DNA of 56,854 bases. It comes from Limisphaerales bacterium. GTDB taxonomy: Bacteria > Verrucomicrobiota > Verrucomicrobiia > Limisphaerales > SIBE01. The notes under the pieces were generated by a model. It was not told the DNA's origin, made no database searches, and worked only from the letters and a program-made list of their open reading frames with translations. This document shows, piece after piece, positions 1 to 56,854 of this stretch. Where the stretch lies: assembly GCA_044225505.1 (NCBI GenBank), contig JBGAIN010000001.1, positions 145,642-202,495 of the forward strand, read 5' to 3'. The translations under genes were made by a program, and so were the position numbers. How positions within the stretch are numbered: position 1 is the stretch's first letter; each line of letters begins with the position of its first letter.

Positions 1-474
1 CATTCCGGTCTGCGTGGAAACGAGCGCTTCGCTAATACCGCGCGCGATCACATCGGAGGTTGAGCTTCCTCCAACGCCGATGGCGCGGAAGGTCAATAAC
101 ATCCCTAACACGGTGCCGAGTAGACCAAAGAGAGGCGCTGCCACGACCAGAACGTTCACAAACGCCAGGCGCCGATCAATCTCCGAGACAGTGGCCGCTT
201 CTACTTCCCTGAACCGTCCCTCAATCTCGCGAAGAATTCGGACTTCGTCTTGCGTGTACCGGATTAATTCCCGCAGCCTCCGAGGCGCTTCGTCTGGCTG
301 AGTTACCCAATGGCGCAGTTGAATATCCGACACCTTGCTCAAGCCGCGGTGATAGAGCTGAACGAGTAAATGCGCTGCCGACGCATAAGTCACTAAGGCC
401 AGCAGTGCCAGGGCTCCAAGAACCCATCCTCCGTTATGCCATGTATGCCAGGTCTCTTCTAAGAACGATTGCAT
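1..474 (-). CDS. MotA/TolQ/ExbB proton-channel family protein (runs off the window start)
   Basis: Not in the ORF track. Manual translation from ATG at 474 (GGAGG RBS upstream) gives MQSFLEETWHTWHNGGWVLGALALLALV...VAAPLFGLLGTVLGMLLTFRAIG...IARGISEALVSTQTGM, with the ExbB/TolQ APLxGLLGTVxGM and GISEAL motifs. Confidence 0.9.
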   Translation of the reverse strand, partial: MQSFLEETWHTWHNGGWVLGALALLALVTYASAAHLLVQLYHRGLSKVSDIQLRHWVTQPDEAPRRLRELIRYTQDEVRILREIEGRFREVEAATVSEIDRRLAFVNVLVVAAPLFGLLGTVLGMLLTFRAIGVGGSSTSDVIARGISEALVSTQTGM

Positions 475-492
475 AGTTCCTCCAGGTTTAAT

Positions 493-1919
493 TCAAGCGA
501 ACGTCTTCTCTTGATCGGGCACGCCGTTGACAAAGCCGACGGCCGTTTTCTCCATGCCACCAATGATTCCTTTGGCTTTTCGGCTCAAGAAAGCATGGAA
601 GAGCAGGGCGGGAATGGCCACCGCCATGCCGGTGGCAGTGCAAATAAGCGCTTCCGAAATCCCAGCTGCCAACAGCTTCGGATCGCCACTCCCAAAGCTG
701 GAAATCATTTTGAAGGTCGAGATCATGCCCATGACAGTGCCGAGCAGCCCCATCAAGGGACCAGTCGTGGCAGCCAACGCCAGGAACGGAATTCCACGCT
801 CGAGCCGAATCCGGGCACCGAGCATCTTTTCGTAGAGGACTTCTTCGATATACTCCTTCTTTTCAGACGCATGTTCGATAGCCGTGGCCAGGAGATCCCC
901 CGCCATTCCCGGGACAGCACGTGCCACATCTAACGCTTTTTGGCCGTGGCCGGCTTCCAGGTGCTGCAGGGCCTTTTGGAGCTCCGTTTCTGCGATCAAC
1001 GGAATCCGGGAGAGTTGCACCCACTTCAGTGCCGCGATGATCAATGAAGCGACGCCGAGTCCTAGGAGGGGAATCATGATCAATCCCCTTTAGCCAGGCG
1101 CTCGTAAAGACTCTCTTGCAAAGCGGCGAGCTTGAACGCGTTTCCGAGTGTTGGGTCTAACGGAAGCTGGCCCGAACCGGTCGTCACCAAACTGCGGGCG
1201 GCGTCCACGAGCGCTCGATCCGCAGCCATGACCGTCGGATCGGCTTTGTTCAATTCCTGTTGTAGCAGGCCAGCAACGGTACTCGAGGAGCCGGCAAATA
1301 CCGCGACCGGCCCCACGAGCGCAACCTTCCCCGATTGAACCAATCCTTGGCGGTCCAAAGCTTTGCCCTCAAAGATCTCACCGCCGAGAGCCCCTTCACC
1401 TCGGCCCAGCGCCGTGCGTAGTAAATCAAAGCGTTGTGTAAACTTGGCGGTCGGAGAAAGGTCCGGTGCGGACGCGGCCTTTTCTGCCGCGTCGAAAACG
1501 GTCTTGTAGCGTGGTTCCTCAATGAAGCTGATGCGGGAGCGGAAAGACCGGGCATATTCGGTCAGCAAGGATTCCACGTAGCGGGTCTCCTCTGACTGTC
1601 GTTTCGCCTCGCCTTTCAACGCATTCAATTCGACGAGTTGGTTTTCTTGAAAACGCTGGGCCTTCGCCAATTCCGCGCGTTGAGAAATCAGTTTTTGTTC
1701 GAGTTCGTTCACTTGCCGGGCCAGTTGGACGCGTTCCCCTTCAACTTGTTGACGGAGAGTCGCCAATTCAGCCAAGGACTTCTTAAGATCTGCGCTCGCT
1801 CCCGAAGCAACGGCGTCTGCGTCAGCGGCATGGAGCGCTACCGGCGCGGCGACGAGCACGGCTAGAAGTATCTTCTTAGTGAGAATCATGGCAGAAACCG
1901 CTTGTTTGGCTTGGCTCAT
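493..1919 (-). pseudogene. Large MotA/TolQ/ExbB protein (coiled-coil N-terminus + ExbB domain) split by a 1-nt frameshift at ~1085-1088 (pseudogene or assembly indel)
   Basis: ORF 1080..1919 (signal peptide, coiled coil) ends LAKGD*. ORF 493..1083 carries TGPLMGLLGTVMGM and GISEAL. One extra G in the GGGG run restores LAKGGLIMIPLL. Confidence 0.8.
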
Positions 1920-2683
1920 CGGATGGCGACAGGTAAGGGAACAAATCGGGCGCTTCGCTCATTGCGATAGATTTTGACAACCTCTTGCACAGAAGGCCCG
2001 AGCGCTGGTTGAATCGTCCATTCCCAGCCCTTTTCATTGGGAGTCCCCGTTCCGGCCAAGTCGCCGGTCGAACTTACGAAATAAGCCGCCCCTAGTCCGA
2101 CATAAACGGTGTCCACCGCGACTTCATCCCCCTTTTGGTTCTTTCGTTTCTCGTTAAAGATCGTGACGGCATTGTTGAACTTATCGATTTCGTTCAGAGC
2201 GCCGACCACTGCTTGCATTCGTTCCGCCGCCGTTAAGCGAGTCTTGGTCGTATCGCTCGGAAACCGGTTGAGGATGGGCTTTAGCGTTTCTTGCAGAGGA
2301 GCAGGGAGCCTCGGGGCAAGGGACGTAATCTTGGCTTCCAGAGTTCCCGCCTGTTCACGGACCCAATCGAGACTCTGGTTGGATGCCTGCAAGAGTTCGG
2401 TGGCTTGGGCGCGTTCCTTTTCCACTTGAGTATTGTTCGTGGAAAGCTTGGACATTTGCTCCTGGATCGAAGCGAGCTCCCTTTCGAATAGCTGCGCCGT
2501 CTGCTGCAACATTTCCTTGTCTGCCTGCCAATCCGCCGTCGTTTTGGAAATTAGTTGTCGGGCCTCGACCCATTTCTCCAAACTAACGCGAGCTTGGTCC
2601 AGCGAGCTTTCGGCACCCAACGTGAGCAGCGTTGCCGTCATGGTGGCGATCATCCAAGGCGCTTTGACTATGCAGCGAACCAT
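1916..2683 (-). CDS. DUF3450-like periplasmic coiled-coil protein of a TonB/ExbB operon
   Basis: 255 aa, signal-like N-terminus, coiled coil, C-terminal VYVGLGAAYFVS...GWEW. Lies directly upstream of two ExbB-like genes, overlapping the next ORF by 4 nt. Confidence 0.7.
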   Translation of the reverse strand: MVRCIVKAPWMIATMTATLLTLGAESSLDQARVSLEKWVEARQLISKTTADWQADKEMLQQTAQLFERELASIQEQMSKLSTNNTQVEKERAQATELLQASNQSLDWVREQAGTLEAKITSLAPRLPAPLQETLKPILNRFPSDTTKTRLTAAERMQAVVGALNEIDKFNNAVTIFNEKRKNQKGDEVAVDTVYVGLGAAYFVSSTGDLAGTGTPNEKGWEWTIQPALGPSVQEVVKIYRNERSARFVPLPVAIR

Positions 2684-2706
2684 GGATTTACCGTATGCGT
2701 TCGCTA

Positions 2707-2744
2707 TGACGCCAGAACGGCGGTTGTGTTACAATTCCGTGACG
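2707..2744 (-). promoter_or_regulatory. Regulatory site upstream of the DUF3450-ExbB operon: 11-bp-phased CGTCACG/TGTAACA pair (Pho-box-like), also readable as an ECF-type TGTAAC-N16-CGTCA promoter
   Basis: Minus strand reads cgtcacggaat tgtaacacaac cgccgttctgg cgtca. Confidence 0.4.
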
Positions 2745-2889
2745 AACTTTGTTCGGCTTTGACGAGTTCGTTGAAGTGCGGGCGACCGTCAAGGGTTCTC
2801 CGCGCTCGATGCGGGACTTTCAAGTGCCGCCGTCGAAGGACTGTCGTCTCCGGGCTTGGCTTTGGAAATACTTGAAGTAAGAATAACGC

Positions 2890-3609
2890 GTGGACCATGG
2901 TCCTTCCGTAGACGCTTTCGCTACCACCCACTGGAGTGTCGTACTTGCTGCCGGCGGAACGAGCACGCTCGGATCTCGCCAAGCCTGGGAACAACTCGCA
3001 CGCGCTTATTGGCGGCCACTTTACGGTCACGTGCGCCGTCGAGGCCGTCCGCACCAGGATGCCGAGGACCTCGTGCAAAGCTTCTTTACCCGCCTTATCG
3101 AACGGCCTGTCATCCAACAGTCTCATCAAGAACGCGGACGCTTCCGAACCTTTCTGCTCACGGCATTCGACAATTTCCTCGCGAATGAATATGACCGTGC
3201 GTCCGCGCTAAAGCGCGGCGGCGGCTTGGAGTTTATCTCCTGGTCGGATGCCGAATCCAACATTGAGCCGCGGGCTCTCAGCTCGCCGATTGAGCGCCAG
3301 TTTGACCGAGACTGGGCTCGGACGGTCCTGGCTCGAGCGTTGGGACGGCTTGAGCAGGAATTCACGCAAGATGGGAAACAGCAACAGTTTGCTGCGCTGG
3401 CGCCTTTCCTCACCCAGCCACCTGGACCTGGTGACTACGAGCGGATCGCTCTTCACATCGGCGTTCGGGCATCTCTCATGGCCACAATTGTTTCCCGCCT
3501 GCGACGGCGCTTCCGAGAATTGGTTCGCATGGAGATTGCCAGCACCGTCGTTACCGTGACCGAAGTTGATGAAGAGTTTTCCTATCTGGTTGATCTCGTG
3601 GCAAGTTGA
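2890..3609 (+). CDS. ECF sigma-70 factor, kinase-associated type (module 1)
   Basis: FATTHWSVV N-terminal motif, YWRPLY, DAEDLVQSFF (sigma2), GRFRTFLL, FDRDWA, C-terminal HTH VSRLRRRF. Directly upstream of a kinase. Confidence 0.9.
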   Translation: MDHGPSVDAFATTHWSVVLAAGGTSTLGSRQAWEQLARAYWRPLYGHVRRRGRPHQDAEDLVQSFFTRLIERPVIQQSHQERGRFRTFLLTAFDNFLANEYDRASALKRGGGLEFISWSDAESNIEPRALSSPIERQFDRDWARTVLARALGRLEQEFTQDGKQQQFAALAPFLTQPPGPGDYERIALHIGVRASLMATIVSRLRRRFRELVRMEIASTVVTVTEVDEEFSYLVDLVAS

Positions 3610-3740
3610 TCTTAGGGGGGAGTAAGGGGCTCACGTTTCTCCTCATTTTCTGCAATTCACGTTTCGGAATTCTTTAGAAGGAGAATGAAATTGCATGACA
3701 GCCGCCCGCGAAAACATTCCCGCTAGTTGCCCGCGTTGCG

Positions 3741-6700
3741 GTGCGACCAATTGCGAGCAGACCGGCGTCCGTGTCACTTCGCGAGGAAGAGGCTATTCCG
3801 CCTATGGAAGAGGAATTAGCCTGTGTCTTGCCTTCAACCCTGACCCATTCCGGCTTGCGGCCGAGGTTTGGCGATTACGAATTGCTCGACGAAATCGCCC
3901 GCGGTGGCATGGGGGTTGTCTACCGCGCTCGTCAGGTTGCGCTCAATAGGATCGTTGCCGTAAAAATGCTCTTGTTTGGCGGACTGGCCGACCCTGATCG
4001 ACGACGTCGCTTTCAGACGGAAGCAGCTGCCACGGCTGCCCTGGAACACCCCCACATCGTCCGCATTTTGGATGTCGGCACGCAGGACGGACAACCTTTC
4101 ATCGCGATGGACTTCATCGCCGGAACGAATCTAGCCCAGGCGGTTCGTGAACGGCCATTGGCCGCCCGTCAGGCAGCGGGGTATGCGGCCAAGATTGCTC
4201 GAGCGATTGATTTCGCCCATCAGCGCGGAGTCCTGCATCGGGACTTGAAGCCTTCCAACGTGCTGCTGGATGTCTTCGATGAGCCGCGAGTGACCGACTT
4301 TGGACTCGCGCGCAACTTGGCGGACGATGGCGATCTCACGACGACTGGCCAAATGCTTGGGTCGCCCAGCTTCATGTCGCCGGAACAAGCAAGTGGCGAC
4401 GTGCGGCGGATAGGACGCTCCAGTGACGTCTATGGACTCGGAGCGATCTTATACCACTTGTTGACGGCTCGTCCGCCATTTCTCGAAGAATCCTTTCAGG
4501 CCACATTGGCGGCTGTAGGGCAACGTGAACCTATACCCCTTCGCCAATTGAACGAGAAGGTTCCAAGAGACCTCGAAACCATCTGCCTCAAGTGCCTGGA
4601 AAAGGCGCCTTCACGCCGGTATCAAACCGCGCTGGACCTGGCCGATGAATTGGATCGCTTCCTCAAGGACGAGCCGATCCGCGCGCGTCCAGTGTCCCGT
4701 TTCGAATACGGGTGGCGTTGGTGCTGCAGGAAACCGGCCTTGGCGACAGCCTACTTCTTCCTGCTGTTACTCCTGGCCGTCATCTTGATCGGTTCTCCGC
4801 TGGCCGCGTTGCGTATTAACCATGAGCGCGAACGCGCCGAAGCCATCGCCGACAGGGCACGAAGAAGCGCCTACGCTTCGGACATGCTTCTGGCATGCGA
4901 AGCATTGGAAAACAGGAATCGTGGCCGTGTCCGCGGTCTGCTGGAGAAGCATAATTGGACGAACGCTGCCCTGGGTTTACTGCAGCCCGCTTCCGATGTT
5001 CCCGATGACCTTCGCGATTGGGAATGGCGCTATCTCTGGAATCAATCCCAGAGCGATGAATTGTCGACACTCGTTACCTATGCGAACGCGCCCTGGGTTG
5101 CGTCGTGGGCACCTTCGGGCAAAGACGTGGTAACGGCGGTGGCTCATCCATCGGTGGCAAACTCGAGCGTGATGCAACGGTGGAATGTCTCTGACCAAAG
5201 GGCCACCGAGACGTTCGAACGACCTGGACGCGTGCGACAGTTCCAATTCTTACCGAATGGCGAACTGCTGGTGGTTGGGGAGCGGGATCAACGGATCGAC
5301 GTGCATAATGTCTTAACGGGCCGTTCCCGATCGTTTGCAACCGGGGAAGACTCGCTCTTTGCGGTGTCCTTATCTGCGGATGGTAAGATTCTTGGGGCGG
5401 GTGGCCAAACCTGGGTCCGTCTCTGGAATGTTGAGACTGAGCACGAAATCGCGCGCCTCGATCCCGGCGGCGATATGGCCGCGTCCGAACGAGCCATAGC
5501 GCTTTCAAACGATGGGAAGCGATTTGCGTACTATAGATCAACGGGACCGACGGACGATCGGTCGATTTCGATCGTGCTCTGGGATGTGGAGAAGAGCGAA
5601 TTGCTCGAAGAATTCAAGGGCCACAACGATCGTATCTACCAGTTGGATTTCTCGGCGGCCAAGCGCTTTCTGGCGTCCGGCAGCCACGATAAGACAGCTC
5701 GGCTCTGGGATCTGCAAACCCAGCGACCCCGATTCGTATTTTCAGGCCACGCGGCTCCCATCAGCGCTCTCGCTTTCTCGCCTGACGGTCAGACTCTGGC
5801 GACGGGCAGTTTCGATCAAACGATTCGCCTTTGGGATACTGGAACGGGCAAGGAAATCGCCGCATGGCAGGGCCATACGGATTGGGTTACCTCACTAGCA
5901 TTTTCCCCAAGCGGTGAACGAATTGCTTCCACAAGTAGAGATGGAACCGTTCGTTTGTGGAAGACCCAACGCCCGGCAAGAGAGAGCAGCTTCAAGTCCA
6001 ACTCTCCCTTCGTCGCCGCCACAAGATTCTCGCCGGCAGGAGATGGGTTTTGGACGTTCGACGGCACAGATGTCGTGACTCTGTGGAATCCGACGAACCT
6101 GACAGCAACGACTCGCTTTCACACTTCCGAAGACACCCGTGAGCGGGTGGCAACCTCGCCCGGCGGCCAATTCATGGCCTTCCAGGTCGCTGATAACAAT
6201 GTCCGCATTTACAGCACGAACCCATTCCGCCCGGTCGTTGAACTGAGCGGCGACACAAATAACGTTCGGCGCCTGGCCTTTTCCAGAAACGGCCAGATAC
6301 TCGCAGTCGCCCGGGACAATGCGCCACGGGGAACCACCCGGACGATCGTCCTCTGGGAGTGGGACCAAGCCAAACAATTGGCATCTCTCAACGTTCGACA
6401 AGGCATTGTCGCTGACATCTCTTTCTCATCCGATGACGAACTGCTCGCTGTGGGTTACCGGGATGGAGTCGTGGAAGTCTGGCGCCGGCAAGATGGAAAG
6501 AATATCGCGAGCTTCCAAGGACAAAAGGATAGTGCGGCCCCAGTTCTCATCTTAGCTGACAATTCCAGAGTTGCTTGCGCCAGTGAGAAATCTGGACTCA
6601 TCAGAATCTGGGACCTACAGAAGCAAACCGAAATCAACACGCTCCACGGAGAGCTGACAACGTCCATCAACCTTGCTGAATCCACGGATGGTCGCAGATT

Positions 6701-6911
6701 GGCCGTAGGAGACGGTGACGGTGCCATCAAAATTTGGGATCTCGAGAGCTATACCGAAGTCGCAATCCTCCGCGGGCATCAGGAGCCTGTTCAGACGCTG
6801 GCATTCTTGCCTGATGGTAACACGCTGACCTCGGTCAGCCGCGAATCCATGCGTGTCTGGCGCGCGGCATCTATCGCTGACGCTGCCCCGTCTCGATCTA
6901 AGAAGCAGTAA
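3741..6911 (+). CDS. Membrane Ser/Thr protein kinase with C-terminal WD40 repeats (module 1); N-terminal Cys knuckle is out of frame
   Basis: [29 protein letters not shown] motifs; TM segment [24 protein letters not shown]; many GH...WD/WK repeats. The natural start is probably ATG 3695, in another frame. Confidence 0.92.
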
Positions 6912-6916
6912 TCTCT

Positions 6917-7810
6917 ATGAGGAATAGAAACGATACCTCGATCGCCTGCCCTTTAAGGTCGGTCTCTCCTTATCCCGCGACTCGACCTCTTACGTCCGCG
7001 GGCGATGCGCGGATAGGACGTTCCCGCATCTCTGCGTTCACGTTGATTGAGCTGCTGGTGGTCATTGCTATCATTGCGGTTTTGGCGTCGCTGCTGTTGC
7101 CTGCGCTGGCGTTGGCTAAGAACAAAGCTCGAGCTATCGCGTGCTTGAACAACCTCAAGCAAATGGGGTTGGCATGGACCATGTACTGCGACGAGAATAA
7201 CGATCGATTGCCTCCAAATGAGAACTACGGAACGGACCACGGCTCCTTTAGCTGGGTTCGAGGCCAACTCGATCCGGCCGGCTCGACCGCCAATACCAAT
7301 ACCACGTTTCTAACCTCAAGCCTACTGGCTACGTATCTTAACTCCTCAATCCCGGTTTGGAAGTGTCCCGGCGACAGATCCACTTCACGTCATGGCGGCA
7401 GGCTCTTTCCGCGGGTCCGCAGCTATTCGATGAATTGTTATTGCAACATGACCGGCGCATCTGCCGATGAGTTGGCGAACTCTCCGTACAAAGTGTTCCG
7501 CAAGTCCGCTGACATCGTCGTGCCCAGCGGCATCTTTGTCCTGATCGATGAGCGTGCTGAAACCATCAATAATGGCATGTTCGCCATGCAGGCCGAGAAT
7601 CTCGAGGATGCCCGTAAGACCTGGTTTGTCGACGGCGTGGCGAGCTATCACAACCGCGGAGGAGTCCTGAGTTTCGCGGACGGCCATGCGGAACCGAAAC
7701 GTTGGAGAGATCCGCGCACGTCGGGCAAATGGGATTTTGTCAATGGGAGCCCAAGCCCAAATAATCCGGATATTCTGTGGCTTTACGGGCGCGCCACGTT
7801 CCGTAAGTGA
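6917..7810 (+). CDS. Prepilin-type N-terminal cleavage/methylation protein with C-terminal H-X9-DG motif
   Basis: [48 protein letters not shown]. Confidence 0.9.
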
Positions 7811-7873
7811 GCAGAGGGCGGCACCTCATATTGTGTCTTTGACTAGGGTCGCAGTGTCGGTACGCTTCCGTTC

Positions 7874-8824
7874 ATGTCCGTGACGCGTTGTATTGGGCTT
7901 GTTTTGTTTTTCCTTGGGTCTCAGTCGCTGATTGCGGCCAACCCAGTGATGCCCGGAGCCGATCCTCACGCGATTGTGTTGGGCAACACCCTCTGGATTT
8001 ATCCTACCTGGACGGATGGACCGACACAGCGCTTTTTTGCGTTCTCTTCCACCAATGCAACCGACTGGCAACGGCATGGGCCGGTGCTTGATTTTGAAAA
8101 TATCTCCTGGATTCGCGATGACCATCAAGCAGTCCATTACGCGTGGGCGCCTTCCGTCCTCCAAGGAAAAGGTGGACAGTTCTACTTTTACTACTCGGTT
8201 GGGCCGCAAAACCCCACGCCGTCTCGTATCGGCGTGGCAGTTGGAGAGAGCCCAGCCGGTCCGTTTCGGGATTCAGGCCAACCGTTGCTGACAGGCGGCG
8301 GTGGTTTCGAAGCGATCGATCCGATGGCCTTTGCGGACCCAAAATCGGGGACCACTTATCTTTACGCCGGCGGCAGTGCTGGGGCCAAGCTCCGCGTCTT
8401 TGAGCTCAATTCCGATCTCGTCAGCTTGGCGCGTGAAGTCCCGGTCGAAACTCCTCCCGAGTTTACAGAGGGCGTCTTTATGCATTTCCGCGACGGGCGT
8501 TACTATCTCTCCTATAGTCATGGAGGATGGCGGCACTCCTCCTATTCTGTGCACTATGCGACTTCGGACAATCCTGTTGGGCCCTGGACGTATCGTGGCG
8601 CGATCCTAACGAGCGATGAGCGGCGTAAGGGGCCTGGGCATCATTCGTTTTTTTGCAGTCCGGGCACGGGCGAATGGCGAATTGTCTATCACCGCTGGGA
8701 AAATCAGAGTGGGGACGGACCTTATCGCGGATTTCGGCAGGTCTGCATCGATACTGTGGAGTATGATGAGAACGGGCTGATTCGCCCGATCCACATGACG
8801 GGAGGAACCGCGGCAACCATGTGA
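7874..8824 (+). CDS. Secreted glycoside hydrolase family 43
   Basis: Signal peptide; NPV..GADP, WAP, AIDP, EG motifs, GPW..RG, KGPGHHSF, VYH typical of the five-bladed GH43 fold. Confidence 0.88.
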   Translation: MSVTRCIGLVLFFLGSQSLIAANPVMPGADPHAIVLGNTLWIYPTWTDGPTQRFFAFSSTNATDWQRHGPVLDFENISWIRDDHQAVHYAWAPSVLQGKGGQFYFYYSVGPQNPTPSRIGVAVGESPAGPFRDSGQPLLTGGGGFEAIDPMAFADPKSGTTYLYAGGSAGAKLRVFELNSDLVSLAREVPVETPPEFTEGVFMHFRDGRYYLSYSHGGWRHSSYSVHYATSDNPVGPWTYRGAILTSDERRKGPGHHSFFCSPGTGEWRIVYHRWENQSGDGPYRGFRQVCIDTVEYDENGLIRPIHMTGGTAATM

Positions 8825-9254
8825 GGCCGACAGAGTGAGGCCGCTGTCGCAGAGTAAGTTAGATTATTCGAAACGTGGCGCGTTGCTTTAGCCAGTCCAA
8901 TTCATTCCTTCCATTGACATGACTGAATTCGGGCGGCGGTAAAATTTACCCAACGCATTCGTTAGTGTCTGGTTCAGAGTGAGTTGCGATCCGATCACCG
9001 ATTGCTGATCGACCGAGAACACTGGCGCCCCAGCCGGGACGCCGTGACACGAAGCCCGGCACTTCCAGTAACGGGTACCCGCGTTCCTAGACCGCGAACT
9101 CCTGCAGAGACAGGTGTGCCTCAGCCAATGCCAGAGGCAACGTGACGTCGGTGGATCCGATCTGCAATTGCGGACGGCAAGGAGATGCGGCTCGCCCAGG
9201 TCCGAATCTACGTCCCGGCGTTAAGGTCCGTGGCAACGCCCGTCGTCATTCGAG

Positions 9255-9298
9255 GCAAGGCCGGTGCAAGGCCGGTGCAAGGCCGCTGCAGGGCCGGT
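9255..9298 (+). repeat. Tandem repeat, 4 x 11 bp (GCAAGGCCGGT)
   Basis: gcaaggccggt gcaaggccggt gcaaggccgct gcagggccggt. Confidence 0.9.
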
Positions 9299-9706
9299 CA
9301 GGGAGCGGCGTTGAACCGGGATTCCTTGGGCCTTGGACCCGGGTTGGTCCAGATCAAACGCGAAACTCGGCTTTTGCCACGGTCACTCGTCCGCTAAACG
9401 CTCGGTTGCAATGGCAGAAACTCCCGAAATTTGTCGTTAGCTCTTCGTGCAGCGGTAGATCTGACCCGCTCAGCAATTGCTGATCGGCTGATGCAAAAAG
9501 ACAAAGACGGGCACCGCGGAATTCATGAGGAGCAAACTTGCTCGCCGGTCGCCACCGGGTTGTGGCTTGGATTCGCGTGGCCGCGCAAGTTCTCATTGGG
9601 GGCGACTTTCGTGACGAGAGTTCGGTTGAGTCCTTCGGTAGTTTCCAATGTGGCTTATCGCACGCAACGCTACCGTTCCGTGCCACTCGTGGAAAACGAG
9701 CAACGG

Positions 9707-9730
9707 GGAAGTGACATTTGTGTCACTTCC
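9707..9730. promoter_or_regulatory. Perfect 10-bp inverted repeat GGAAGTGACA-N4-TGTCACTTCC, candidate operator
   Basis: Seen directly, ~90 nt upstream of ATG 9822. Confidence 0.45.
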
Positions 9731-9821
9731 GGGCCCGCCCCCTTCTCAAACGTCTGGCAACGATGTTATGAGGTGCAAAGGACCGTCATTAGGGACAGTC
9801 CGTTTCGAGAACAGACTACTT

Positions 9822-10361
9822 ATGAATCACACAAACAGCGCCACCGAAGGCGGATTGATTGTCTTACTGGCGGAAGCCCAGCCCAAGAAAGTCGTTTCAG
9901 TCCGAAGCACCTTTGAGCGCCTCCGAATCCTGGAGCGATTAGTCCGAGTTGCCAACGGCTCAGATGTCCTCAGTTACCTGCATGGCGAGGGCATCTACAG
10001 CGACCGGTTGAATTATCCCTTTCCCAGCCTCTTGTTACTGAGCCGTAAACTTCCCGTCCTTTCCGGGGTGGCGGTTCTTTGCTGTTTGCGGAGCGAACCG
10101 CGATTCGAGCATCTCCCGGTCGTCTTGGTAAGCAGTTCTTTCACTCGTGCCCAAATCGCGACCGCGACTTGGATGGGAGCGGCATGCTGCAGCCACCGGG
10201 AGTCTGCGGAGGCGCTGATGCAAGCGATGACGCGTGCGGGGAGCCTAGCGTTGCGGCCAGAACAAGATCGAGAGGATTTGTCACGCCTCATGCTTAGCGG
10301 GAGCAATGTGCAACAATCTTGGCGCAACTCCGATGGATTGATGACGGTCGGCTTGGGGTAG
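9822..10361 (+). CDS. Atypical single-domain response-regulator receiver (pseudo-receiver)
   Basis: LIVLLAE, NGSDVLSYLHGEG.YSDR..YPFPSLLLLSRKLP..SG..VL..LR....LPVVLVSSS is an Rcp1/CheY-like pattern, but the phospho-acceptor Asp is replaced by Ser. Confidence 0.7.
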   Translation: MNHTNSATEGGLIVLLAEAQPKKVVSVRSTFERLRILERLVRVANGSDVLSYLHGEGIYSDRLNYPFPSLLLLSRKLPVLSGVAVLCCLRSEPRFEHLPVVLVSSSFTRAQIATATWMGAACCSHRESAEALMQAMTRAGSLALRPEQDREDLSRLMLSGSNVQQSWRNSDGLMTVGLG

Positions 10362-10562
10362 TGGGCCGCGTCTTTATCAATGTTTTCGAGATTGCTTCGA
10401 AACCTTCGCGAAAGCGTCACTTCGCCATGGCAATGTCGCCAGCGAGCACGCGGAGCCAGCGGACAGCGACGATTAACTCTTGAATGGGCGAGGGTGCTAG
10501 GCAGGCAGAGGCGCTGCTAGACCTCGTTACCGGTAAGTTCGCTGGGTTTGACGTCAACATCT

Positions 10563-11324
10563 ATGAATACGACACTCCCTCTATACGTGGCGCGCCTTGC
10601 GGACTCCGTGGAAGACATCAGATCAGCGCAGTCCCTACGGTATCAGGTGTTCAACCTCGAGCTCAATGAAGGCCTTGAGTGTTCTCACGAGGCACGACTG
10701 GACCAGGACGAATTCGACGAGGTGTGTGACCATCTCGTCGTGGAGCATGTCCCGACGGGAACGATCGTCGGCAACTATCGATTGCAATCGGGAGCCATTG
10801 CCCAATCGCGACGAGGTTTCTACAGCAACATCGAATTTGATCTCCAGCCGCTCGCCCCAGTGTTGGACCACAGTGTAGAGCTCGGACGGGCGTGTGTGCA
10901 CAAGGCGCACCGCAATGTCGCAGTGCTAACGCTGCTCTGGAAAGGCATCGTGCTCTACGCTCAAACCCATGCCGCCCGTTTTCTTTTCGGGTGCAGCTCT
11001 CTGACATCCCAACAACCGGCTGTGGGAGCTTCCATCTATGCTGATTTGTGCCGAAACCACATGACCCCGACTGCTCTGCGCGTTCATCCGCGCCCCGCTT
11101 TCGAATGCCCACTAGACCAGCTTTGTGAAGATTGTCCTCCTGTTCCGAAACTGCTACGCTCTTACCTGAGCATCGGCGCCAAGATTTGCGGTCCGCCGGC
11201 GCTGGACCCTGAGTTCAAAACGATTGATTTCTTGACCTGGCTTGACTTGGAAGTGCTGCCGGAGACAGTCCGAGAGAGGTTCGCCAGAACGACTGTTCCA
11301 ACGATTTTTCGGAATGATCTCTAA
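10563..11324 (+). CDS. GNAT-fold N-acyltransferase, OlsB-like (ornithine/aminolipid synthase step 1)
   Basis: AQSLRYQVF, DQDEFDEVCDHL, VGNYRL, ELGRACVH, LLRSYLSIGAKICGPPALDPEFKTIDF. Coupled to an acyltransferase. Confidence 0.8.
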   Translation: MNTTLPLYVARLADSVEDIRSAQSLRYQVFNLELNEGLECSHEARLDQDEFDEVCDHLVVEHVPTGTIVGNYRLQSGAIAQSRRGFYSNIEFDLQPLAPVLDHSVELGRACVHKAHRNVAVLTLLWKGIVLYAQTHAARFLFGCSSLTSQQPAVGASIYADLCRNHMTPTALRVHPRPAFECPLDQLCEDCPPVPKLLRSYLSIGAKICGPPALDPEFKTIDFLTWLDLEVLPETVRERFARTTVPTIFRNDL

Positions 11325-12129
11325 TCTGCGACGCCACCCTTTGAGAGTCGCCTGGCGGTTGCTTTGGTTGGTCGCAGAGCTCGTCCTAGCATTGCTGGGT
11401 TATCTGACGAGAGTTTCGGCTCGGGACTTCCCTTCAGTTGAGGCCGCACGTGAAGCTTGGATACAGCGTTGCGGACGGCGTCTGCTCAAGGTCTTTCAAG
11501 TTCGCATCAAGCTTACGGGTTTGCCCCCGCATACGGGATTGCTGATCAGCAACCATCTGAGCTATCTCGACATATTGGTTTTGGCGGCGTTAGCTCCACC
11601 AACCTTTGTCTCAAAGGACGAAGTCCGGAACTGGCCTGTGTTCGGATGGCTAGCCCGTCTGGCAGGCACGATTTTCCTGGATCGGACGTCGCGCGTCGGG
11701 GTCAAGCACGTTTGCGCCGCTATCGATAGAAGTTTCAACACTGGCAAACTCGTGGTTCTTTTTCCCGAAGGCACCAGCACCGATGGCACGTTCGTTGCCC
11801 CGTTCCGACCTTCGCTGCTGGACCCCGCCCTGCGTCTAAAGTGTCCAGTAACGCTGGCCGCTCTCCGCTATTCGGTCGAGCCAGGGAATCCTCGAAAGGA
11901 TGTCTGTTATTGGGGAGACATGATTCTTCTCCCCCACCTGATCCATTTATTGGGGGTTCGACGCATAACAGCAGAGATTGAATTCTTTCGCGCCGAGGAT
12001 GTCGTCGAACGTAAGGAAGCGGCACAAGTTTGGCGCCAGCAGATTCTCGATACCCTCGAGCGCCGCAACGCGCGCAAGCGAGCCGCGACGTTTGAATCGG
12101 ACGAAGTAACTGCTGGCGACGCACATTAA
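11314..12129 (+). CDS. PlsC-family acyltransferase, OlsA-like
   Basis: SNHLSYLD (HxxxxD), FVSK.EV..WP..GWLA, FPEGT, WGDM. Overlaps the OlsB-like stop. Confidence 0.82.
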   Translation: MISNLRRHPLRVAWRLLWLVAELVLALLGYLTRVSARDFPSVEAAREAWIQRCGRRLLKVFQVRIKLTGLPPHTGLLISNHLSYLDILVLAALAPPTFVSKDEVRNWPVFGWLARLAGTIFLDRTSRVGVKHVCAAIDRSFNTGKLVVLFPEGTSTDGTFVAPFRPSLLDPALRLKCPVTLAALRYSVEPGNPRKDVCYWGDMILLPHLIHLLGVRRITAEIEFFRAEDVVERKEAAQVWRQQILDTLERRNARKRAATFESDEVTAGDAH

Positions 12130-12142
12130 CGGTCTGTGCGTG

Positions 12143-12168
12143 GGAAGGCGAACGCCCGGCCTTCCTTT
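12143..12168 (+). terminator. Possible intrinsic terminator after the acyltransferase pair
   Basis: GGAAGGC...GCCTTCC stem followed by only three T's. Confidence 0.3.
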
Positions 12169-12371
12169 AAAGCGCGAATGCGGGATCCAATTAAAGGCTC
12201 GCGTGCGGCGATGTTCGAAGCGCGGACCGCACTGACTTCTGTGATCCGGTTGCGAAGCGTTCTGACACCGGCAAATGGAGTTTGACTTGTCGGCGGCTGG
12301 CAGCTGCGAATCGCAGACCCCCGTGCGCACAGGGTTGCATTCAGGCAACGATTTTGTTAGGAGTTCATTAA

Positions 12372-12692
12372 ATGCAAGCGCAGGGACCCAATTTGGAGGA
12401 CAGATTTCCGGAATCTCTCCCGTCCTTTACGGGAATACCACTTAGCGCTGCAGCTACTTACACCTATAGCCGACCCTTGACGAATTTGGAGTTACTGGCG
12501 CATTTGCGCGCTGAAGACCGGGTGGTAATTAAGGTTCCAGGCCTGCGGTGGCAGCTCGTCGAGCGGGAAATTGAGCAATTAGGCTTCGGCGATCAATTCG
12601 TGGTTTCGGCAACGAACGGAAAACATGGAGAGTGCTGCAAGATCGAGCCTGTTCGGCATACTGCGCCAGCCACTCCGAGTTCTGTCGTCTAG
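12372..12692 (+). CDS. Hypothetical protein
   Basis: 106-aa ATG ORF with AGGAG upstream; no recognisable motif. Confidence 0.5.
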   Translation: MQAQGPNLEDRFPESLPSFTGIPLSAAATYTYSRPLTNLELLAHLRAEDRVVIKVPGLRWQLVEREIEQLGFGDQFVVSATNGKHGECCKIEPVRHTAPATPSSVV

Positions 12693-12794
12693 CGACCGAT
12701 ATCCTCCTTAAACCTTGGCAAGATTGAGTTTGATGCGGCCCTCAGTCTAGCCCTCTGCCGGATTTCCAACGCAGTTGATCGGGATTGCGACTTC

Positions 12795-13013
12795 CTACTC
12801 TCCGAAAGCAGACTCGGAAGAAGTCGAAGAACACCGCGAATCGAGTTCTCGCAGCAAGTCCCTTCCGAGAAACGCCAGAGTCTCCACGTCAGAAACGGAT
12901 TGAAGCTTTTTCAAAGCCGGATTAAAACGCGGATGCCTAGCCAGTCGCCTCCATTCCTCGCAACCGAAGCAGCGCTTCAATATCTTTAGCAGCTGAGCGC
13001 GTTCTTTCTCCAC
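12795..13013 (-). CDS. Small hypothetical protein
   Basis: 72-aa helical-looking ORF in an otherwise empty gap; start uncertain. Confidence 0.3.
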   Translation of the reverse strand: MEKERAQLLKILKRCFGCEEWRRLARHPRFNPALKKLQSVSDVETLAFLGRDLLRELDSRCSSTSSESAFGE

Positions 13014-13127
13014 TTTGGCAGCATGGCATAGGCACGGCGGGTCGAAAAGACCTTTCGAACGGTTGCGTTTGCCTCCGCCAACTCCGAATCGGTCGATTGA
13101 ATCGTCCGGTGAGTCAGTGTAAAGTTC

Positions 13128-14879
13128 TCAACGGGAAAAACCTGCATTATCCGCGGCCATCGCGGACTTTAGCTCAGATCGGCCATTCCCTTCTTCGTAG
13201 TAGACCGTATATCCGATACGAGTGATTTTTAGATATTGGTTCCAGGTCAGGAAGCCAAGATCCCTTGTTGCCTCTCGGACTTCTGTAATCGGCTTGGCCG
13301 AAGTCCGAGGACGGCCGACGAGCGCTTCAGCCAAAACGCGACCATCCATCCGAGCTGGCGGCTCGACACCCAGGATCGAAAGCACGGTCGGCGCGACATC
13401 GACGTTCCCGCTGGGGACGAAACTCACGAAACCTTTCTCAAAATCCGGACCGGCTGCGATCAAAGTATTATGCAAGTCATATCGACTGAGGGAACCATGG
13501 GAGCCGGTCCCAGGCCGGCCATCGAGAATCGTCAACTGACCAGGTGCGCCATGTTCGTTCACTCCTGCATCCCATCGCATGGAAACCACCACATCCGGTG
13601 CCCCGTTTGTTGCATTCAAATGAACGAGGGAGAGCGGGAAAGTCCCTTCGATCTCGAGTTTGCTAAAGATCACACCGGCAAAGTCAGTCCCTTGGAGGAA
13701 CGCGACCAGCCGACGGATCACGGTTTCTTCATTCTCAAAAACATAGAAAAAGGTGCTTCCACCCAAGTTGTTGACCAGAATGTCGCCGGCTTCCGGATTG
13801 TCAAACTGGCGACCGGCCTTGAACTTCGCTTTTTTCAGGGCTTCGATGACATCTGAGCCTCGGTTGACGGTGGAGAATCCATGATCGGAAACGACGAAGA
13901 TATCCGTGTGCTCGAGAACTTCCTTGTCCTGCAAGGCTTTCAGCACCGCGGCCAACTGGTCGTCGCTGCTGGAGAGCGCCGCCAGGGCGGCATCCGAGCC
14001 GACACCGGTGGCATGTTGGGTCGCATCGGGCTCGCTCAGCCAGAGCAAAGAGTACTTTGGCACTCCAGATCGCCACAGCCCGCGGACAAGCGCTTTGGTC
14101 GTCCAGGCGTCAACGCTGTTGCGGGGTGGTGCTTCGGATTCAAACGTCCCGGTTGGAGCGGTCGATGCCGGGCCAGCGGGCAAAACCGGCGACAGGGCGT
14201 TGGTGGATGAGAGCCCCGCTCCCGTTCCACGTCGTGTTCGATCGGCACTGCTGCCGTTTCCCAGACCGCCTCGGTCGAATCCGAACGGCGCTGCTGAGCC
14301 CGGGAACGGGCCGATATCTCTGGAATTCGCCAGAGATTCCATCACAGCTCGGGGCAAACTCTGCCCCCGGAATAAAGTGACAGATTGCTTTTCGGCGTCG
14401 GTTAACTTCTTCGTGGCACGATCGTGGAGCAGCGTAACGGGCTTTGCCCCGGCGACAACGGTGCGGACTCCCGCGCCATGCAAGATTTCAGGGACAGTCG
14501 CCACGGGCAGGTAATGACCGCCGGTAGCCAGGTCGGCGCGGCGCAAAGCGTCCAGTGATTCCGTTCCGTAGGTGTTGAGCCAGCTGACTTCGGGCTGGTA
14601 GATCACATTGGCGATGATCCCGCTGTGGTCCGGTTGCATTCCGGTGGCCAGAGCAGTCCCGTTCACCTCAGTGGAGGTCACATACGCGGAATGATGATTC
14701 ATGAAGAACGTGCCCCGTTTCGCGAGTTCGAAAAGGGTCGGCGTGAATTGCGGGGTGACGAAGTCAGGCCGTAGTCCGTCCCAGACGAGAACCACGACGT
14801 GCTCGGCCTGGCCACGGTTTTGAGCCTGTGCAGCTGTGATAGCCGAGGCTGATAGAATTACAGCGAGAAGCTTATTCAT
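13128..14879 (-). CDS. Secreted alkaline-phosphatase-superfamily enzyme (type I phosphodiesterase / nucleotide pyrophosphatase)
   Basis: Signal peptide MNKLLAVIL...AQA; WDGLRPD, TSTEVNGTALATG (Thr nucleophile region), EPDATQH, VVSDHG, HGS, NVDVAPT, MDGRVL. Confidence 0.88.
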   Translation of the reverse strand: MNKLLAVILSASAITAAQAQNRGQAEHVVVLVWDGLRPDFVTPQFTPTLFELAKRGTFFMNHHSAYVTSTEVNGTALATGMQPDHSGIIANVIYQPEVSWLNTYGTESLDALRRADLATGGHYLPVATVPEILHGAGVRTVVAGAKPVTLLHDRATKKLTDAEKQSVTLFRGQSLPRAVMESLANSRDIGPFPGSAAPFGFDRGGLGNGSSADRTRRGTGAGLSSTNALSPVLPAGPASTAPTGTFESEAPPRNSVDAWTTKALVRGLWRSGVPKYSLLWLSEPDATQHATGVGSDAALAALSSSDDQLAAVLKALQDKEVLEHTDIFVVSDHGFSTVNRGSDVIEALKKAKFKAGRQFDNPEAGDILVNNLGGSTFFYVFENEETVIRRLVAFLQGTDFAGVIFSKLEIEGTFPLSLVHLNATNGAPDVVVSMRWDAGVNEHGAPGQLTILDGRPGTGSHGSLSRYDLHNTLIAAGPDFEKGFVSFVPSGNVDVAPTVLSILGVEPPARMDGRVLAEALVGRPRTSAKPITEVREATRDLGFLTWNQYLKITRIGYTVYYEEGNGRSELKSAMAADNAGFSR

Positions 14880-15421
14880 AAAGAACTCCGTTTGGTAAAT
14901 GCCACTGCCGATCGTCTCCTGACCCACACGACGAGAGGAGCAACGAGCCAAGCCTTGATTCCCTTCTCGGCTCGTCGCTCCGATGACGTGTGCTGCTACA
15001 ATCTCAACTTCGGACGAATTCTCGGTGTGCCCTCTTTGACGCAACGAAAATCAGCCCGTGAAAGAGCTAGCAATGCCAGATGGCTCCTTAACGGCGGATT
15101 TGCGACGATTCTGTGAATTGATTGGCCATGCGCCAGTGCCTATTCCCGTTCATCGTAAGGCTGTGAACCGTTGTCTTGCCGACATGGGCGCGACCTTTGG
15201 CTGCGATTGGGGTGCGGCCAAGTTCGGTAGAGGCGAACGAACGCGATCTTCCCATCGTCTCCTACTTTAATTCGTCCAAGCCTTGGTGATCAGTGGGTGG
15301 CCAGGACTGCGGCGAAGCGCTTCCCGATAATGCGTTCGCGCTGCGGCCGAGTCCTTCGCCTTCGAGAGAATCCTCCCTAATTGGTAGTGCGCCCAAACAA
15401 GGGGCGGATCTTCCATCGCCA

Positions 15422-16573
15422 CTACGCTCTCGCTCCGGATCGGCCTGGTGAGCCGGTTTCAGTCAGCGCTAGCTCAAATTGCCGCGCGACTTCTGACCAA
15501 GAAGCTCGCGCAGTGGCTTCTCTTGCTTGGTGGCCGAGAGTTGTCCAAGTCGAGCGAGCCTGGAGAAGGGTCCGGGCAGCCTGGGAAAATTGCCGTGGTT
15601 GATCATAAGCCACGAGAATTCCACTTCGTCCGTGTTCAATGTGCAGCCGACCGGCTGCGTAGTTGTAAGTCACCACGACTAACCCACTCGCCATGGCTTC
15701 GAGGACGACGTTGCCAAAAGTCTCGGTCGTGCTCGCGAAAAGGAAGAGGTCCGCTGACGCGTAATGCTCGGCGAGGTCCTCGTCAAATCTCATACCTGCA
15801 TAATGCGCTTCTGGAAATCGGCGCTTCGTGCCGGCAAGCGATGGTCCGTCTCCGACCACCACGACTCGAAGCGAGGGAATGGCCCGACGCATCTCACGGC
15901 AAGTCTCGAGCACAAATGGCAGATTCTTTTCAGGAGCCACTCGACTCACAAACAAGACGACCGGCGCATCGTCGCTTGCGCCCCACACTCTCCGGAGTTT
16001 AACCTTTCGTTTGACTGGGCTAAAGAGCTGGCGGTCGACCCCGCGTCCCATATGTTCAAGTCGGACAAAACCAGCCGCTGCTAGTTCTTTTTGAAGTTCT
16101 GGCGTAGGAACCAGCGTTCGCTCGCATCGATTGTGAAACCATCGAAGATAGCGTAACGCGGGCTTTTGCAGAAGCGGCGCACGATAGTGTCGGCAATAGG
16201 CGTGGAAGTTTGTGTGAAAGGTGGATGTCACCGGGATGCTCAACCGACCTGCTGCCAAGAGAGCGGCCAGGCCAAGCGGACCTTCGGTCGCAATATGGAC
16301 CACGTCAGGCCGGTCCGCGCGCCACCGACGGACCAGGCGGGCGCGGCAGAAATGTCCAAACCGCATGCTGCGATAAAAGGGGATCGGCCAACCGGGCACG
16401 CCGAGCTCCCTTGAGGGAACCCAAATACCGTTGCGAGAATGCCCGGCCGGCCGCGGGCGGATCAACTCTACGTCATGGCCAGCCTGCACCATGCTTCGCA
16501 ACAATCGGTAGTTGGTTAACGCGACCCCGTTGATTTCGGGGGGAAACGTTTCCGTCACGAGGCTGAGCTTCAT
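15422..16573 (-). CDS. GT4 glycosyltransferase (glycolipid synthase, Agt/MgtA-like)
   Basis: VTETFPPEINGVA, HIATEGPLG, FHTNF, RGVD, EKN, ETFGNVVLEAMASG. Confidence 0.88.
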   Translation of the reverse strand: MKLSLVTETFPPEINGVALTNYRLLRSMVQAGHDVELIRPRPAGHSRNGIWVPSRELGVPGWPIPFYRSMRFGHFCRARLVRRWRADRPDVVHIATEGPLGLAALLAAGRLSIPVTSTFHTNFHAYCRHYRAPLLQKPALRYLRWFHNRCERTLVPTPELQKELAAAGFVRLEHMGRGVDRQLFSPVKRKVKLRRVWGASDDAPVVLFVSRVAPEKNLPFVLETCREMRRAIPSLRVVVVGDGPSLAGTKRRFPEAHYAGMRFDEDLAEHYASADLFLFASTTETFGNVVLEAMASGLVVVTYNYAAGRLHIEHGRSGILVAYDQPRQFSQAARTLLQARSTWTTLGHQAREATARASWSEVARQFELALTETGSPGRSGARA

Positions 16574-16587
16574 GAGCGGAAGGCCTT

Positions 16588-17436
16588 CTACACCAGGACG
16601 GGCTCCCGCAACTCTGGTACATCATCCTCCCAAACGTCGGCCCATTCCATCTCCGACTCCACTTCGTCGCTGGGATGTTCGTCCAAACGACTGCGGAAGT
16701 CATCGTAGGTCAAGAGCTCTAATTTTCCGTCCAAGTGCTCGACGACAGCGGACATCGTTTCCACCCAATCTCCGCAGTTCAGATAGTGAATGTGCTCCAG
16801 GTGCTTGTCTGCGGGGACGTGGATATGGCCACAAACCACTCCTTGGCAGCCCCGATTTAACGCGATCTCTGTCAGGTGCTGCTCGAATTTGGAAACGAAG
16901 TTCACGGCCGATTTGACTCGGGCTTTGATCCGCTTGCTGATGGAGTCGTACTCCAGTCCGCGCCAAAGACGCCATGTGTTGTAGGCTCGGTTGATGCGCA
17001 ACAATAGCTGGTATCCAATGTCACCGAGTTTGGCCACGATGACCAGGTGTTGAGTCACCATGTCAAAGATATCGCCGTGCAAGATCAGGTACTGACCGCG
17101 GCTGGTGCTCAAGACATAATCTTCCTGAACGCGGATTTTGTCGAAGTGAAGCGGCAGAACGTGGCTGAGAATCCCGTCGTGATTGCCACGTAGATAGACG
17201 ACCTCCGTTTCTTCCTTCTCCACCTTCTTTAGCACCAGGCGGACAAATTGGGTATGCTGGTTCGTCCAACGCGCCGAGCGGCTCAATTGCCACCCATCAA
17301 TGATATCGCCATTGAGGATCAAGCGATCACATTGGGTCGCTTTGAGAAACCGATTCACCTCTCGGATCTTGCAGTCCTCTGTTCCCAGGTGGACATCCGA
17401 GATGATGATAGTCTTGAAATGAAGCTTTTTCGCCAT
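16588..17436 (-). CDS. Metallophosphoesterase, LpxH-like / PlcP-type phospholipase C
   Basis: SDVHLG, GDIIDGW, GNHD, HGD, GHIH, NCGDWVE motifs; sits between two GT4 genes. Confidence 0.82.
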   Translation of the reverse strand: MAKKLHFKTIIISDVHLGTEDCKIREVNRFLKATQCDRLILNGDIIDGWQLSRSARWTNQHTQFVRLVLKKVEKEETEVVYLRGNHDGILSHVLPLHFDKIRVQEDYVLSTSRGQYLILHGDIFDMVTQHLVIVAKLGDIGYQLLLRINRAYNTWRLWRGLEYDSISKRIKARVKSAVNFVSKFEQHLTEIALNRGCQGVVCGHIHVPADKHLEHIHYLNCGDWVETMSAVVEHLDGKLELLTYDDFRSRLDEHPSDEVESEMEWADVWEDDVPELREPVLV

Positions 17437-17513
17437 AGAATGTGCGGATATCAAATGTCGGCTGAGCATCGATCGAGTTGAAATTAGTAGGCACCTTTCG
17501 CATCTAAATCGCT

Positions 17514-18713
17514 TCAGTCGGCGAGCCGACTTTCCAGAGTTCCATTCAAAGTGGCGAATTCCTTCCGAACTGAAACTCGGCGACAGGTGGAGAGTTGGGC
17601 AATCATCAGCAGATCCCGGCGATATTGATCAGTTATTTCCTCCCAGCCTAGCCGGAGCGCCGATTCTCGAGCGGCGTAGCCTAGCTCGTGGCGAAAGATT
17701 GCGTTCTGGCTGGCGCGCACGGCATAGGCCACGAACTGTGATGGACACTTGATGTCGGCCAGTAGCCCGCTCGTCTCGTGTCTAAGATGTTGGGCGGCCG
17801 CTCCGTTTTGAAACGACACTATCGGTAAGCCGCTGGCCATGGCCTCGGTGATGACATTCCCAAACGTTTCCGTCAGACTCGGAAACAGGAAAAGATCGCC
17901 GGAAGCATAGCTCGCAGCCAACGTCTCACCACCTTGCGCACCAACGAAGAGCAACTCAGGATGCTTTTCTTGGAGCTTGCTCCGGAGTGGCCCGTCCCCC
18001 ACGAGGACGAAACGTGTCCTCGGCTGTCGATTGCGGATTTGCGTAAAAGCCGCGATTGCTAACGGTAGGTTCTTTTCGCTCGCGATTCGACCGACATACA
18101 GACAAACTAGAGAATCGTCGTCAACCTCCCAGCTGCGCCTCATGTCGGTCGACCGCCGAGCCGGGGTGAACCGCGCGGTGTCGACACCTCTCCCCAAAAT
18201 CCGCAGATTTCTGAATCCGAACTCTGCCAGCCGCGTCCGGAGTGGGTCTGTTGGGACGAACGTGGCAAGGGTTAGATTGTGGAACGTTCGAAGGCTGCCG
18301 AGCACTGCCCGCTGCAACCACCCAACACCATAGTGGGCTCCATATTGATCAAAGTTGGTATGATAGCTGGACACCAGCGGAATTCTCAAACGTCGCGCTG
18401 CACTTACCGCGCTCCAGCCTAGCGGACCTTCTGTCGCGACGTGCACAATATCAGGCCTGTCTCTCCTCCAGGCTCGTAGCAGTCTGCCCCGGGAAAAGAC
18501 CCCTAGCTGAAGTGCTGGATAGCACGGGATGGACAGGCCCCGGACAAGAATATCGTCTCTATCTGCCGAGCTGCCTTCTGATCCTGGCTGCCGAGGGCGC
18601 ACTAATTGAACAGCATCGCCTTTTCCGAGCAGTCCGCTCACCAGCCGCTCCAGAGTCAGCGCCACTCCGTTGACTTCCGGAAAGTATGTTTCTGTGACCA
18701 AGGCGATTCTCAT
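17514..18713 (-). CDS. GT4 glycosyltransferase (paralog of 15422..16573)
   Basis: MRIALVTETYFPEVNGVA, HVATEGPLG, YHTNF, ETFGNVITEAMASG. Confidence 0.88.
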   Translation of the reverse strand: MRIALVTETYFPEVNGVALTLERLVSGLLGKGDAVQLVRPRQPGSEGSSADRDDILVRGLSIPCYPALQLGVFSRGRLLRAWRRDRPDIVHVATEGPLGWSAVSAARRLRIPLVSSYHTNFDQYGAHYGVGWLQRAVLGSLRTFHNLTLATFVPTDPLRTRLAEFGFRNLRILGRGVDTARFTPARRSTDMRRSWEVDDDSLVCLYVGRIASEKNLPLAIAAFTQIRNRQPRTRFVLVGDGPLRSKLQEKHPELLFVGAQGGETLAASYASGDLFLFPSLTETFGNVITEAMASGLPIVSFQNGAAAQHLRHETSGLLADIKCPSQFVAYAVRASQNAIFRHELGYAARESALRLGWEEITDQYRRDLLMIAQLSTCRRVSVRKEFATLNGTLESRLAD

Positions 18714-18856
18714 AGAGTGTGGCAGCGTCGGCCAGCGACGAGACAGGACTGGAAGGCTTGGCTGGAGCCAAGGTGGGCGGTACTTTTTCGGTCTGTACGG
18801 TTCACGCCTGCGTGCCGAGGAAATCCCTCGCCACGCTAGAATCCTAAACCGGCCAA

Positions 18857-18921
18857 GTGACAACCTGACGACGCTCGCGTGAATTTTTGTTCACACTTTA
18901 TTCACAACTTACTCACCGCCT
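18857..18921. promoter_or_regulatory. Pho-box-like 11-bp direct repeats in the divergent intergenic region
   Basis: Plus strand GTTCACACTTT ATTCACAACTT ACTCACCGCCT (TCAC at 18891/18902/18913). Minus strand TTCAC and GTCAC 22 bp apart (18879, 18857). Confidence 0.55.
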
Positions 18922-19091
18922 GGCCCCCTTTGGCCACGTCCGCTCGCCGACGATTGGTAAGCTCTCTTCCGGTTCAACGGACCATCCACCATCAATTCGT
19001 TGCCCATGTTGTGAGTAACCCCTCGGAACTCCAAGCTGCCCGATGCGTTTCACTGCGGACCATCGAAGCTCGGGCGACAAAGCGTTTGAAA

Positions 19092-19135
19092 TGTAACACA
19101 TTTGTCACAACGTCGTGACTAGGCTTCTGTAGAAT
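19092..19135 (+). promoter_or_regulatory. Pho-box-like TGTAACA/TGTCACA 11-bp repeat followed by a TAGAAT -10
   Basis: tgtaacacatt tgtcacaacgt cgtgact...tagaat (19130-19135), 40 nt before ATG 19175. Confidence 0.55.
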
Positions 19136-19174
19136 GACCGGACTCTTAACGTTGCTAAGCTCTTTCGTACTGCC

Positions 19175-21058
19175 ATGAAATCGTTTGCTCGAATCCTTTT
19201 CAATTGCCTAGCCGCCATTTTCGTTGTCTGGGGTGGTGGAGTTCAGGCTCAGCTCGCTATCACTGAAGTCATGTCTTCGGCTTCCACGAATCTTGGTCCA
19301 GCCGCCGTCACCCAGAATTCAGATTTTTGGGAGTTGACCAACTTCGGGACAAACGCGGTTAATCTCACCGGGTACAAGTTCGACGATGCGGACAACAATC
19401 TTGCGGCGGCCGATCCAACCCCTTTCGATGGACTTTCGATTGGCCCGGGCGAGTCCATCGTATTTGTCCAAAACACCGTAAACACCAATGAGTCTTCTTT
19501 TCGGGAATGGTGGGGAACCAACCTGGCGAGCGGGGTCAGGATCGTCTTCTATTCCGGCAACGGCCTTTCGTCGGGAGGCGATGGGATCAGGCTCTGGGCG
19601 CCCACCGCGCAAAGTGTGAGTGACGTGGTGGATAGTGTCGATTTCGGTGAAGCTCATCGGGGCTCGTCGTTTACCTATTCCCTAGTGACAGGCGAATTCG
19701 GAGTGCTGAGCACCAATGCGATCGACGGGGCATTCAAAGCTGCGACGACGGACGATGTGGGTTCGCCTGGGCGCACACCGGGTCCGACGCCTCTTACCAT
19801 CCTGCAACAACCGGTAGACAAAGTGGTCAACCCAGGTGACGCGACCAGCTTCGCAGTGACTGTGCTGGGCCGCCCGCGTGGAACGTTTCAGTGGTATTTT
19901 GAGGATACTCCCATCCTTGGAGCCACCAACGCCACGCTGCAGATTACGAACGTGCAAGAGTTATCTGCTGGTCCTTATCGCGTTGGAATCAACAACGGAA
20001 TCACGAGCACGCAGAGCGTTTCCGCGACCTTGGTTCTGGCCTCGGAAGCCACTCCTCCCACTTTCACACTCGTTCCGGCGGACCTCAGTATCTACCTTGG
20101 GCAGAGTTTCACCTTTGCCGCCGCGGCGACAGGTGTGCCTCAACCGACCTATCAGTGGCAGAAGGAAGGGACCGACCTCGACACCGGCACGAGCTCGCAA
20201 TGGACTCTAACCGGAGTGACCGAGCAAGACACGGGTCTTTACGCAATCATCGCCAAGAACGCCGTGGGCGCCGTCACCAACAAGTTTCAGGTAACCGTGA
20301 CGCCGAAACCTCAGCTTGTGATCACCGAGGTCATGTCCAGTTCGTCGACGAACGTCTCGGGACATCAAGATTGGTGGGAACTCACCAACCTCGGAACGTC
20401 TCCAGCCAATCTGAAAGGACTTCGCTTCGACGATAACAGCGAGACTCTTAGTTCCGCATTTGCTTTCACAAACAATGTCACCCTTGCCAGCGGTGAGTCC
20501 GTCGTTTTCGTCGAACAGATGACCCCAGAAGAGTTCCGTGATTGGTGGGGCTCGGAACATTTGCTGCCCGGACTTAAGATTCTCACGTACCGAGGCAACG
20601 GGCTAAGTTCGGTCGGAGATGCTGTCAACGTGTGGAACGCGGCCGCGAGTGAGGATTCGGATAAGCTCGCGAGTGCTGTTTTTTCCACCGCAACGGCCGG
20701 CGTCACGTTTGGCTATAATCCAGAGACGGGCACATTCGGCGAACTCAGCATCGATGGGACAAACGGCGCTTTCACTGCGGCGTCCGGCGGAGATGTCGGG
20801 TCCCCGGGATACATCCGCAACTCGCAGCGAGTCTTCCTGCCGCGGATTCGGGAGATTACGATCTCCGGGACTAACATCCGGCTGAGGTGGAGCTCGCAAG
20901 TGGGGACCCGCTACCAAATTCAATTCAAAGCGCAACTCGGCGATGCCACGTGGACCACTGAAAAGGAAGTTGCCGCCGCGGGCGACGTCACCAGTTCCGA
21001 GCAACCCCTCAACACCGCGGCGGGCCAGCGTTTCTATCGCGTCGTGGCCTCGCCGTAG
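19175..21058 (+). CDS. Secreted protein: lamin-tail domain - 2x Ig-like - lamin-tail domain - C-terminal FYR domain
   Basis: Signal peptide; two ITEVMSS..N..D.WELTN.G...GES.VF repeats; two Ig I-set-like units (G.P...FQW, G.P.PTYQW.K); ends [10 protein letters not shown]. Confidence 0.85.
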
Positions 21059-21068
21059 GAAGGCCTGC

Positions 21069-21830
<762 letters not shown>

Positions 21831-21933
21831 TGCTGGAGGGAAGTCGCACGCCTTGTCGTCGAAGAGCAGAAAATCCTCATCCGAGAATCTGCCCGCCCGG
21901 AATGGCGGCCGGCAGACCAGCGCACGAGAGAGA

Positions 21934-21967
21934 TTGACAATTAGACGAGAGGTGTGCATATACACAC
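21934..21967 (+). promoter_or_regulatory. Sigma70-type promoter (TTGACA -35) overlapped by the palindromic operator GTGTGCATATACACAC
   Basis: TTGACA at 21934; an imperfect palindrome at 21952-21967 covers the -10 position, 4 nt before ATG 21972. Confidence 0.65.
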
Positions 21968-21971
21968 GGTG

Positions 21972-22409
21972 ATGGCTGATGAGATTGATTTGTCGTCCAT
22001 GGAAAACTGCGTGTGCTTCAATCTGCGCTGGGTATCGCGCGCTATCACGCAGTTCTTCGTTGCCGAACTTCAACGGCACGGATTACTGCCGACGCAAACG
22101 CCAATCCTAGCCGCGCTTTTATCAAACTCGAACGCAAGCATGGCCGAACTGAGCGATTGGCTGGGAATGGATCGTACCACCCTGGTAAGGAATCTTCGTC
22201 CTTTGGAGCGAGACGGCCTGGTCAAGGCTAACAGCAAGGGCCGCGGCAACAAGGTCAGCCTGTCGCTAACACCCAAGGGGCGGGCTGCGCTGAAAAGGTT
22301 TTTGCCGGACTGGCAGGTGGCGCAGCAGAAAGTAGTGGACACCCTTGGCTCGGAGCGTTGGGCGGAAATTCTTCGCGACCTGGAACAAGCGGCATCGAAA
22401 CTGAACTGA
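21972..22409 (+). CDS. MarR-family transcriptional regulator
   Basis: CVCFNLR..SRAITQ, LGMDRTTLVRNL.PLERDGLV, LTPKG. Confidence 0.9.
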   Translation: MADEIDLSSMENCVCFNLRWVSRAITQFFVAELQRHGLLPTQTPILAALLSNSNASMAELSDWLGMDRTTLVRNLRPLERDGLVKANSKGRGNKVSLSLTPKGRAALKRFLPDWQVAQQKVVDTLGSERWAEILRDLEQAASKLN

Positions 22410-22421
22410 ACACTTTCTGGT

Positions 22422-23768
22422 ATGAGTCCCGCATCTACACTCAACGCTGTGCATATACACACCAAGTCTCCGGCACTTGTGTCTCCAAAATGGAATGGTT
22501 CGGCGCTGGACGCAGACCAACTGCGTCGCCTCTGCCTCGAAGCGGGCGCGGACGATGCCGGCTTCGTTAGACTCGACCACCCCGCGCTCGTGGATGAGCG
22601 CGGCCATATTGAGCGCGCCTTTCCACAGACCTGCAGCTTGATCAGCTTTGTCCTAAAGATGAACCGCGACAATATCCGCAGCCCGGCTCGCTCGGTGGCC
22701 AACGCGGAATTTCATCAAACCACGGATGAGACGAACAGCGTCGCTCGACGAATCACTGCCGCCCTGGAGAGGGTTGGGGTTCGTGCGTTGAATCCGCCTT
22801 CCGGCTTTCCGATGGAGACGGATCGCTGGATGTCGGACCGCCTTTGGGTTGTATCCCACAAGCCGGTTGCGGTGGCAGCAGGTCTGGGACGGATGGGCAT
22901 CCACCGGAACGTGATTCATCCGCGTTTCGGTAACTTCATCCTATTGGGGACTGTTCTGGTCGCCGCAGAAATCAGCCAGTATTCCCAGGAACTGGACTTT
23001 AACCCTTGTCTTACCTGTAAGTTGTGTGTTGCGGCCTGTCCGGTGGGCGCGATCGGGGTGGATGGAGCGTTCAACTTCTCGGCCTGCTACACCCACAATT
23101 ACCATGAGTTTATGGGGGGATTCGCCAATTGGGTCGAAGAAGTGGCGTCGAGTAAAGATGGCCGTGACTACCGCCGGCGGGTGAGGGAGGCGGAAACCAT
23201 TTCGACTTGGCAAAGCCTAGCGTTCGGCCCGAACTACAAAGCCGCTTATTGTATGGCTGTTTGCCCGGCAGGCGACGATGTTCTCGGCCCCTATCTCGAA
23301 TCGAAGAAGGAGTTTACAGACGAAGTCCTCCGCCCGTTTCAATCGAAACAGGAATCGCTTTACGTCGTGCGGGGAAGCGACGCCGAAGCCCACGCACGGA
23401 AGCGTTATCCTCACAAGACGATTCGGTATGTACGAAGCTCACTGCGCCCGCGTAATATCAGAACGTTTTTGCAAGGGCTGCACTCCTCGTTCCAGCGCCA
23501 AGCGGCCGGGGGTCTGAAGGCGGTGTATCATTTTACCTTTTTTGGAAGGGAGGTGGCGGAGACGACCATCTCTATTCGAGAGGGGAAGCTGCAGGTAGAA
23601 CAAGGACTTCGAGGGACTGCCAATCTGCGGGTCGTTGCCGACTCTGACACTTGGCTTGGTTTTCTCGCGAGGGAGCGAAGCCTGCTGTGGGCGCTGCTCA
23701 CCCGCCGTATCAGACTGGGCGGGAACCCGAAATGGCTCTTGGCGTTCGGACGTTGCTTTCCGAGTTGA
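22422..23768 (+). CDS. QueG-like 4Fe-4S dicluster protein with C-terminal SCP2 (sterol/lipid carrier) domain
   Basis: SHKPVAVAAGLG.MG.H....HP.FG, CLTCKLCVAACP, YCMAVCP; C-terminal YHFTF.G...ADSDTWLGFL...G.P. Start may be further downstream. Confidence 0.78.
   Translation: MSPASTLNAVHIHTKSPALVSPKWNGSALDADQLRRLCLEAGADDAGFVRLDHPALVDERGHIERAFPQTCSLISFVLKMNRDNIRSPARSVANAEFHQTTDETNSVARRITAALERVGVRALNPPSGFPMETDRWMSDRLWVVSHKPVAVAAGLGRMGIHRNVIHPRFGNFILLGTVLVAAEISQYSQELDFNPCLTCKLCVAACPVGAIGVDGAFNFSACYTHNYHEFMGGFANWVEEVASSKDGRDYRRRVREAETISTWQSLAFGPNYKAAYCMAVCPAGDDVLGPYLESKKEFTDEVLRPFQSKQESLYVVRGSDAEAHARKRYPHKTIRYVRSSLRPRNIRTFLQGLHSSFQRQAAGGLKAVYHFTFFGREVAETTISIREGKLQVEQGLRGTANLRVVADSDTWLGFLARERSLLWALLTRRIRLGGNPKWLLAFGRCFPS
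22448..22462 (+). promoter_or_regulatory. Second copy of the putative MarR operator TGTGCATATACACAC
   Basis: Exact 15-nt match to 21953-21967. Confidence 0.6.
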
Positions 23769-23962
23769 ATGAGCGAGTTGCGTCTTTCCGGTCCGGTTCA
23801 GCCCGCCTGGTGATATTCGCTCTCAGCGAAGAGTGTTAAACTGATTCTCTAAGTCTTGACTCAATGAGTAAATCGCTTTGACAACAGTCGATCGAAACGA
23901 TGAGTGTGAGTGCGCACGAGGATATTCCAATGTGGCCTCGTGATTCGGGGACAGCGAATAGA

Positions 23963-24016
23963 CCGTGGACGTATCGTGGCGCGATCCTGACGAGCGACGT
24001 AAAGGGCCAGGACATC
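23963..24016 (+). pseudogene. Relic fragment of a GH43 paralog
   Basis: PWTYRGAILTSD..KGPGH-coding DNA matches 8582-8642 with synonymous changes and a 7-nt deletion. Confidence 0.7.
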
Positions 24017-24030
24017 GCTCCGAATCGTAG

Positions 24031-24061
24031 AAAACCCGGCAAGCGCGAGCGCCTGCCGGGT
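24031..24061 (-). terminator. Intrinsic terminator of the 24086..25519 gene
   Basis: Minus strand ACCCGGCAGGCGCTCGCGCTTGCCGGGT-TTT: GC stem plus T run, 25 nt after the stop. Confidence 0.7.
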
Positions 24062-24085
24062 GGTATCCGTTAGGGAATTGACGGA

Positions 24086-25519
24086 TTAGTTGGTTGGGCG
24101 GACACGGAGAAAACCGCGAGTCCCAGTTGGGAGTGTGCCTGTGTAGGTGGTGATGCCGTCAATGCCTTGCACACTCGGGGCGAGCAGCGTGGGCCAGGAA
24201 CCCAGGGCTTGCGTATAGTCGACCGCGTAGGTTTTTCCAGCGGTCGAGTTCCACTTTAGTGTGATCGAATTGGCCTTGGCGTCATACTGTACCGAGGCAA
24301 TCTTCAACTCAGCGGCCGGGTTTCCAGTCGCACCTGTGTCGATTAATCGGAAATTGTCGAAGTATAGTGTCCAACCGTCCGTGAAGTCGCCTTGCCCTTC
24401 GGTCATGATTACCGGCGCGCCTTCCGCGGTGTCGGACCAGACCAACTGGTCGAGAGTAACAGAGACGGTCTGAACCTCGCCGGTGGCGGCATCGTGGCGG
24501 GCCAGGCTGGCAGGGAACGCGCGGGCTAAAGTCTCGAATCCGGTTACAACCCAGCCGGGCTTGCCAGCGTCGTCTCGATCCGGATAGATGACGTCAAAGC
24601 GCACGGTGTAACGCTCAAGTTCGGCCGTTGTGGGCCGCTCCTCAGCGGGTCGGTCCAATTTCAGAATCTCGGCGAGCTTGGTTCCTGCGAAAGGCACAGT
24701 GAAGTCGGCGTGCCAGTCGCCATTGCCGGTGAAATCCACCTTGAGTGCATGGGTGCCTTCGGTGACCCGGATATCGTCCGCCCCAGCTTTGGTGTAGCGA
24801 CTATAGGTCGTGCGAGGAGTGCCACCCCACGCCGTAAAATCAGCGGCGCCACCCGTGGGATTGCTGCCGTCCTCAAAGCTCTGCAGGACCGTGGTGACCG
24901 CCTTGGCTCCAGCGGTGTAAGTGTCCACCAACCGAATGTTATCGATGTAGACAGTCAACGGCGTCGTGGTCACATCCTCGACCGCCGCGAAGTTATCGGA
25001 AATCCGAATCACCACCGGTCCCTCTTCGTTCATCCCCTGGATTAAATCCAGAGCAAGCGACATCGTGGACTTGCCACCGTTCGCTGCATTGGGCGTGTTC
25101 AGCTGATCATTATGGGTTCCGAGGAACACTTGCTCGTTCATCCAAGACGTGCCCCCAGGGAAAATGACGTCGAAGCGCAGGATGTAGCGCGCCACATCGG
25201 TCGACTTCACGGCATCATGAATCAGCTGAGAGGCGTCGTCAGAAAGCGTGATTCGAGCATCCAGGCACCAGCCAGGCGCGGAAAGATCCATCTTTAGCGA
25301 CTTGTTACCGTGAGTCACGTTGATGTCGTCCGCGCCAGCTTTGGTATACTGCGAGAACGCGACGTTATCAGGAATGCGCGGTCCGCCCCAGTCGCCTTGG
25401 GAGACGCTATCAATACTGTCTTCGAAATCTTCGAGCATAACCGCATTCTCCGCGGAGAGACTGGCAGCAGAGAGCAAACTCAACGCGCCGACAAGGAAGA
25501 GGGGGCTAATTCTTCTCAT
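24086..25519 (-). CDS. Secreted protein with two tandem beta-sandwich (CBM-like) repeats and a C-terminal FxR domain
   Basis: Signal peptide; repeats L.DFED..WGG..YTKAGADDI.VT.G...LK.D...RY..RFDVI.P...Y.DN.RL.DT; ends TRGFLRVRPTN. Confidence 0.8.
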   Translation of the reverse strand: MRRISPLFLVGALSLLSAASLSAENAVMLEDFEDSIDSVSQGDWGGPRIPDNVAFSQYTKAGADDINVTHGNKSLKMDLSAPGWCLDARITLSDDASQLIHDAVKSTDVARYILRFDVIFPGGTSWMNEQVFLGTHNDQLNTPNAANGGKSTMSLALDLIQGMNEEGPVVIRISDNFAAVEDVTTTPLTVYIDNIRLVDTYTAGAKAVTTVLQSFEDGSNPTGGAADFTAWGGTPRTTYSRYTKAGADDIRVTEGTHALKVDFTGNGDWHADFTVPFAGTKLAEILKLDRPAEERPTTAELERYTVRFDVIYPDRDDAGKPGWVVTGFETLARAFPASLARHDAATGEVQTVSVTLDQLVWSDTAEGAPVIMTEGQGDFTDGWTLYFDNFRLIDTGATGNPAAELKIASVQYDAKANSITLKWNSTAGKTYAVDYTQALGSWPTLLAPSVQGIDGITTYTGTLPTGTRGFLRVRPTN

Positions 25520-25673
25520 ATCTTCTGTAGTACTCTGTAACCGGTCATTGATCGATGGGGTCGCCGATTGAATAGAGAAAGCGCAGAAACTAGTAAAGAA
25601 ATTTGCGGTCAATCTCCGCTATTGCAACCGGTCCTTGGCTAGATAGAGTGCGCTCCATTATACCTGATCTGAT

Positions 25674-25943
25674 ATGGACGGAGATCAAATCGAAGCTTAT
25701 CTGGAAAAGGCCCGCGAGATCATCGGGGAGCGTTCACCTAGTGAGATCGACTATGACGACGCAGTGGTTAGGAACCTCAGCGCCGGGATGAGTATACGGA
25801 AAGCGATTGCGGCTGCCAACAAAGAGCACCCGAACGAGGCGTTGCAGCCGGAAGTTGACCATTGGGAGGATCTAGCCTCGAGGTATGAGTATCTCCGCCA
25901 ACATAAGATCATTCTGAGGAAGTTGGGAAGATCGGAATTGTAA
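25674..25943 (+). CDS. Small hypothetical protein
   Basis: 89-aa ATG ORF with plausible helical composition. Confidence 0.55.
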   Translation: MDGDQIEAYLEKAREIIGERSPSEIDYDDAVVRNLSAGMSIRKAIAAANKEHPNEALQPEVDHWEDLASRYEYLRQHKIILRKLGRSEL

Positions 25944-26286
25944 ACGAACTACCGTCTAGAATTCTTGATCTCCGAAAGATCGTGCCTTCGAGCCAAGATT
26001 GGGTTGAGCCGTATTTCGCAAGGATTCTATTTAGCGAGGCCGTGGAACGGAGGCCCGGATGTGCTTGAACCAACGAGAATGATAAAGCTGAACAGGTCTG
26101 AGGCACCGCCTCGCTAGATTGAACTGCGCGAGATGGCCAAAGAACAGGCGACCGCCGATGGCGCGGCGTCGATGAACTGAACTGTTCGCCAACAGGCGGT
26201 GGAGTCTTGTCTTCCCCAGTCGCAGGGCTAAAGCAGCTCTCTTTTCTTCTGTTACGTTTTCCAGTGGGCGCCGATTGTACAGGTAG

Positions 26287-28320
26287 ATGAACGGAAATGA
26301 CCTGCTTCTGGATTACCGGCAGACGCGATCCGAAACAGCCTTCGCGGAGCTGGTGAGGCTCTACACCAACCTCGTCTACTCGGTGGCTAAACGCCGTCTG
26401 GCCAATGCCGCCTTGTCTGAGGAAGTCGTGCAGGCCGTATTCATTCGGCTGGCTCATAAACCGCCCCGTCTCGAGACCGACCCCGAATTGGCCGCCTGGC
26501 TGCATCGAACCACAGTGCATGTCGCCGTGGATGTCTGGCGTTCCGAGACGCGTCGCCGCGCCCGCGAAGAATCTACTTCTATTATGCAACCCGCCCCCAA
26601 CACAACCGATGCGCTCTGGACTGAACTCTCCCCGATCATCGACCAAGCGCTCGACGAGTTAGCCGATACAGACCGCCAAGCGCTCACTCTCAGGTTTTTC
26701 GGCGGCAAAGGCATGCGCGAGATCGGCCAGGCTCTTGAGGTCAGCGAAGACGCCGCCAAGATGCGTGTCAGCCGGGCTTTGGATCGACTGCGCTCAGTGT
26801 TGGCCTCGCGCGGGGTGGCCTGCGGCACGGCGGCCTTGGGCGCCGTGTTGTCCGAGAAAGCCGTCGAAGCCGCCCCGGCGAGAGTCGTCGAGGGCCTGCG
26901 CGCCCTGCGTGTCCCTGAAGCGACGGCGCTGAGCGGACTTTCTCTGTTGCTGGGAAGCCTTCATCTGATTTCCAAGGCGAAGCTGACCGGCGGCGTGTTG
27001 GTCCTTCTAGTCATCGGGGGTGGGATCGTTACCCTGCTTCAATCGTCTACGGTCAAGCTTGCCGGAACCGATGCGCCAGGTGCGGTTCTCGCGCGGGAGT
27101 CGCGCTCGGGAGCGAGCGCTGGCGCTGGCTCCACTCGGTCACAGACGCCGGCGGGAGCGGTGAGTGCACCAGCACCGGACCTGGTGCGTATGGTCTTCCA
27201 CGTCTTAGATGGAGAGAGTGGCGAAGGAATTGCGAATGCCAAGATCCGGGCTGTCTACTTCTATGCCGGTGGCCGCGGTGAGCGCCATGAGCTCGTGACC
27301 GACGCCACGGGTGCGGCTGGCCTTCCCGAGCCGAGGGAAGCCAACGACTCGGGTATGAATGTGTTTGTGTCCGCCGACGGGCATGTGCCTAAGTCGATGA
27401 GCTTCAGGGCCGACGATGGGCGGATCGAATACACAACCCGGCTCGATCGCGCGCTATCGGTGGGCGGCCGGGTGCTCAATGCGCAAGGTCAGCCTGTGCC
27501 CCAGGTGACCATTTGGATCCAGGACCCCGGCAATCAGCCTGGACTGAGTGAGAATGTCGATTTTCAGACCTGCCCAGTTACCAGCGATGCCGAGGGCCGC
27601 TGGGTTTGTACCTATATCCCCAAGAACTTTGAGGAAATTCGGCTTGTCCTAAATCACCCCAACTACGCGGTTACGCTCCCAGTGGTGCCGGCGGCAAAGG
27701 CCAACTCGACCAATCTCGTTCTCGTCCTGGATGACTGCTTCACGGTTGCCGGACAAGTTGCCGACCACGATGGTCGCCCTATTCCTGGGGCCAACGTGAA
27801 GGAATTGCGAACCGGGTCCTACAAGCCGCGTTCCACCGCCACGGACGCGAATGGGAATTTTGACCTCAAAGCGACGGCCGAATATGACACCTTATTCGCC
27901 ACTGCTCCCGAACTCGCTCCCGCCGGCGCCCTGGTCGCCCGTGGCATGGCAGGTTCGGGCTCGCATTTAACTGTGATTGTCCAGGCAGAGGGGTTTGCAC
28001 CAGCCGTGCGGAACCTGATACTGGTGAAAGGGACCAACGCCGTTAGCTTCGTTCTCGATCGAGGCCATCTCTTCCAAGGCCGGATCGTGGATGAAGCAGG
28101 GAGCCCGATCGCCAACGCCGTTGTCCGGACCGAAGCCGACAATACCGGAATAGACAAGTTCGCTTGGAGCGCCAAAACCGATGCCGAGGGGCGGTTTGTA
28201 TGGACCTCTGCCCCGGCTGAACCGACCATGTTCTGGTTTGAGGCGCCGGGATACCAGATCCAGCGCGATGTGCTTCTAACTGCGGACGGTTCCGAGCAGA
28301 AGATCACGTTGAAGAAGTAA
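26287..28320 (+). CDS. ECF sigma factor fused to a TM segment and carboxypeptidase-regulatory-like (transthyretin-like) repeats
   Basis: SETAFAELV, EEVVQAVF, AWLHRT, DAAKMRVSRALDRLR; TM GVLVLLVIGGG; repeats GRV....G.P+..A....TDA.G.F. Confidence 0.88.
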   Translation: MNGNDLLLDYRQTRSETAFAELVRLYTNLVYSVAKRRLANAALSEEVVQAVFIRLAHKPPRLETDPELAAWLHRTTVHVAVDVWRSETRRRAREESTSIMQPAPNTTDALWTELSPIIDQALDELADTDRQALTLRFFGGKGMREIGQALEVSEDAAKMRVSRALDRLRSVLASRGVACGTAALGAVLSEKAVEAAPARVVEGLRALRVPEATALSGLSLLLGSLHLISKAKLTGGVLVLLVIGGGIVTLLQSSTVKLAGTDAPGAVLARESRSGASAGAGSTRSQTPAGAVSAPAPDLVRMVFHVLDGESGEGIANAKIRAVYFYAGGRGERHELVTDATGAAGLPEPREANDSGMNVFVSADGHVPKSMSFRADDGRIEYTTRLDRALSVGGRVLNAQGQPVPQVTIWIQDPGNQPGLSENVDFQTCPVTSDAEGRWVCTYIPKNFEEIRLVLNHPNYAVTLPVVPAAKANSTNLVLVLDDCFTVAGQVADHDGRPIPGANVKELRTGSYKPRSTATDANGNFDLKATAEYDTLFATAPELAPAGALVARGMAGSGSHLTVIVQAEGFAPAVRNLILVKGTNAVSFVLDRGHLFQGRIVDEAGSPIANAVVRTEADNTGIDKFAWSAKTDAEGRFVWTSAPAEPTMFWFEAPGYQIQRDVLLTADGSEQKITLKK

Positions 28321-28715
28321 TCGCTGGGATTTCCGTCAGTCGTTAAGAATGCGGCGAGCTTGTTGTTGCGCCGAGAACGCTCGTTGTGAGTGGAAGTCAG
28401 GCCTTCTGAAACGCTGAGACGTTTCTCGTGCGTCAATCGAGCCCCCGTGGCATCGCCCGTGCTGTTCAAAAGCCACGTTATGGTTGAGCGCTCTTTTCCC
28501 GAGTCTCCTTGTCAGCGGGCCCGAACTGGGAATGCTCGGCTTGACGAACTATCCTATCATTCGAGGTTCTGTGATCGACCTGCGCGTGTTAAGTGACCAA
28601 ACGAACTGGCAAGGCACGGGTCATTACCTTGTCGACCTCCAACTTCGCTCGCCCGCCCAGGAAGCGACTTGCTTTTCAAATAGCTGTCCTTCGGCGTAAG
28701 CTTAGCCAATAGAAC

Positions 28716-29441
28716 GTGCCAAGTATGAAGCGAACTCCAGCGACTCATCACCATCAGCCCGGAACGCAGCTCAAGCGGGAGCGCAACCTTGGATGGTGCG
28801 GCATTTTTGGAGCATCCATGGTCGCATGGATGGCATGTTTAGTGGAAAACGCACCTGGTGCGGAGATCGATCAGCAGAATTGGCCTCCCGCGGCAGTGCT
28901 AAACGCTGGTTCGGAGGGCGAGGTGCAGGAGTTTACGCCGACTCAGGACTCCCTCGACAGCGTGCAGTTGTGGATCCCCGGAGGAATCATCAATCCGGTG
29001 GCATACGTCGGTGGCGCCACGGCGGTCAACATACGGCAGGGCGGCTTCAACGGACCCGTCATTGCGGCAAGCCGTCCAACATACACACCGCCGTTCTATG
29101 AAGGTCCAGTTGGCTATGGCTTCGCCCAGCCAGTGCCTCTGGTGCCCGGTCAGCTTTACGCGATTGAAGCTGTCCGGGGAACTGGAACGGGACTCTTTGC
29201 TTTTGGCACGCCTGGGAACTACGCAAGCGGCAGATTTTACACCTACGGTAGCGAGTATCCAGATGGCGATTTAGTCTTTCGTGAGGGAATTGGCTTAGAC
29301 CTTGTTCCGGAGCCATCCCCAGCACTGCTTTTGACGGGCGGCTTGGTAATATCAATTGCGGTCGGGACAATGCGGCTTGGTCGCCGGGCGATTGTGAGGT
29401 CTTGGTCTGGAGGTCATGAAAAGCCAACGGTAACCACCTAG
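28716..29441 (+). CDS. PEP-CTERM sorting-domain protein (start uncertain)
   Basis: VPEPS followed by hydrophobic PALLLTGGLVISIAV and basic RLGRR. Confidence 0.75.
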   Translation: MPSMKRTPATHHHQPGTQLKRERNLGWCGIFGASMVAWMACLVENAPGAEIDQQNWPPAAVLNAGSEGEVQEFTPTQDSLDSVQLWIPGGIINPVAYVGGATAVNIRQGGFNGPVIAASRPTYTPPFYEGPVGYGFAQPVPLVPGQLYAIEAVRGTGTGLFAFGTPGNYASGRFYTYGSEYPDGDLVFREGIGLDLVPEPSPALLLTGGLVISIAVGTMRLGRRAIVRSWSGGHEKPTVTT

Positions 29442-29453
29442 CCTTACCGCATC

Positions 29454-30182
29454 ATGAGAACAACGTTTTGGATTGCGATTCTCACAGCTGTGTTCTTCTG
29501 TGGTTCAAGCTTTTGCTCTGCGGAGCAGGTCGTTTACGCTGTTTCCTCCAGGCAAATGGCGGAAGAATTGGGTGTAAGTGTTGGATGGAGGTGGAATCAA
29601 AACAATACGAACGAGATCGGAGTCGAGTTGGAGGTTGCGTCCGATGGCAAGCTCGCTCGATTCCATCGGTGTGCCTTAAAGGTTGCCTCTGATCGTCGAG
29701 AACTCGTGTCCACCACAGTGGTGCCAGTTCCTCAGACGAATGGCAACACGGTCCTTGCGTTCGTAGCTGGCCGAGATTTTGTGCCGAAGAGCTCATTGAC
29801 ACTCTTTCTGAATGATTTTGCTGAGGGCTATTGCTTTGCCATGAAGGATTTTGTCGAGGTGCCACCGATCTTCACGTTTATTGGAGTTCCACAAGCCCTG
29901 TCGACTAACGGGCTTCGGGAGATTAACGCGATGAAGAGAGGATTCATCGTGGACGTGTTGAGAGTTACCGAAGGAGATTTTCGGGGGAAACAGATCGAGT
30001 TTCCGTTCCGTACGGATTGGTTCTGGCCACCGAAGGCAGATCCGAGCACTGCTGGGCGTCTCGTGCAACTCGAAGACGGCAACAACATCGTTTTGCCAAA
30101 GGCAGGCATCAAGTATTCGATCACTGCTGGGTATGGGCAGCACGGACATGTGAGAATATTGGAGTACCATGCGATAGAATAA
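29454..30182 (+). CDS. Hypothetical exported protein
   Basis: 242 aa with a signal peptide; no recognised family. Confidence 0.6.
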   Translation: MRTTFWIAILTAVFFCGSSFCSAEQVVYAVSSRQMAEELGVSVGWRWNQNNTNEIGVELEVASDGKLARFHRCALKVASDRRELVSTTVVPVPQTNGNTVLAFVAGRDFVPKSSLTLFLNDFAEGYCFAMKDFVEVPPIFTFIGVPQALSTNGLREINAMKRGFIVDVLRVTEGDFRGKQIEFPFRTDWFWPPKADPSTAGRLVQLEDGNNIVLPKAGIKYSITAGYGQHGHVRILEYHAIE

Positions 30183-30607
30183 GGGGCACAAGGCAGAGGC
30201 TCAAAAAAGCGTCAAATCCGACACCATACGGAGTAGGAGCCATCGTCTCCAATTCGTCTCGGACGTGGCCGCGTCGCGAGCGCTTTGCTTTGTCGGTTGA
30301 GGACGAGGAGGGTTTCGCGAATGGCCCAAGACGTCGTCACGATGCAGCGATTGGTTTGAGAGGATCTAGGCGGAGGCGTTAGAGAAATGCCGCTCAAGAT
30401 TCCGGGGTAGGCGTGTTGCCGGTGATCTCACGGATTGGAATTGCGATATACGAACGGGAGTTGGTAAAATCCTTTAAGGTCAACGTGCGGTTTAATGTCT
30501 TATGTTGGAACCTCGCGGCAGATCACTTGCTCCGCTAGGCAAAGGGTCGAGGGGGAAACAGTGTTGGGCATGCTCAAACCGTCGTCGAACCATTGGGTCG
30601 AAGGCAT

Positions 30608-30895
30608 ATGAAAAAAACACACCGTCGAAACGTATATCTTCTCGTCGTGTTAGCTACAGCGCTGGCCGCGACAGGGTTGGCATCACGTCAGTTTGGCGCA
30701 CGACGAGGTGCTTTGCCGGAGCCTGCAACTCACGTATCGCTCCAACTTTCCCAGGTGACCTTACGAGCGCCCGTTCCGCAGAATTCGCAGTTTCGATTCC
30801 AGGGTATTGAGCCCGCGGAGCGTATCAACCAAGAATTGATGAGGCGCAGTCGCGAAGAGTGGGAGCGCACTTATAAGGCGAAGCATCCCCAATGA
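30608..30895 (+). CDS. Small hypothetical membrane-anchored protein
   Basis: MKKTHRR plus a hydrophobic stretch; followed by an attC-like hairpin. Confidence 0.5.
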   Translation: MKKTHRRNVYLLVVLATALAATGLASRQFGARRGALPEPATHVSLQLSQVTLRAPVPQNSQFRFQGIEPAERINQELMRRSREEWERTYKAKHPQ

Positions 30896-30921
30896 GATGT
30901 GCTGACATACGATCAAGGCTC

Positions 30922-31010
30922 AACCAACCAGGTGAAGTGAACGGCGTGACTAAGTTCCGGTTCTAATTCGAACTTCATCGGCCCGCCGTCGTTGACTCGG
31001 ATTGTTGCAC
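30922..31010 (+). mobile_element. Degenerate attC-like site
   Basis: AACCAAC ... GAACGGCG / CGCCGTC (one unpaired base), inner AAGTTC/GAACTT stem ... GTTGCAC; 89 nt. Confidence 0.5.
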
Positions 31011-31073
31011 GGTTCCTCGCGCGAGCATTTACGGTCGGCGCCGTCAAAGTAACGAAGGAGCACAAGCCATCGC

Positions 31074-31481
31074 TTGACTCGCTATCGGATATTCGCCTCG
31101 GCAGTGTCTGTCGCGCTGCTCGCCTTCTCGGCTCTTTGGCTTGTCAACGCTTGCTCTTATTACATGACGAGCAATGGATCGGCAGCGCCACTCGGTTCGA
31201 TGCTGATCGTATTGGTGACTCCCGCGATTTGGTTTGCCAGCGGCATGATTTTAGTGAATGCACGCGACCACTCGTCGTTCTCTCGGCTCGAACGCTGCGC
31301 ATTGGCGACCGCATGTATCCCGGTCACTCTCGGAACATTGCTGGCCGCTTGGACTGTTAAAGAGGGCTTCTCCCTGAGCGGAGAGTGGAGCTTTGAATCG
31401 GCACAACTACCGCCTCGAAGCGAATCGCTGTTGCCCGATTCAGTGCCGGGCTTGCAGGAGAATTTTGAAAGGCTAAAATAG
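31074..31481 (+). CDS. Hypothetical membrane protein (3 TM)
   Basis: Three hydrophobic segments; TTG start. Confidence 0.5.
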   Translation: MTRYRIFASAVSVALLAFSALWLVNACSYYMTSNGSAAPLGSMLIVLVTPAIWFASGMILVNARDHSSFSRLERCALATACIPVTLGTLLAAWTVKEGFSLSGEWSFESAQLPPRSESLLPDSVPGLQENFERLK

Positions 31482-31543
31482 CGAAGTGACATTGCTTACA
31501 GCAGCAGTCGGTCTGGCGCGTAGTTAATCGTCGTTCGCGTATC

Positions 31544-31960
31544 ATGAAATTGCGCCGCCCAACCGATCAGATTGCGGGTTGCTGCTGGCTCCCGCGCATA
31601 GCCGACAAAGCTCGCTGTTATCTGGCGGGAGAGATGCCGTTTGCTTACCGGGTCGCATTTTTGAGCCGTGTCGGCGTGGACGGATATTTTATCCGCCATT
31701 TTTCCTTCTCCCGAAGCTGCTTTTTGGCTGGTGTCCAAGCATCACCCGACGACGCGACACTCGAATCATGGTTTCTCTCGCAACCGACAGCTACCGTCTC
31801 GACTATCGCCGATTGGAACCGCCTTGCTCCGACCTTGGGCATGAGGGGGCATCCCGGATATTTGACGCGTCACACCGTCAAGTGGTTCCTTTATCCCAAG
31901 TCTGTCAGAAAGGCAGTCAGCAGTCTTTTCGAGGCCATAGAGCAGGATGAACTCGCTTAA
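31544..31960 (+). CDS. DUF5069-like protein
   Basis: LR.P.....G..WLPR..DKAR....G.....Y...D..F..F...LF..IE.DE. Confidence 0.65.
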   Translation: MKLRRPTDQIAGCCWLPRIADKARCYLAGEMPFAYRVAFLSRVGVDGYFIRHFSFSRSCFLAGVQASPDDATLESWFLSQPTATVSTIADWNRLAPTLGMRGHPGYLTRHTVKWFLYPKSVRKAVSSLFEAIEQDELA

Positions 31961-31978
31961 TTCTCCCCCGACCGCAAC

Positions 31979-32104
31979 GCCGAACAATTCCGAGCGCCGA
32001 ATCGCCGCCTCGCACGTTGTTTGCGGGGGGGCCGCAAGTTTAGGACGCCAGACTCCCCCCCAACGCCCGGTGACAGTGGCACTCGGTGATGAGGTTTGCT
32101 CGCC
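31979..32104 (+). mobile_element. Degenerate attC-like site directly before the acetyltransferase ATG
   Basis: GCCGAACAA ... TTGCTCGCC ends, internal G7/C7 and CGTTG/CAACG stems. Confidence 0.45.
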
Positions 32105-32572
32105 ATGAACATCAAAATCCGCGCGGCAGCTCCTGACGATCGCGACGAGTGGACACGATTGCGGTTCGAGCTCTGGCCCGATTGTCCGCCCGAACGGCAT
32201 GGGCTCGAAGTAACCCAGATATTGAGCGGCACGGGGATTGTGGCGTTGGCATTCGTGGAGGATGAGTTGGCCGGTTTCGCCGAGCTTTCCGTACGTTCAG
32301 ATCATGTCGAAGGCACGGCTTTCTCGCCTGTGGCATATTTGGAGGGATGGTTTGTGCGGCCACCTCACCGAGGCCGCGGAGTCGGGCGCGCTTTGATCAG
32401 GTTTGCCGAGCAATGGGCGATCTCGAAGGGCTTCTCGGAGTTGGCTAGCGACGCGGAGTTACAGAATTCTCGAAGTATTGCGTTGCACACCGGGCTTGGT
32501 TTTCGAGAGGTGGGGCGGAGCGTCCATTTCGTGAAGAGCCTGAAGGTTGAGAATGCCGAGCCAGGGGAATGA
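32105..32572 (+). CDS. aac(6'): Aminoglycoside 6'-N-acetyltransferase AAC(6')-I-like GNAT
   Basis: W..LR..LWP, GFAELSVR.D.VEG...SPVAYLEGWFV.P..R..G, WA...G..ELASD....N..S...H..LGF.E. Confidence 0.75.
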   Translation: MNIKIRAAAPDDRDEWTRLRFELWPDCPPERHGLEVTQILSGTGIVALAFVEDELAGFAELSVRSDHVEGTAFSPVAYLEGWFVRPPHRGRGVGRALIRFAEQWAISKGFSELASDAELQNSRSIALHTGLGFREVGRSVHFVKSLKVENAEPGE

Positions 32573-32645
32573 GCGTCTGGCCACCACGCGCTCGGCAACT
32601 CGAAACTTGCTGGGTGGCTAGCCATCGCTTACCTTCGCGTTAGAT
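32555..32645 (+). mobile_element. attC-like site overlapping the acetyltransferase stop
   Basis: GCCGAGC (R''-like, encodes AEP), TGAGCG/CGCTTA and TGGCCACC/GGTGGCTA arms, GTTAGAT matching GTTRRRY. Confidence 0.55.
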
Positions 32646-32663
32646 CTTGGTGAGCACGCTTCG

Positions 32664-33040
32664 ATGAAATTCAAAAGCGCAGTTCCTGTCCTTGCCACGG
32701 CCGACATTCGATCTCTCTCGATTATTATTCTCAGGTGCTCCGCTTCTCGGAGTTTTTCATTTTCGGTGAACCTCCTGTCTGTGCCGGAGTGGAGCGGGAT
32801 GGCGTCCTGCTTTATTTCACCCACGACGTGGAGTTGGTTGATGCCTAGAAGAGTTCCGGCTTGCATCCAGATGTTTTCCTATGGGTCGAGGATGTGGACC
32901 GCATCTTGGACGAGCACAAACAGCGCGGAGCGAAATTCGTCGAGGCCATTGCCGATCGAGCGTGGGATGCGCGAGAGTATGTGGTCTAAGACCCGAATGA
33001 ATATCGTCTCAAAATCGCGCAACCGATCGATGGGCTCTGA
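32664..33040 (+). pseudogene. VOC/glyoxalase/bleomycin-resistance family pseudogene
   Basis: MKFKSAVPVLATADI, frameshift, then SLDYYSQVL.F...V.DVD...RGA....AW.AREYVV*DP..Y.L with two in-frame stops. Confidence 0.8.
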
Positions 33041-33135
33041 TACTCCGTGGAGCGGTCGGCGAATTCGCGGTCGTTTCAATGCGAGCGTCTTGGGTCAACG
33101 CCGATCACTTTTCTGCTATATATTTCCAGCGCGTC

Positions 33136-33432
33136 ATGAATAATTTCGAGATCTCATCGAAAGAAGAGGCCCAGAGCCTTCTAAATCGGTTGCGGGGATT
33201 GCCTCTGGGGGAAATCGTTGCTCAGTTTGGCGAACCGGACCGAGAGTTGGGGCCTCATCACGTTGAGCGAGTCACTTGGAAAGGCGAGAGCGAAGCCATC
33301 GATTATTCGCGCAGTTTAGGTTTCTTCGGCAAAGGGACAAATGCTCACGTTCTTTGGGTGCACAAGCGTCTGGATGGGGCACTCGAATTCCTCTACAGCC
33401 TGGACGTGAATTGCGATCCTTATTCCGTTTAG
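33136..33432 (+). CDS. Small hypothetical protein
   Basis: 98-aa ATG ORF (FGEPD motif) between two attC-like hairpins. Confidence 0.5.
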   Translation: MNNFEISSKEEAQSLLNRLRGLPLGEIVAQFGEPDRELGPHHVERVTWKGESEAIDYSRSLGFFGKGTNAHVLWVHKRLDGALEFLYSLDVNCDPYSV

Positions 33433-33444
33433 CGTCGCAATAAA

Positions 33445-33523
33445 CCCGAACGAACGGCAGGCTCGCAGCTGGCCGAGTCGACGCCCGCTGGGCGCCCCTC
33501 ATCGGTGGTTTCCGTCGTTCGGT
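33445..33523 (+). mobile_element. Degenerate attC-like site
   Basis: CCGAACGAACGG ... CCGTCGTTCGG terminal inverted repeat with one extra base; 79 nt. Confidence 0.5.
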
Positions 33524-33554
33524 AACCTAAGAACCGACCTGAGAACCGCATTCG

Positions 33555-33695
33555 ATGGCGCCAAACTCACTTAAGCGGAAAGCCGAGCCGCAGGCGGTCC
33601 CGGTCCTCGAGTGGTTGCTGGATTCTCATCCCTCGATCCGATGGAATACGCTGCGTGCCCTGCGCGTCTTGAACTGGTTTTCAGCTCGAGTATAA
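33555..33695 (+). pseudogene. Internally deleted relic of a larger gene
   Basis: MAPNSLKRKAEPQAVPVLEWLLDSHPSIRWNTLRALRVLNWFSARV* joins what I recall as the N-terminal (WLLDSDPSIRW) and C-terminal (RWNTLRALRVL.W) motifs of one ~300-aa family. Confidence 0.55.
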
Positions 33696-33730
33696 TGCCC
33701 ATCCATAGACCGGACAGAAAGACTCTTCCG

Positions 33731-33982
33731 ATGACCACCTCCAAACTCGCGGACGGCACCGTCCACAAACTGCCTGCAGATCTACGAGAAGCTATCGAAT
33801 CCGATGCCGCGGCCCAAAGGCTCTGGGTGGACATCACTCCGCTAGCACGGAACGAATGGATCTGTTGGGTGACATCGGCCAAGCAAGAAGCCACGAGAAA
33901 GCGCCGGATCGCGGTTGGCATTGATAAAATGCGAAGAGGCATGCGGCGGCCCTGCTGCTGGCCGGGATGTCCGCACCGCTGA
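33731..33982 (+). CDS. YdeI/OmpD-associated family protein
   Basis: VH.LPADL..A....W..ITPLARNEWICW...AK...TR.RRI...RRPCCWPGCPHR. Confidence 0.8.
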   Translation: MTTSKLADGTVHKLPADLREAIESDAAAQRLWVDITPLARNEWICWVTSAKQEATRKRRIAVGIDKMRRGMRRPCCWPGCPHR

Positions 33983-34151
33983 CGGCAAATACCGCGGCCG
34001 GGTAGGGGATCTGCGATCGTATCTAAGGTTATATGACCACGACTGGCAAACGGCCTCAGAATCCGTCGCGAACGATCTTAATTTGACCTCCACTTTTCCT
34101 AACCTATCCACAGTGCCAGATCCACTTGGCGACTAAAGACCTCGGAGTCTC

Positions 34152-37100
34152 TTAACGAGGCAACAGTAGGAGTGAGTTTGTTGCTTCAGCTTGGCGAAGA
34201 GCACGAAGTGATGCAGTGAGTTGATGATCCTCCGTGACAAAAGTCGGGGCCGGCCAGATACGCAGCGACTCATCGCTCGCGGTGACAAGCTGAGACATGT
34301 CGGTAGACCACGCAAGTGCTCGGCACCATTCGCCAGGCGTCGACGCAGTGAGGATATGTCTGCCGGTGCGCAGGTCCCATAGATCTACTCCTTCAAACCC
34401 GGCGGCGAGTCTTGTGCCATCAGGGGACAAAGCGACGCAAGAATACGTTTCCGCCGTACCATGCAGCACAGCAAGAACCTCGGCCTTGCGAGCGTCCCAA
34501 AGCCGAATTCTTGCTCCCGCGGAATCGTAGGTAGCCAAGAGACGAGCGTCGGCCGTCACAGAAACGGAATCCACCGCTCCGTCATGTCCCAGAAAGACGC
34601 GAATCAGTCTGCCCGTGGCCAAATCAAACAACTCTGCTTTGGAGCTATAGGTTCCCGAAACCAGATAGCGATTGTCGGGCGTAAACTCGAGTGCTTTGAT
34701 CGTTAAGCCCGAGTTGGGTAGGTGATACTTGCGGGTCAAAGTAGGTGCGTCCAAAACGTCGAGAGCCCACTCTTGGTTCTCCGACCAATGCGCTACTGCC
34801 AACAAGGAGCTGTCGGGTGAAAACCGAAGCTTGTATACCGAGTTGCTAGAAAATTGAGCGGTTGCCCGAACACCGGCGGAGGTTGTATCAAGGAGCACTA
34901 ATTCACCATTAGCGCCTCCCACCGCACATTGTCTGCCATCTGGCGAGGGATCGGCAGACCTGATTTTCGTGACACCCCAAGGGAAAGCGCGTATCCGAGC
35001 AAGCGGGTTAGCGCTGTAAAGCGCGAACGTTCCGTTGGTGTGGATTGTCGTCCAATACTTTCCACCGCTGGAGAATTGCGGCGGCTGAACCAGATTGTCC
35101 TCGCCCTTGAGAAATTCAGAGCGTTCCGCTTTGAGCACGGTCTCTCGGGGCGATGGGGGATGCAGTGGCCAAAAGCGGATGGTATTGTCCCAACTTGTCG
35201 TGACGATCGCGGGCTCTGCAGGTGAAAACGCCGCGGAATGAATGCCTGCCTGGTGACCGCTCTGCGTCCCCACAGTTTGGCCAGTACTGAGTTGCCAAGT
35301 GTTCAGATCCTGGCCTGTGCTGGTAGCCAATCGATCGTGGCGGGAAGAGATCGCGAGAGGCGCTTGGTTGGTCAAGCGATAAACCTCCTTCCAGTCGGGA
35401 AGTGTCCAGACAATGGCCCCGGTCTTGCCCCAAGGATCAGAAGCCGTCGCAAACTTGCCGTCTTCGCTGAACAAAACGTTAAATATTTCTCCCTCGAACA
35501 ATCGCAGCGGAGGCAGGGCCTGAGAAATTTCCGGGTTCCAACGTGCGAGTCTTCCATCTTTCAGATCGTAAAAGAGAGTTTTGGAATCGGGAGAAAACAA
35601 AAGAGAACTGTGGAGATCGAATCCGCCCCAGGGCAAACGAGTGAGTGGCACACGATTTACTAAATCCCACACCACAAGTCCCGACCCCGGGTAATTAGCT
35701 CCAAGGCCAGCGGCGAAAAACCTCCCATCGCCTGAAAACGCCAGCGCTCGCACACGCCAGTTGGGACCATTGGTCAAAACGAAACTCTTTTGCCAAGTTC
35801 GAACGTCCCAGAAGTGAATCGTCGCGGCCATGTCCGCCCCAGCCGCCAAATAATTGCCATCCGGCGAAAACAACACCGTGTAGATCTGATTGGGACTGAC
35901 TACTTCGTTCACGGTCAGGCGTTGCGCGAGGGTTTTATTCTTCGCATCCCAGACTTTGACAGTGCCATTTAAGCCTGGAGTGGCGATCCAGTTTCCGTTC
36001 GGCGAGAGACTCATCGCGAAGGCCGTCGAATCATCCCAACGGAGGACGGCGGTGGAGTCATCGCGCGTGAGGTTGGCTAGGTAATGCCATTCCCAGCCAC
36101 GAAAATCGGTAGTTCGGTTGTCGTCGGGCGCAAGACTCATCGCGAAGGGCGTTCGCTCATCCCAGGGAAAGACGGCGGTGGATTGATCGCGCGTGACATT
36201 GGCTAGGTAATGCCACTGCCAGTCGCGCGAATCAGAAATGGGTTTTACGTCAGTACTTCCGGAGCGGCTGTCTGGGACATATTTTGGGAGAAGCGACATG
36301 GCAGAACCTCGATTACGACTTTCTGCCAGTTTTCCGGCGGCAAACATATCGGCCGCGTATTCGTTCAAGCGTGCCCGAAGAGCTGTGGCGGCCTCGCGTT
36401 TGGCCGCGGTTAGAGCGGCTTTGCGAGCGCTATTGATGCGAAGGATAGCCAGAGGCGAGGCGGTTAAAATCAGAAGCGCGAGCAGGATTAACAGGGCGTA
36501 GGAGGTGGCCAGGGCCGGGTTACGTTGAGACCAGCGGATGACGCGAGCGCTACGTGTGATGGGACGAGCAATGATCGGTCGGTTCCCGAGGTAGAGCTGC
36601 AAGTCGTCCGCAAGAGCTTGAGCCGTGGGGTAGCGTTTGCCAGGGTCTTTTTCCAGGCATTTCAGGCAAATCGTTTCCAAGTCGATGGAAATGGAAGAAT
36701 TAAGCAATCGGGGCGAGACCGCGTCGTTACTGGCCACCTGCTGCAATGTCGCGGTAAGCGATTCTCCAACAAACGGAGGACGTCCGGTTAAAAGGTGGTA
36801 GAGGACTGCCCCCAAAGAGTAGACATCGGTACGCGGATTCGCGGATCCCCGTTTCCCATGGATTTGCTCCGGCGGAATGTAATTAGGCGAGCCAAGCATC
36901 TCGCCGGTCGTCGTTAATTCGCTCTCGCCGGTCAAGTCCTTAGCCAAACCAAAGTCGGTGATATGCGGTTGATCGCGCAGATCGATCAGGATGTTGGACG
37001 GTTTGAGATCTCGATGCAAAATACCCATGCCATGGGCGTAATGAACGGCTTCTGCAATCGTGTGGACAAATCGTACCGCACGCGCGCTCGGCAGCGGCTG

Positions 37101-37553
37101 GTGCTGGGTCAACTCGGCAAGACTAGGGCCGTCGACGTAATCCATGGCGAACCAAGGCTGCCCCATGAATTCGCCAACTTCGTGAATCGCGATAATGTGG
37201 GGGTGTCGCAACCGCGCCGCGGCCACGGCCTCCGCGTGGAAGCGTTGTTTATAGGTATCGCGTGTGAACCGGCCGAACGGTAGCGTCTTAATGGCGGCGA
37301 TTCTGCCGAGGTGTCTATGCCGGGCTTTATAGACTACCCCCATCCCCCCGGCAGCAATGCATTCCAGGATATCGTAATCGCCCAAGCGCCGAGGCAGTTG
37401 GTCGCTTTGCGGAGCGGTGGATGCTTGGCCCACCGAGGGCGTAAAATCGGACTCGGCAAGTGCGGCGCTGATCAGGCAACGCTGGCACAATCCCTCGGGA
37501 GCGCCAGGGCGAATTTCCGCGCTGCAATCCCGACAACGGTGCGGACCATTCAT
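34152..37553 (-). CDS. Membrane Ser/Thr kinase with N-terminal CxxC..CxxC knuckle and C-terminal WD40 repeats (module 2)
   Basis: [48 protein letters not shown] repeats. Confidence 0.93.
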   Translation of the reverse strand: MNGPHRCRDCSAEIRPGAPEGLCQRCLISAALAESDFTPSVGQASTAPQSDQLPRRLGDYDILECIAAGGMGVVYKARHRHLGRIAAIKTLPFGRFTRDTYKQRFHAEAVAAARLRHPHIIAIHEVGEFMGQPWFAMDYVDGPSLAELTQHQPLPSARAVRFVHTIAEAVHYAHGMGILHRDLKPSNILIDLRDQPHITDFGLAKDLTGESELTTTGEMLGSPNYIPPEQIHGKRGSANPRTDVYSLGAVLYHLLTGRPPFVGESLTATLQQVASNDAVSPRLLNSSISIDLETICLKCLEKDPGKRYPTAQALADDLQLYLGNRPIIARPITRSARVIRWSQRNPALATSYALLILLALLILTASPLAILRINSARKAALTAAKREAATALRARLNEYAADMFAAGKLAESRNRGSAMSLLPKYVPDSRSGSTDVKPISDSRDWQWHYLANVTRDQSTAVFPWDERTPFAMSLAPDDNRTTDFRGWEWHYLANLTRDDSTAVLRWDDSTAFAMSLSPNGNWIATPGLNGTVKVWDAKNKTLAQRLTVNEVVSPNQIYTVLFSPDGNYLAAGADMAATIHFWDVRTWQKSFVLTNGPNWRVRALAFSGDGRFFAAGLGANYPGSGLVVWDLVNRVPLTRLPWGGFDLHSSLLFSPDSKTLFYDLKDGRLARWNPEISQALPPLRLFEGEIFNVLFSEDGKFATASDPWGKTGAIVWTLPDWKEVYRLTNQAPLAISSRHDRLATSTGQDLNTWQLSTGQTVGTQSGHQAGIHSAAFSPAEPAIVTTSWDNTIRFWPLHPPSPRETVLKAERSEFLKGEDNLVQPPQFSSGGKYWTTIHTNGTFALYSANPLARIRAFPWGVTKIRSADPSPDGRQCAVGGANGELVLLDTTSAGVRATAQFSSNSVYKLRFSPDSSLLAVAHWSENQEWALDVLDAPTLTRKYHLPNSGLTIKALEFTPDNRYLVSGTYSSKAELFDLATGRLIRVFLGHDGAVDSVSVTADARLLATYDSAGARIRLWDARKAEVLAVLHGTAETYSCVALSPDGTRLAAGFEGVDLWDLRTGRHILTASTPGEWCRALAWSTDMSQLVTASDESLRIWPAPTFVTEDHQLTASLRALRQAEATNSLLLLPR
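36001..36233 (-). repeat. In-frame 126-bp (42-aa) tandem duplication inside kinase 2
   Basis: gactcatcgcgaagg at 36008 and 36134; DSRDWQWHYLANVTRDQSTAV..FAMSLAP versus DFRGWEWHYLANLTRDDSTAV..FAMSLSP. Confidence 0.92.
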
Positions 37554-37608
37554 CTCAAGTCTTCCTCCGGCGCAATATACGTTTTTTCCGGGAACCCTAA
37601 CTTAGAAG

Positions 37609-37633
37609 AGAAGCATTTAACCTGCGAAGTAAC
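37609..37633 (-). promoter_or_regulatory. Putative ECF promoter GTTACTT-N12-GCTTCT upstream of kinase 2
   Basis: Identical boxes and spacing recur at 38770-38794. Confidence 0.65.
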
Positions 37634-37691
37634 GGGCTTTGACGATAATCTTGGCCCATTTTCCATCGCGCCAGGACCAGGCGCTCCAAAT

Positions 37692-38525
37692 TCAATCTGC
37701 TGACACCCGCAGCAAATGGCGCATTTCATCTTCGACTTCGGCGGGGTCAGCCAGCGTGCGCCTTATCTCCGCACGAATAAGTTCCCCATATCTGCGCCGC
37801 AGACGCTGCACACGCATTTTGAGCGATGCTTCTGTTACCCCTAGCCCAGTAGCGGCTTCCGCGTAGCTGCCGTTCGCCTTAGACCCAGTCAAGAAACGCT
37901 TCAAGATCTCAAACAACACCTCTTCTCCATTCGTGGTAAACTCGGCGCGAAGCCGCCCGAGGACCGACGCTAGAATCGTAGCCACCCACCGCCTTTCGTA
38001 AATCGTCTCGGGCGTTTCATCAGTGGATGGATGAAGATGGATGGCCAATTCCGATGTCAAGTCATCGAGCGACACAAAGGCGATGCGCCCGCCGCGCTTT
38101 ACAGCGCGAACATGGTCCCGTGCATTCGAGAGGAAATGCTGAATCGCAGCGAAAAGAAACGAACGAAAACGGCCTTTACGTGGATCCACTTGTGTCAAAT
38201 AACCCCCGTGGAGCAGCCGATAGAAGAACTCTTGCGTAAGATCTTCCGCCTCGCCAATGCCGTCGGCCCGCGCACGAATATAGGCATAAACCGGCGGCCA
38301 GTAAGTGCGACACAGGGCATCCAGCGCCGCCCGCGCAGGTTCACAAGTTCCGTTGGATTGGTCACTACCGGCGGCCAAGACCACACTCCAGTGCGTGGTG
38401 GCAAAAATCTGAGGTTCTTCCGAGCCTACGGTCACGCCGGTTACGTTACCGGGTTGGGCGCTTCCGAGCCAGTCAAAAGGACGACTCGAGGACGCAGCGA
38501 ACCTGTCTCTCATCGCTATTGTCAT
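37692..38525 (-). CDS. ECF sigma factor, kinase-associated (module 2); true start probably further downstream
   Basis: FATTHWSVV, YWPPVY, EAEDLTQEFF, GRFRSFL, YERRW, VQRLRRRYGELIR. Confidence 0.9.
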   Translation of the reverse strand: MTIAMRDRFAASSSRPFDWLGSAQPGNVTGVTVGSEEPQIFATTHWSVVLAAGSDQSNGTCEPARAALDALCRTYWPPVYAYIRARADGIGEAEDLTQEFFYRLLHGGYLTQVDPRKGRFRSFLFAAIQHFLSNARDHVRAVKRGGRIAFVSLDDLTSELAIHLHPSTDETPETIYERRWVATILASVLGRLRAEFTTNGEEVLFEILKRFLTGSKANGSYAEAATGLGVTEASLKMRVQRLRRRYGELIRAEIRRTLADPAEVEDEMRHLLRVSAD

Positions 38526-38769
38526 GGAGGTGGAAGACTAGGTCTTTTTCCGTCGGCGTTGCTCCCGGGGAAGATGACGGCGCGACTTCTACGGCCGCGT
38601 TTCGTTGCGATCTGGCCAGTCGCATAGACTGACTCCACTGCGACGCGTTTGGTCTGTTCGCGTTTTGATCAATTCGTCGATCGCGGGAACGCCAGACTTT
38701 ATCGCCAACGGAGATCTATTCCTTTTGGACAGTGTTTCCCGTTGTCCTGCCGTTGTGCTAAATCTCTCT

Positions 38770-38794
38770 GTTACTTTCGACAGGAACCGCTTCT
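38770..38794 (+). promoter_or_regulatory. Putative ECF promoter GTTACTT-N12-GCTTCT upstream of the S8 peptidase
   Basis: gttactt tcgacaggaacc gcttct. Confidence 0.65.
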
Positions 38795-38880
38795 TTTTAT
38801 AGCAAGACTAAGTTCCGAGGCAGGCTCGAACGCGCGTCTGACGGCAAAACATTTTATTTACGAAAATAGTCTGTCAATTC

Positions 38881-41535
38881 GTGGATATGGGGTGTCTTAG
38901 GCTGATCGCTATGCTGGAATTATTGAGTTTGGTCACCATTCACGCGAGCTCGGATTCGACTGTTCGATTGTTGGTCAAGTGCGAGGGGGGGCCATCCAGC
39001 AGGCTCGCTCGCGCGGCTGACGCGGCGGTCGGCGCCATCGCCGTGCGCCAGTTTGAAGCAATCGGCTGGCACCTGGTGCAATTGCCCGATGGCGTGAGCG
39101 TTGCTCAAGGGGTTAAAAGCTATCGAGGGCAGCCAGGTGTTCTCAACGTTGAACCCAATTATACGCCAAAGCCCCAAACTAGACTGTTGTCCGAGCCGGG
39201 CGTCGCCTTCGATCCGAACGATCTTAGCCGATCCTCAAACCATCCCCGGCCCAGTCTGCCGTCCTTGGCGCTCAACTCATCTGCGCCCACGCGCGTGGTT
39301 CCAAATGATCCGCAGTACTCATCCCAGTGGAATCTCAAGAAGATCGCGATTGAACAGGCCTGGGCCATCACCACAGGCGACACAAACGTCGTCGTGGCAG
39401 TTCTGGATTCGGGCGTAAATTACCTTCATCCCGACCTCGTCGAGAATATGTGGAAGAATCCTGGTGAGACAGGTCTGGACGCCCAAGGCCGAGACAAAGC
39501 CACCAACGACATCGATGACGACGAGAACGGTTATGTCGATGATGTCTTTGGGATCAATACGGTAGAGAATACGAGCGATCCGATGGACCTGGGCTTTACG
39601 CGTCCTGACCTTGCTGGTCCTGCCGCACACGGGACCTTTTGCGCGGGCGTTATAGCGGGCATCGGAAACAATGGGACCGGAATGACTGGAATCAACTGGC
39701 GGGCTCGCATCATGGGTTTGAGGATCATCGGTGGCAATCTGGTGCGCACATTCACCAGCAATAAATCAAGATTCCTCGAGGCGATGGAGTATATCATTCA
39801 AATGAAGCGGCACGGAATCAATGTCCGGATTGTTAGCATGAGCGATTCAGACGACATTTACAGTCAGGCATTTGTCGATTCAGTGCGAACCGCGGGGGAT
39901 GAAGGCATTCTTTGCGTGTTCTCAGCGGGGAATGAAGGCTGGAATTTGGATGCTATCCAATGGCGCTCGACCGCAGACGATTTGTTCAACCTGATCACGG
40001 TGGGTGGCAGTGATCGTTCAGACGGACTGATTTTCAACTATGGCAGCACGTCCGTGGATTTGGTTGCTCCCGCGAGGGATATCGTTACGACAGGCTTTGA
40101 AGAAACCTACGTAACCGGGTTCTATGGCACTTCGGCCGCGTGTCCTCATGTGGCAGGAGCAGCCGCTTTGCTCGCCGCCGCCATGCCTGATATTTCAGTT
40201 GCCCAATTGCGCACAGCACTGTTGGGTTCCGTAGACTTACTTCCGACCGCCAAAGGAAAGATCGTAACCGGTGGCCGATTAAATGTTCTGCGCGCGCTGC
40301 AATCTCTCACAAATTCCTCGCGCGCGCCGATTGTCATATGGAGTTCGCCGGCAGGCATGCGAGCAGACACAAACGCGCCGATTAAGGTCACCTTCAGCCA
40401 GCCCATGGACCGAGCGAGTGTAGAACAGGCTCTGATCATAAATCCCCCTGTGGAAGGGATTTTCGAATGGTCGGCGGACAACCGACAATTCACTTTTCGG
40501 CATCCAGCAGCACTGCCCCGCACGAATCACACCTGTCGCATCGCCGCGACGGCGAAAGATGCCGAAGGCCGGGCATTAGATGGGAATTTTGATCGATTGA
40601 TCCAGGGATCTCCGTCGGATGATTACCTTTGGACCTTTCGGTTTCCGTTGCCAAACGATGCTTTCGCAGGCGCTGAGCGTATTGCCGGAGAAGAAGGAAG
40701 CGTGAGTGGTAACAACAGCACGGCCATTGTCGAAGCAGGCGAAGCTCCCCCGAATGGATATGTTTTCTGGAACTACGATGCGTCTGTTTGGTATCGATGG
40801 AGAGCTCCGAGAAGCGGATGGTTCACGCTCGATCTTACAAAGGGAACGTCCTTTAACTCACTCTTGACCGTCTTTACGGGCGAAGAGTTAGTCGGATTGA
40901 CCGAAGTCGCCAGTAATATCGATTACGGCAGCCAGAACACGAGTCGACTGTCTTTTTCAGCAGCGGCTGAAACGGAATATGCAATTGCCGTCGCCGGAAC
41001 TTGGCCACAAACCGGGAAGTTCAATCTGCGTTGGTATCCCACGCCAGCACCCACAATCAGTTCGATTAGTGCTCTGAGCGGTACGGATGGCCAAGTCGTC
41101 ACTCTGCTTGGAACCAACTTGACTGGTGTGACGAATGTAGATTTCAACGGTTTGCCGTTGTCCTTTACGCATTCAACGAATCCAAACTTCGTCGATTTGA
41201 GTCTCCTTGTGACGCTACCTTCAAAATCATTTGAAAGCCCTGCGACTGGCTTATTCAAGCTGGAATCTCTTTACGGCAGCGCGGCCGCCTCGAACCAGTT
41301 CACCTTCGTGCCAGCACCAGCGCTCGCCGTGGAACCAGGACCGGATGGTGTCGTCATAATTTCGTGGCGGGATGATGCCAAAGATATGTTGCTGGAAGCC
41401 ACAGAACTGCTTGGCTCTCCGTCTGTTTGGCAGCCCGTCGTTCTTCCAGATGCAAACCCTCCCATACGGGGCCGCGTTCGCAGGGCTGCGTCTCCATTGA
41501 ACGGATCCCGTTTCTATCGGTTGCGCCGTCCATAA
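38881..41535 (+). CDS. Secreted S8 (subtilisin) peptidase with Ig-like/PPC/IPT-like domains and a C-terminal FYR domain
   Basis: Catalytic triad VAVLDSG, HGTFCAG, GTSAACPHVAG; AGN oxyanion residue; VTFSQPMDRAS (Big_5-like); PNDAFA..SVWYRW; ends SRFYRLRRP. Confidence 0.92.
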   Translation: MDMGCLRLIAMLELLSLVTIHASSDSTVRLLVKCEGGPSSRLARAADAAVGAIAVRQFEAIGWHLVQLPDGVSVAQGVKSYRGQPGVLNVEPNYTPKPQTRLLSEPGVAFDPNDLSRSSNHPRPSLPSLALNSSAPTRVVPNDPQYSSQWNLKKIAIEQAWAITTGDTNVVVAVLDSGVNYLHPDLVENMWKNPGETGLDAQGRDKATNDIDDDENGYVDDVFGINTVENTSDPMDLGFTRPDLAGPAAHGTFCAGVIAGIGNNGTGMTGINWRARIMGLRIIGGNLVRTFTSNKSRFLEAMEYIIQMKRHGINVRIVSMSDSDDIYSQAFVDSVRTAGDEGILCVFSAGNEGWNLDAIQWRSTADDLFNLITVGGSDRSDGLIFNYGSTSVDLVAPARDIVTTGFEETYVTGFYGTSAACPHVAGAAALLAAAMPDISVAQLRTALLGSVDLLPTAKGKIVTGGRLNVLRALQSLTNSSRAPIVIWSSPAGMRADTNAPIKVTFSQPMDRASVEQALIINPPVEGIFEWSADNRQFTFRHPAALPRTNHTCRIAATAKDAEGRALDGNFDRLIQGSPSDDYLWTFRFPLPNDAFAGAERIAGEEGSVSGNNSTAIVEAGEAPPNGYVFWNYDASVWYRWRAPRSGWFTLDLTKGTSFNSLLTVFTGEELVGLTEVASNIDYGSQNTSRLSFSAAAETEYAIAVAGTWPQTGKFNLRWYPTPAPTISSISALSGTDGQVVTLLGTNLTGVTNVDFNGLPLSFTHSTNPNFVDLSLLVTLPSKSFESPATGLFKLESLYGSAAASNQFTFVPAPALAVEPGPDGVVIISWRDDAKDMLLEATELLGSPSVWQPVVLPDANPPIRGRVRRAASPLNGSRFYRLRRP

Positions 41536-41810
41536 ACGGTCTGCACTCTCTAATTCTCGGAACTTAATCGTTCATCGGATACTCCTCTTCCTTGGCACGC
41601 CCGCGGGCGGTCGCATGAGCTCTTAATGACGCTGAAGAAGCACGGCTTTGGTGAATCAGTTCACCGATACTTGTTCGATTCAATCACCCTCGGAAAGATG
41701 CTCGGTTTTTGTGGCGGCTCAAGTGCTTCCCGGCTTGCTCCACTTCCTTTGCCCCATTCGTGGTTTTTCTGTCCGGTTTCACGTTCGGCGGGTGTTATAG
41801 CTCGAAAGAC

Positions 41811-42371
41811 ATGCTGGCCGACTACGAACTTTTACGACGCTACTGCACGGATCGCTCCGAGAGTGCTTTTGCCGAATTGGTTGAGCGCCACGCGGATCTC
41901 GTCTATTCCGCAGCGCTCCACCAACTCAATGGCAATCCTGATCTGGCGCGGGATGTGGCCCAGGTGGTGTTTACCGATTTGGCCCTCAAGGCAGCCTTGC
42001 TGCAGCCATCCGTGTCAGTGGCCGGATGGCTCTACACCAGCGCCCGGTTCGCGGCGGCGAAGCTCGTTCGGTCAGAACTGCGCCGACAGGCTCGTGAGCA
42101 AAACGCCCTTGCAATGGATGACCTTGATTCTGCACCTGATTTGCCAGGCGACGATGCCGCCAGACTCCGCCCGGCTATCGAAGAGGCGATGCAGGGCCTG
42201 GATGAGGCGGATCGCGAGGCGTTACTGCTGCGCTATTTTGAGAATCGAGATTTCAAGTCGGTGGGAACCGCTCTGGCTATCTCGGACGATGCGGCCCGAA
42301 AGCGAGTCGTCCGAGCTGTTGAACGAGAGACGATCCCGGTGCCACAAGGTCAATTACTTTCCAGCCGCTGA
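41811..42371 (+). pseudogene. C-terminally truncated ECF sigma factor (homolog of the 26287 fusion type)
   Basis: SESAFAELV, ARDVAQVVF, GWLY, DAARKRVVRAVER, then unrelated ETIPVPQGQLLSSR*, where the paralog continues LR..L..RG plus a long extension. Confidence 0.6.
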
Positions 42372-42729
42372 CGGCATCAGTTGCGCCCCTGCGCATCTGC
42401 GTCGAGCGTTAATTTCAGTTTCAAGCGTTGCACCTCGAGCGCTACCGTGAGGAAATCATGCGCGTGGCCCGCACGCTGGTGGATGAGGGCGAGATGGCGC
42501 GTGCCCGAGTTCAGGAGGTCGCTGGCAAATCTCACTCCTGCCCCTGGACTCATTTGGGACTCGTCGATTCTCATGCCTTGCAGCATTGTATAGGGCATTC
42601 TGCACTGGCCGGGATTGCAGGATTGCGATACGTTCCCGGAAGCTTGCAAAAAACCAGATCCCATACAGAGATACTCGCATGAACCAGAAGACTTTCGCCC
42701 GGCTTCGGCAGCGGCAACCTGTCCTGTTT

Positions 42730-45672
42730 ATGAAAGTGATGAAAACCATCTTTGCCAATCCCGCGCTCTGCGCTCCGCGGCGGAGCAGCGTGGCTGGGCT
42801 GGCGCTGGGCCTCGCGTTCTGGAGCGGCCTCGCACAGGCGGCACCGTTGACCGTCTTCAGCGGCGAGGCGCGCCTGGTCGAACGGGTCGAACCCGCCGCC
42901 GAAAAGATCGTCATTCCCTACTCGAAATACGTTCTTCCCAATGGCCTCACCCTCATCGTGCACGAAGATCACTCTGATCCGATCGTGCATGTCGATATCA
43001 CCTACCACGTTGGCTCGGCCCGCGAGGAAGTCGGCAAGTCCGGCTTTGCTCACTTCTTTGAACACATGCTCTTCCAGGGCAGCGATCACGTTGGAGACGA
43101 CGAGCACTTCAAGATCGTGACCCAATCCGGCGGCAACCTCAATGGCTCCACCAGCCGTGATCGGACCAACTATTACGAAACCACTCCTGCCAATCAGCTC
43201 GAGAAGATCCTCTGGCTGGAAGCCGATCGCATGGGCTTTTTCCTCGATGCCGTCACACAGCGTAAGTTCGAGGTCCAGCGGGACACCGTGAAAAACGAAC
43301 GGGGCCAAATGGTCGACAATCGCCCTTACGGACTCATCGCTGAAACGATTTGGCGAAATCTTTATCCCTATGGCCATCCCTACTCCTGGAGTACCATCGG
43401 TTACATCGAAGATTTAAACCGGGTGAACGTGGACGACCTCAAGAATTTCTTCCTCCGCTGGTACGGTCCGAACAACGCCACGCTGACCGTCGGTGGTGAT
43501 CTCAACACCGCAGAAGTCGTCAAGCTCGTCGAGAAATACTTCGGCTCGATTCCCCGCGGACCCGAGGTCACCCGCACCGTGGTCCCGCCAGCGAAGCTCG
43601 ACGCCGATCGCTACCTCACCCTGGTCGACAACTACGCCCGCCAACCCCGCGTCGTCATCACGTTTCCCTCCGTCCCGGCTTTCCATCCGGACGAATACGC
43701 GCTCGATTGCCTTGCGGAAATCCTCGGCCAAGGTAAGAACTCCATCCTCTACCAGGAACTCGTGAAAGACCAGCGTGCGCTGTCCGCCAACGCACGGAAC
43801 TCCACCGCTGAACTTGCCGGCGAATTCGTGATTACCATCACACCGGTTCCCAACCGGTCCCTGGCGGAAACGAAAAAACTCTATGACGATGCCATCAAAG
43901 CGTTTGATGCACGGGGCGTCACGGACGAAGACATTGCCCGGTTCACCGGCTCGGTCGAATCGAGTCTTATCAACGGCCTCCAAAGCGTCGCTGCTAAAGT
44001 GAGCCAGCTCGCCCAATTCGAAACCTTCATTGACAATCCCAATTACATTGGAGTGCAGCTCGAACGCTCCACGAACGTTACCAAAGCCGACGTCCAGCGC
44101 GTCTATGAGAAGTATTTGAAAGGCAAGCCCGCCGTCATCTTGAGCGTCGCGACCAAGGCCGCGCCGACCAACATTGTCGCCCAGGAAAACTTCACCATCG
44201 ACAAAACCGGCTACAAAGCGACTGACCACGGATACGCCGGGTTAAGATACCAAAAGGCCAAAGACACATTCGACCGCGCCAAAATGCCAGGCAGCGGGCC
44301 GAATCCAGTGGTCAAAGTTCCTCCCTTCTGGCGTCAAACCCTCTCCAACGGTGTGGAGGTCATCGGCGCTGAATCACGGGAGCTTCCCATTGTCGCCCTC
44401 ACTTTCTCCATGCCCGGCGGTCACCTGACTCAGTCCGGAGATCTTACGAAAGCCGGGCTTGCCCAACTCTTCGGCCGGATGATGAACGAAGACACCCAAG
44501 ACCACACCGCGGAAGAGTTCCAGAGCGCTCTCCAACGCCTCGGAAGCTCGATTGCGGTCGGGAGCGGCGTTGATGAAATCAACGTGAGTGTGCAATCGCT
44601 CAAAAAGAACCTGGAGAAAACGATCGCCCTTGTTGAAGAGCGGCTTCTCCGGCCGAAATTCACCAGCGCCGCTTTTGATCGGCTCAAGAAGCAAACGCTC
44701 GAGGGATTCAAACTTCGCAAGTCACAACCCTCCGCCGTGGCGAGTGAAGTCTTCGCTAAGGTCAATTACGGGTCCGACAGTATCCTCGGTATCAGCGAAG
44801 TCGGCACCGAGGAAACCGTGCGAAATCTCACCCTGAACGAGGTGCAGGACTTTTACACCCGTTTCCTTACTCGCCGCGGCTCCAGGCTCGCTGTGGTCGG
44901 TGACGTGTCCCAGAAGGAGATTGTCGAAAAACTCGGCTTCCTCTCGAAACTTCCCGACCGTGAAGTGAAAATCCCCAGCCTCGCCGCCGCCCCGAAAGTC
45001 GAGAAAACACGCATTTACTTCGTCGACGTCCCGAAAGCCGCCCAGACCGAGTTCCGCGTCGGCTACGTCACCGGTCTCAAATACGATGCCACCGGCGAGT
45101 ATTACCGCGCTGGCCTCGCGAACTACGCTCTGGGCGGCATGTTCTCCAGTCGTCTCAATCTCAACCTGCGCGAAGACAAAGCCTGGACCTACGGCGCGGG
45201 AAGCGGATTCTCTGGAGACAAATACACGGGCACCTTCAGCTTCCGCTCTGGCATTCGCGCGGACGCCACGGCTCAGGCCCTCCGCGAAGTCCTGAAGGAA
45301 CTCGGGAATTACGCCAGCGGCGGCCCGACCGCGGAAGAATTGGAATTCACCCGTAGCGCCATCGGCCAGTCCGACGCCTTGCGCTATGAGACACCCCTCC
45401 AGAAAGCCGGTTTCATCATGCGCATCCTGGAATACAACCTTTCTGCCGATTACGTCGATCAACAGAACAAGATCCTCGCGAAAATCGACAAACAGCAAAT
45501 CCAGCCTTTGGCCCGTCGTTGGTTCCAAACGAACGCCGTTAACGTCGTGCTTGTGGGAGACAAAGCCAACGTCTACGCGGATCTCCAAAAATCTGGCTTT
45601 GAAATCGTCGATCTCGACACCAACGGCGAAAAAGTAACGCCGGTCCGACCCAACCCAGCAGGAGGCCTATAA
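42730..45672 (+). CDS. M16 family zinc protease (PqqL/insulinase-like), exported
   Basis: Y.VGS..E..GKSGFAHFFEHMLFQGS (HxxEH), NGST..DRTNY, V.NER, two M16 halves, SRLNLNLREDK..TYGA; signal-like N-terminus. Confidence 0.92.
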   Translation: MKVMKTIFANPALCAPRRSSVAGLALGLAFWSGLAQAAPLTVFSGEARLVERVEPAAEKIVIPYSKYVLPNGLTLIVHEDHSDPIVHVDITYHVGSAREEVGKSGFAHFFEHMLFQGSDHVGDDEHFKIVTQSGGNLNGSTSRDRTNYYETTPANQLEKILWLEADRMGFFLDAVTQRKFEVQRDTVKNERGQMVDNRPYGLIAETIWRNLYPYGHPYSWSTIGYIEDLNRVNVDDLKNFFLRWYGPNNATLTVGGDLNTAEVVKLVEKYFGSIPRGPEVTRTVVPPAKLDADRYLTLVDNYARQPRVVITFPSVPAFHPDEYALDCLAEILGQGKNSILYQELVKDQRALSANARNSTAELAGEFVITITPVPNRSLAETKKLYDDAIKAFDARGVTDEDIARFTGSVESSLINGLQSVAAKVSQLAQFETFIDNPNYIGVQLERSTNVTKADVQRVYEKYLKGKPAVILSVATKAAPTNIVAQENFTIDKTGYKATDHGYAGLRYQKAKDTFDRAKMPGSGPNPVVKVPPFWRQTLSNGVEVIGAESRELPIVALTFSMPGGHLTQSGDLTKAGLAQLFGRMMNEDTQDHTAEEFQSALQRLGSSIAVGSGVDEINVSVQSLKKNLEKTIALVEERLLRPKFTSAAFDRLKKQTLEGFKLRKSQPSAVASEVFAKVNYGSDSILGISEVGTEETVRNLTLNEVQDFYTRFLTRRGSRLAVVGDVSQKEIVEKLGFLSKLPDREVKIPSLAAAPKVEKTRIYFVDVPKAAQTEFRVGYVTGLKYDATGEYYRAGLANYALGGMFSSRLNLNLREDKAWTYGAGSGFSGDKYTGTFSFRSGIRADATAQALREVLKELGNYASGGPTAEELEFTRSAIGQSDALRYETPLQKAGFIMRILEYNLSADYVDQQNKILAKIDKQQIQPLARRWFQTNAVNVVLVGDKANVYADLQKSGFEIVDLDTNGEKVTPVRPNPAGGL

Positions 45673-45808
45673 CGGGGAGGAAGATTCGATTCGGACGGGT
45701 GGAACTGCTGCGGGAGCCGCGGCTGTGATCATCGGCTGGCGGGGGAGCCAGGCAGGGAACGCTTGGCTCGAGGGCCATTGCCCGAAGCTGGACCAGGAAG
45801 TGAGTAAA

Positions 45809-48800
45809 TCAATGTGATTTAAGGCGGAAGAACCCATTTCCCGCCCCCGCCGGAAGAATTGCGGAAGTGCCCGACGAAGGAATATCCTGCCAGTCAGAAT
45901 TGGAAGCCTGCGTTGCGCGCTGCAACCTGGCCCGGTCCCATCCCTCCCAGCTTAAGTGAAGCTCGGTATCTTTCCGCGACAAGGAGTTGAAAAAAGGAAG
46001 CATCTCGAAAATAACAAACTTTCCATCCCAACCGGCGGCATAGCCTCGGCCGCCCACAACCGCAAGCTGTTTGGTTCCGGTTGAGAAAGCGGGCGCGGCA
46101 TTTCGACCGACGCGTCTTGGATTGAAGGGGCTTGAGATGTCGAAAACATCAAGGCCGATCCCGCCTACAAATGCATAGTGACCTTCGACCACGAGACTGA
46201 ATCCACCCCGTGGATAGGAAGCGATCTCGCGAGGGTTCGCGGGATCGGAAATATCGAGTACTTGTGTCTGGCCTGTCTCGAATCCGAATCCACGCGTGAC
46301 GGCCTGGTAGGCATATTTTCCGGACACGGCAGTCCCCTGCAATGACGCGAGTGTTTTATATCCGCCTAGAAATGTTCCAGTTCCGTCCGAGGTCTTTTCA
46401 GTGACTAGCCAACCCTCAGCGAGGTCGGGAGTATAGACCAAGTTTCTTGAGGCCGGCAAGCCATGCGTCCAGTCGTTAGGTTGATAAACAAACAGGCTCT
46501 GAGGCACTTTGGGATCACTGACATTTATGACCTCAATTTCACCTGGCAGCGCGCCAGACGGAAACCAAACGTAAACACGATCGTTATGTATGGCCAACTG
46601 CTGCGCCCTTCGCCTGAGTTCGGACCTGCTAATTTGCTGAGGATTGGTGGGATCGCTAACGTCAATCGCGTCCAGGCTCATTGGAGACTGTTGGCCGAAT
46701 TCGACAACGCCTTCTTCGAGCAGATAAGCACGGTCTCTCTCGACCCCCACAGCCACGCCTTCTCCTTTGGTTCTATAAGCGCCGATTTTTTGCGGATGCG
46801 ACGGGTTGGAGACATCAACGACATGCATCCCAGGATCAACAAAGGCGCTTCCATTCCACACGCCATTGACCGCCAGGTAGACGTGATTGCGAGACCAGGC
46901 CAGAGATTGAGTGAACGCGTCATACTCGCCCAATCGAACGGGATTCGCTGGGTTCATCTTGATCATGGTCAGACCTCCGCGCCCGTCCGCTAGGAGGACA
47001 TGTTCTCCCGTAACGGCGAGAGCATTTCGCGATTGCTCAAAGAACGGAAAGACCTCATCGCAAAACGCCGCTCGACTTGGGCTTGCCGGGTTCGAGATAT
47101 CAACGATATGAAGCCCGATGGCTAAATCTCCAGTCAGATAGGCATAATCGCCCGAAACCTTAATCCCATTGAAAGAAACGTTTCCGGTATAACTTGCAAT
47201 CTCCTTCGGATTTCTTGGATCGGAAATGTCATAGACGAGGAATGGGCCACCGGCAGCAAATAGAAAGTTACCGGATGTGACCAGATCCGCGACTGGTTTT
47301 CCTTCGAGCGTAGTCACGAGCCGCGGAGTTCGGGGATTTGCCACATTAATTACTTTCAGGCTCTCGGCTCGGTCAGCAATGAAGACGTGGTCGCGTGCGA
47401 TCGCGATTGCTTTGGCGTAGCCACTGGTATCAAGCCCGCCGACCAAGGCCGGGACAAAGGGATTGGAAACGTCTAAGACTTGCAGACCAGCTTCCCCGTC
47501 GGCCACATACGCGTAGTGGCCGGCTAACACGACGGCTTCGGCAAACCCGGTTGTATCTGTTCGTCCGGCTGGTGTCGGGTTCGTTGGTTGGGCAACATCG
47601 ACGATTTGCAATCCAGATTCACCATCCGCAACGTAAGCGTACCGACCTCCGAGAACGACGTCGTGGGCGTGTCCTACCGTTCGAAATCCGCCAACCTGGC
47701 GAAGTTGGGTCGAATCCGATAGGTCAATTACCTGCAAACCCGCGTTCGCATCCGCCAAGAATGCGTAACTGCCGGACACGGCGACCGCGCGGGTTTCGTG
47801 ACCCGCGTTCGCTTCGCCTGCCAGACGCGGATGAGCGGGATCGGAAAGGTCGACGACCTGCAACACAGAACCCAATGGTAAACCAAGAAAATCATCATCA
47901 AGATTCGCGGCCACGTAGGCGAAATTACCGTTAATAGTCACAGTCGACATACTCCGGTGATCCTGGAAGCGGGCTAACGAAATGCGCGTCGGCGGAACGG
48001 TCGGGTTTGAGAAATCAAGCAGGTGCAGACCCGCGGTTCCGGAAGAGAGCACTCCGTAATGACCGAAAATGGCTACGCCAGCCGCGTTCATATCGGTCGT
48101 ATAGGTGCTCACAAGTCGCGGTGAAGCCGGATCGGAGATATCCAGCGTGCTTAATCCAACCCCTATAGAAGCCACATGCAGATAGTTGCCTGAGATAGCG
48201 AGATCCTGTACGTCCCATCCGCTATCGTAAACACCCACTCTTTTTAATTGTGAAGGATCCGCAAGATCGATCACTTGCACATCTTCGACAGCCGCGATAT
48301 CGGTGTCCACCCCAGCCAGATATGCATAGTTGTCGGAAACGGCTACTCGATTGATGCCTCCGTGAGACTGATATCTTCCCAGAGACCGCGGACTGGCCGG
48401 AGTTGAGACCTCGATCACCTCCAAGCCATCCGCAACGGCCACATAGGCCCGATTATCTCTCAACCGAACATCCATCGCATCGCTCGATGTTTTAATTCCG
48501 CCAATTTTCCTTGGCTGGGCCGGAGCGGAGATGTCAAGGATCTGCAGGCCGTAGCCCGCTACGGCGATGTAGGTCAAGCTTCCTGAAACCGTAACGCCCT
48601 GGACTATCCCGCCTGCGTCGTAACCGAGCATCCATCGCGGATCGGTGGGATCGGAAACGTCGATGATTTGAAGGTCCCCAGCGGCCACATAAGCGTAGCC
48701 GTCTGAGACAGCGACCGAGCGGGCCAAACCCCGATGTTCTGCCGGCCAATGTCCCTGAAACTGAGGATCAAACTCCTTCCCGTGAGTGGGGGGCCAAAGT

Positions 48801-48865
48801 GCCAGGGATAGAAAAACCACCCAAAAGGCACGGACAATCCGTTGATATGGAAATTGTTTCATCAT
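45809..48865 (-). CDS. Secreted LVIVD-repeat (beta-propeller) protein with C-terminal FFR domain
   Basis: Signal peptide; many V.VSG.YAYVA.G..GL.++D+S.P..P repeats; ends GNGFFRLKSH. Confidence 0.9.
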   Translation of the reverse strand: MMKQFPYQRIVRAFWVVFLSLALWPPTHGKEFDPQFQGHWPAEHRGLARSVAVSDGYAYVAAGDLQIIDVSDPTDPRWMLGYDAGGIVQGVTVSGSLTYIAVAGYGLQILDISAPAQPRKIGGIKTSSDAMDVRLRDNRAYVAVADGLEVIEVSTPASPRSLGRYQSHGGINRVAVSDNYAYLAGVDTDIAAVEDVQVIDLADPSQLKRVGVYDSGWDVQDLAISGNYLHVASIGVGLSTLDISDPASPRLVSTYTTDMNAAGVAIFGHYGVLSSGTAGLHLLDFSNPTVPPTRISLARFQDHRSMSTVTINGNFAYVAANLDDDFLGLPLGSVLQVVDLSDPAHPRLAGEANAGHETRAVAVSGSYAFLADANAGLQVIDLSDSTQLRQVGGFRTVGHAHDVVLGGRYAYVADGESGLQIVDVAQPTNPTPAGRTDTTGFAEAVVLAGHYAYVADGEAGLQVLDVSNPFVPALVGGLDTSGYAKAIAIARDHVFIADRAESLKVINVANPRTPRLVTTLEGKPVADLVTSGNFLFAAGGPFLVYDISDPRNPKEIASYTGNVSFNGIKVSGDYAYLTGDLAIGLHIVDISNPASPSRAAFCDEVFPFFEQSRNALAVTGEHVLLADGRGGLTMIKMNPANPVRLGEYDAFTQSLAWSRNHVYLAVNGVWNGSAFVDPGMHVVDVSNPSHPQKIGAYRTKGEGVAVGVERDRAYLLEEGVVEFGQQSPMSLDAIDVSDPTNPQQISRSELRRRAQQLAIHNDRVYVWFPSGALPGEIEVINVSDPKVPQSLFVYQPNDWTHGLPASRNLVYTPDLAEGWLVTEKTSDGTGTFLGGYKTLASLQGTAVSGKYAYQAVTRGFGFETGQTQVLDISDPANPREIASYPRGGFSLVVEGHYAFVGGIGLDVFDISSPFNPRRVGRNAAPAFSTGTKQLAVVGGRGYAAGWDGKFVIFEMLPFFNSLSRKDTELHLSWEGWDRARLQRATQASNSDWQDIPSSGTSAILPAGAGNGFFRLKSH

Positions 48866-48889
48866 TCTTCGGTGCAACTCCAACTGGTT

Positions 48890-48916
48890 CCATGCAGGAA
48901 TTGCGGCAAGGTTACA
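48890..48916 (-). promoter_or_regulatory. Putative ECF promoter TGTAACC-N13-TGCATGG upstream of the LVIVD gene
   Basis: Same boxes and spacing as 52165-52191. Confidence 0.65.
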
Positions 48917-48933
48917 GACGAATGGAAAAACAA

Positions 48934-51900
48934 TTACCGAAGGGCATGCTGCTCCTGTTGCGATTCCATCGCGGCGATTTCCTCGAAGGAAGGCGCCCTG
49001 AAAAGCTTCACGCGTTCGCCCGGAAAGCTTAGATAGCCAGCGGCGAGGACCCGCCCATCCGGGGAAAAACAGAGGGAGCGAAAAATACTGCCGAGCGGAA
49101 GAGGCAGCGTAACGATTTCCTGGTCTGTGGCGAGGTTCCAGAGCCTCACTTTACCGTCGAGGCCGCCGGTCGCGAGAGTCCGCCCGTCAGGCGAGAAGGC
49201 CACACGGCGCACGCCCATAAGATGCCCTTTGAGAACTGTCCGCAATCGTCCGGAGGGAAACTCCCAAAGCCTGGCTTCGTTACCTTCCATTGTGCAAGTG
49301 GCGAGCAAACGGTCGTCTGGCGAGAACTCCGCCCAAGTCACGTAGCCGTCATGTCCGTTCAGGCGACGAAGTTCCCGTTGATTGACGATATCCCAGATGG
49401 CCGCATCGGTGCGGTTTCTGGAGGCGCAAACCATCCATTTTCCATCCGATGTAAAGTCGATAGCAGAGACAGGATTTGTCGTCGGGCGAAGCGCAATCAT
49501 TTCCGCGCCTGTGGACGTATTCCAAAAGACCAGCCTGCCATCAGCGCTGCCTGTAGCGATAGCGCTCCCATCCGGCAGAAACTTCACGAAGCTGATCTCA
49601 TTTGTTGCCGCTTTCCATGAGAAAAGCTGTGTTCCTGCGCTGAGATTCCACAGTTCGACGGAACCATCCTCGCGACCCAGGGCGCCAAGGGGTTTGTTAC
49701 CCTGAACATCGAACAACGTGTTCATCAGGTTGTCCGGAATCAGCGGTTTGGGTGAAACGGGCACCGGTCGCGTAATTCCGTCACCAAAATGCCAGCGGAA
49801 AGCCGGTGGGCCAGGGCCAAGCACAAAGGTCCTACTGTCCGCGGTAAACCCGGCAATTAGACTGCCCTCGCCGGATCCAGCCGGGGCGACCGCGTCTCGT
49901 GTGTTCCATAACTTTGTTGTGCCATCGAAACTGCCAGAGACGACCGTCTGACCGTCCGGGGAAATATCCAATGCCCAGACTTCTCGGGTATGACCACGCA
50001 AGCGAACCAGGTGTTTGCGAGTCGTGAGATCCCAGAGATTGACGGTGCGATCGGCACTCGTCGTGGCGAATACATCCCCGTGCAAAGGAACAGCAATGTT
50101 GCTCACGTGAGTGGAATGCTCGTGAAAACTTTGAATTAGTTTCGGGGGAGACTGCGTGACATCCCATACCAGCAACCGGCCATCCCACGCTCCGGTTAGA
50201 AGATGTTTGCTGTCCGGCATGAATGCGGCTGAGGACAACGGAGTTTCCACGGGGAACAAGTCCGCGTAAAGTTCCAGAGTTGGGACTTTCCACAACCGCA
50301 AACCAGAAACACCAAGTTCCATCCAGGGGGTCACTAGTAGTTTGCCGTCCGGGGAAAACGATGCGACGTGCCGAACGTGCCAATTCATACCCGGGGTGTT
50401 CGGGCATTCACCCACTGGCGACCACTTGACTGTGCTCCATACAACGAGGTTTGTGGATCGCGCTTTCCCTGTCACCATCCAATTGCCATCAGGTGAGAAC
50501 TTCACCGGCGCGACGGCCTCGGGCAGCGTCCGCGCTTCGCGCCACGTCCGAGTATCCAGGAGCTTGACTGAACTCCAATCTGCCAGCGCCAGGAGAGTGC
50601 TGTCGGGCGAGAACGATAGGTTAATCGCCCCCGGGAAATTGGTGATGATCCGATGGGAAGGCCTTTCGCGGATCACGACGTAATCCGCGGAGCAGGCGAG
50701 CAATCCGCCGTTTGGCGAAAAAGCGACCACACTGGCGGCTTCCGCTGGGAAAGTAGCCTGTTCATTTCCCTGGCAAAGTTGCCAGAGATGACGCCATTCA
50801 AAACCGCGCAAGTCCTGCTCACCTTCTTTGGGACGCTGCCGGTCGAGCATTTCCACCGCACGGGCCAGGTTGTTCTCCGCGAGGGCTTGATGGGCCACAT
50901 TGACTTCGGCGGCGTAGGCGCGACGACGAGTCGCTTCTTTGCGCGCGCGCGCGGATTGCCAAGAAGAGATCAACAGACTGAGAACGACGGCAAGAACAGC
51001 GACGCTTGAGGTCGTCACGAGCACGTTGTTTCGGCGAATGAGTTTGCGAAACCGGTAGAGTGAACTGGGCGGGCGAGCGGCAATGGGTTGGTTTGCCAGA
51101 TATCGCTTTAAGTCCGCTGCGAGTTCAGTCGCAGATTCGTAACGCCGCGCGCGATTCTTTTCGAGGGCTTTGATCGTGATCCAGTCGAGATCACCGCGAA
51201 CACTCTTGTAGAGCCGACGCGGTTCTTCTGAGCGCAGAGCCGCCACCAGAGATTGGTCCTCCAGGTGCAACGTGGATAACCGAGCCGACGGCGTCGCCGC
51301 TTCTTCTTCTCGAATGAGCTTGAGCATCGCTTCGTACCCTGCATTGCGGAGTTTTTTCGGGTCGAGCGGCGTTTGCCCAATCAGCAATTCGTAAAGAAGT
51401 ACTCCCAGCGAATAGATGTCCGTCCGTGTATCGACATCGAAACTGCCCAGGCTGGCTTGCTCAGGACTTACGTAGGCGGGTGTGCCAAGGAACTGCTGAA
51501 AGCGAGTAAAGAGCGTCTTCTCCGTTAGCGGTTCATCCAGAGCTTTGGCCACGCCGAAATCAATGACCTTCGGAGCAAACTGCCGATCCACTTCGCTTAC
51601 CAAAATGTTGCTTGGCTTGAGGTCGCGGTGAATGACCCCTTTCTGATGCGCGTGCTGCACCGCCTCGCATACCAGGATAAAAAGCTTGAGACGTTCGCGC
51701 GTGGGCAGGTGATGCGAATCGCAAAACTCTGTAATTGGCGCCCCCCGGACCCATTCCATCACGAAGAAAGGTCGTCCCGTTTCCGTCGTCCCGCCGTCAA
51801 ACACGCGAGCGATGTGGGGATGGTCCATCATGGCCAGCGCCTGCCGTTCCGCCTCAAAGCGCTTCATCACTTCGCGCGTATCCATGCCGAGCTTGATCAG

Positions 51901-52152
51901 CTTGAGGGCGACACGACGCTGCACCGGTTCCAGTTGCTCGGCCATCCAAACCGTTCCAAATGCGCCTTCGCCAATGTGTTCGATCAACCGGTAACGCCCA
52001 ATAATCGTGCCTGCTACCGGTGTGCTCGTGGGTGTTTCGCTGTCGTCCGGCTCCAAATGGCGCAAGCCAAGAGAAAGAAGGCACGCCGGGCATCGCCCGT
52101 CACGCAACGAGGAAACCGATTTGCCGCATTCGGGGCAGAGTTGCTTCGACAT
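48934..52152 (-). CDS. Membrane Ser/Thr kinase with Cys knuckle and WD40 repeats (module 3)
   Basis: [63 protein letters not shown] repeats. Confidence 0.93.
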   Translation of the reverse strand: MSKQLCPECGKSVSSLRDGRCPACLLSLGLRHLEPDDSETPTSTPVAGTIIGRYRLIEHIGEGAFGTVWMAEQLEPVQRRVALKLIKLGMDTREVMKRFEAERQALAMMDHPHIARVFDGGTTETGRPFFVMEWVRGAPITEFCDSHHLPTRERLKLFILVCEAVQHAHQKGVIHRDLKPSNILVSEVDRQFAPKVIDFGVAKALDEPLTEKTLFTRFQQFLGTPAYVSPEQASLGSFDVDTRTDIYSLGVLLYELLIGQTPLDPKKLRNAGYEAMLKLIREEEAATPSARLSTLHLEDQSLVAALRSEEPRRLYKSVRGDLDWITIKALEKNRARRYESATELAADLKRYLANQPIAARPPSSLYRFRKLIRRNNVLVTTSSVAVLAVVLSLLISSWQSARARKEATRRRAYAAEVNVAHQALAENNLARAVEMLDRQRPKEGEQDLRGFEWRHLWQLCQGNEQATFPAEAASVVAFSPNGGLLACSADYVVIRERPSHRIITNFPGAINLSFSPDSTLLALADWSSVKLLDTRTWREARTLPEAVAPVKFSPDGNWMVTGKARSTNLVVWSTVKWSPVGECPNTPGMNWHVRHVASFSPDGKLLVTPWMELGVSGLRLWKVPTLELYADLFPVETPLSSAAFMPDSKHLLTGAWDGRLLVWDVTQSPPKLIQSFHEHSTHVSNIAVPLHGDVFATTSADRTVNLWDLTTRKHLVRLRGHTREVWALDISPDGQTVVSGSFDGTTKLWNTRDAVAPAGSGEGSLIAGFTADSRTFVLGPGPPAFRWHFGDGITRPVPVSPKPLIPDNLMNTLFDVQGNKPLGALGREDGSVELWNLSAGTQLFSWKAATNEISFVKFLPDGSAIATGSADGRLVFWNTSTGAEMIALRPTTNPVSAIDFTSDGKWMVCASRNRTDAAIWDIVNQRELRRLNGHDGYVTWAEFSPDDRLLATCTMEGNEARLWEFPSGRLRTVLKGHLMGVRRVAFSPDGRTLATGGLDGKVRLWNLATDQEIVTLPLPLGSIFRSLCFSPDGRVLAAGYLSFPGERVKLFRAPSFEEIAAMESQQEQHALR

Positions 52153-52164
52153 CGTCTTTCTTTG

Positions 52165-52191
52165 CCAAGCAATTTTGGGCCAAAGGTTACA
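52165..52191 (-). promoter_or_regulatory. Putative ECF promoter TGTAACC-N13-TGCTTGG upstream of kinase 3
   Basis: tgtaacc tttggcccaaaat tgcttgg, 12 nt before ATG 52152. Confidence 0.65.
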
Positions 52192-52195
52192 ACCT

Positions 52196-52927
52196 TCAGA
52201 GGGAGACCACTCCGATCAAGTATTGTATTTCTTCGTCAATTTCCTCCGCGCTCTTGACTGTCTGCGAGACAGCCAGTCGCAGTAATTCCCCATATCGATG
52301 TCGCATCCGGTGCACCGCCACTTTCAACGCCCCTTCGGTCATCCCGCATTCGGCAGCGGTGGCTGAATAGGGCAATCCCGAGCGATCCGGTCGGAGATAT
52401 TTGATCAAATGATCGTAAAGCTCGCTCTTATTCGCGGCTGCATATTCAGCACACAACTGTTCGGTCACGTTTTCCAGTAATGTGATCGCCCATTGCCGTT
52501 CAAATGCTCTTTCAGGAGTTTCTTCGTCCCGAATCTCGAGCAAGAATCGTCTCTCGCCCGCTTCGACATCGATTGAAAGCGGTTGTTGCCCGGCACCGCG
52601 CTTCTGTGCCTGCCCCTGCCGCCATTTGTGCCTCAGGAAGTTTTCGAGACATCTCAATAGGAAAGATCGGAATTTGCCACCCTCCCGCTGCAAACCCGTC
52701 AGACTTTGACTGCTCACCAAATGCGCGAAAAAGTCCTGGGTCAAATCCTCCGCGTCGACCGCAGTAATGCCGCGGCGACGGACAAACAGGTAGAGCGGAT
52801 ACCAGTAGCTTAAATACAATCCCGCGAACGCCGAGCGATCCGAATCCTGGGCGGGGTTTGTGGCTTGAAGAATCTGGGTCCAATGCGTTGTGCTAAAGAC
52901 CGCGCAGGCATTGTTCTTGATATTCAT
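52196..52927 (-). CDS. ECF sigma factor, kinase-associated (module 3)
   Basis: FSTTHW, YWYPLY, DAEDLTQDFF, GKFRSFLL, FERQWA, KVAVHRMRHRYGELLR. Confidence 0.9.
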   Translation of the reverse strand: MNIKNNACAVFSTTHWTQILQATNPAQDSDRSAFAGLYLSYWYPLYLFVRRRGITAVDAEDLTQDFFAHLVSSQSLTGLQREGGKFRSFLLRCLENFLRHKWRQGQAQKRGAGQQPLSIDVEAGERRFLLEIRDEETPERAFERQWAITLLENVTEQLCAEYAAANKSELYDHLIKYLRPDRSGLPYSATAAECGMTEGALKVAVHRMRHRYGELLRLAVSQTVKSAEEIDEEIQYLIGVVSL

Positions 52928-53208
52928 CCAATCGCGAAGGACGTAGCAAATCAGTTTCATGGGGCTAGTCAAGGAGCACGAGTGACGCTCCGGTGCTCCG
53001 CGAAAAACATCGGCGAGTTGTCTCAACTCCACGCTTTGATCAACCTTCCCACCGCTCCTCGCTCACCTAGCGCAGCTAACCGGACCGCTTGGCCGTAGGC
53101 CAATGAGTCATCCTTTCATTGTCGCCTGGCGTCGAGATTAGCATTGTCGCGTTCAAGAAATACCTCGCCATCGCCAAACGTAACCGTTCGATAAGGTGAC
53201 CTGGCTTC

Positions 53209-53868
53209 TTACTGGAGCTTGAGTGCTAAAACTGCGCGTTTGAGCACTCGCCCGACCCTGCTTTTTGCCATGTAGACAGACGCCTTCGTTGTCCCAATGG
53301 CCTTTGCCGTGTCGCCAACGGACAGCCCTTGTCGGACATGCAGCTCGAACATTTGAAACTGCTTTATGCTGACCTGAGCCTTGACGTGCTCCATTGCGGT
53401 TCGCAAGACATGCTGCTCCCATTCCTCGTTCCACAACGCTTCAAATTCGTCTGACGAGGGCTCGGCCGTGCGATGCGGCGGCGGATCGGTGTGGGGCCAC
53501 TGCTCTTCGGGCAAGTCGAGAATCTCCCGTGTCTCCTGTACTGCCTTTCCAGTCTTCCGCAACGTACATTTTCGTGCTCGAAACTGATCCCCGATTCGCC
53601 AGCGTGCCTGGCCTAGCAGCCAGGACTTGAAAGACCCGCGGGTTGGATTGGTATTGAACTCTCCGATCTTACGCAGTACGCCAACGACGGTTTCCTGAAC
53701 AACATCTTGAGCTTCGGCGTCGTTTAATCCGACTTTGCGAGCGACTTTGTAGATCAGTTCCCAGTATGTCGCAAAGAATTCACGCCAAGCACTAGTGTCG
53801 TCCCAACGCTTGAGCCGCTCGAGCAGGCTCTGTCGTGTCGGATTGGAGTCTTCAGTGCGCAGCGACAT
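53209..53868 (-). CDS. ECF sigma factor, TRxSLL-type (module 4)
   Basis: PTRQSLLERL..W..F...Y..LIY, EAQDVVQE, GSFKSWL, W..EW, VYMAKSRV. Confidence 0.9.
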   Translation of the reverse strand: MSLRTEDSNPTRQSLLERLKRWDDTSAWREFFATYWELIYKVARKVGLNDAEAQDVVQETVVGVLRKIGEFNTNPTRGSFKSWLLGQARWRIGDQFRARKCTLRKTGKAVQETREILDLPEEQWPHTDPPPHRTAEPSSDEFEALWNEEWEQHVLRTAMEHVKAQVSIKQFQMFELHVRQGLSVGDTAKAIGTTKASVYMAKSRVGRVLKRAVLALKLQ

Positions 53869-53904
53869 GGTCTCAGGGGTTTTAATAAAAGCCTGCACAC
53901 GCTG

Positions 53905-53932
53905 ACCACGTTCTGACGAGGCCGAATTTAAC
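53905..53932 (-). promoter_or_regulatory. Putative autoregulatory ECF promoter GTTAAA-N10-TCAGAACGTGGT
   Basis: Mirror copy at 54032-54059 on the plus strand. Confidence 0.7.
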
Positions 53933-54031
53933 ACGATCGGGCAGGGAGCTTTCGACGAGTTCGGTGCTGGATAGGCCAATCCAATGGAAGTCCACACGAT
54001 TGCCGACCGTTCGAAATTCGGTGAACAATCC

Positions 54032-54059
54032 GTTAAAATGATCGAGTTCAGACCGTGGT
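54032..54059 (+). promoter_or_regulatory. Putative ECF promoter GTTAAA-N10-TCAGACCGTGGT upstream of the FGE-domain gene
   Basis: gttaaa atgatcgagt tcagaccgtggt. Confidence 0.7.
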
Positions 54060-54095
54060 AGGAGCGTGGATTCAACACGCTTAAAACTCACCAAA

Positions 54096-55268
54096 ATGAT
54101 AATTATCTCAGAAAGAACAGCAAATAACCTAGCCCTCGCTGCTTGCGGGTTTGCGCTTCTGCAAAGCGTCGCCTCATCCTCTGCGCAGCCCGTTATCGAA
54201 AGCATCGCCATGGTCCCCCGACTGGCCGTCACAAGCGCCTCGGCGACAGTGGATACAATCCAATACAAGACGGATCTGAATCAGACGAATTGGCTCGTCT
54301 TGACAAACCTAGCCGTGGCGCAAAGCCCCTATTGGTTTGTCGATACCGACGCAACGCGGTCCACGCAGCGATACTATCGCGTGCTGGAAGCATCTTTGCC
54401 AACGGGAATGGTTCTTATACCCACCGGGTCATTCACGATGGGTGACACGCTGGATGGTGAAACGGATGCACTCCCGACCCACACCGTTAACGTCAGTGCG
54501 TTTTACGTGGATAAAACGTTGGTGACCTATGCGCTCTGGCAGCAGGTCTACGATTGGGCGACAAGCCACGGCTATGGGTTCGACAATCCTGGAATGGGCA
54601 AAGCCCCCGACCAACCGGTGAACACCCTGAGCTGGTATGACGCCGTGAAGTGGTGCAATGCACGATCCGAGATGGAAGGGCTTTCACTCTGCTATTTTAC
54701 GACAGCGAGCCATCTGACTGTTTACCGCAGCGGACGAACCAACTTGGAGAATTCCTTCGTAAATTGGATCGCCACGGGCTACCGCCTGCCAACCGAAGCT
54801 GAATGGGAAAAGGCAGCACGCGGCGGAGCTTCTGGCCGTCGCTTCCCCTGGGGGGACGTGGACACGATCAATTGGAGCAGAGCAAACTACTCTGCTAATC
54901 CTTCCGTTTACCATTATGACGCCAGTCCCAGTGACGGTCCAAATCCTCTCTTTAATGACGGAACCGAACCGTACACGAATCCGGTTGGATATTTTTCGCC
55001 CAACGGGTACGGGTTGTATGACGCGACTGGCAACGTGGCTAACTTGTGTTGGGACGTGTACGCGGGTTATAGCAGCGGAGCCCAGACGGATCCAAGAGGA
55101 CCTTCGGCAGGAGTCGACCGAGTCGTCCGTGGTGGAACTTGGTGCTGTGGGCCGGACCGCTCGTCCGAGCAGTGCCGCTGCGCAAGACGCGACCACCTGG
55201 GTAGCGATCCCGCGAATGCTTTCGGTTACGGCCTCGGATTTCGCTGCGTTCGAGCGGCCATCCAGTAA
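54096..55268 (+). CDS. Secreted FGE-sulfatase (SUMF1 / C-type-lectin fold) domain protein with an N-terminal YYR domain
   Basis: Signal peptide; MV.IP.G.F.MG, P...+SW.DA..WCN, YRLPTEAEWEKAARGG, PNGYGLYD..GNV, RV.RGG.W, GFRCVR. Confidence 0.9.
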   Translation: MIIISERTANNLALAACGFALLQSVASSSAQPVIESIAMVPRLAVTSASATVDTIQYKTDLNQTNWLVLTNLAVAQSPYWFVDTDATRSTQRYYRVLEASLPTGMVLIPTGSFTMGDTLDGETDALPTHTVNVSAFYVDKTLVTYALWQQVYDWATSHGYGFDNPGMGKAPDQPVNTLSWYDAVKWCNARSEMEGLSLCYFTTASHLTVYRSGRTNLENSFVNWIATGYRLPTEAEWEKAARGGASGRRFPWGDVDTINWSRANYSANPSVYHYDASPSDGPNPLFNDGTEPYTNPVGYFSPNGYGLYDATGNVANLCWDVYAGYSSGAQTDPRGPSAGVDRVVRGGTWCCGPDRSSEQCRCARRDHLGSDPANAFGYGLGFRCVRAAIQ

Positions 55269-55674
55269 GTAACGGCTGACGACCTTCGACCGATCTATTA
55301 TGGCTCACAGGATTGTTCAAACGCTTACCGACGTTCGAGACAACTTGACTCAGCCCGGCGGCCAGTATCGTGCTGCCCGGTTCCACCGACAACAAATCCT
55401 CTGATACCCCAACGAATTGGGCTTGGCTTTTTTGAACGGCTTGGCTGGCCGGGACCTTTTCACTGGCAAAGTCGTCGATTTGGCACTACCCATCATAACT
55501 ATCGATCGGCAATTTAATTCTCCGGGCGTGCCTCGGGGGATTTGCCGAGTCAGATTAATTAACTGCGGATGTCAACCGAGGCGGTAGGGCAGCATTGGTC
55601 TCCTCAAACAGACTAGTCAATAGGCTATAATAGGTCGGTCGCATATTTGCTACGGGAGTGTCTTCCTTGCCACG

Positions 55675-56853
55675 CTAGCGAGGGATCTCGTCCATCAACC
55701 CAAACCGTTGCATGATAGCAATGAATCGCGGATCTGTGTGTCTCCAGCATAAATCGCACATTGGTCCTCCGTCAAAGTTGCCCTGCTCACAGGCCTTTTC
55801 GAGGTATTCATAGGCCTTGTCCATTTCTCCAAGAGTCGCGTATACGGTGGAAATCTTGTAGAGATCTGGCGAAGGCTCCTTCAGCACATGTTCAAGGCGC
55901 TTTCGCCAATACGCCTCGCGTCCGGCGCGCGCGGCTTGGCGCAGCTCCCCGTAGCGCGTTTTGCGAATGCCTTCATCCACCCTGTCCAGCCGATCAAACT
56001 CTTCAAACGACTGAAGCGCTTTTTCAAATTCTCCCATTTCCTCGTAGGTCCGCCCTATCCAGTAGAGGCCATTGAGATGGCCCGGCGCTAGTTCGAGCGA
56101 TTTTCGATAGTGAATCAGGGCTTCGCTAAAGTTTCGCCGCATCAGGAATGTGAAAGCGAGGTGATCGTGAAAGAAAGGGTCAGAAGGCAACAATCGTTCA
56201 CCAGCACGATATTCCAGCTCAGCTCGCTCCGGATAACCCAGGTTTGTCAGGAAAAATCCGTAGGCAAGATGTGCGTAGGCGGCTCCTTCTCGTGAATCTG
56301 CTCTCAGCTCGGTAGAAAGTTTCGCTTCCGCCAGCGCTTCTCGGAATTTGAAATCGCGCCACTTGACCAGGGCCAAAGCGCCGCGTGATTCGGCCCGCGA
56401 CGGGGACAGACTCATCATTTTTGCGGCAGTCGCGCGTAAACTCGGAGGTCCTTCCAATTGGACTTGGGTCCGGAATAGTCCAAAGTAGGCCGGGAGAAAG
56501 GTGTCATCGATATCAATGGCTAGCTTGAAGTAATCCGAAGCCTGGCGATAACGTTCTCGCGGACCATTCAGGATCACGTAATTACCCTGGTCCACCAACT
56601 CGTTGACTCTCGATATTTTGGACTCGGCGTAGCCAATGACACGGGACCGTCCGAAACCCAGGGCAACTAGCGCGGCCACCGTTATTAAAGGAGCGATTTT
56701 CTTACCTAAACTCCAGAACTGCTGGCGCGAGTGTTTCTTTCTAACAGATCTTCCAGCCTCCAAAACGCGCAGGTCGTCGACCAGCGCCACTGCTTCCAAA
56801 TAGCGCTGGCTCGGATCGTGCGCGCATGCTTTAGCGATAATCTCATTGAGCTC
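55675..56853 (-). CDS. 3' part of a Ser/Thr kinase with TM segment and TPR repeats (5' end outside the window)
   Basis: The frame stays open to the window edge: ELNEIIAKACAHDPSQRY...DDL (kinase C-lobe end), TM LITVAALVALG, TPR-like helices, terminal DPRF..+..R.GL. Confidence 0.82.
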   Translation of the reverse strand, partial: ELNEIIAKACAHDPSQRYLEAVALVDDLRVLEAGRSVRKKHSRQQFWSLGKKIAPLITVAALVALGFGRSRVIGYAESKISRVNELVDQGNYVILNGPRERYRQASDYFKLAIDIDDTFLPAYFGLFRTQVQLEGPPSLRATAAKMMSLSPSRAESRGALALVKWRDFKFREALAEAKLSTELRADSREGAAYAHLAYGFFLTNLGYPERAELEYRAGERLLPSDPFFHDHLAFTFLMRRNFSEALIHYRKSLELAPGHLNGLYWIGRTYEEMGEFEKALQSFEEFDRLDRVDEGIRKTRYGELRQAARAGREAYWRKRLEHVLKEPSPDLYKISTVYATLGEMDKAYEYLEKACEQGNFDGGPMCDLCWRHTDPRFIAIMQRFGLMDEIPR

Positions 56854-56854
56854 C

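Follow-up and report, generated by a model that had tools for sequence, protein, structure and literature searches.

Predicted dialect-specific promoters and a putative zinc-ribbon tether in an array of ECF sigma factor and receptor kinase modules from a Limisphaerales bacterium

In canonical ECF sigma/anti-sigma pairs, such as those built on RseA or on zinc-binding ZAS proteins, a membrane partner holds the sigma factor, and the sigma factor transcribes the gene for its own partner. The ECF43 sigma factors EcfP and EcfK, which are paired with the kinases PknT and PknS, lack the DAED motif and are switched on by phosphorylation at that position, according to the available portions of three reports (PMC8999054, PMC8103513, PMC13147305). 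Group ECF62 is described in part of the ECF classification paper (PMC7826278, Casas-Pastor et al. 2021) as having, at +1, a gene for a kinase that combines a single TM helix and WD40 repeats with a zinc finger at its N-terminus, and no anti-sigma gene; its members are 100% Planctomycetes, its promoter motif is listed as 'not conserved', and that part of the paper gives no role for the zinc finger. A 2022 review, in the excerpt available, states that kinase-linked ECF groups that keep DAED may use a mechanism still to be found. Residue-base covariation in ECF sigma regions 2 and 4 is reported in the accessible part of Todor et al. 2020 (bioRxiv 10.1101/2020.06.23.168245), where motifs were sought 5' of the sigma gene, of the operon that contains it or of a divergent gene; a promoter between sigma and kinase genes would lie outside that search. 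Beyond the classification and ECF code papers, our literature searches returned reviews and studies of ECF43 as the nearest precedents, and did not return the wiring described below; their coverage stopped short of the 2012 and 2020 planctomycete surveys, Iyer 2020 and the bioRxiv supplements.

The window, meaning the whole stretch of DNA that was analyzed (56,854 nt from the 9.04-Mb genome of a Limisphaerales bacterium), encodes four sigma factors in which Pfam finds sigma region 2. Those of units A and B and of a fourth pair belong to an ECF62-like group, here called the F family, that has 38 members in this genome. The F-family profile aligns to M. tuberculosis SigE over sigma2 and sigma4 (E 2e-5), the top Foldseek matches are ECF sigmas at E >0.001, and single sigma proteins, except sigma C, fall just below the TIGR02937 cut-off. 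Likened by description, the F family resembles ECF62 in its kinase at +1, with one TM segment and WD40 in kinases A, B and the fourth, in its zinc finger and in its lack of an anti-sigma gene. Among 262 F-family sigmas, the kinase lies at +1 for 173, at -1 for 22 and elsewhere in the locus for 22; 29 sit at a contig end and 16 have none. Unlike ECF62 as listed, the F family is mostly verrucomicrobial by record titles, reaches 38 copies in a single genome and shows a clear predicted promoter 3' of the sigma gene. It occurs in 56 of 121 genomes of the phylum of one genome, G161 (Planctomycetota), but sigmas related to those of the present genome come mostly from Verrucomicrobiota. Like ECF43, its sigma genes adjoin genes for membrane Hanks kinases without an anti-sigma gene, but DAED is kept here and the kinases bear a zinc ribbon.

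The preliminary description had placed three adjacent units in the window, each comprising an ECF sigma, a transmembrane kinase and a secreted cargo protein with a shared 'FYR' domain, and each with a different motif present twice at identical spacing. A window scan located all six motif copies at the spacing described, each on the sense strand of the gene 3' of it: motif A (GTTACTT-N12-GCTTCT) at +38770 and -37633, motif B (TGTAACC-N13-TGCWTGG) at -52191 and -48916, and motif C (GTTAAA-N16-CGTGGT) at +54032 and -53932. They are not three independent motifs: A and B represent two dialects of a single family promoter, and C belongs to a different family. Nor do units A and B adjoin each other, as an M16 peptidase and, at about 41.7-42.4 kb, an additional truncated sigma lie between them. 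Exact matches in the whole genome number 3 for A, 2 for B and 2 for C. With spacers changed to 5-30 nt, A and B gave 1 match each in total and are thus rare at other spacings, whereas C gave 0-3 matches per spacer and is therefore not above background by count alone. The third exact copy of motif A (C167:+9975) lies 5' of a gene and is absent from the top 12 of sigma A. Sigma70-type promoters and terminators were at shuffle level in 37000-56854.

The gene identities stood up for the most part in Pfam (kinase plus WD40 at 34152-37553 and 48934-52152, S8, LVIVD, FGE and TPR), but the kinase domain of unit C lies outside the sequence. The common FYR domain was recovered by profile at the C-terminus of the S8 protein (E 2.6e-5) and at the N-terminus of the FGE protein (E 6.4e-8), but only by eye in the LVIVD protein, which has no HMM match at 1e-3. 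Profile scans gave this domain no Pfam or NCBIfam name, its Atlas matches are unnamed verrucomicrobial clusters at 0.87-0.90, and a literature search found nothing on it.

In unit A, receptor kinase A (34152..37553, minus strand) has an N-terminal CxxC...CxxC zinc ribbon, a Hanks kinase, one TM segment and WD40 propellers (Pfam, hydropathy). Predicted kinase promoter A (GTTACTT ... GCTTCT; 37606..37637, minus strand) lies between the kinase start and the stop of sigma A (37692..38435, minus strand), an F-family protein with intact EAED whose start is uncertain, the ORF being open to 38525. Predicted cargo promoter A (38766..38797, plus strand), in the same dialect, precedes cargo A (38887..41535, plus strand; start approximate), an S8 peptidase with Ig-like/PPC domains and the C-terminal FYR domain (Pfam, HMM). 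In unit B, sigma B (52196..52927, minus strand) is an F-family protein of 243 aa, as in its closest relatives, with DAED intact. Predicted kinase promoter B (TGTAACC ... TGCTTGG; 52163..52194, minus strand) ends 11 nt 5' of the ATG of receptor kinase B (48934..52152, minus strand), which has a zinc ribbon, one TM segment and WD40, and whose kinase domain falls, in a quick tree, in a clade otherwise adjoining ECF43-type sigmas. Directly 3' of the kinase stop is predicted cargo promoter B (TGTAACC ... TGCATGG; 48888..48919, minus strand), which has 15/18 box matches and is top among about 6000 upstream regions but was missed by the family matrix in an unbiased pick; it precedes cargo B (45809..48865, minus strand), the LVIVD-repeat propeller protein (Pfam) with its FYR-like tail. 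A single hydrophobic segment and intact catalytic motifs ([11 protein letters not shown]) are found in each of kinases A, B and the fourth.

The F-family promoter consists of tGTAAC, 17 nt and an extended -10 box ending near GTA. A Gibbs search recovered it without supervision from the 38 sigma-to-kinase spacers (score 505, against 426-444 for shuffles, which had fewer restarts) when regions were cut before the first cysteine; uncut regions yielded only zinc-ribbon codons. An unusually long spacer was considered and rejected: aligned to sigmaE-type residues, for which we assume the sigmaE numbering, the spacing is the usual AAC-N17. Among held-out relatives, which are not independent samples, a site precedes the kinase in 63/111 and the sigma gene in 7/187, and 48/111 kinase spacers score <10 bits. 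The distance from -10 box to kinase ATG runs from about 5-7 nt and is mostly <40 nt (123 sites). Where the kinase is 5' of the sigma gene, the site moves along with it (19/20), and in locus L211, where an insertion element separates the two genes, the site stays with the kinase. Autoregulation of the F-family sigma gene was rejected, a site preceding it in 0/37 cases in this genome, 7/187 in relatives and 0/29 in a second phylum. The feedback proposed in the preliminary description, on the kinase or sigma gene, thus takes the form of a site before the kinase gene (rarely the sigma gene) in the F family and before the sigma gene in the family of unit C.

Within 17 held-out pairs of sites from the same module, the boxes are alike (0.71 versus 0.51, 0/100000 permutations) but the spacer sequences are not shared (0.35 versus 0.35). 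In some of the modules the promoter also precedes a gene, nearby or distant, for an exported protein; second sites in relatives precede 12/57 downstream genes, 2/52 divergent genes and 0/45 upstream co-directional genes. Residue-base covariation in 98 sigmas is strongest at positions known to contact DNA (z 12-32), and most of it persists when residues are permuted within clusters; one signal, 35->23, proved spurious under that permutation. As shown by these sequence statistics, the promoter variant is apparently set by a few sigma residues in the specificity loop, the region 2.4 helix and the region 4.2 helix. The resulting code is also predictive for 48 new sites from metagenomes (e.g., 40/45 vs 20; 30/46 vs 12), with some pairs adding little over the majority base (84->26, 31/43 vs 31; 193->8, 40/40 vs 39; 79->30, 21/46 vs 18). 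When trained on other genomes, it puts the cognate sigma at the head of all 38 for 14/22 kinase promoters and among the top two for 21/22. Compared with Todor et al. 2020, it separates paralogs within one genome and extends 5' of the -10 core; the supplementary predictions of that study may cover some of the sigmas analyzed here.

We conclude that the motifs are very probably cognate ECF promoters, and the earlier proposal that each sigma uses its own dialect to drive a neighboring exported protein is borne out statistically. It is very improbable that they are instead relics of local duplication or sites of another regulator. Such an origin would fit the background frequency of motif C by count, and at 17 bits column-permuted matrices still pick out 8-17 genes, compared with an observed 60; the unshared spacers, the placement of the -10 box close to the kinase ATG, and bases that track the DNA-contact residues of the adjacent sigma across genomes all argue against it.

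The preliminary description went further, proposing insulated cassettes of one sigma, one kinase and one dedicated cargo, the strict form of which we consider improbable as a rule. In its favor, the 38 sigmas have 35 distinct predicted promoter words. Sigma A ranks first of 38 for its kinase promoter by the code trained on other genomes and for its cargo promoter (14.5 bits, leave-one-out), both sites being assigned to it by a margin of 7.5 bits. A module's own neighbor outscores those of other modules (12.25 versus 10.83, 0/200000), and FYR genes make up 14/49 of module neighbors against 270/6439 of genes. However, only 7/22 kinase promoters are free of a competing sigma at a margin of 3 bits, only 11/45 predicted non-kinase targets are located no more than 15 kb from the sigma that matches them best (division into 342 contigs may hide some linkage), 10/20 modules have no strongly matching neighbor, and second sites are few in relatives. 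Sigma B ranks second of 38 for its kinase promoter and third for its cargo promoter; its dialect is common to the sigmas of C310, C337 and C191, and its closest relatives have different predicted cargos. Judged from the predicted sites, the modules are insulated only in part: sigma A seems to have its promoters to itself, sigma B has competitors, cargo genes look interchangeable, and many targets lie away from their sigma gene.

Unit C represents a second, parallel family, predicted to autoregulate both its sigma gene and a divergent cargo gene. Sigma C (53209..53868, minus strand) belongs to a 'P family' distinct from the F family, with 6 matches in the genome and mostly EAQD/EAQE at the DAED position. 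Its predicted autoregulatory promoter (GTTAAA-N16-CGTGGT; 53905..53932, minus strand) scores 18.5 bits with a P-family matrix whose training set includes this site, and its boxes are nearly identical in the closest relative, L292. The predicted divergent cargo promoter C (54032..54059, plus strand), with weaker support, scores <11 bits with the same matrix and has similar divergent copies in L292 and C80; it precedes cargo C (54096..55268, plus strand), the FGE-sulfatase-domain protein with N-terminal FYR (Pfam, HMM). The transmembrane kinase claimed for this unit is a convergent gene (55675..56854, minus strand), of which the C-terminal part, a kinase tail with TPRs, is present (Pfam); the contig (C222) ends at the window end, the kinase domain lies beyond it, and no segment in the visible part exceeds the hydropathy cut. 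The kinase-cargo-sigma layout recurs in C80, C22, L322, L325, L329, L331 and L333, and 11/20 P-family loci have a kinase within about 8 kb, at varied positions. Likened by description, ECF59/ECF217 have a kinase at +1, that of subgroup ECF59s2 having one TM helix and TPRs, whereas the TPR kinase tail here is convergent and truncated.

The fourth pair was described as leading into a pilin-like gene and GH43. The pair itself is present, with an F-family sigma (2890..3609, plus strand), a kinase (3695..6911, plus strand) and, unnoticed in the preliminary description, a predicted kinase promoter between them (3648..3679, plus strand; 20.3 bits, leave-one-out; own sigma ranked first of 38), but no matching family site was found before the pilin-like or GH43 gene. 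The possibility that this kinase is a pseudogene was rejected, because sequencing runs hold 26 nt that the window lacks and that restore the frame; the gap lies in the zinc ribbon, and the comparison sets the window against 4/4 runs, all from one study and possibly from the source sample.

That zinc ribbon, with four invariant cysteines in 82 rows, is present in 27/29 kinases beside F sigmas in this genome, across three kinase clades (quick tree of 61/74 kinase ORFs, domains <200 aa dropped), and in 0/12 kinases beside ECF43-type sigmas. The latter form a separate set, and no shared motif was found in the 15 regions before these sigmas (271 versus 266 shuffled). In a complex model of the unit A partners, the N-terminal zinc ribbon docks on region 4 of sigma A and the F family's extra C-terminal helix with a score of 0.64, while the best control scored 0.00; at least 46% of contacts are common to the runs, with partner pLDDT of at least 66. 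Of solved pairs, 116/157 attained the score mark used, as did 2/215 mismatched pairs, a calibration only roughly valid with this study's alignments. The top 20 covarying sigma/zinc-ribbon pairs include 8 in the modelled interface against 2.1 expected, a count that partly shares its basis with the model through the alignments. The confident interface does not include the active site of the kinase. By sigma70 residues and one passage in a paper, the modelled site is presumably the RNA polymerase flap-tip pocket. The structure predictor may fill the hydrophobic region 4 groove with any amphipathic helix. The modelling suggests that the zinc ribbon probably binds sigma, and we consider it somewhat better than an even bet that this binding is inhibitory, an anti-sigma-like tether.

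In the preliminary description the sensor kinase signals to the sigma, a step that would run through activating phosphorylation. At the DAED position the last residue is D or E in 98/98 sigmas (DAQD 35, DAED 19, EAED 7), and because the motif is kept, ECF43-type activation does not apply; the model, moreover, places the zinc ribbon rather than the active site on sigma, and the claim is not upheld in that form. It could still hold with the opposite sign to a tether, the zinc ribbon recruiting an intrinsically inactive sigma that the kinase activates by phosphorylation outside DAED (N-terminal TTHWS, linker Thr/Ser, or the Thr of C-terminal QTV), with kinase synthesis as positive feedback. Across the 98 sigmas, three columns hold Thr/Ser at 98-99% and five others at 80-93%, which would fit activating phosphorylation equally well; the catalytic motifs are intact; and, in the parts of those reports available, the partner kinases activate EcfP and EcfK, with EcfK having phosphosites in a loop region outside DAED. 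We regard this alternative as rather unlikely, since nothing obvious blocks core binding when DAED is intact, the active site is absent from the confident interface, and a sigma gene mostly without its own promoter fits a standing pool kept in check.

In the tether reading, the cytoplasmic zinc ribbon would bind sigma region 4 and the extra C-terminal helix, holding sigma at the membrane, off RNA polymerase, in anti-sigma fashion. A signal at the outer WD40 propeller would turn on the kinase, which would phosphorylate itself or a conserved sigma Thr/Ser and so release sigma; freed sigma would then produce more kinase, as negative feedback, and cargo, through channels that would be mostly, not wholly, separate. 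This logic resembles that of RseA/ZAS pairs, in which a membrane partner holds the sigma that transcribes it, but here the partner is a Ser/Thr kinase with intact motifs, the CxxC...CxxC ribbon is not a ZAS, and the sigma gene is mostly outside the loop. Taken as a whole, private-dialect promoters with a zinc-ribbon tether and kinase release are the best explanation, to which we give an even chance. More tentatively, at a little under even, PVC bacteria may run a multiplexed array of receptor Ser/Thr kinases that double as membrane anti-sigma factors. A portable zinc ribbon, shared by three or more kinase clades, would imitate the RNA polymerase flap-tip helix and retain an ECF sigma up to the moment of kinase firing, while a small residue-to-base code separates dozens of paralogous sigmas, each re-inducing its own receptor and swappable exported proteins.

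These results supply a predicted promoter for a kinase-linked ECF62-like group, which upstream searches missed because the site lies between the sigma and kinase genes, and a code by which the targets of each sigma can be predicted from its protein sequence. The zinc ribbon on sigma region 4 would offer a concrete interface to mutate. The array may also serve as a naturally occurring collection of sigma-promoter pairs that are close to orthogonal and connected to receptor kinases, and for uncultured Verrucomicrobiota it assigns candidate outputs to orphan WD40 sensors.

All six copies of the bipartite motifs reported for units A, B and C of the window, each unit an ECF sigma, a kinase and an exported cargo protein, are present at their described places and lie on the sense strand of the downstream gene; the gene types reported alongside them agree with Pfam matches. 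A scan of the 9.04-Mb genome (342 contigs) returned three exact copies of motif A (GTTACTT-N12-GCTTCT), two of motif B (TGTAACC-N13-TGCWTGG) and two of motif C (GTTAAA-N16-CGTGGT), and altered spacer lengths gave one match in total for motif A, likewise for motif B, and 0-3 per length for motif C. The third copy of motif A (contig C167:9975, + strand of genome G000) sits between divergently transcribed genes, some 110 nt upstream of a gene, and is either a chance occurrence or a remote target. Some of the gene content described earlier must be amended. The kinase domain assigned to unit C lies past the contig end, outside the sequence, and units A and B are not adjacent, since an M16 peptidase gene and an extra ECF sigma that the preliminary description leaves out (41709-42371, + strand) stand between them. 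This sigma ends directly after region 4 and is probably truncated; it is of the same C-terminal-extension type as the sigma at 26287-28320 (+ strand), which is fused to a TM segment and carboxypeptidase-regulatory-like repeats and resembles the ECF57 description. The FYR domain, said to be shared by all three cargos, is found in the FGE-domain protein of unit C, where it is N-terminal, and the LVIVD propeller protein of unit B falls under the FYR HMM threshold. Comparison of the window with sequencing runs revealed 26 missing bases at 3762 and single-base differences at 4278 and 5291, likely an assembly error or strain difference.

A census of the genome counted 133 sigma-like and 74 kinase ORFs. 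Sigmas A, B and that of a fourth unit (2890-6911) belong to a family of 38 sigmas, designated F, and sigma C belongs to a separate family of six, designated P. The F-family kinases resemble those described for ECF62, with a gene at position +1, a single TM helix, WD40 and a zinc finger at the N terminus; part 15 of 36 of the supplement to PMC7826278 lists the promoter of ECF62 as 'not conserved'. Of the 21 genomes searched, this one counted, 17 carry F sigmas, and the carriers are mostly Verrucomicrobiota as labelled in the records. F sigmas are also present in 56 of 121 genomes from the phylum to which a Planctomycetota record belongs. F modules were also seen in loci L137, L139, L144, L147, L163, L164 and L199, whose labels (Bifidobacteriaceae, Bifidobacterium or Akkermansia) look doubtful.

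When the 38 spacers between sigma and kinase were Gibbs-sampled, the motif tGTAAC(tt)...wTTC...GwA emerged (505, versus 426-444 for shuffled spacers, which received fewer restarts). With a match in this genome defined as a leave-one-out score of at least 10 bits, we observed matches upstream of 0 of 37 F sigmas, 6 of 15 FYR neighbours and 139 of 5823 other genes. In other genomes, the same matrix matched 63 of 111 kinase spacers and 7 of 187 sigma upstream regions, along with 12 of 57 genes after the kinase, 2 of 52 divergent genes and 0 of 45 upstream co-directional genes. The site precedes the kinase in 19 of 20 loci where the kinase comes before the sigma, and it remains with the kinase at L211, where an insertion element splits the pair. 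The signal is weaker in the second phylum, with a site in 6 of 18 loci having a kinase or ribbon and none ahead of F sigmas (0/29). In Todor 2020 (10.1101/2020.06.23.168245), the motif search covered regions upstream of the sigma, the sigma operon or the divergent gene, so a promoter between sigma and kinase would be missed.

Kinase sites resemble those of their own neighbours (12.25 of 18) more than those of other modules' neighbours (10.83; 0 of 200000 permutations), with only 10 of 20 modules scoring at least 13. Among 17 held-out pairs, selected with nothing but the family matrix, agreement is 0.71 versus 0.51 for boxes and 0.35 versus 0.35 for spacers. The sharing of boxes but not of spacers argues for selection and against duplication. 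Because the genomes compared are related, they are not independent samples, and the probabilities of both comparisons are overstated.

For covariation analysis we used 98 sigmas, from 104 after dropping those more than 80% identical. Mutual information peaked at one loop residue, where Ala, Val and Leu correspond to A, T and G (z 32). Residues along the region 2.4 helix form further peaks (z 28, 22 and 12), and bases of the -35 box covary with the region 4.2 helix (z 15 and 14). Most residue-base pairs hold under permutation within sequence clusters; 84->26 is weak, and 35->23 was rejected as spurious. Placed by sigmaE numbering and aligned to AlgU, the code residues are the loop and helix positions reading the -10 box. 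The paper 10.1101/534826 gives such positions as -10 box readers. When applied to 79 new metagenome sigmas (52 with a usable spacer, 48 sites), the code clearly beats the majority base at five positions (40/45 vs 20, 30/46 vs 12, 30/46 vs 19, 43/45 vs 31 and 34/40 vs 24) and gains little or nothing elsewhere (31/43 vs 31, 40/40 vs 39 and 21/46 vs 18). A code trained on 124 sites, all outside this genome, was then used to rank the 38 sigmas at 22 kinase sites with a leave-one-out score of at least 5; the cognate sigma came first at 14 sites and second at 7, and at the remaining site it was 21st. Within the window, sigma A takes rank 1 at both of its sites, sigma B takes ranks 2 and 3 at its own, and the fourth sigma takes rank 1.

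F sigmas retain DAED-like motifs, and therefore the EcfP route is not applicable to them; a 2022 review (PMC8999054) flags kinase-linked groups keeping DAED as unexplained. An N-terminal zinc ribbon (CxxC...CxxC) is found in 27 of 29 F-adjacent kinases, spread over three clades of a quick tree, versus 0 of 12 ECF43-adjacent kinases, and kinase B has it though it falls, in that tree, in a clade used by ECF43-type sigmas. In this tree, the ribbon tracks the F sigma and not the kinase lineage. The fourth kinase is one of the two exceptions, and its ribbon is intact in 4 of 4 runs from one study. A predicted complex of sigma A with kinase residues 1-335 scored 0.64 (best control, 0.00), with contact agreement of at least 46% and partner pLDDT of at least 66; the score mark is reached by 116 of 157 solved and 2 of 215 mismatched pairs, a calibration roughly valid here. 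The region 4 hydrophobic groove is described as wrapping the flap-tip helix. In the confident modelled interface, ribbon residues 7-35 lie on the region 4 helices and an extra C-terminal helix, and the kinase active site is absent from it. Inter-protein covariation across 193 pairs places 8 of the 20 top pairs in this interface versus 2.1 expected, a comparison not independent of the model. Judged by sigma70 residues, the modelled site is presumably the flap-tip groove, and this coincidence leads us to prefer an anti-sigma-like tether over docking that serves activation of the sigma, which we consider possible but rather improbable. We give an even chance to the tether, in which the kinase ribbon would hold the sigma by region 4 and sigma-driven kinase synthesis would constitute negative feedback.

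The P family has an autoregulatory motif of its own (560 versus 453 shuffled, 35 regions). A divergent second copy is present in 8 of 25 cases, versus 3.6% in shuffles, and -10 agreement of the divergent copies is 0.83 versus 0.45. The unit C cargo copy in the window scores below 11 bits, and the closest relative has a similar back-to-back pair. The layout of kinase, convergent cargo and divergent sigma recurs on contigs C80 and C22 and in 5 of 20 fetched P-family loci, 11 of which have a kinase; thus, a tie of unit C to the TPR gene is plausible. At locus L327 (G114:C462), one and the same P-family promoter is repeated several times, on both strands, within a stretch of about 1.5 kb that precedes a single sigma.

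While sigma-kinase pairing and the general ECF code are already known, our literature search, which covered sources partly and had Iyer 2020, the planctomycete surveys of 2012 and 2020 and bioRxiv supplements outside its scope, returned no account of a promoter of the ECF62 type, of its placement downstream of the sigma gene, of paralog dialects or of a zinc ribbon role.

The preliminary description proposed insulated cassettes with dedicated cargos. The distinctness of the predicted words (35 among 38 F sigmas) agrees with insulation; rival sigmas, remote targets and swappable cargos do not. Only 7 of 22 kinase promoters have no rival sigma inside 3 bits, and the unit A dialect appears the most private, that of unit B being seemingly shared with others. 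Near-identical code residues and promoters occur in two F-module pairs (C306:1117-1860 with C222:135101-135889, and C186 with C122), recent duplicates between which cross-talk is expected. Sites of at least 17 bits precede 60 genes, versus 8-17 for column-permuted matrices. These comprise 15 kinases and 45 others. FYR is present in 15 of the 45, against a background of 4%, and 11 of the 45 are no more than 15 kb from the best-matching sigma. The unnamed FYR domain itself, 70-80 residues long with FYR as its last residues (279 ORFs genome-wide, C-terminal in 241; in the window, for example, 24086-25618 and 19175-21058), possibly serves sorting or anchoring in Verrucomicrobiota. An F-family promoter of 17.6 bits (19100-19131, + strand) stands ahead of the LTD/Ig/FYR gene at 19175-21058, a likely remote target whose best match is a sigma on contig C28. 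B-like sigmas at loci L212, L215 and L216 have the same boxes ahead of different cargos, which they are predicted to control. Given these rivals, unlinked targets and varying cargos, the predicted unit is a loop of sigma and kinase to which a small regulon of exchangeable exported proteins is attached.
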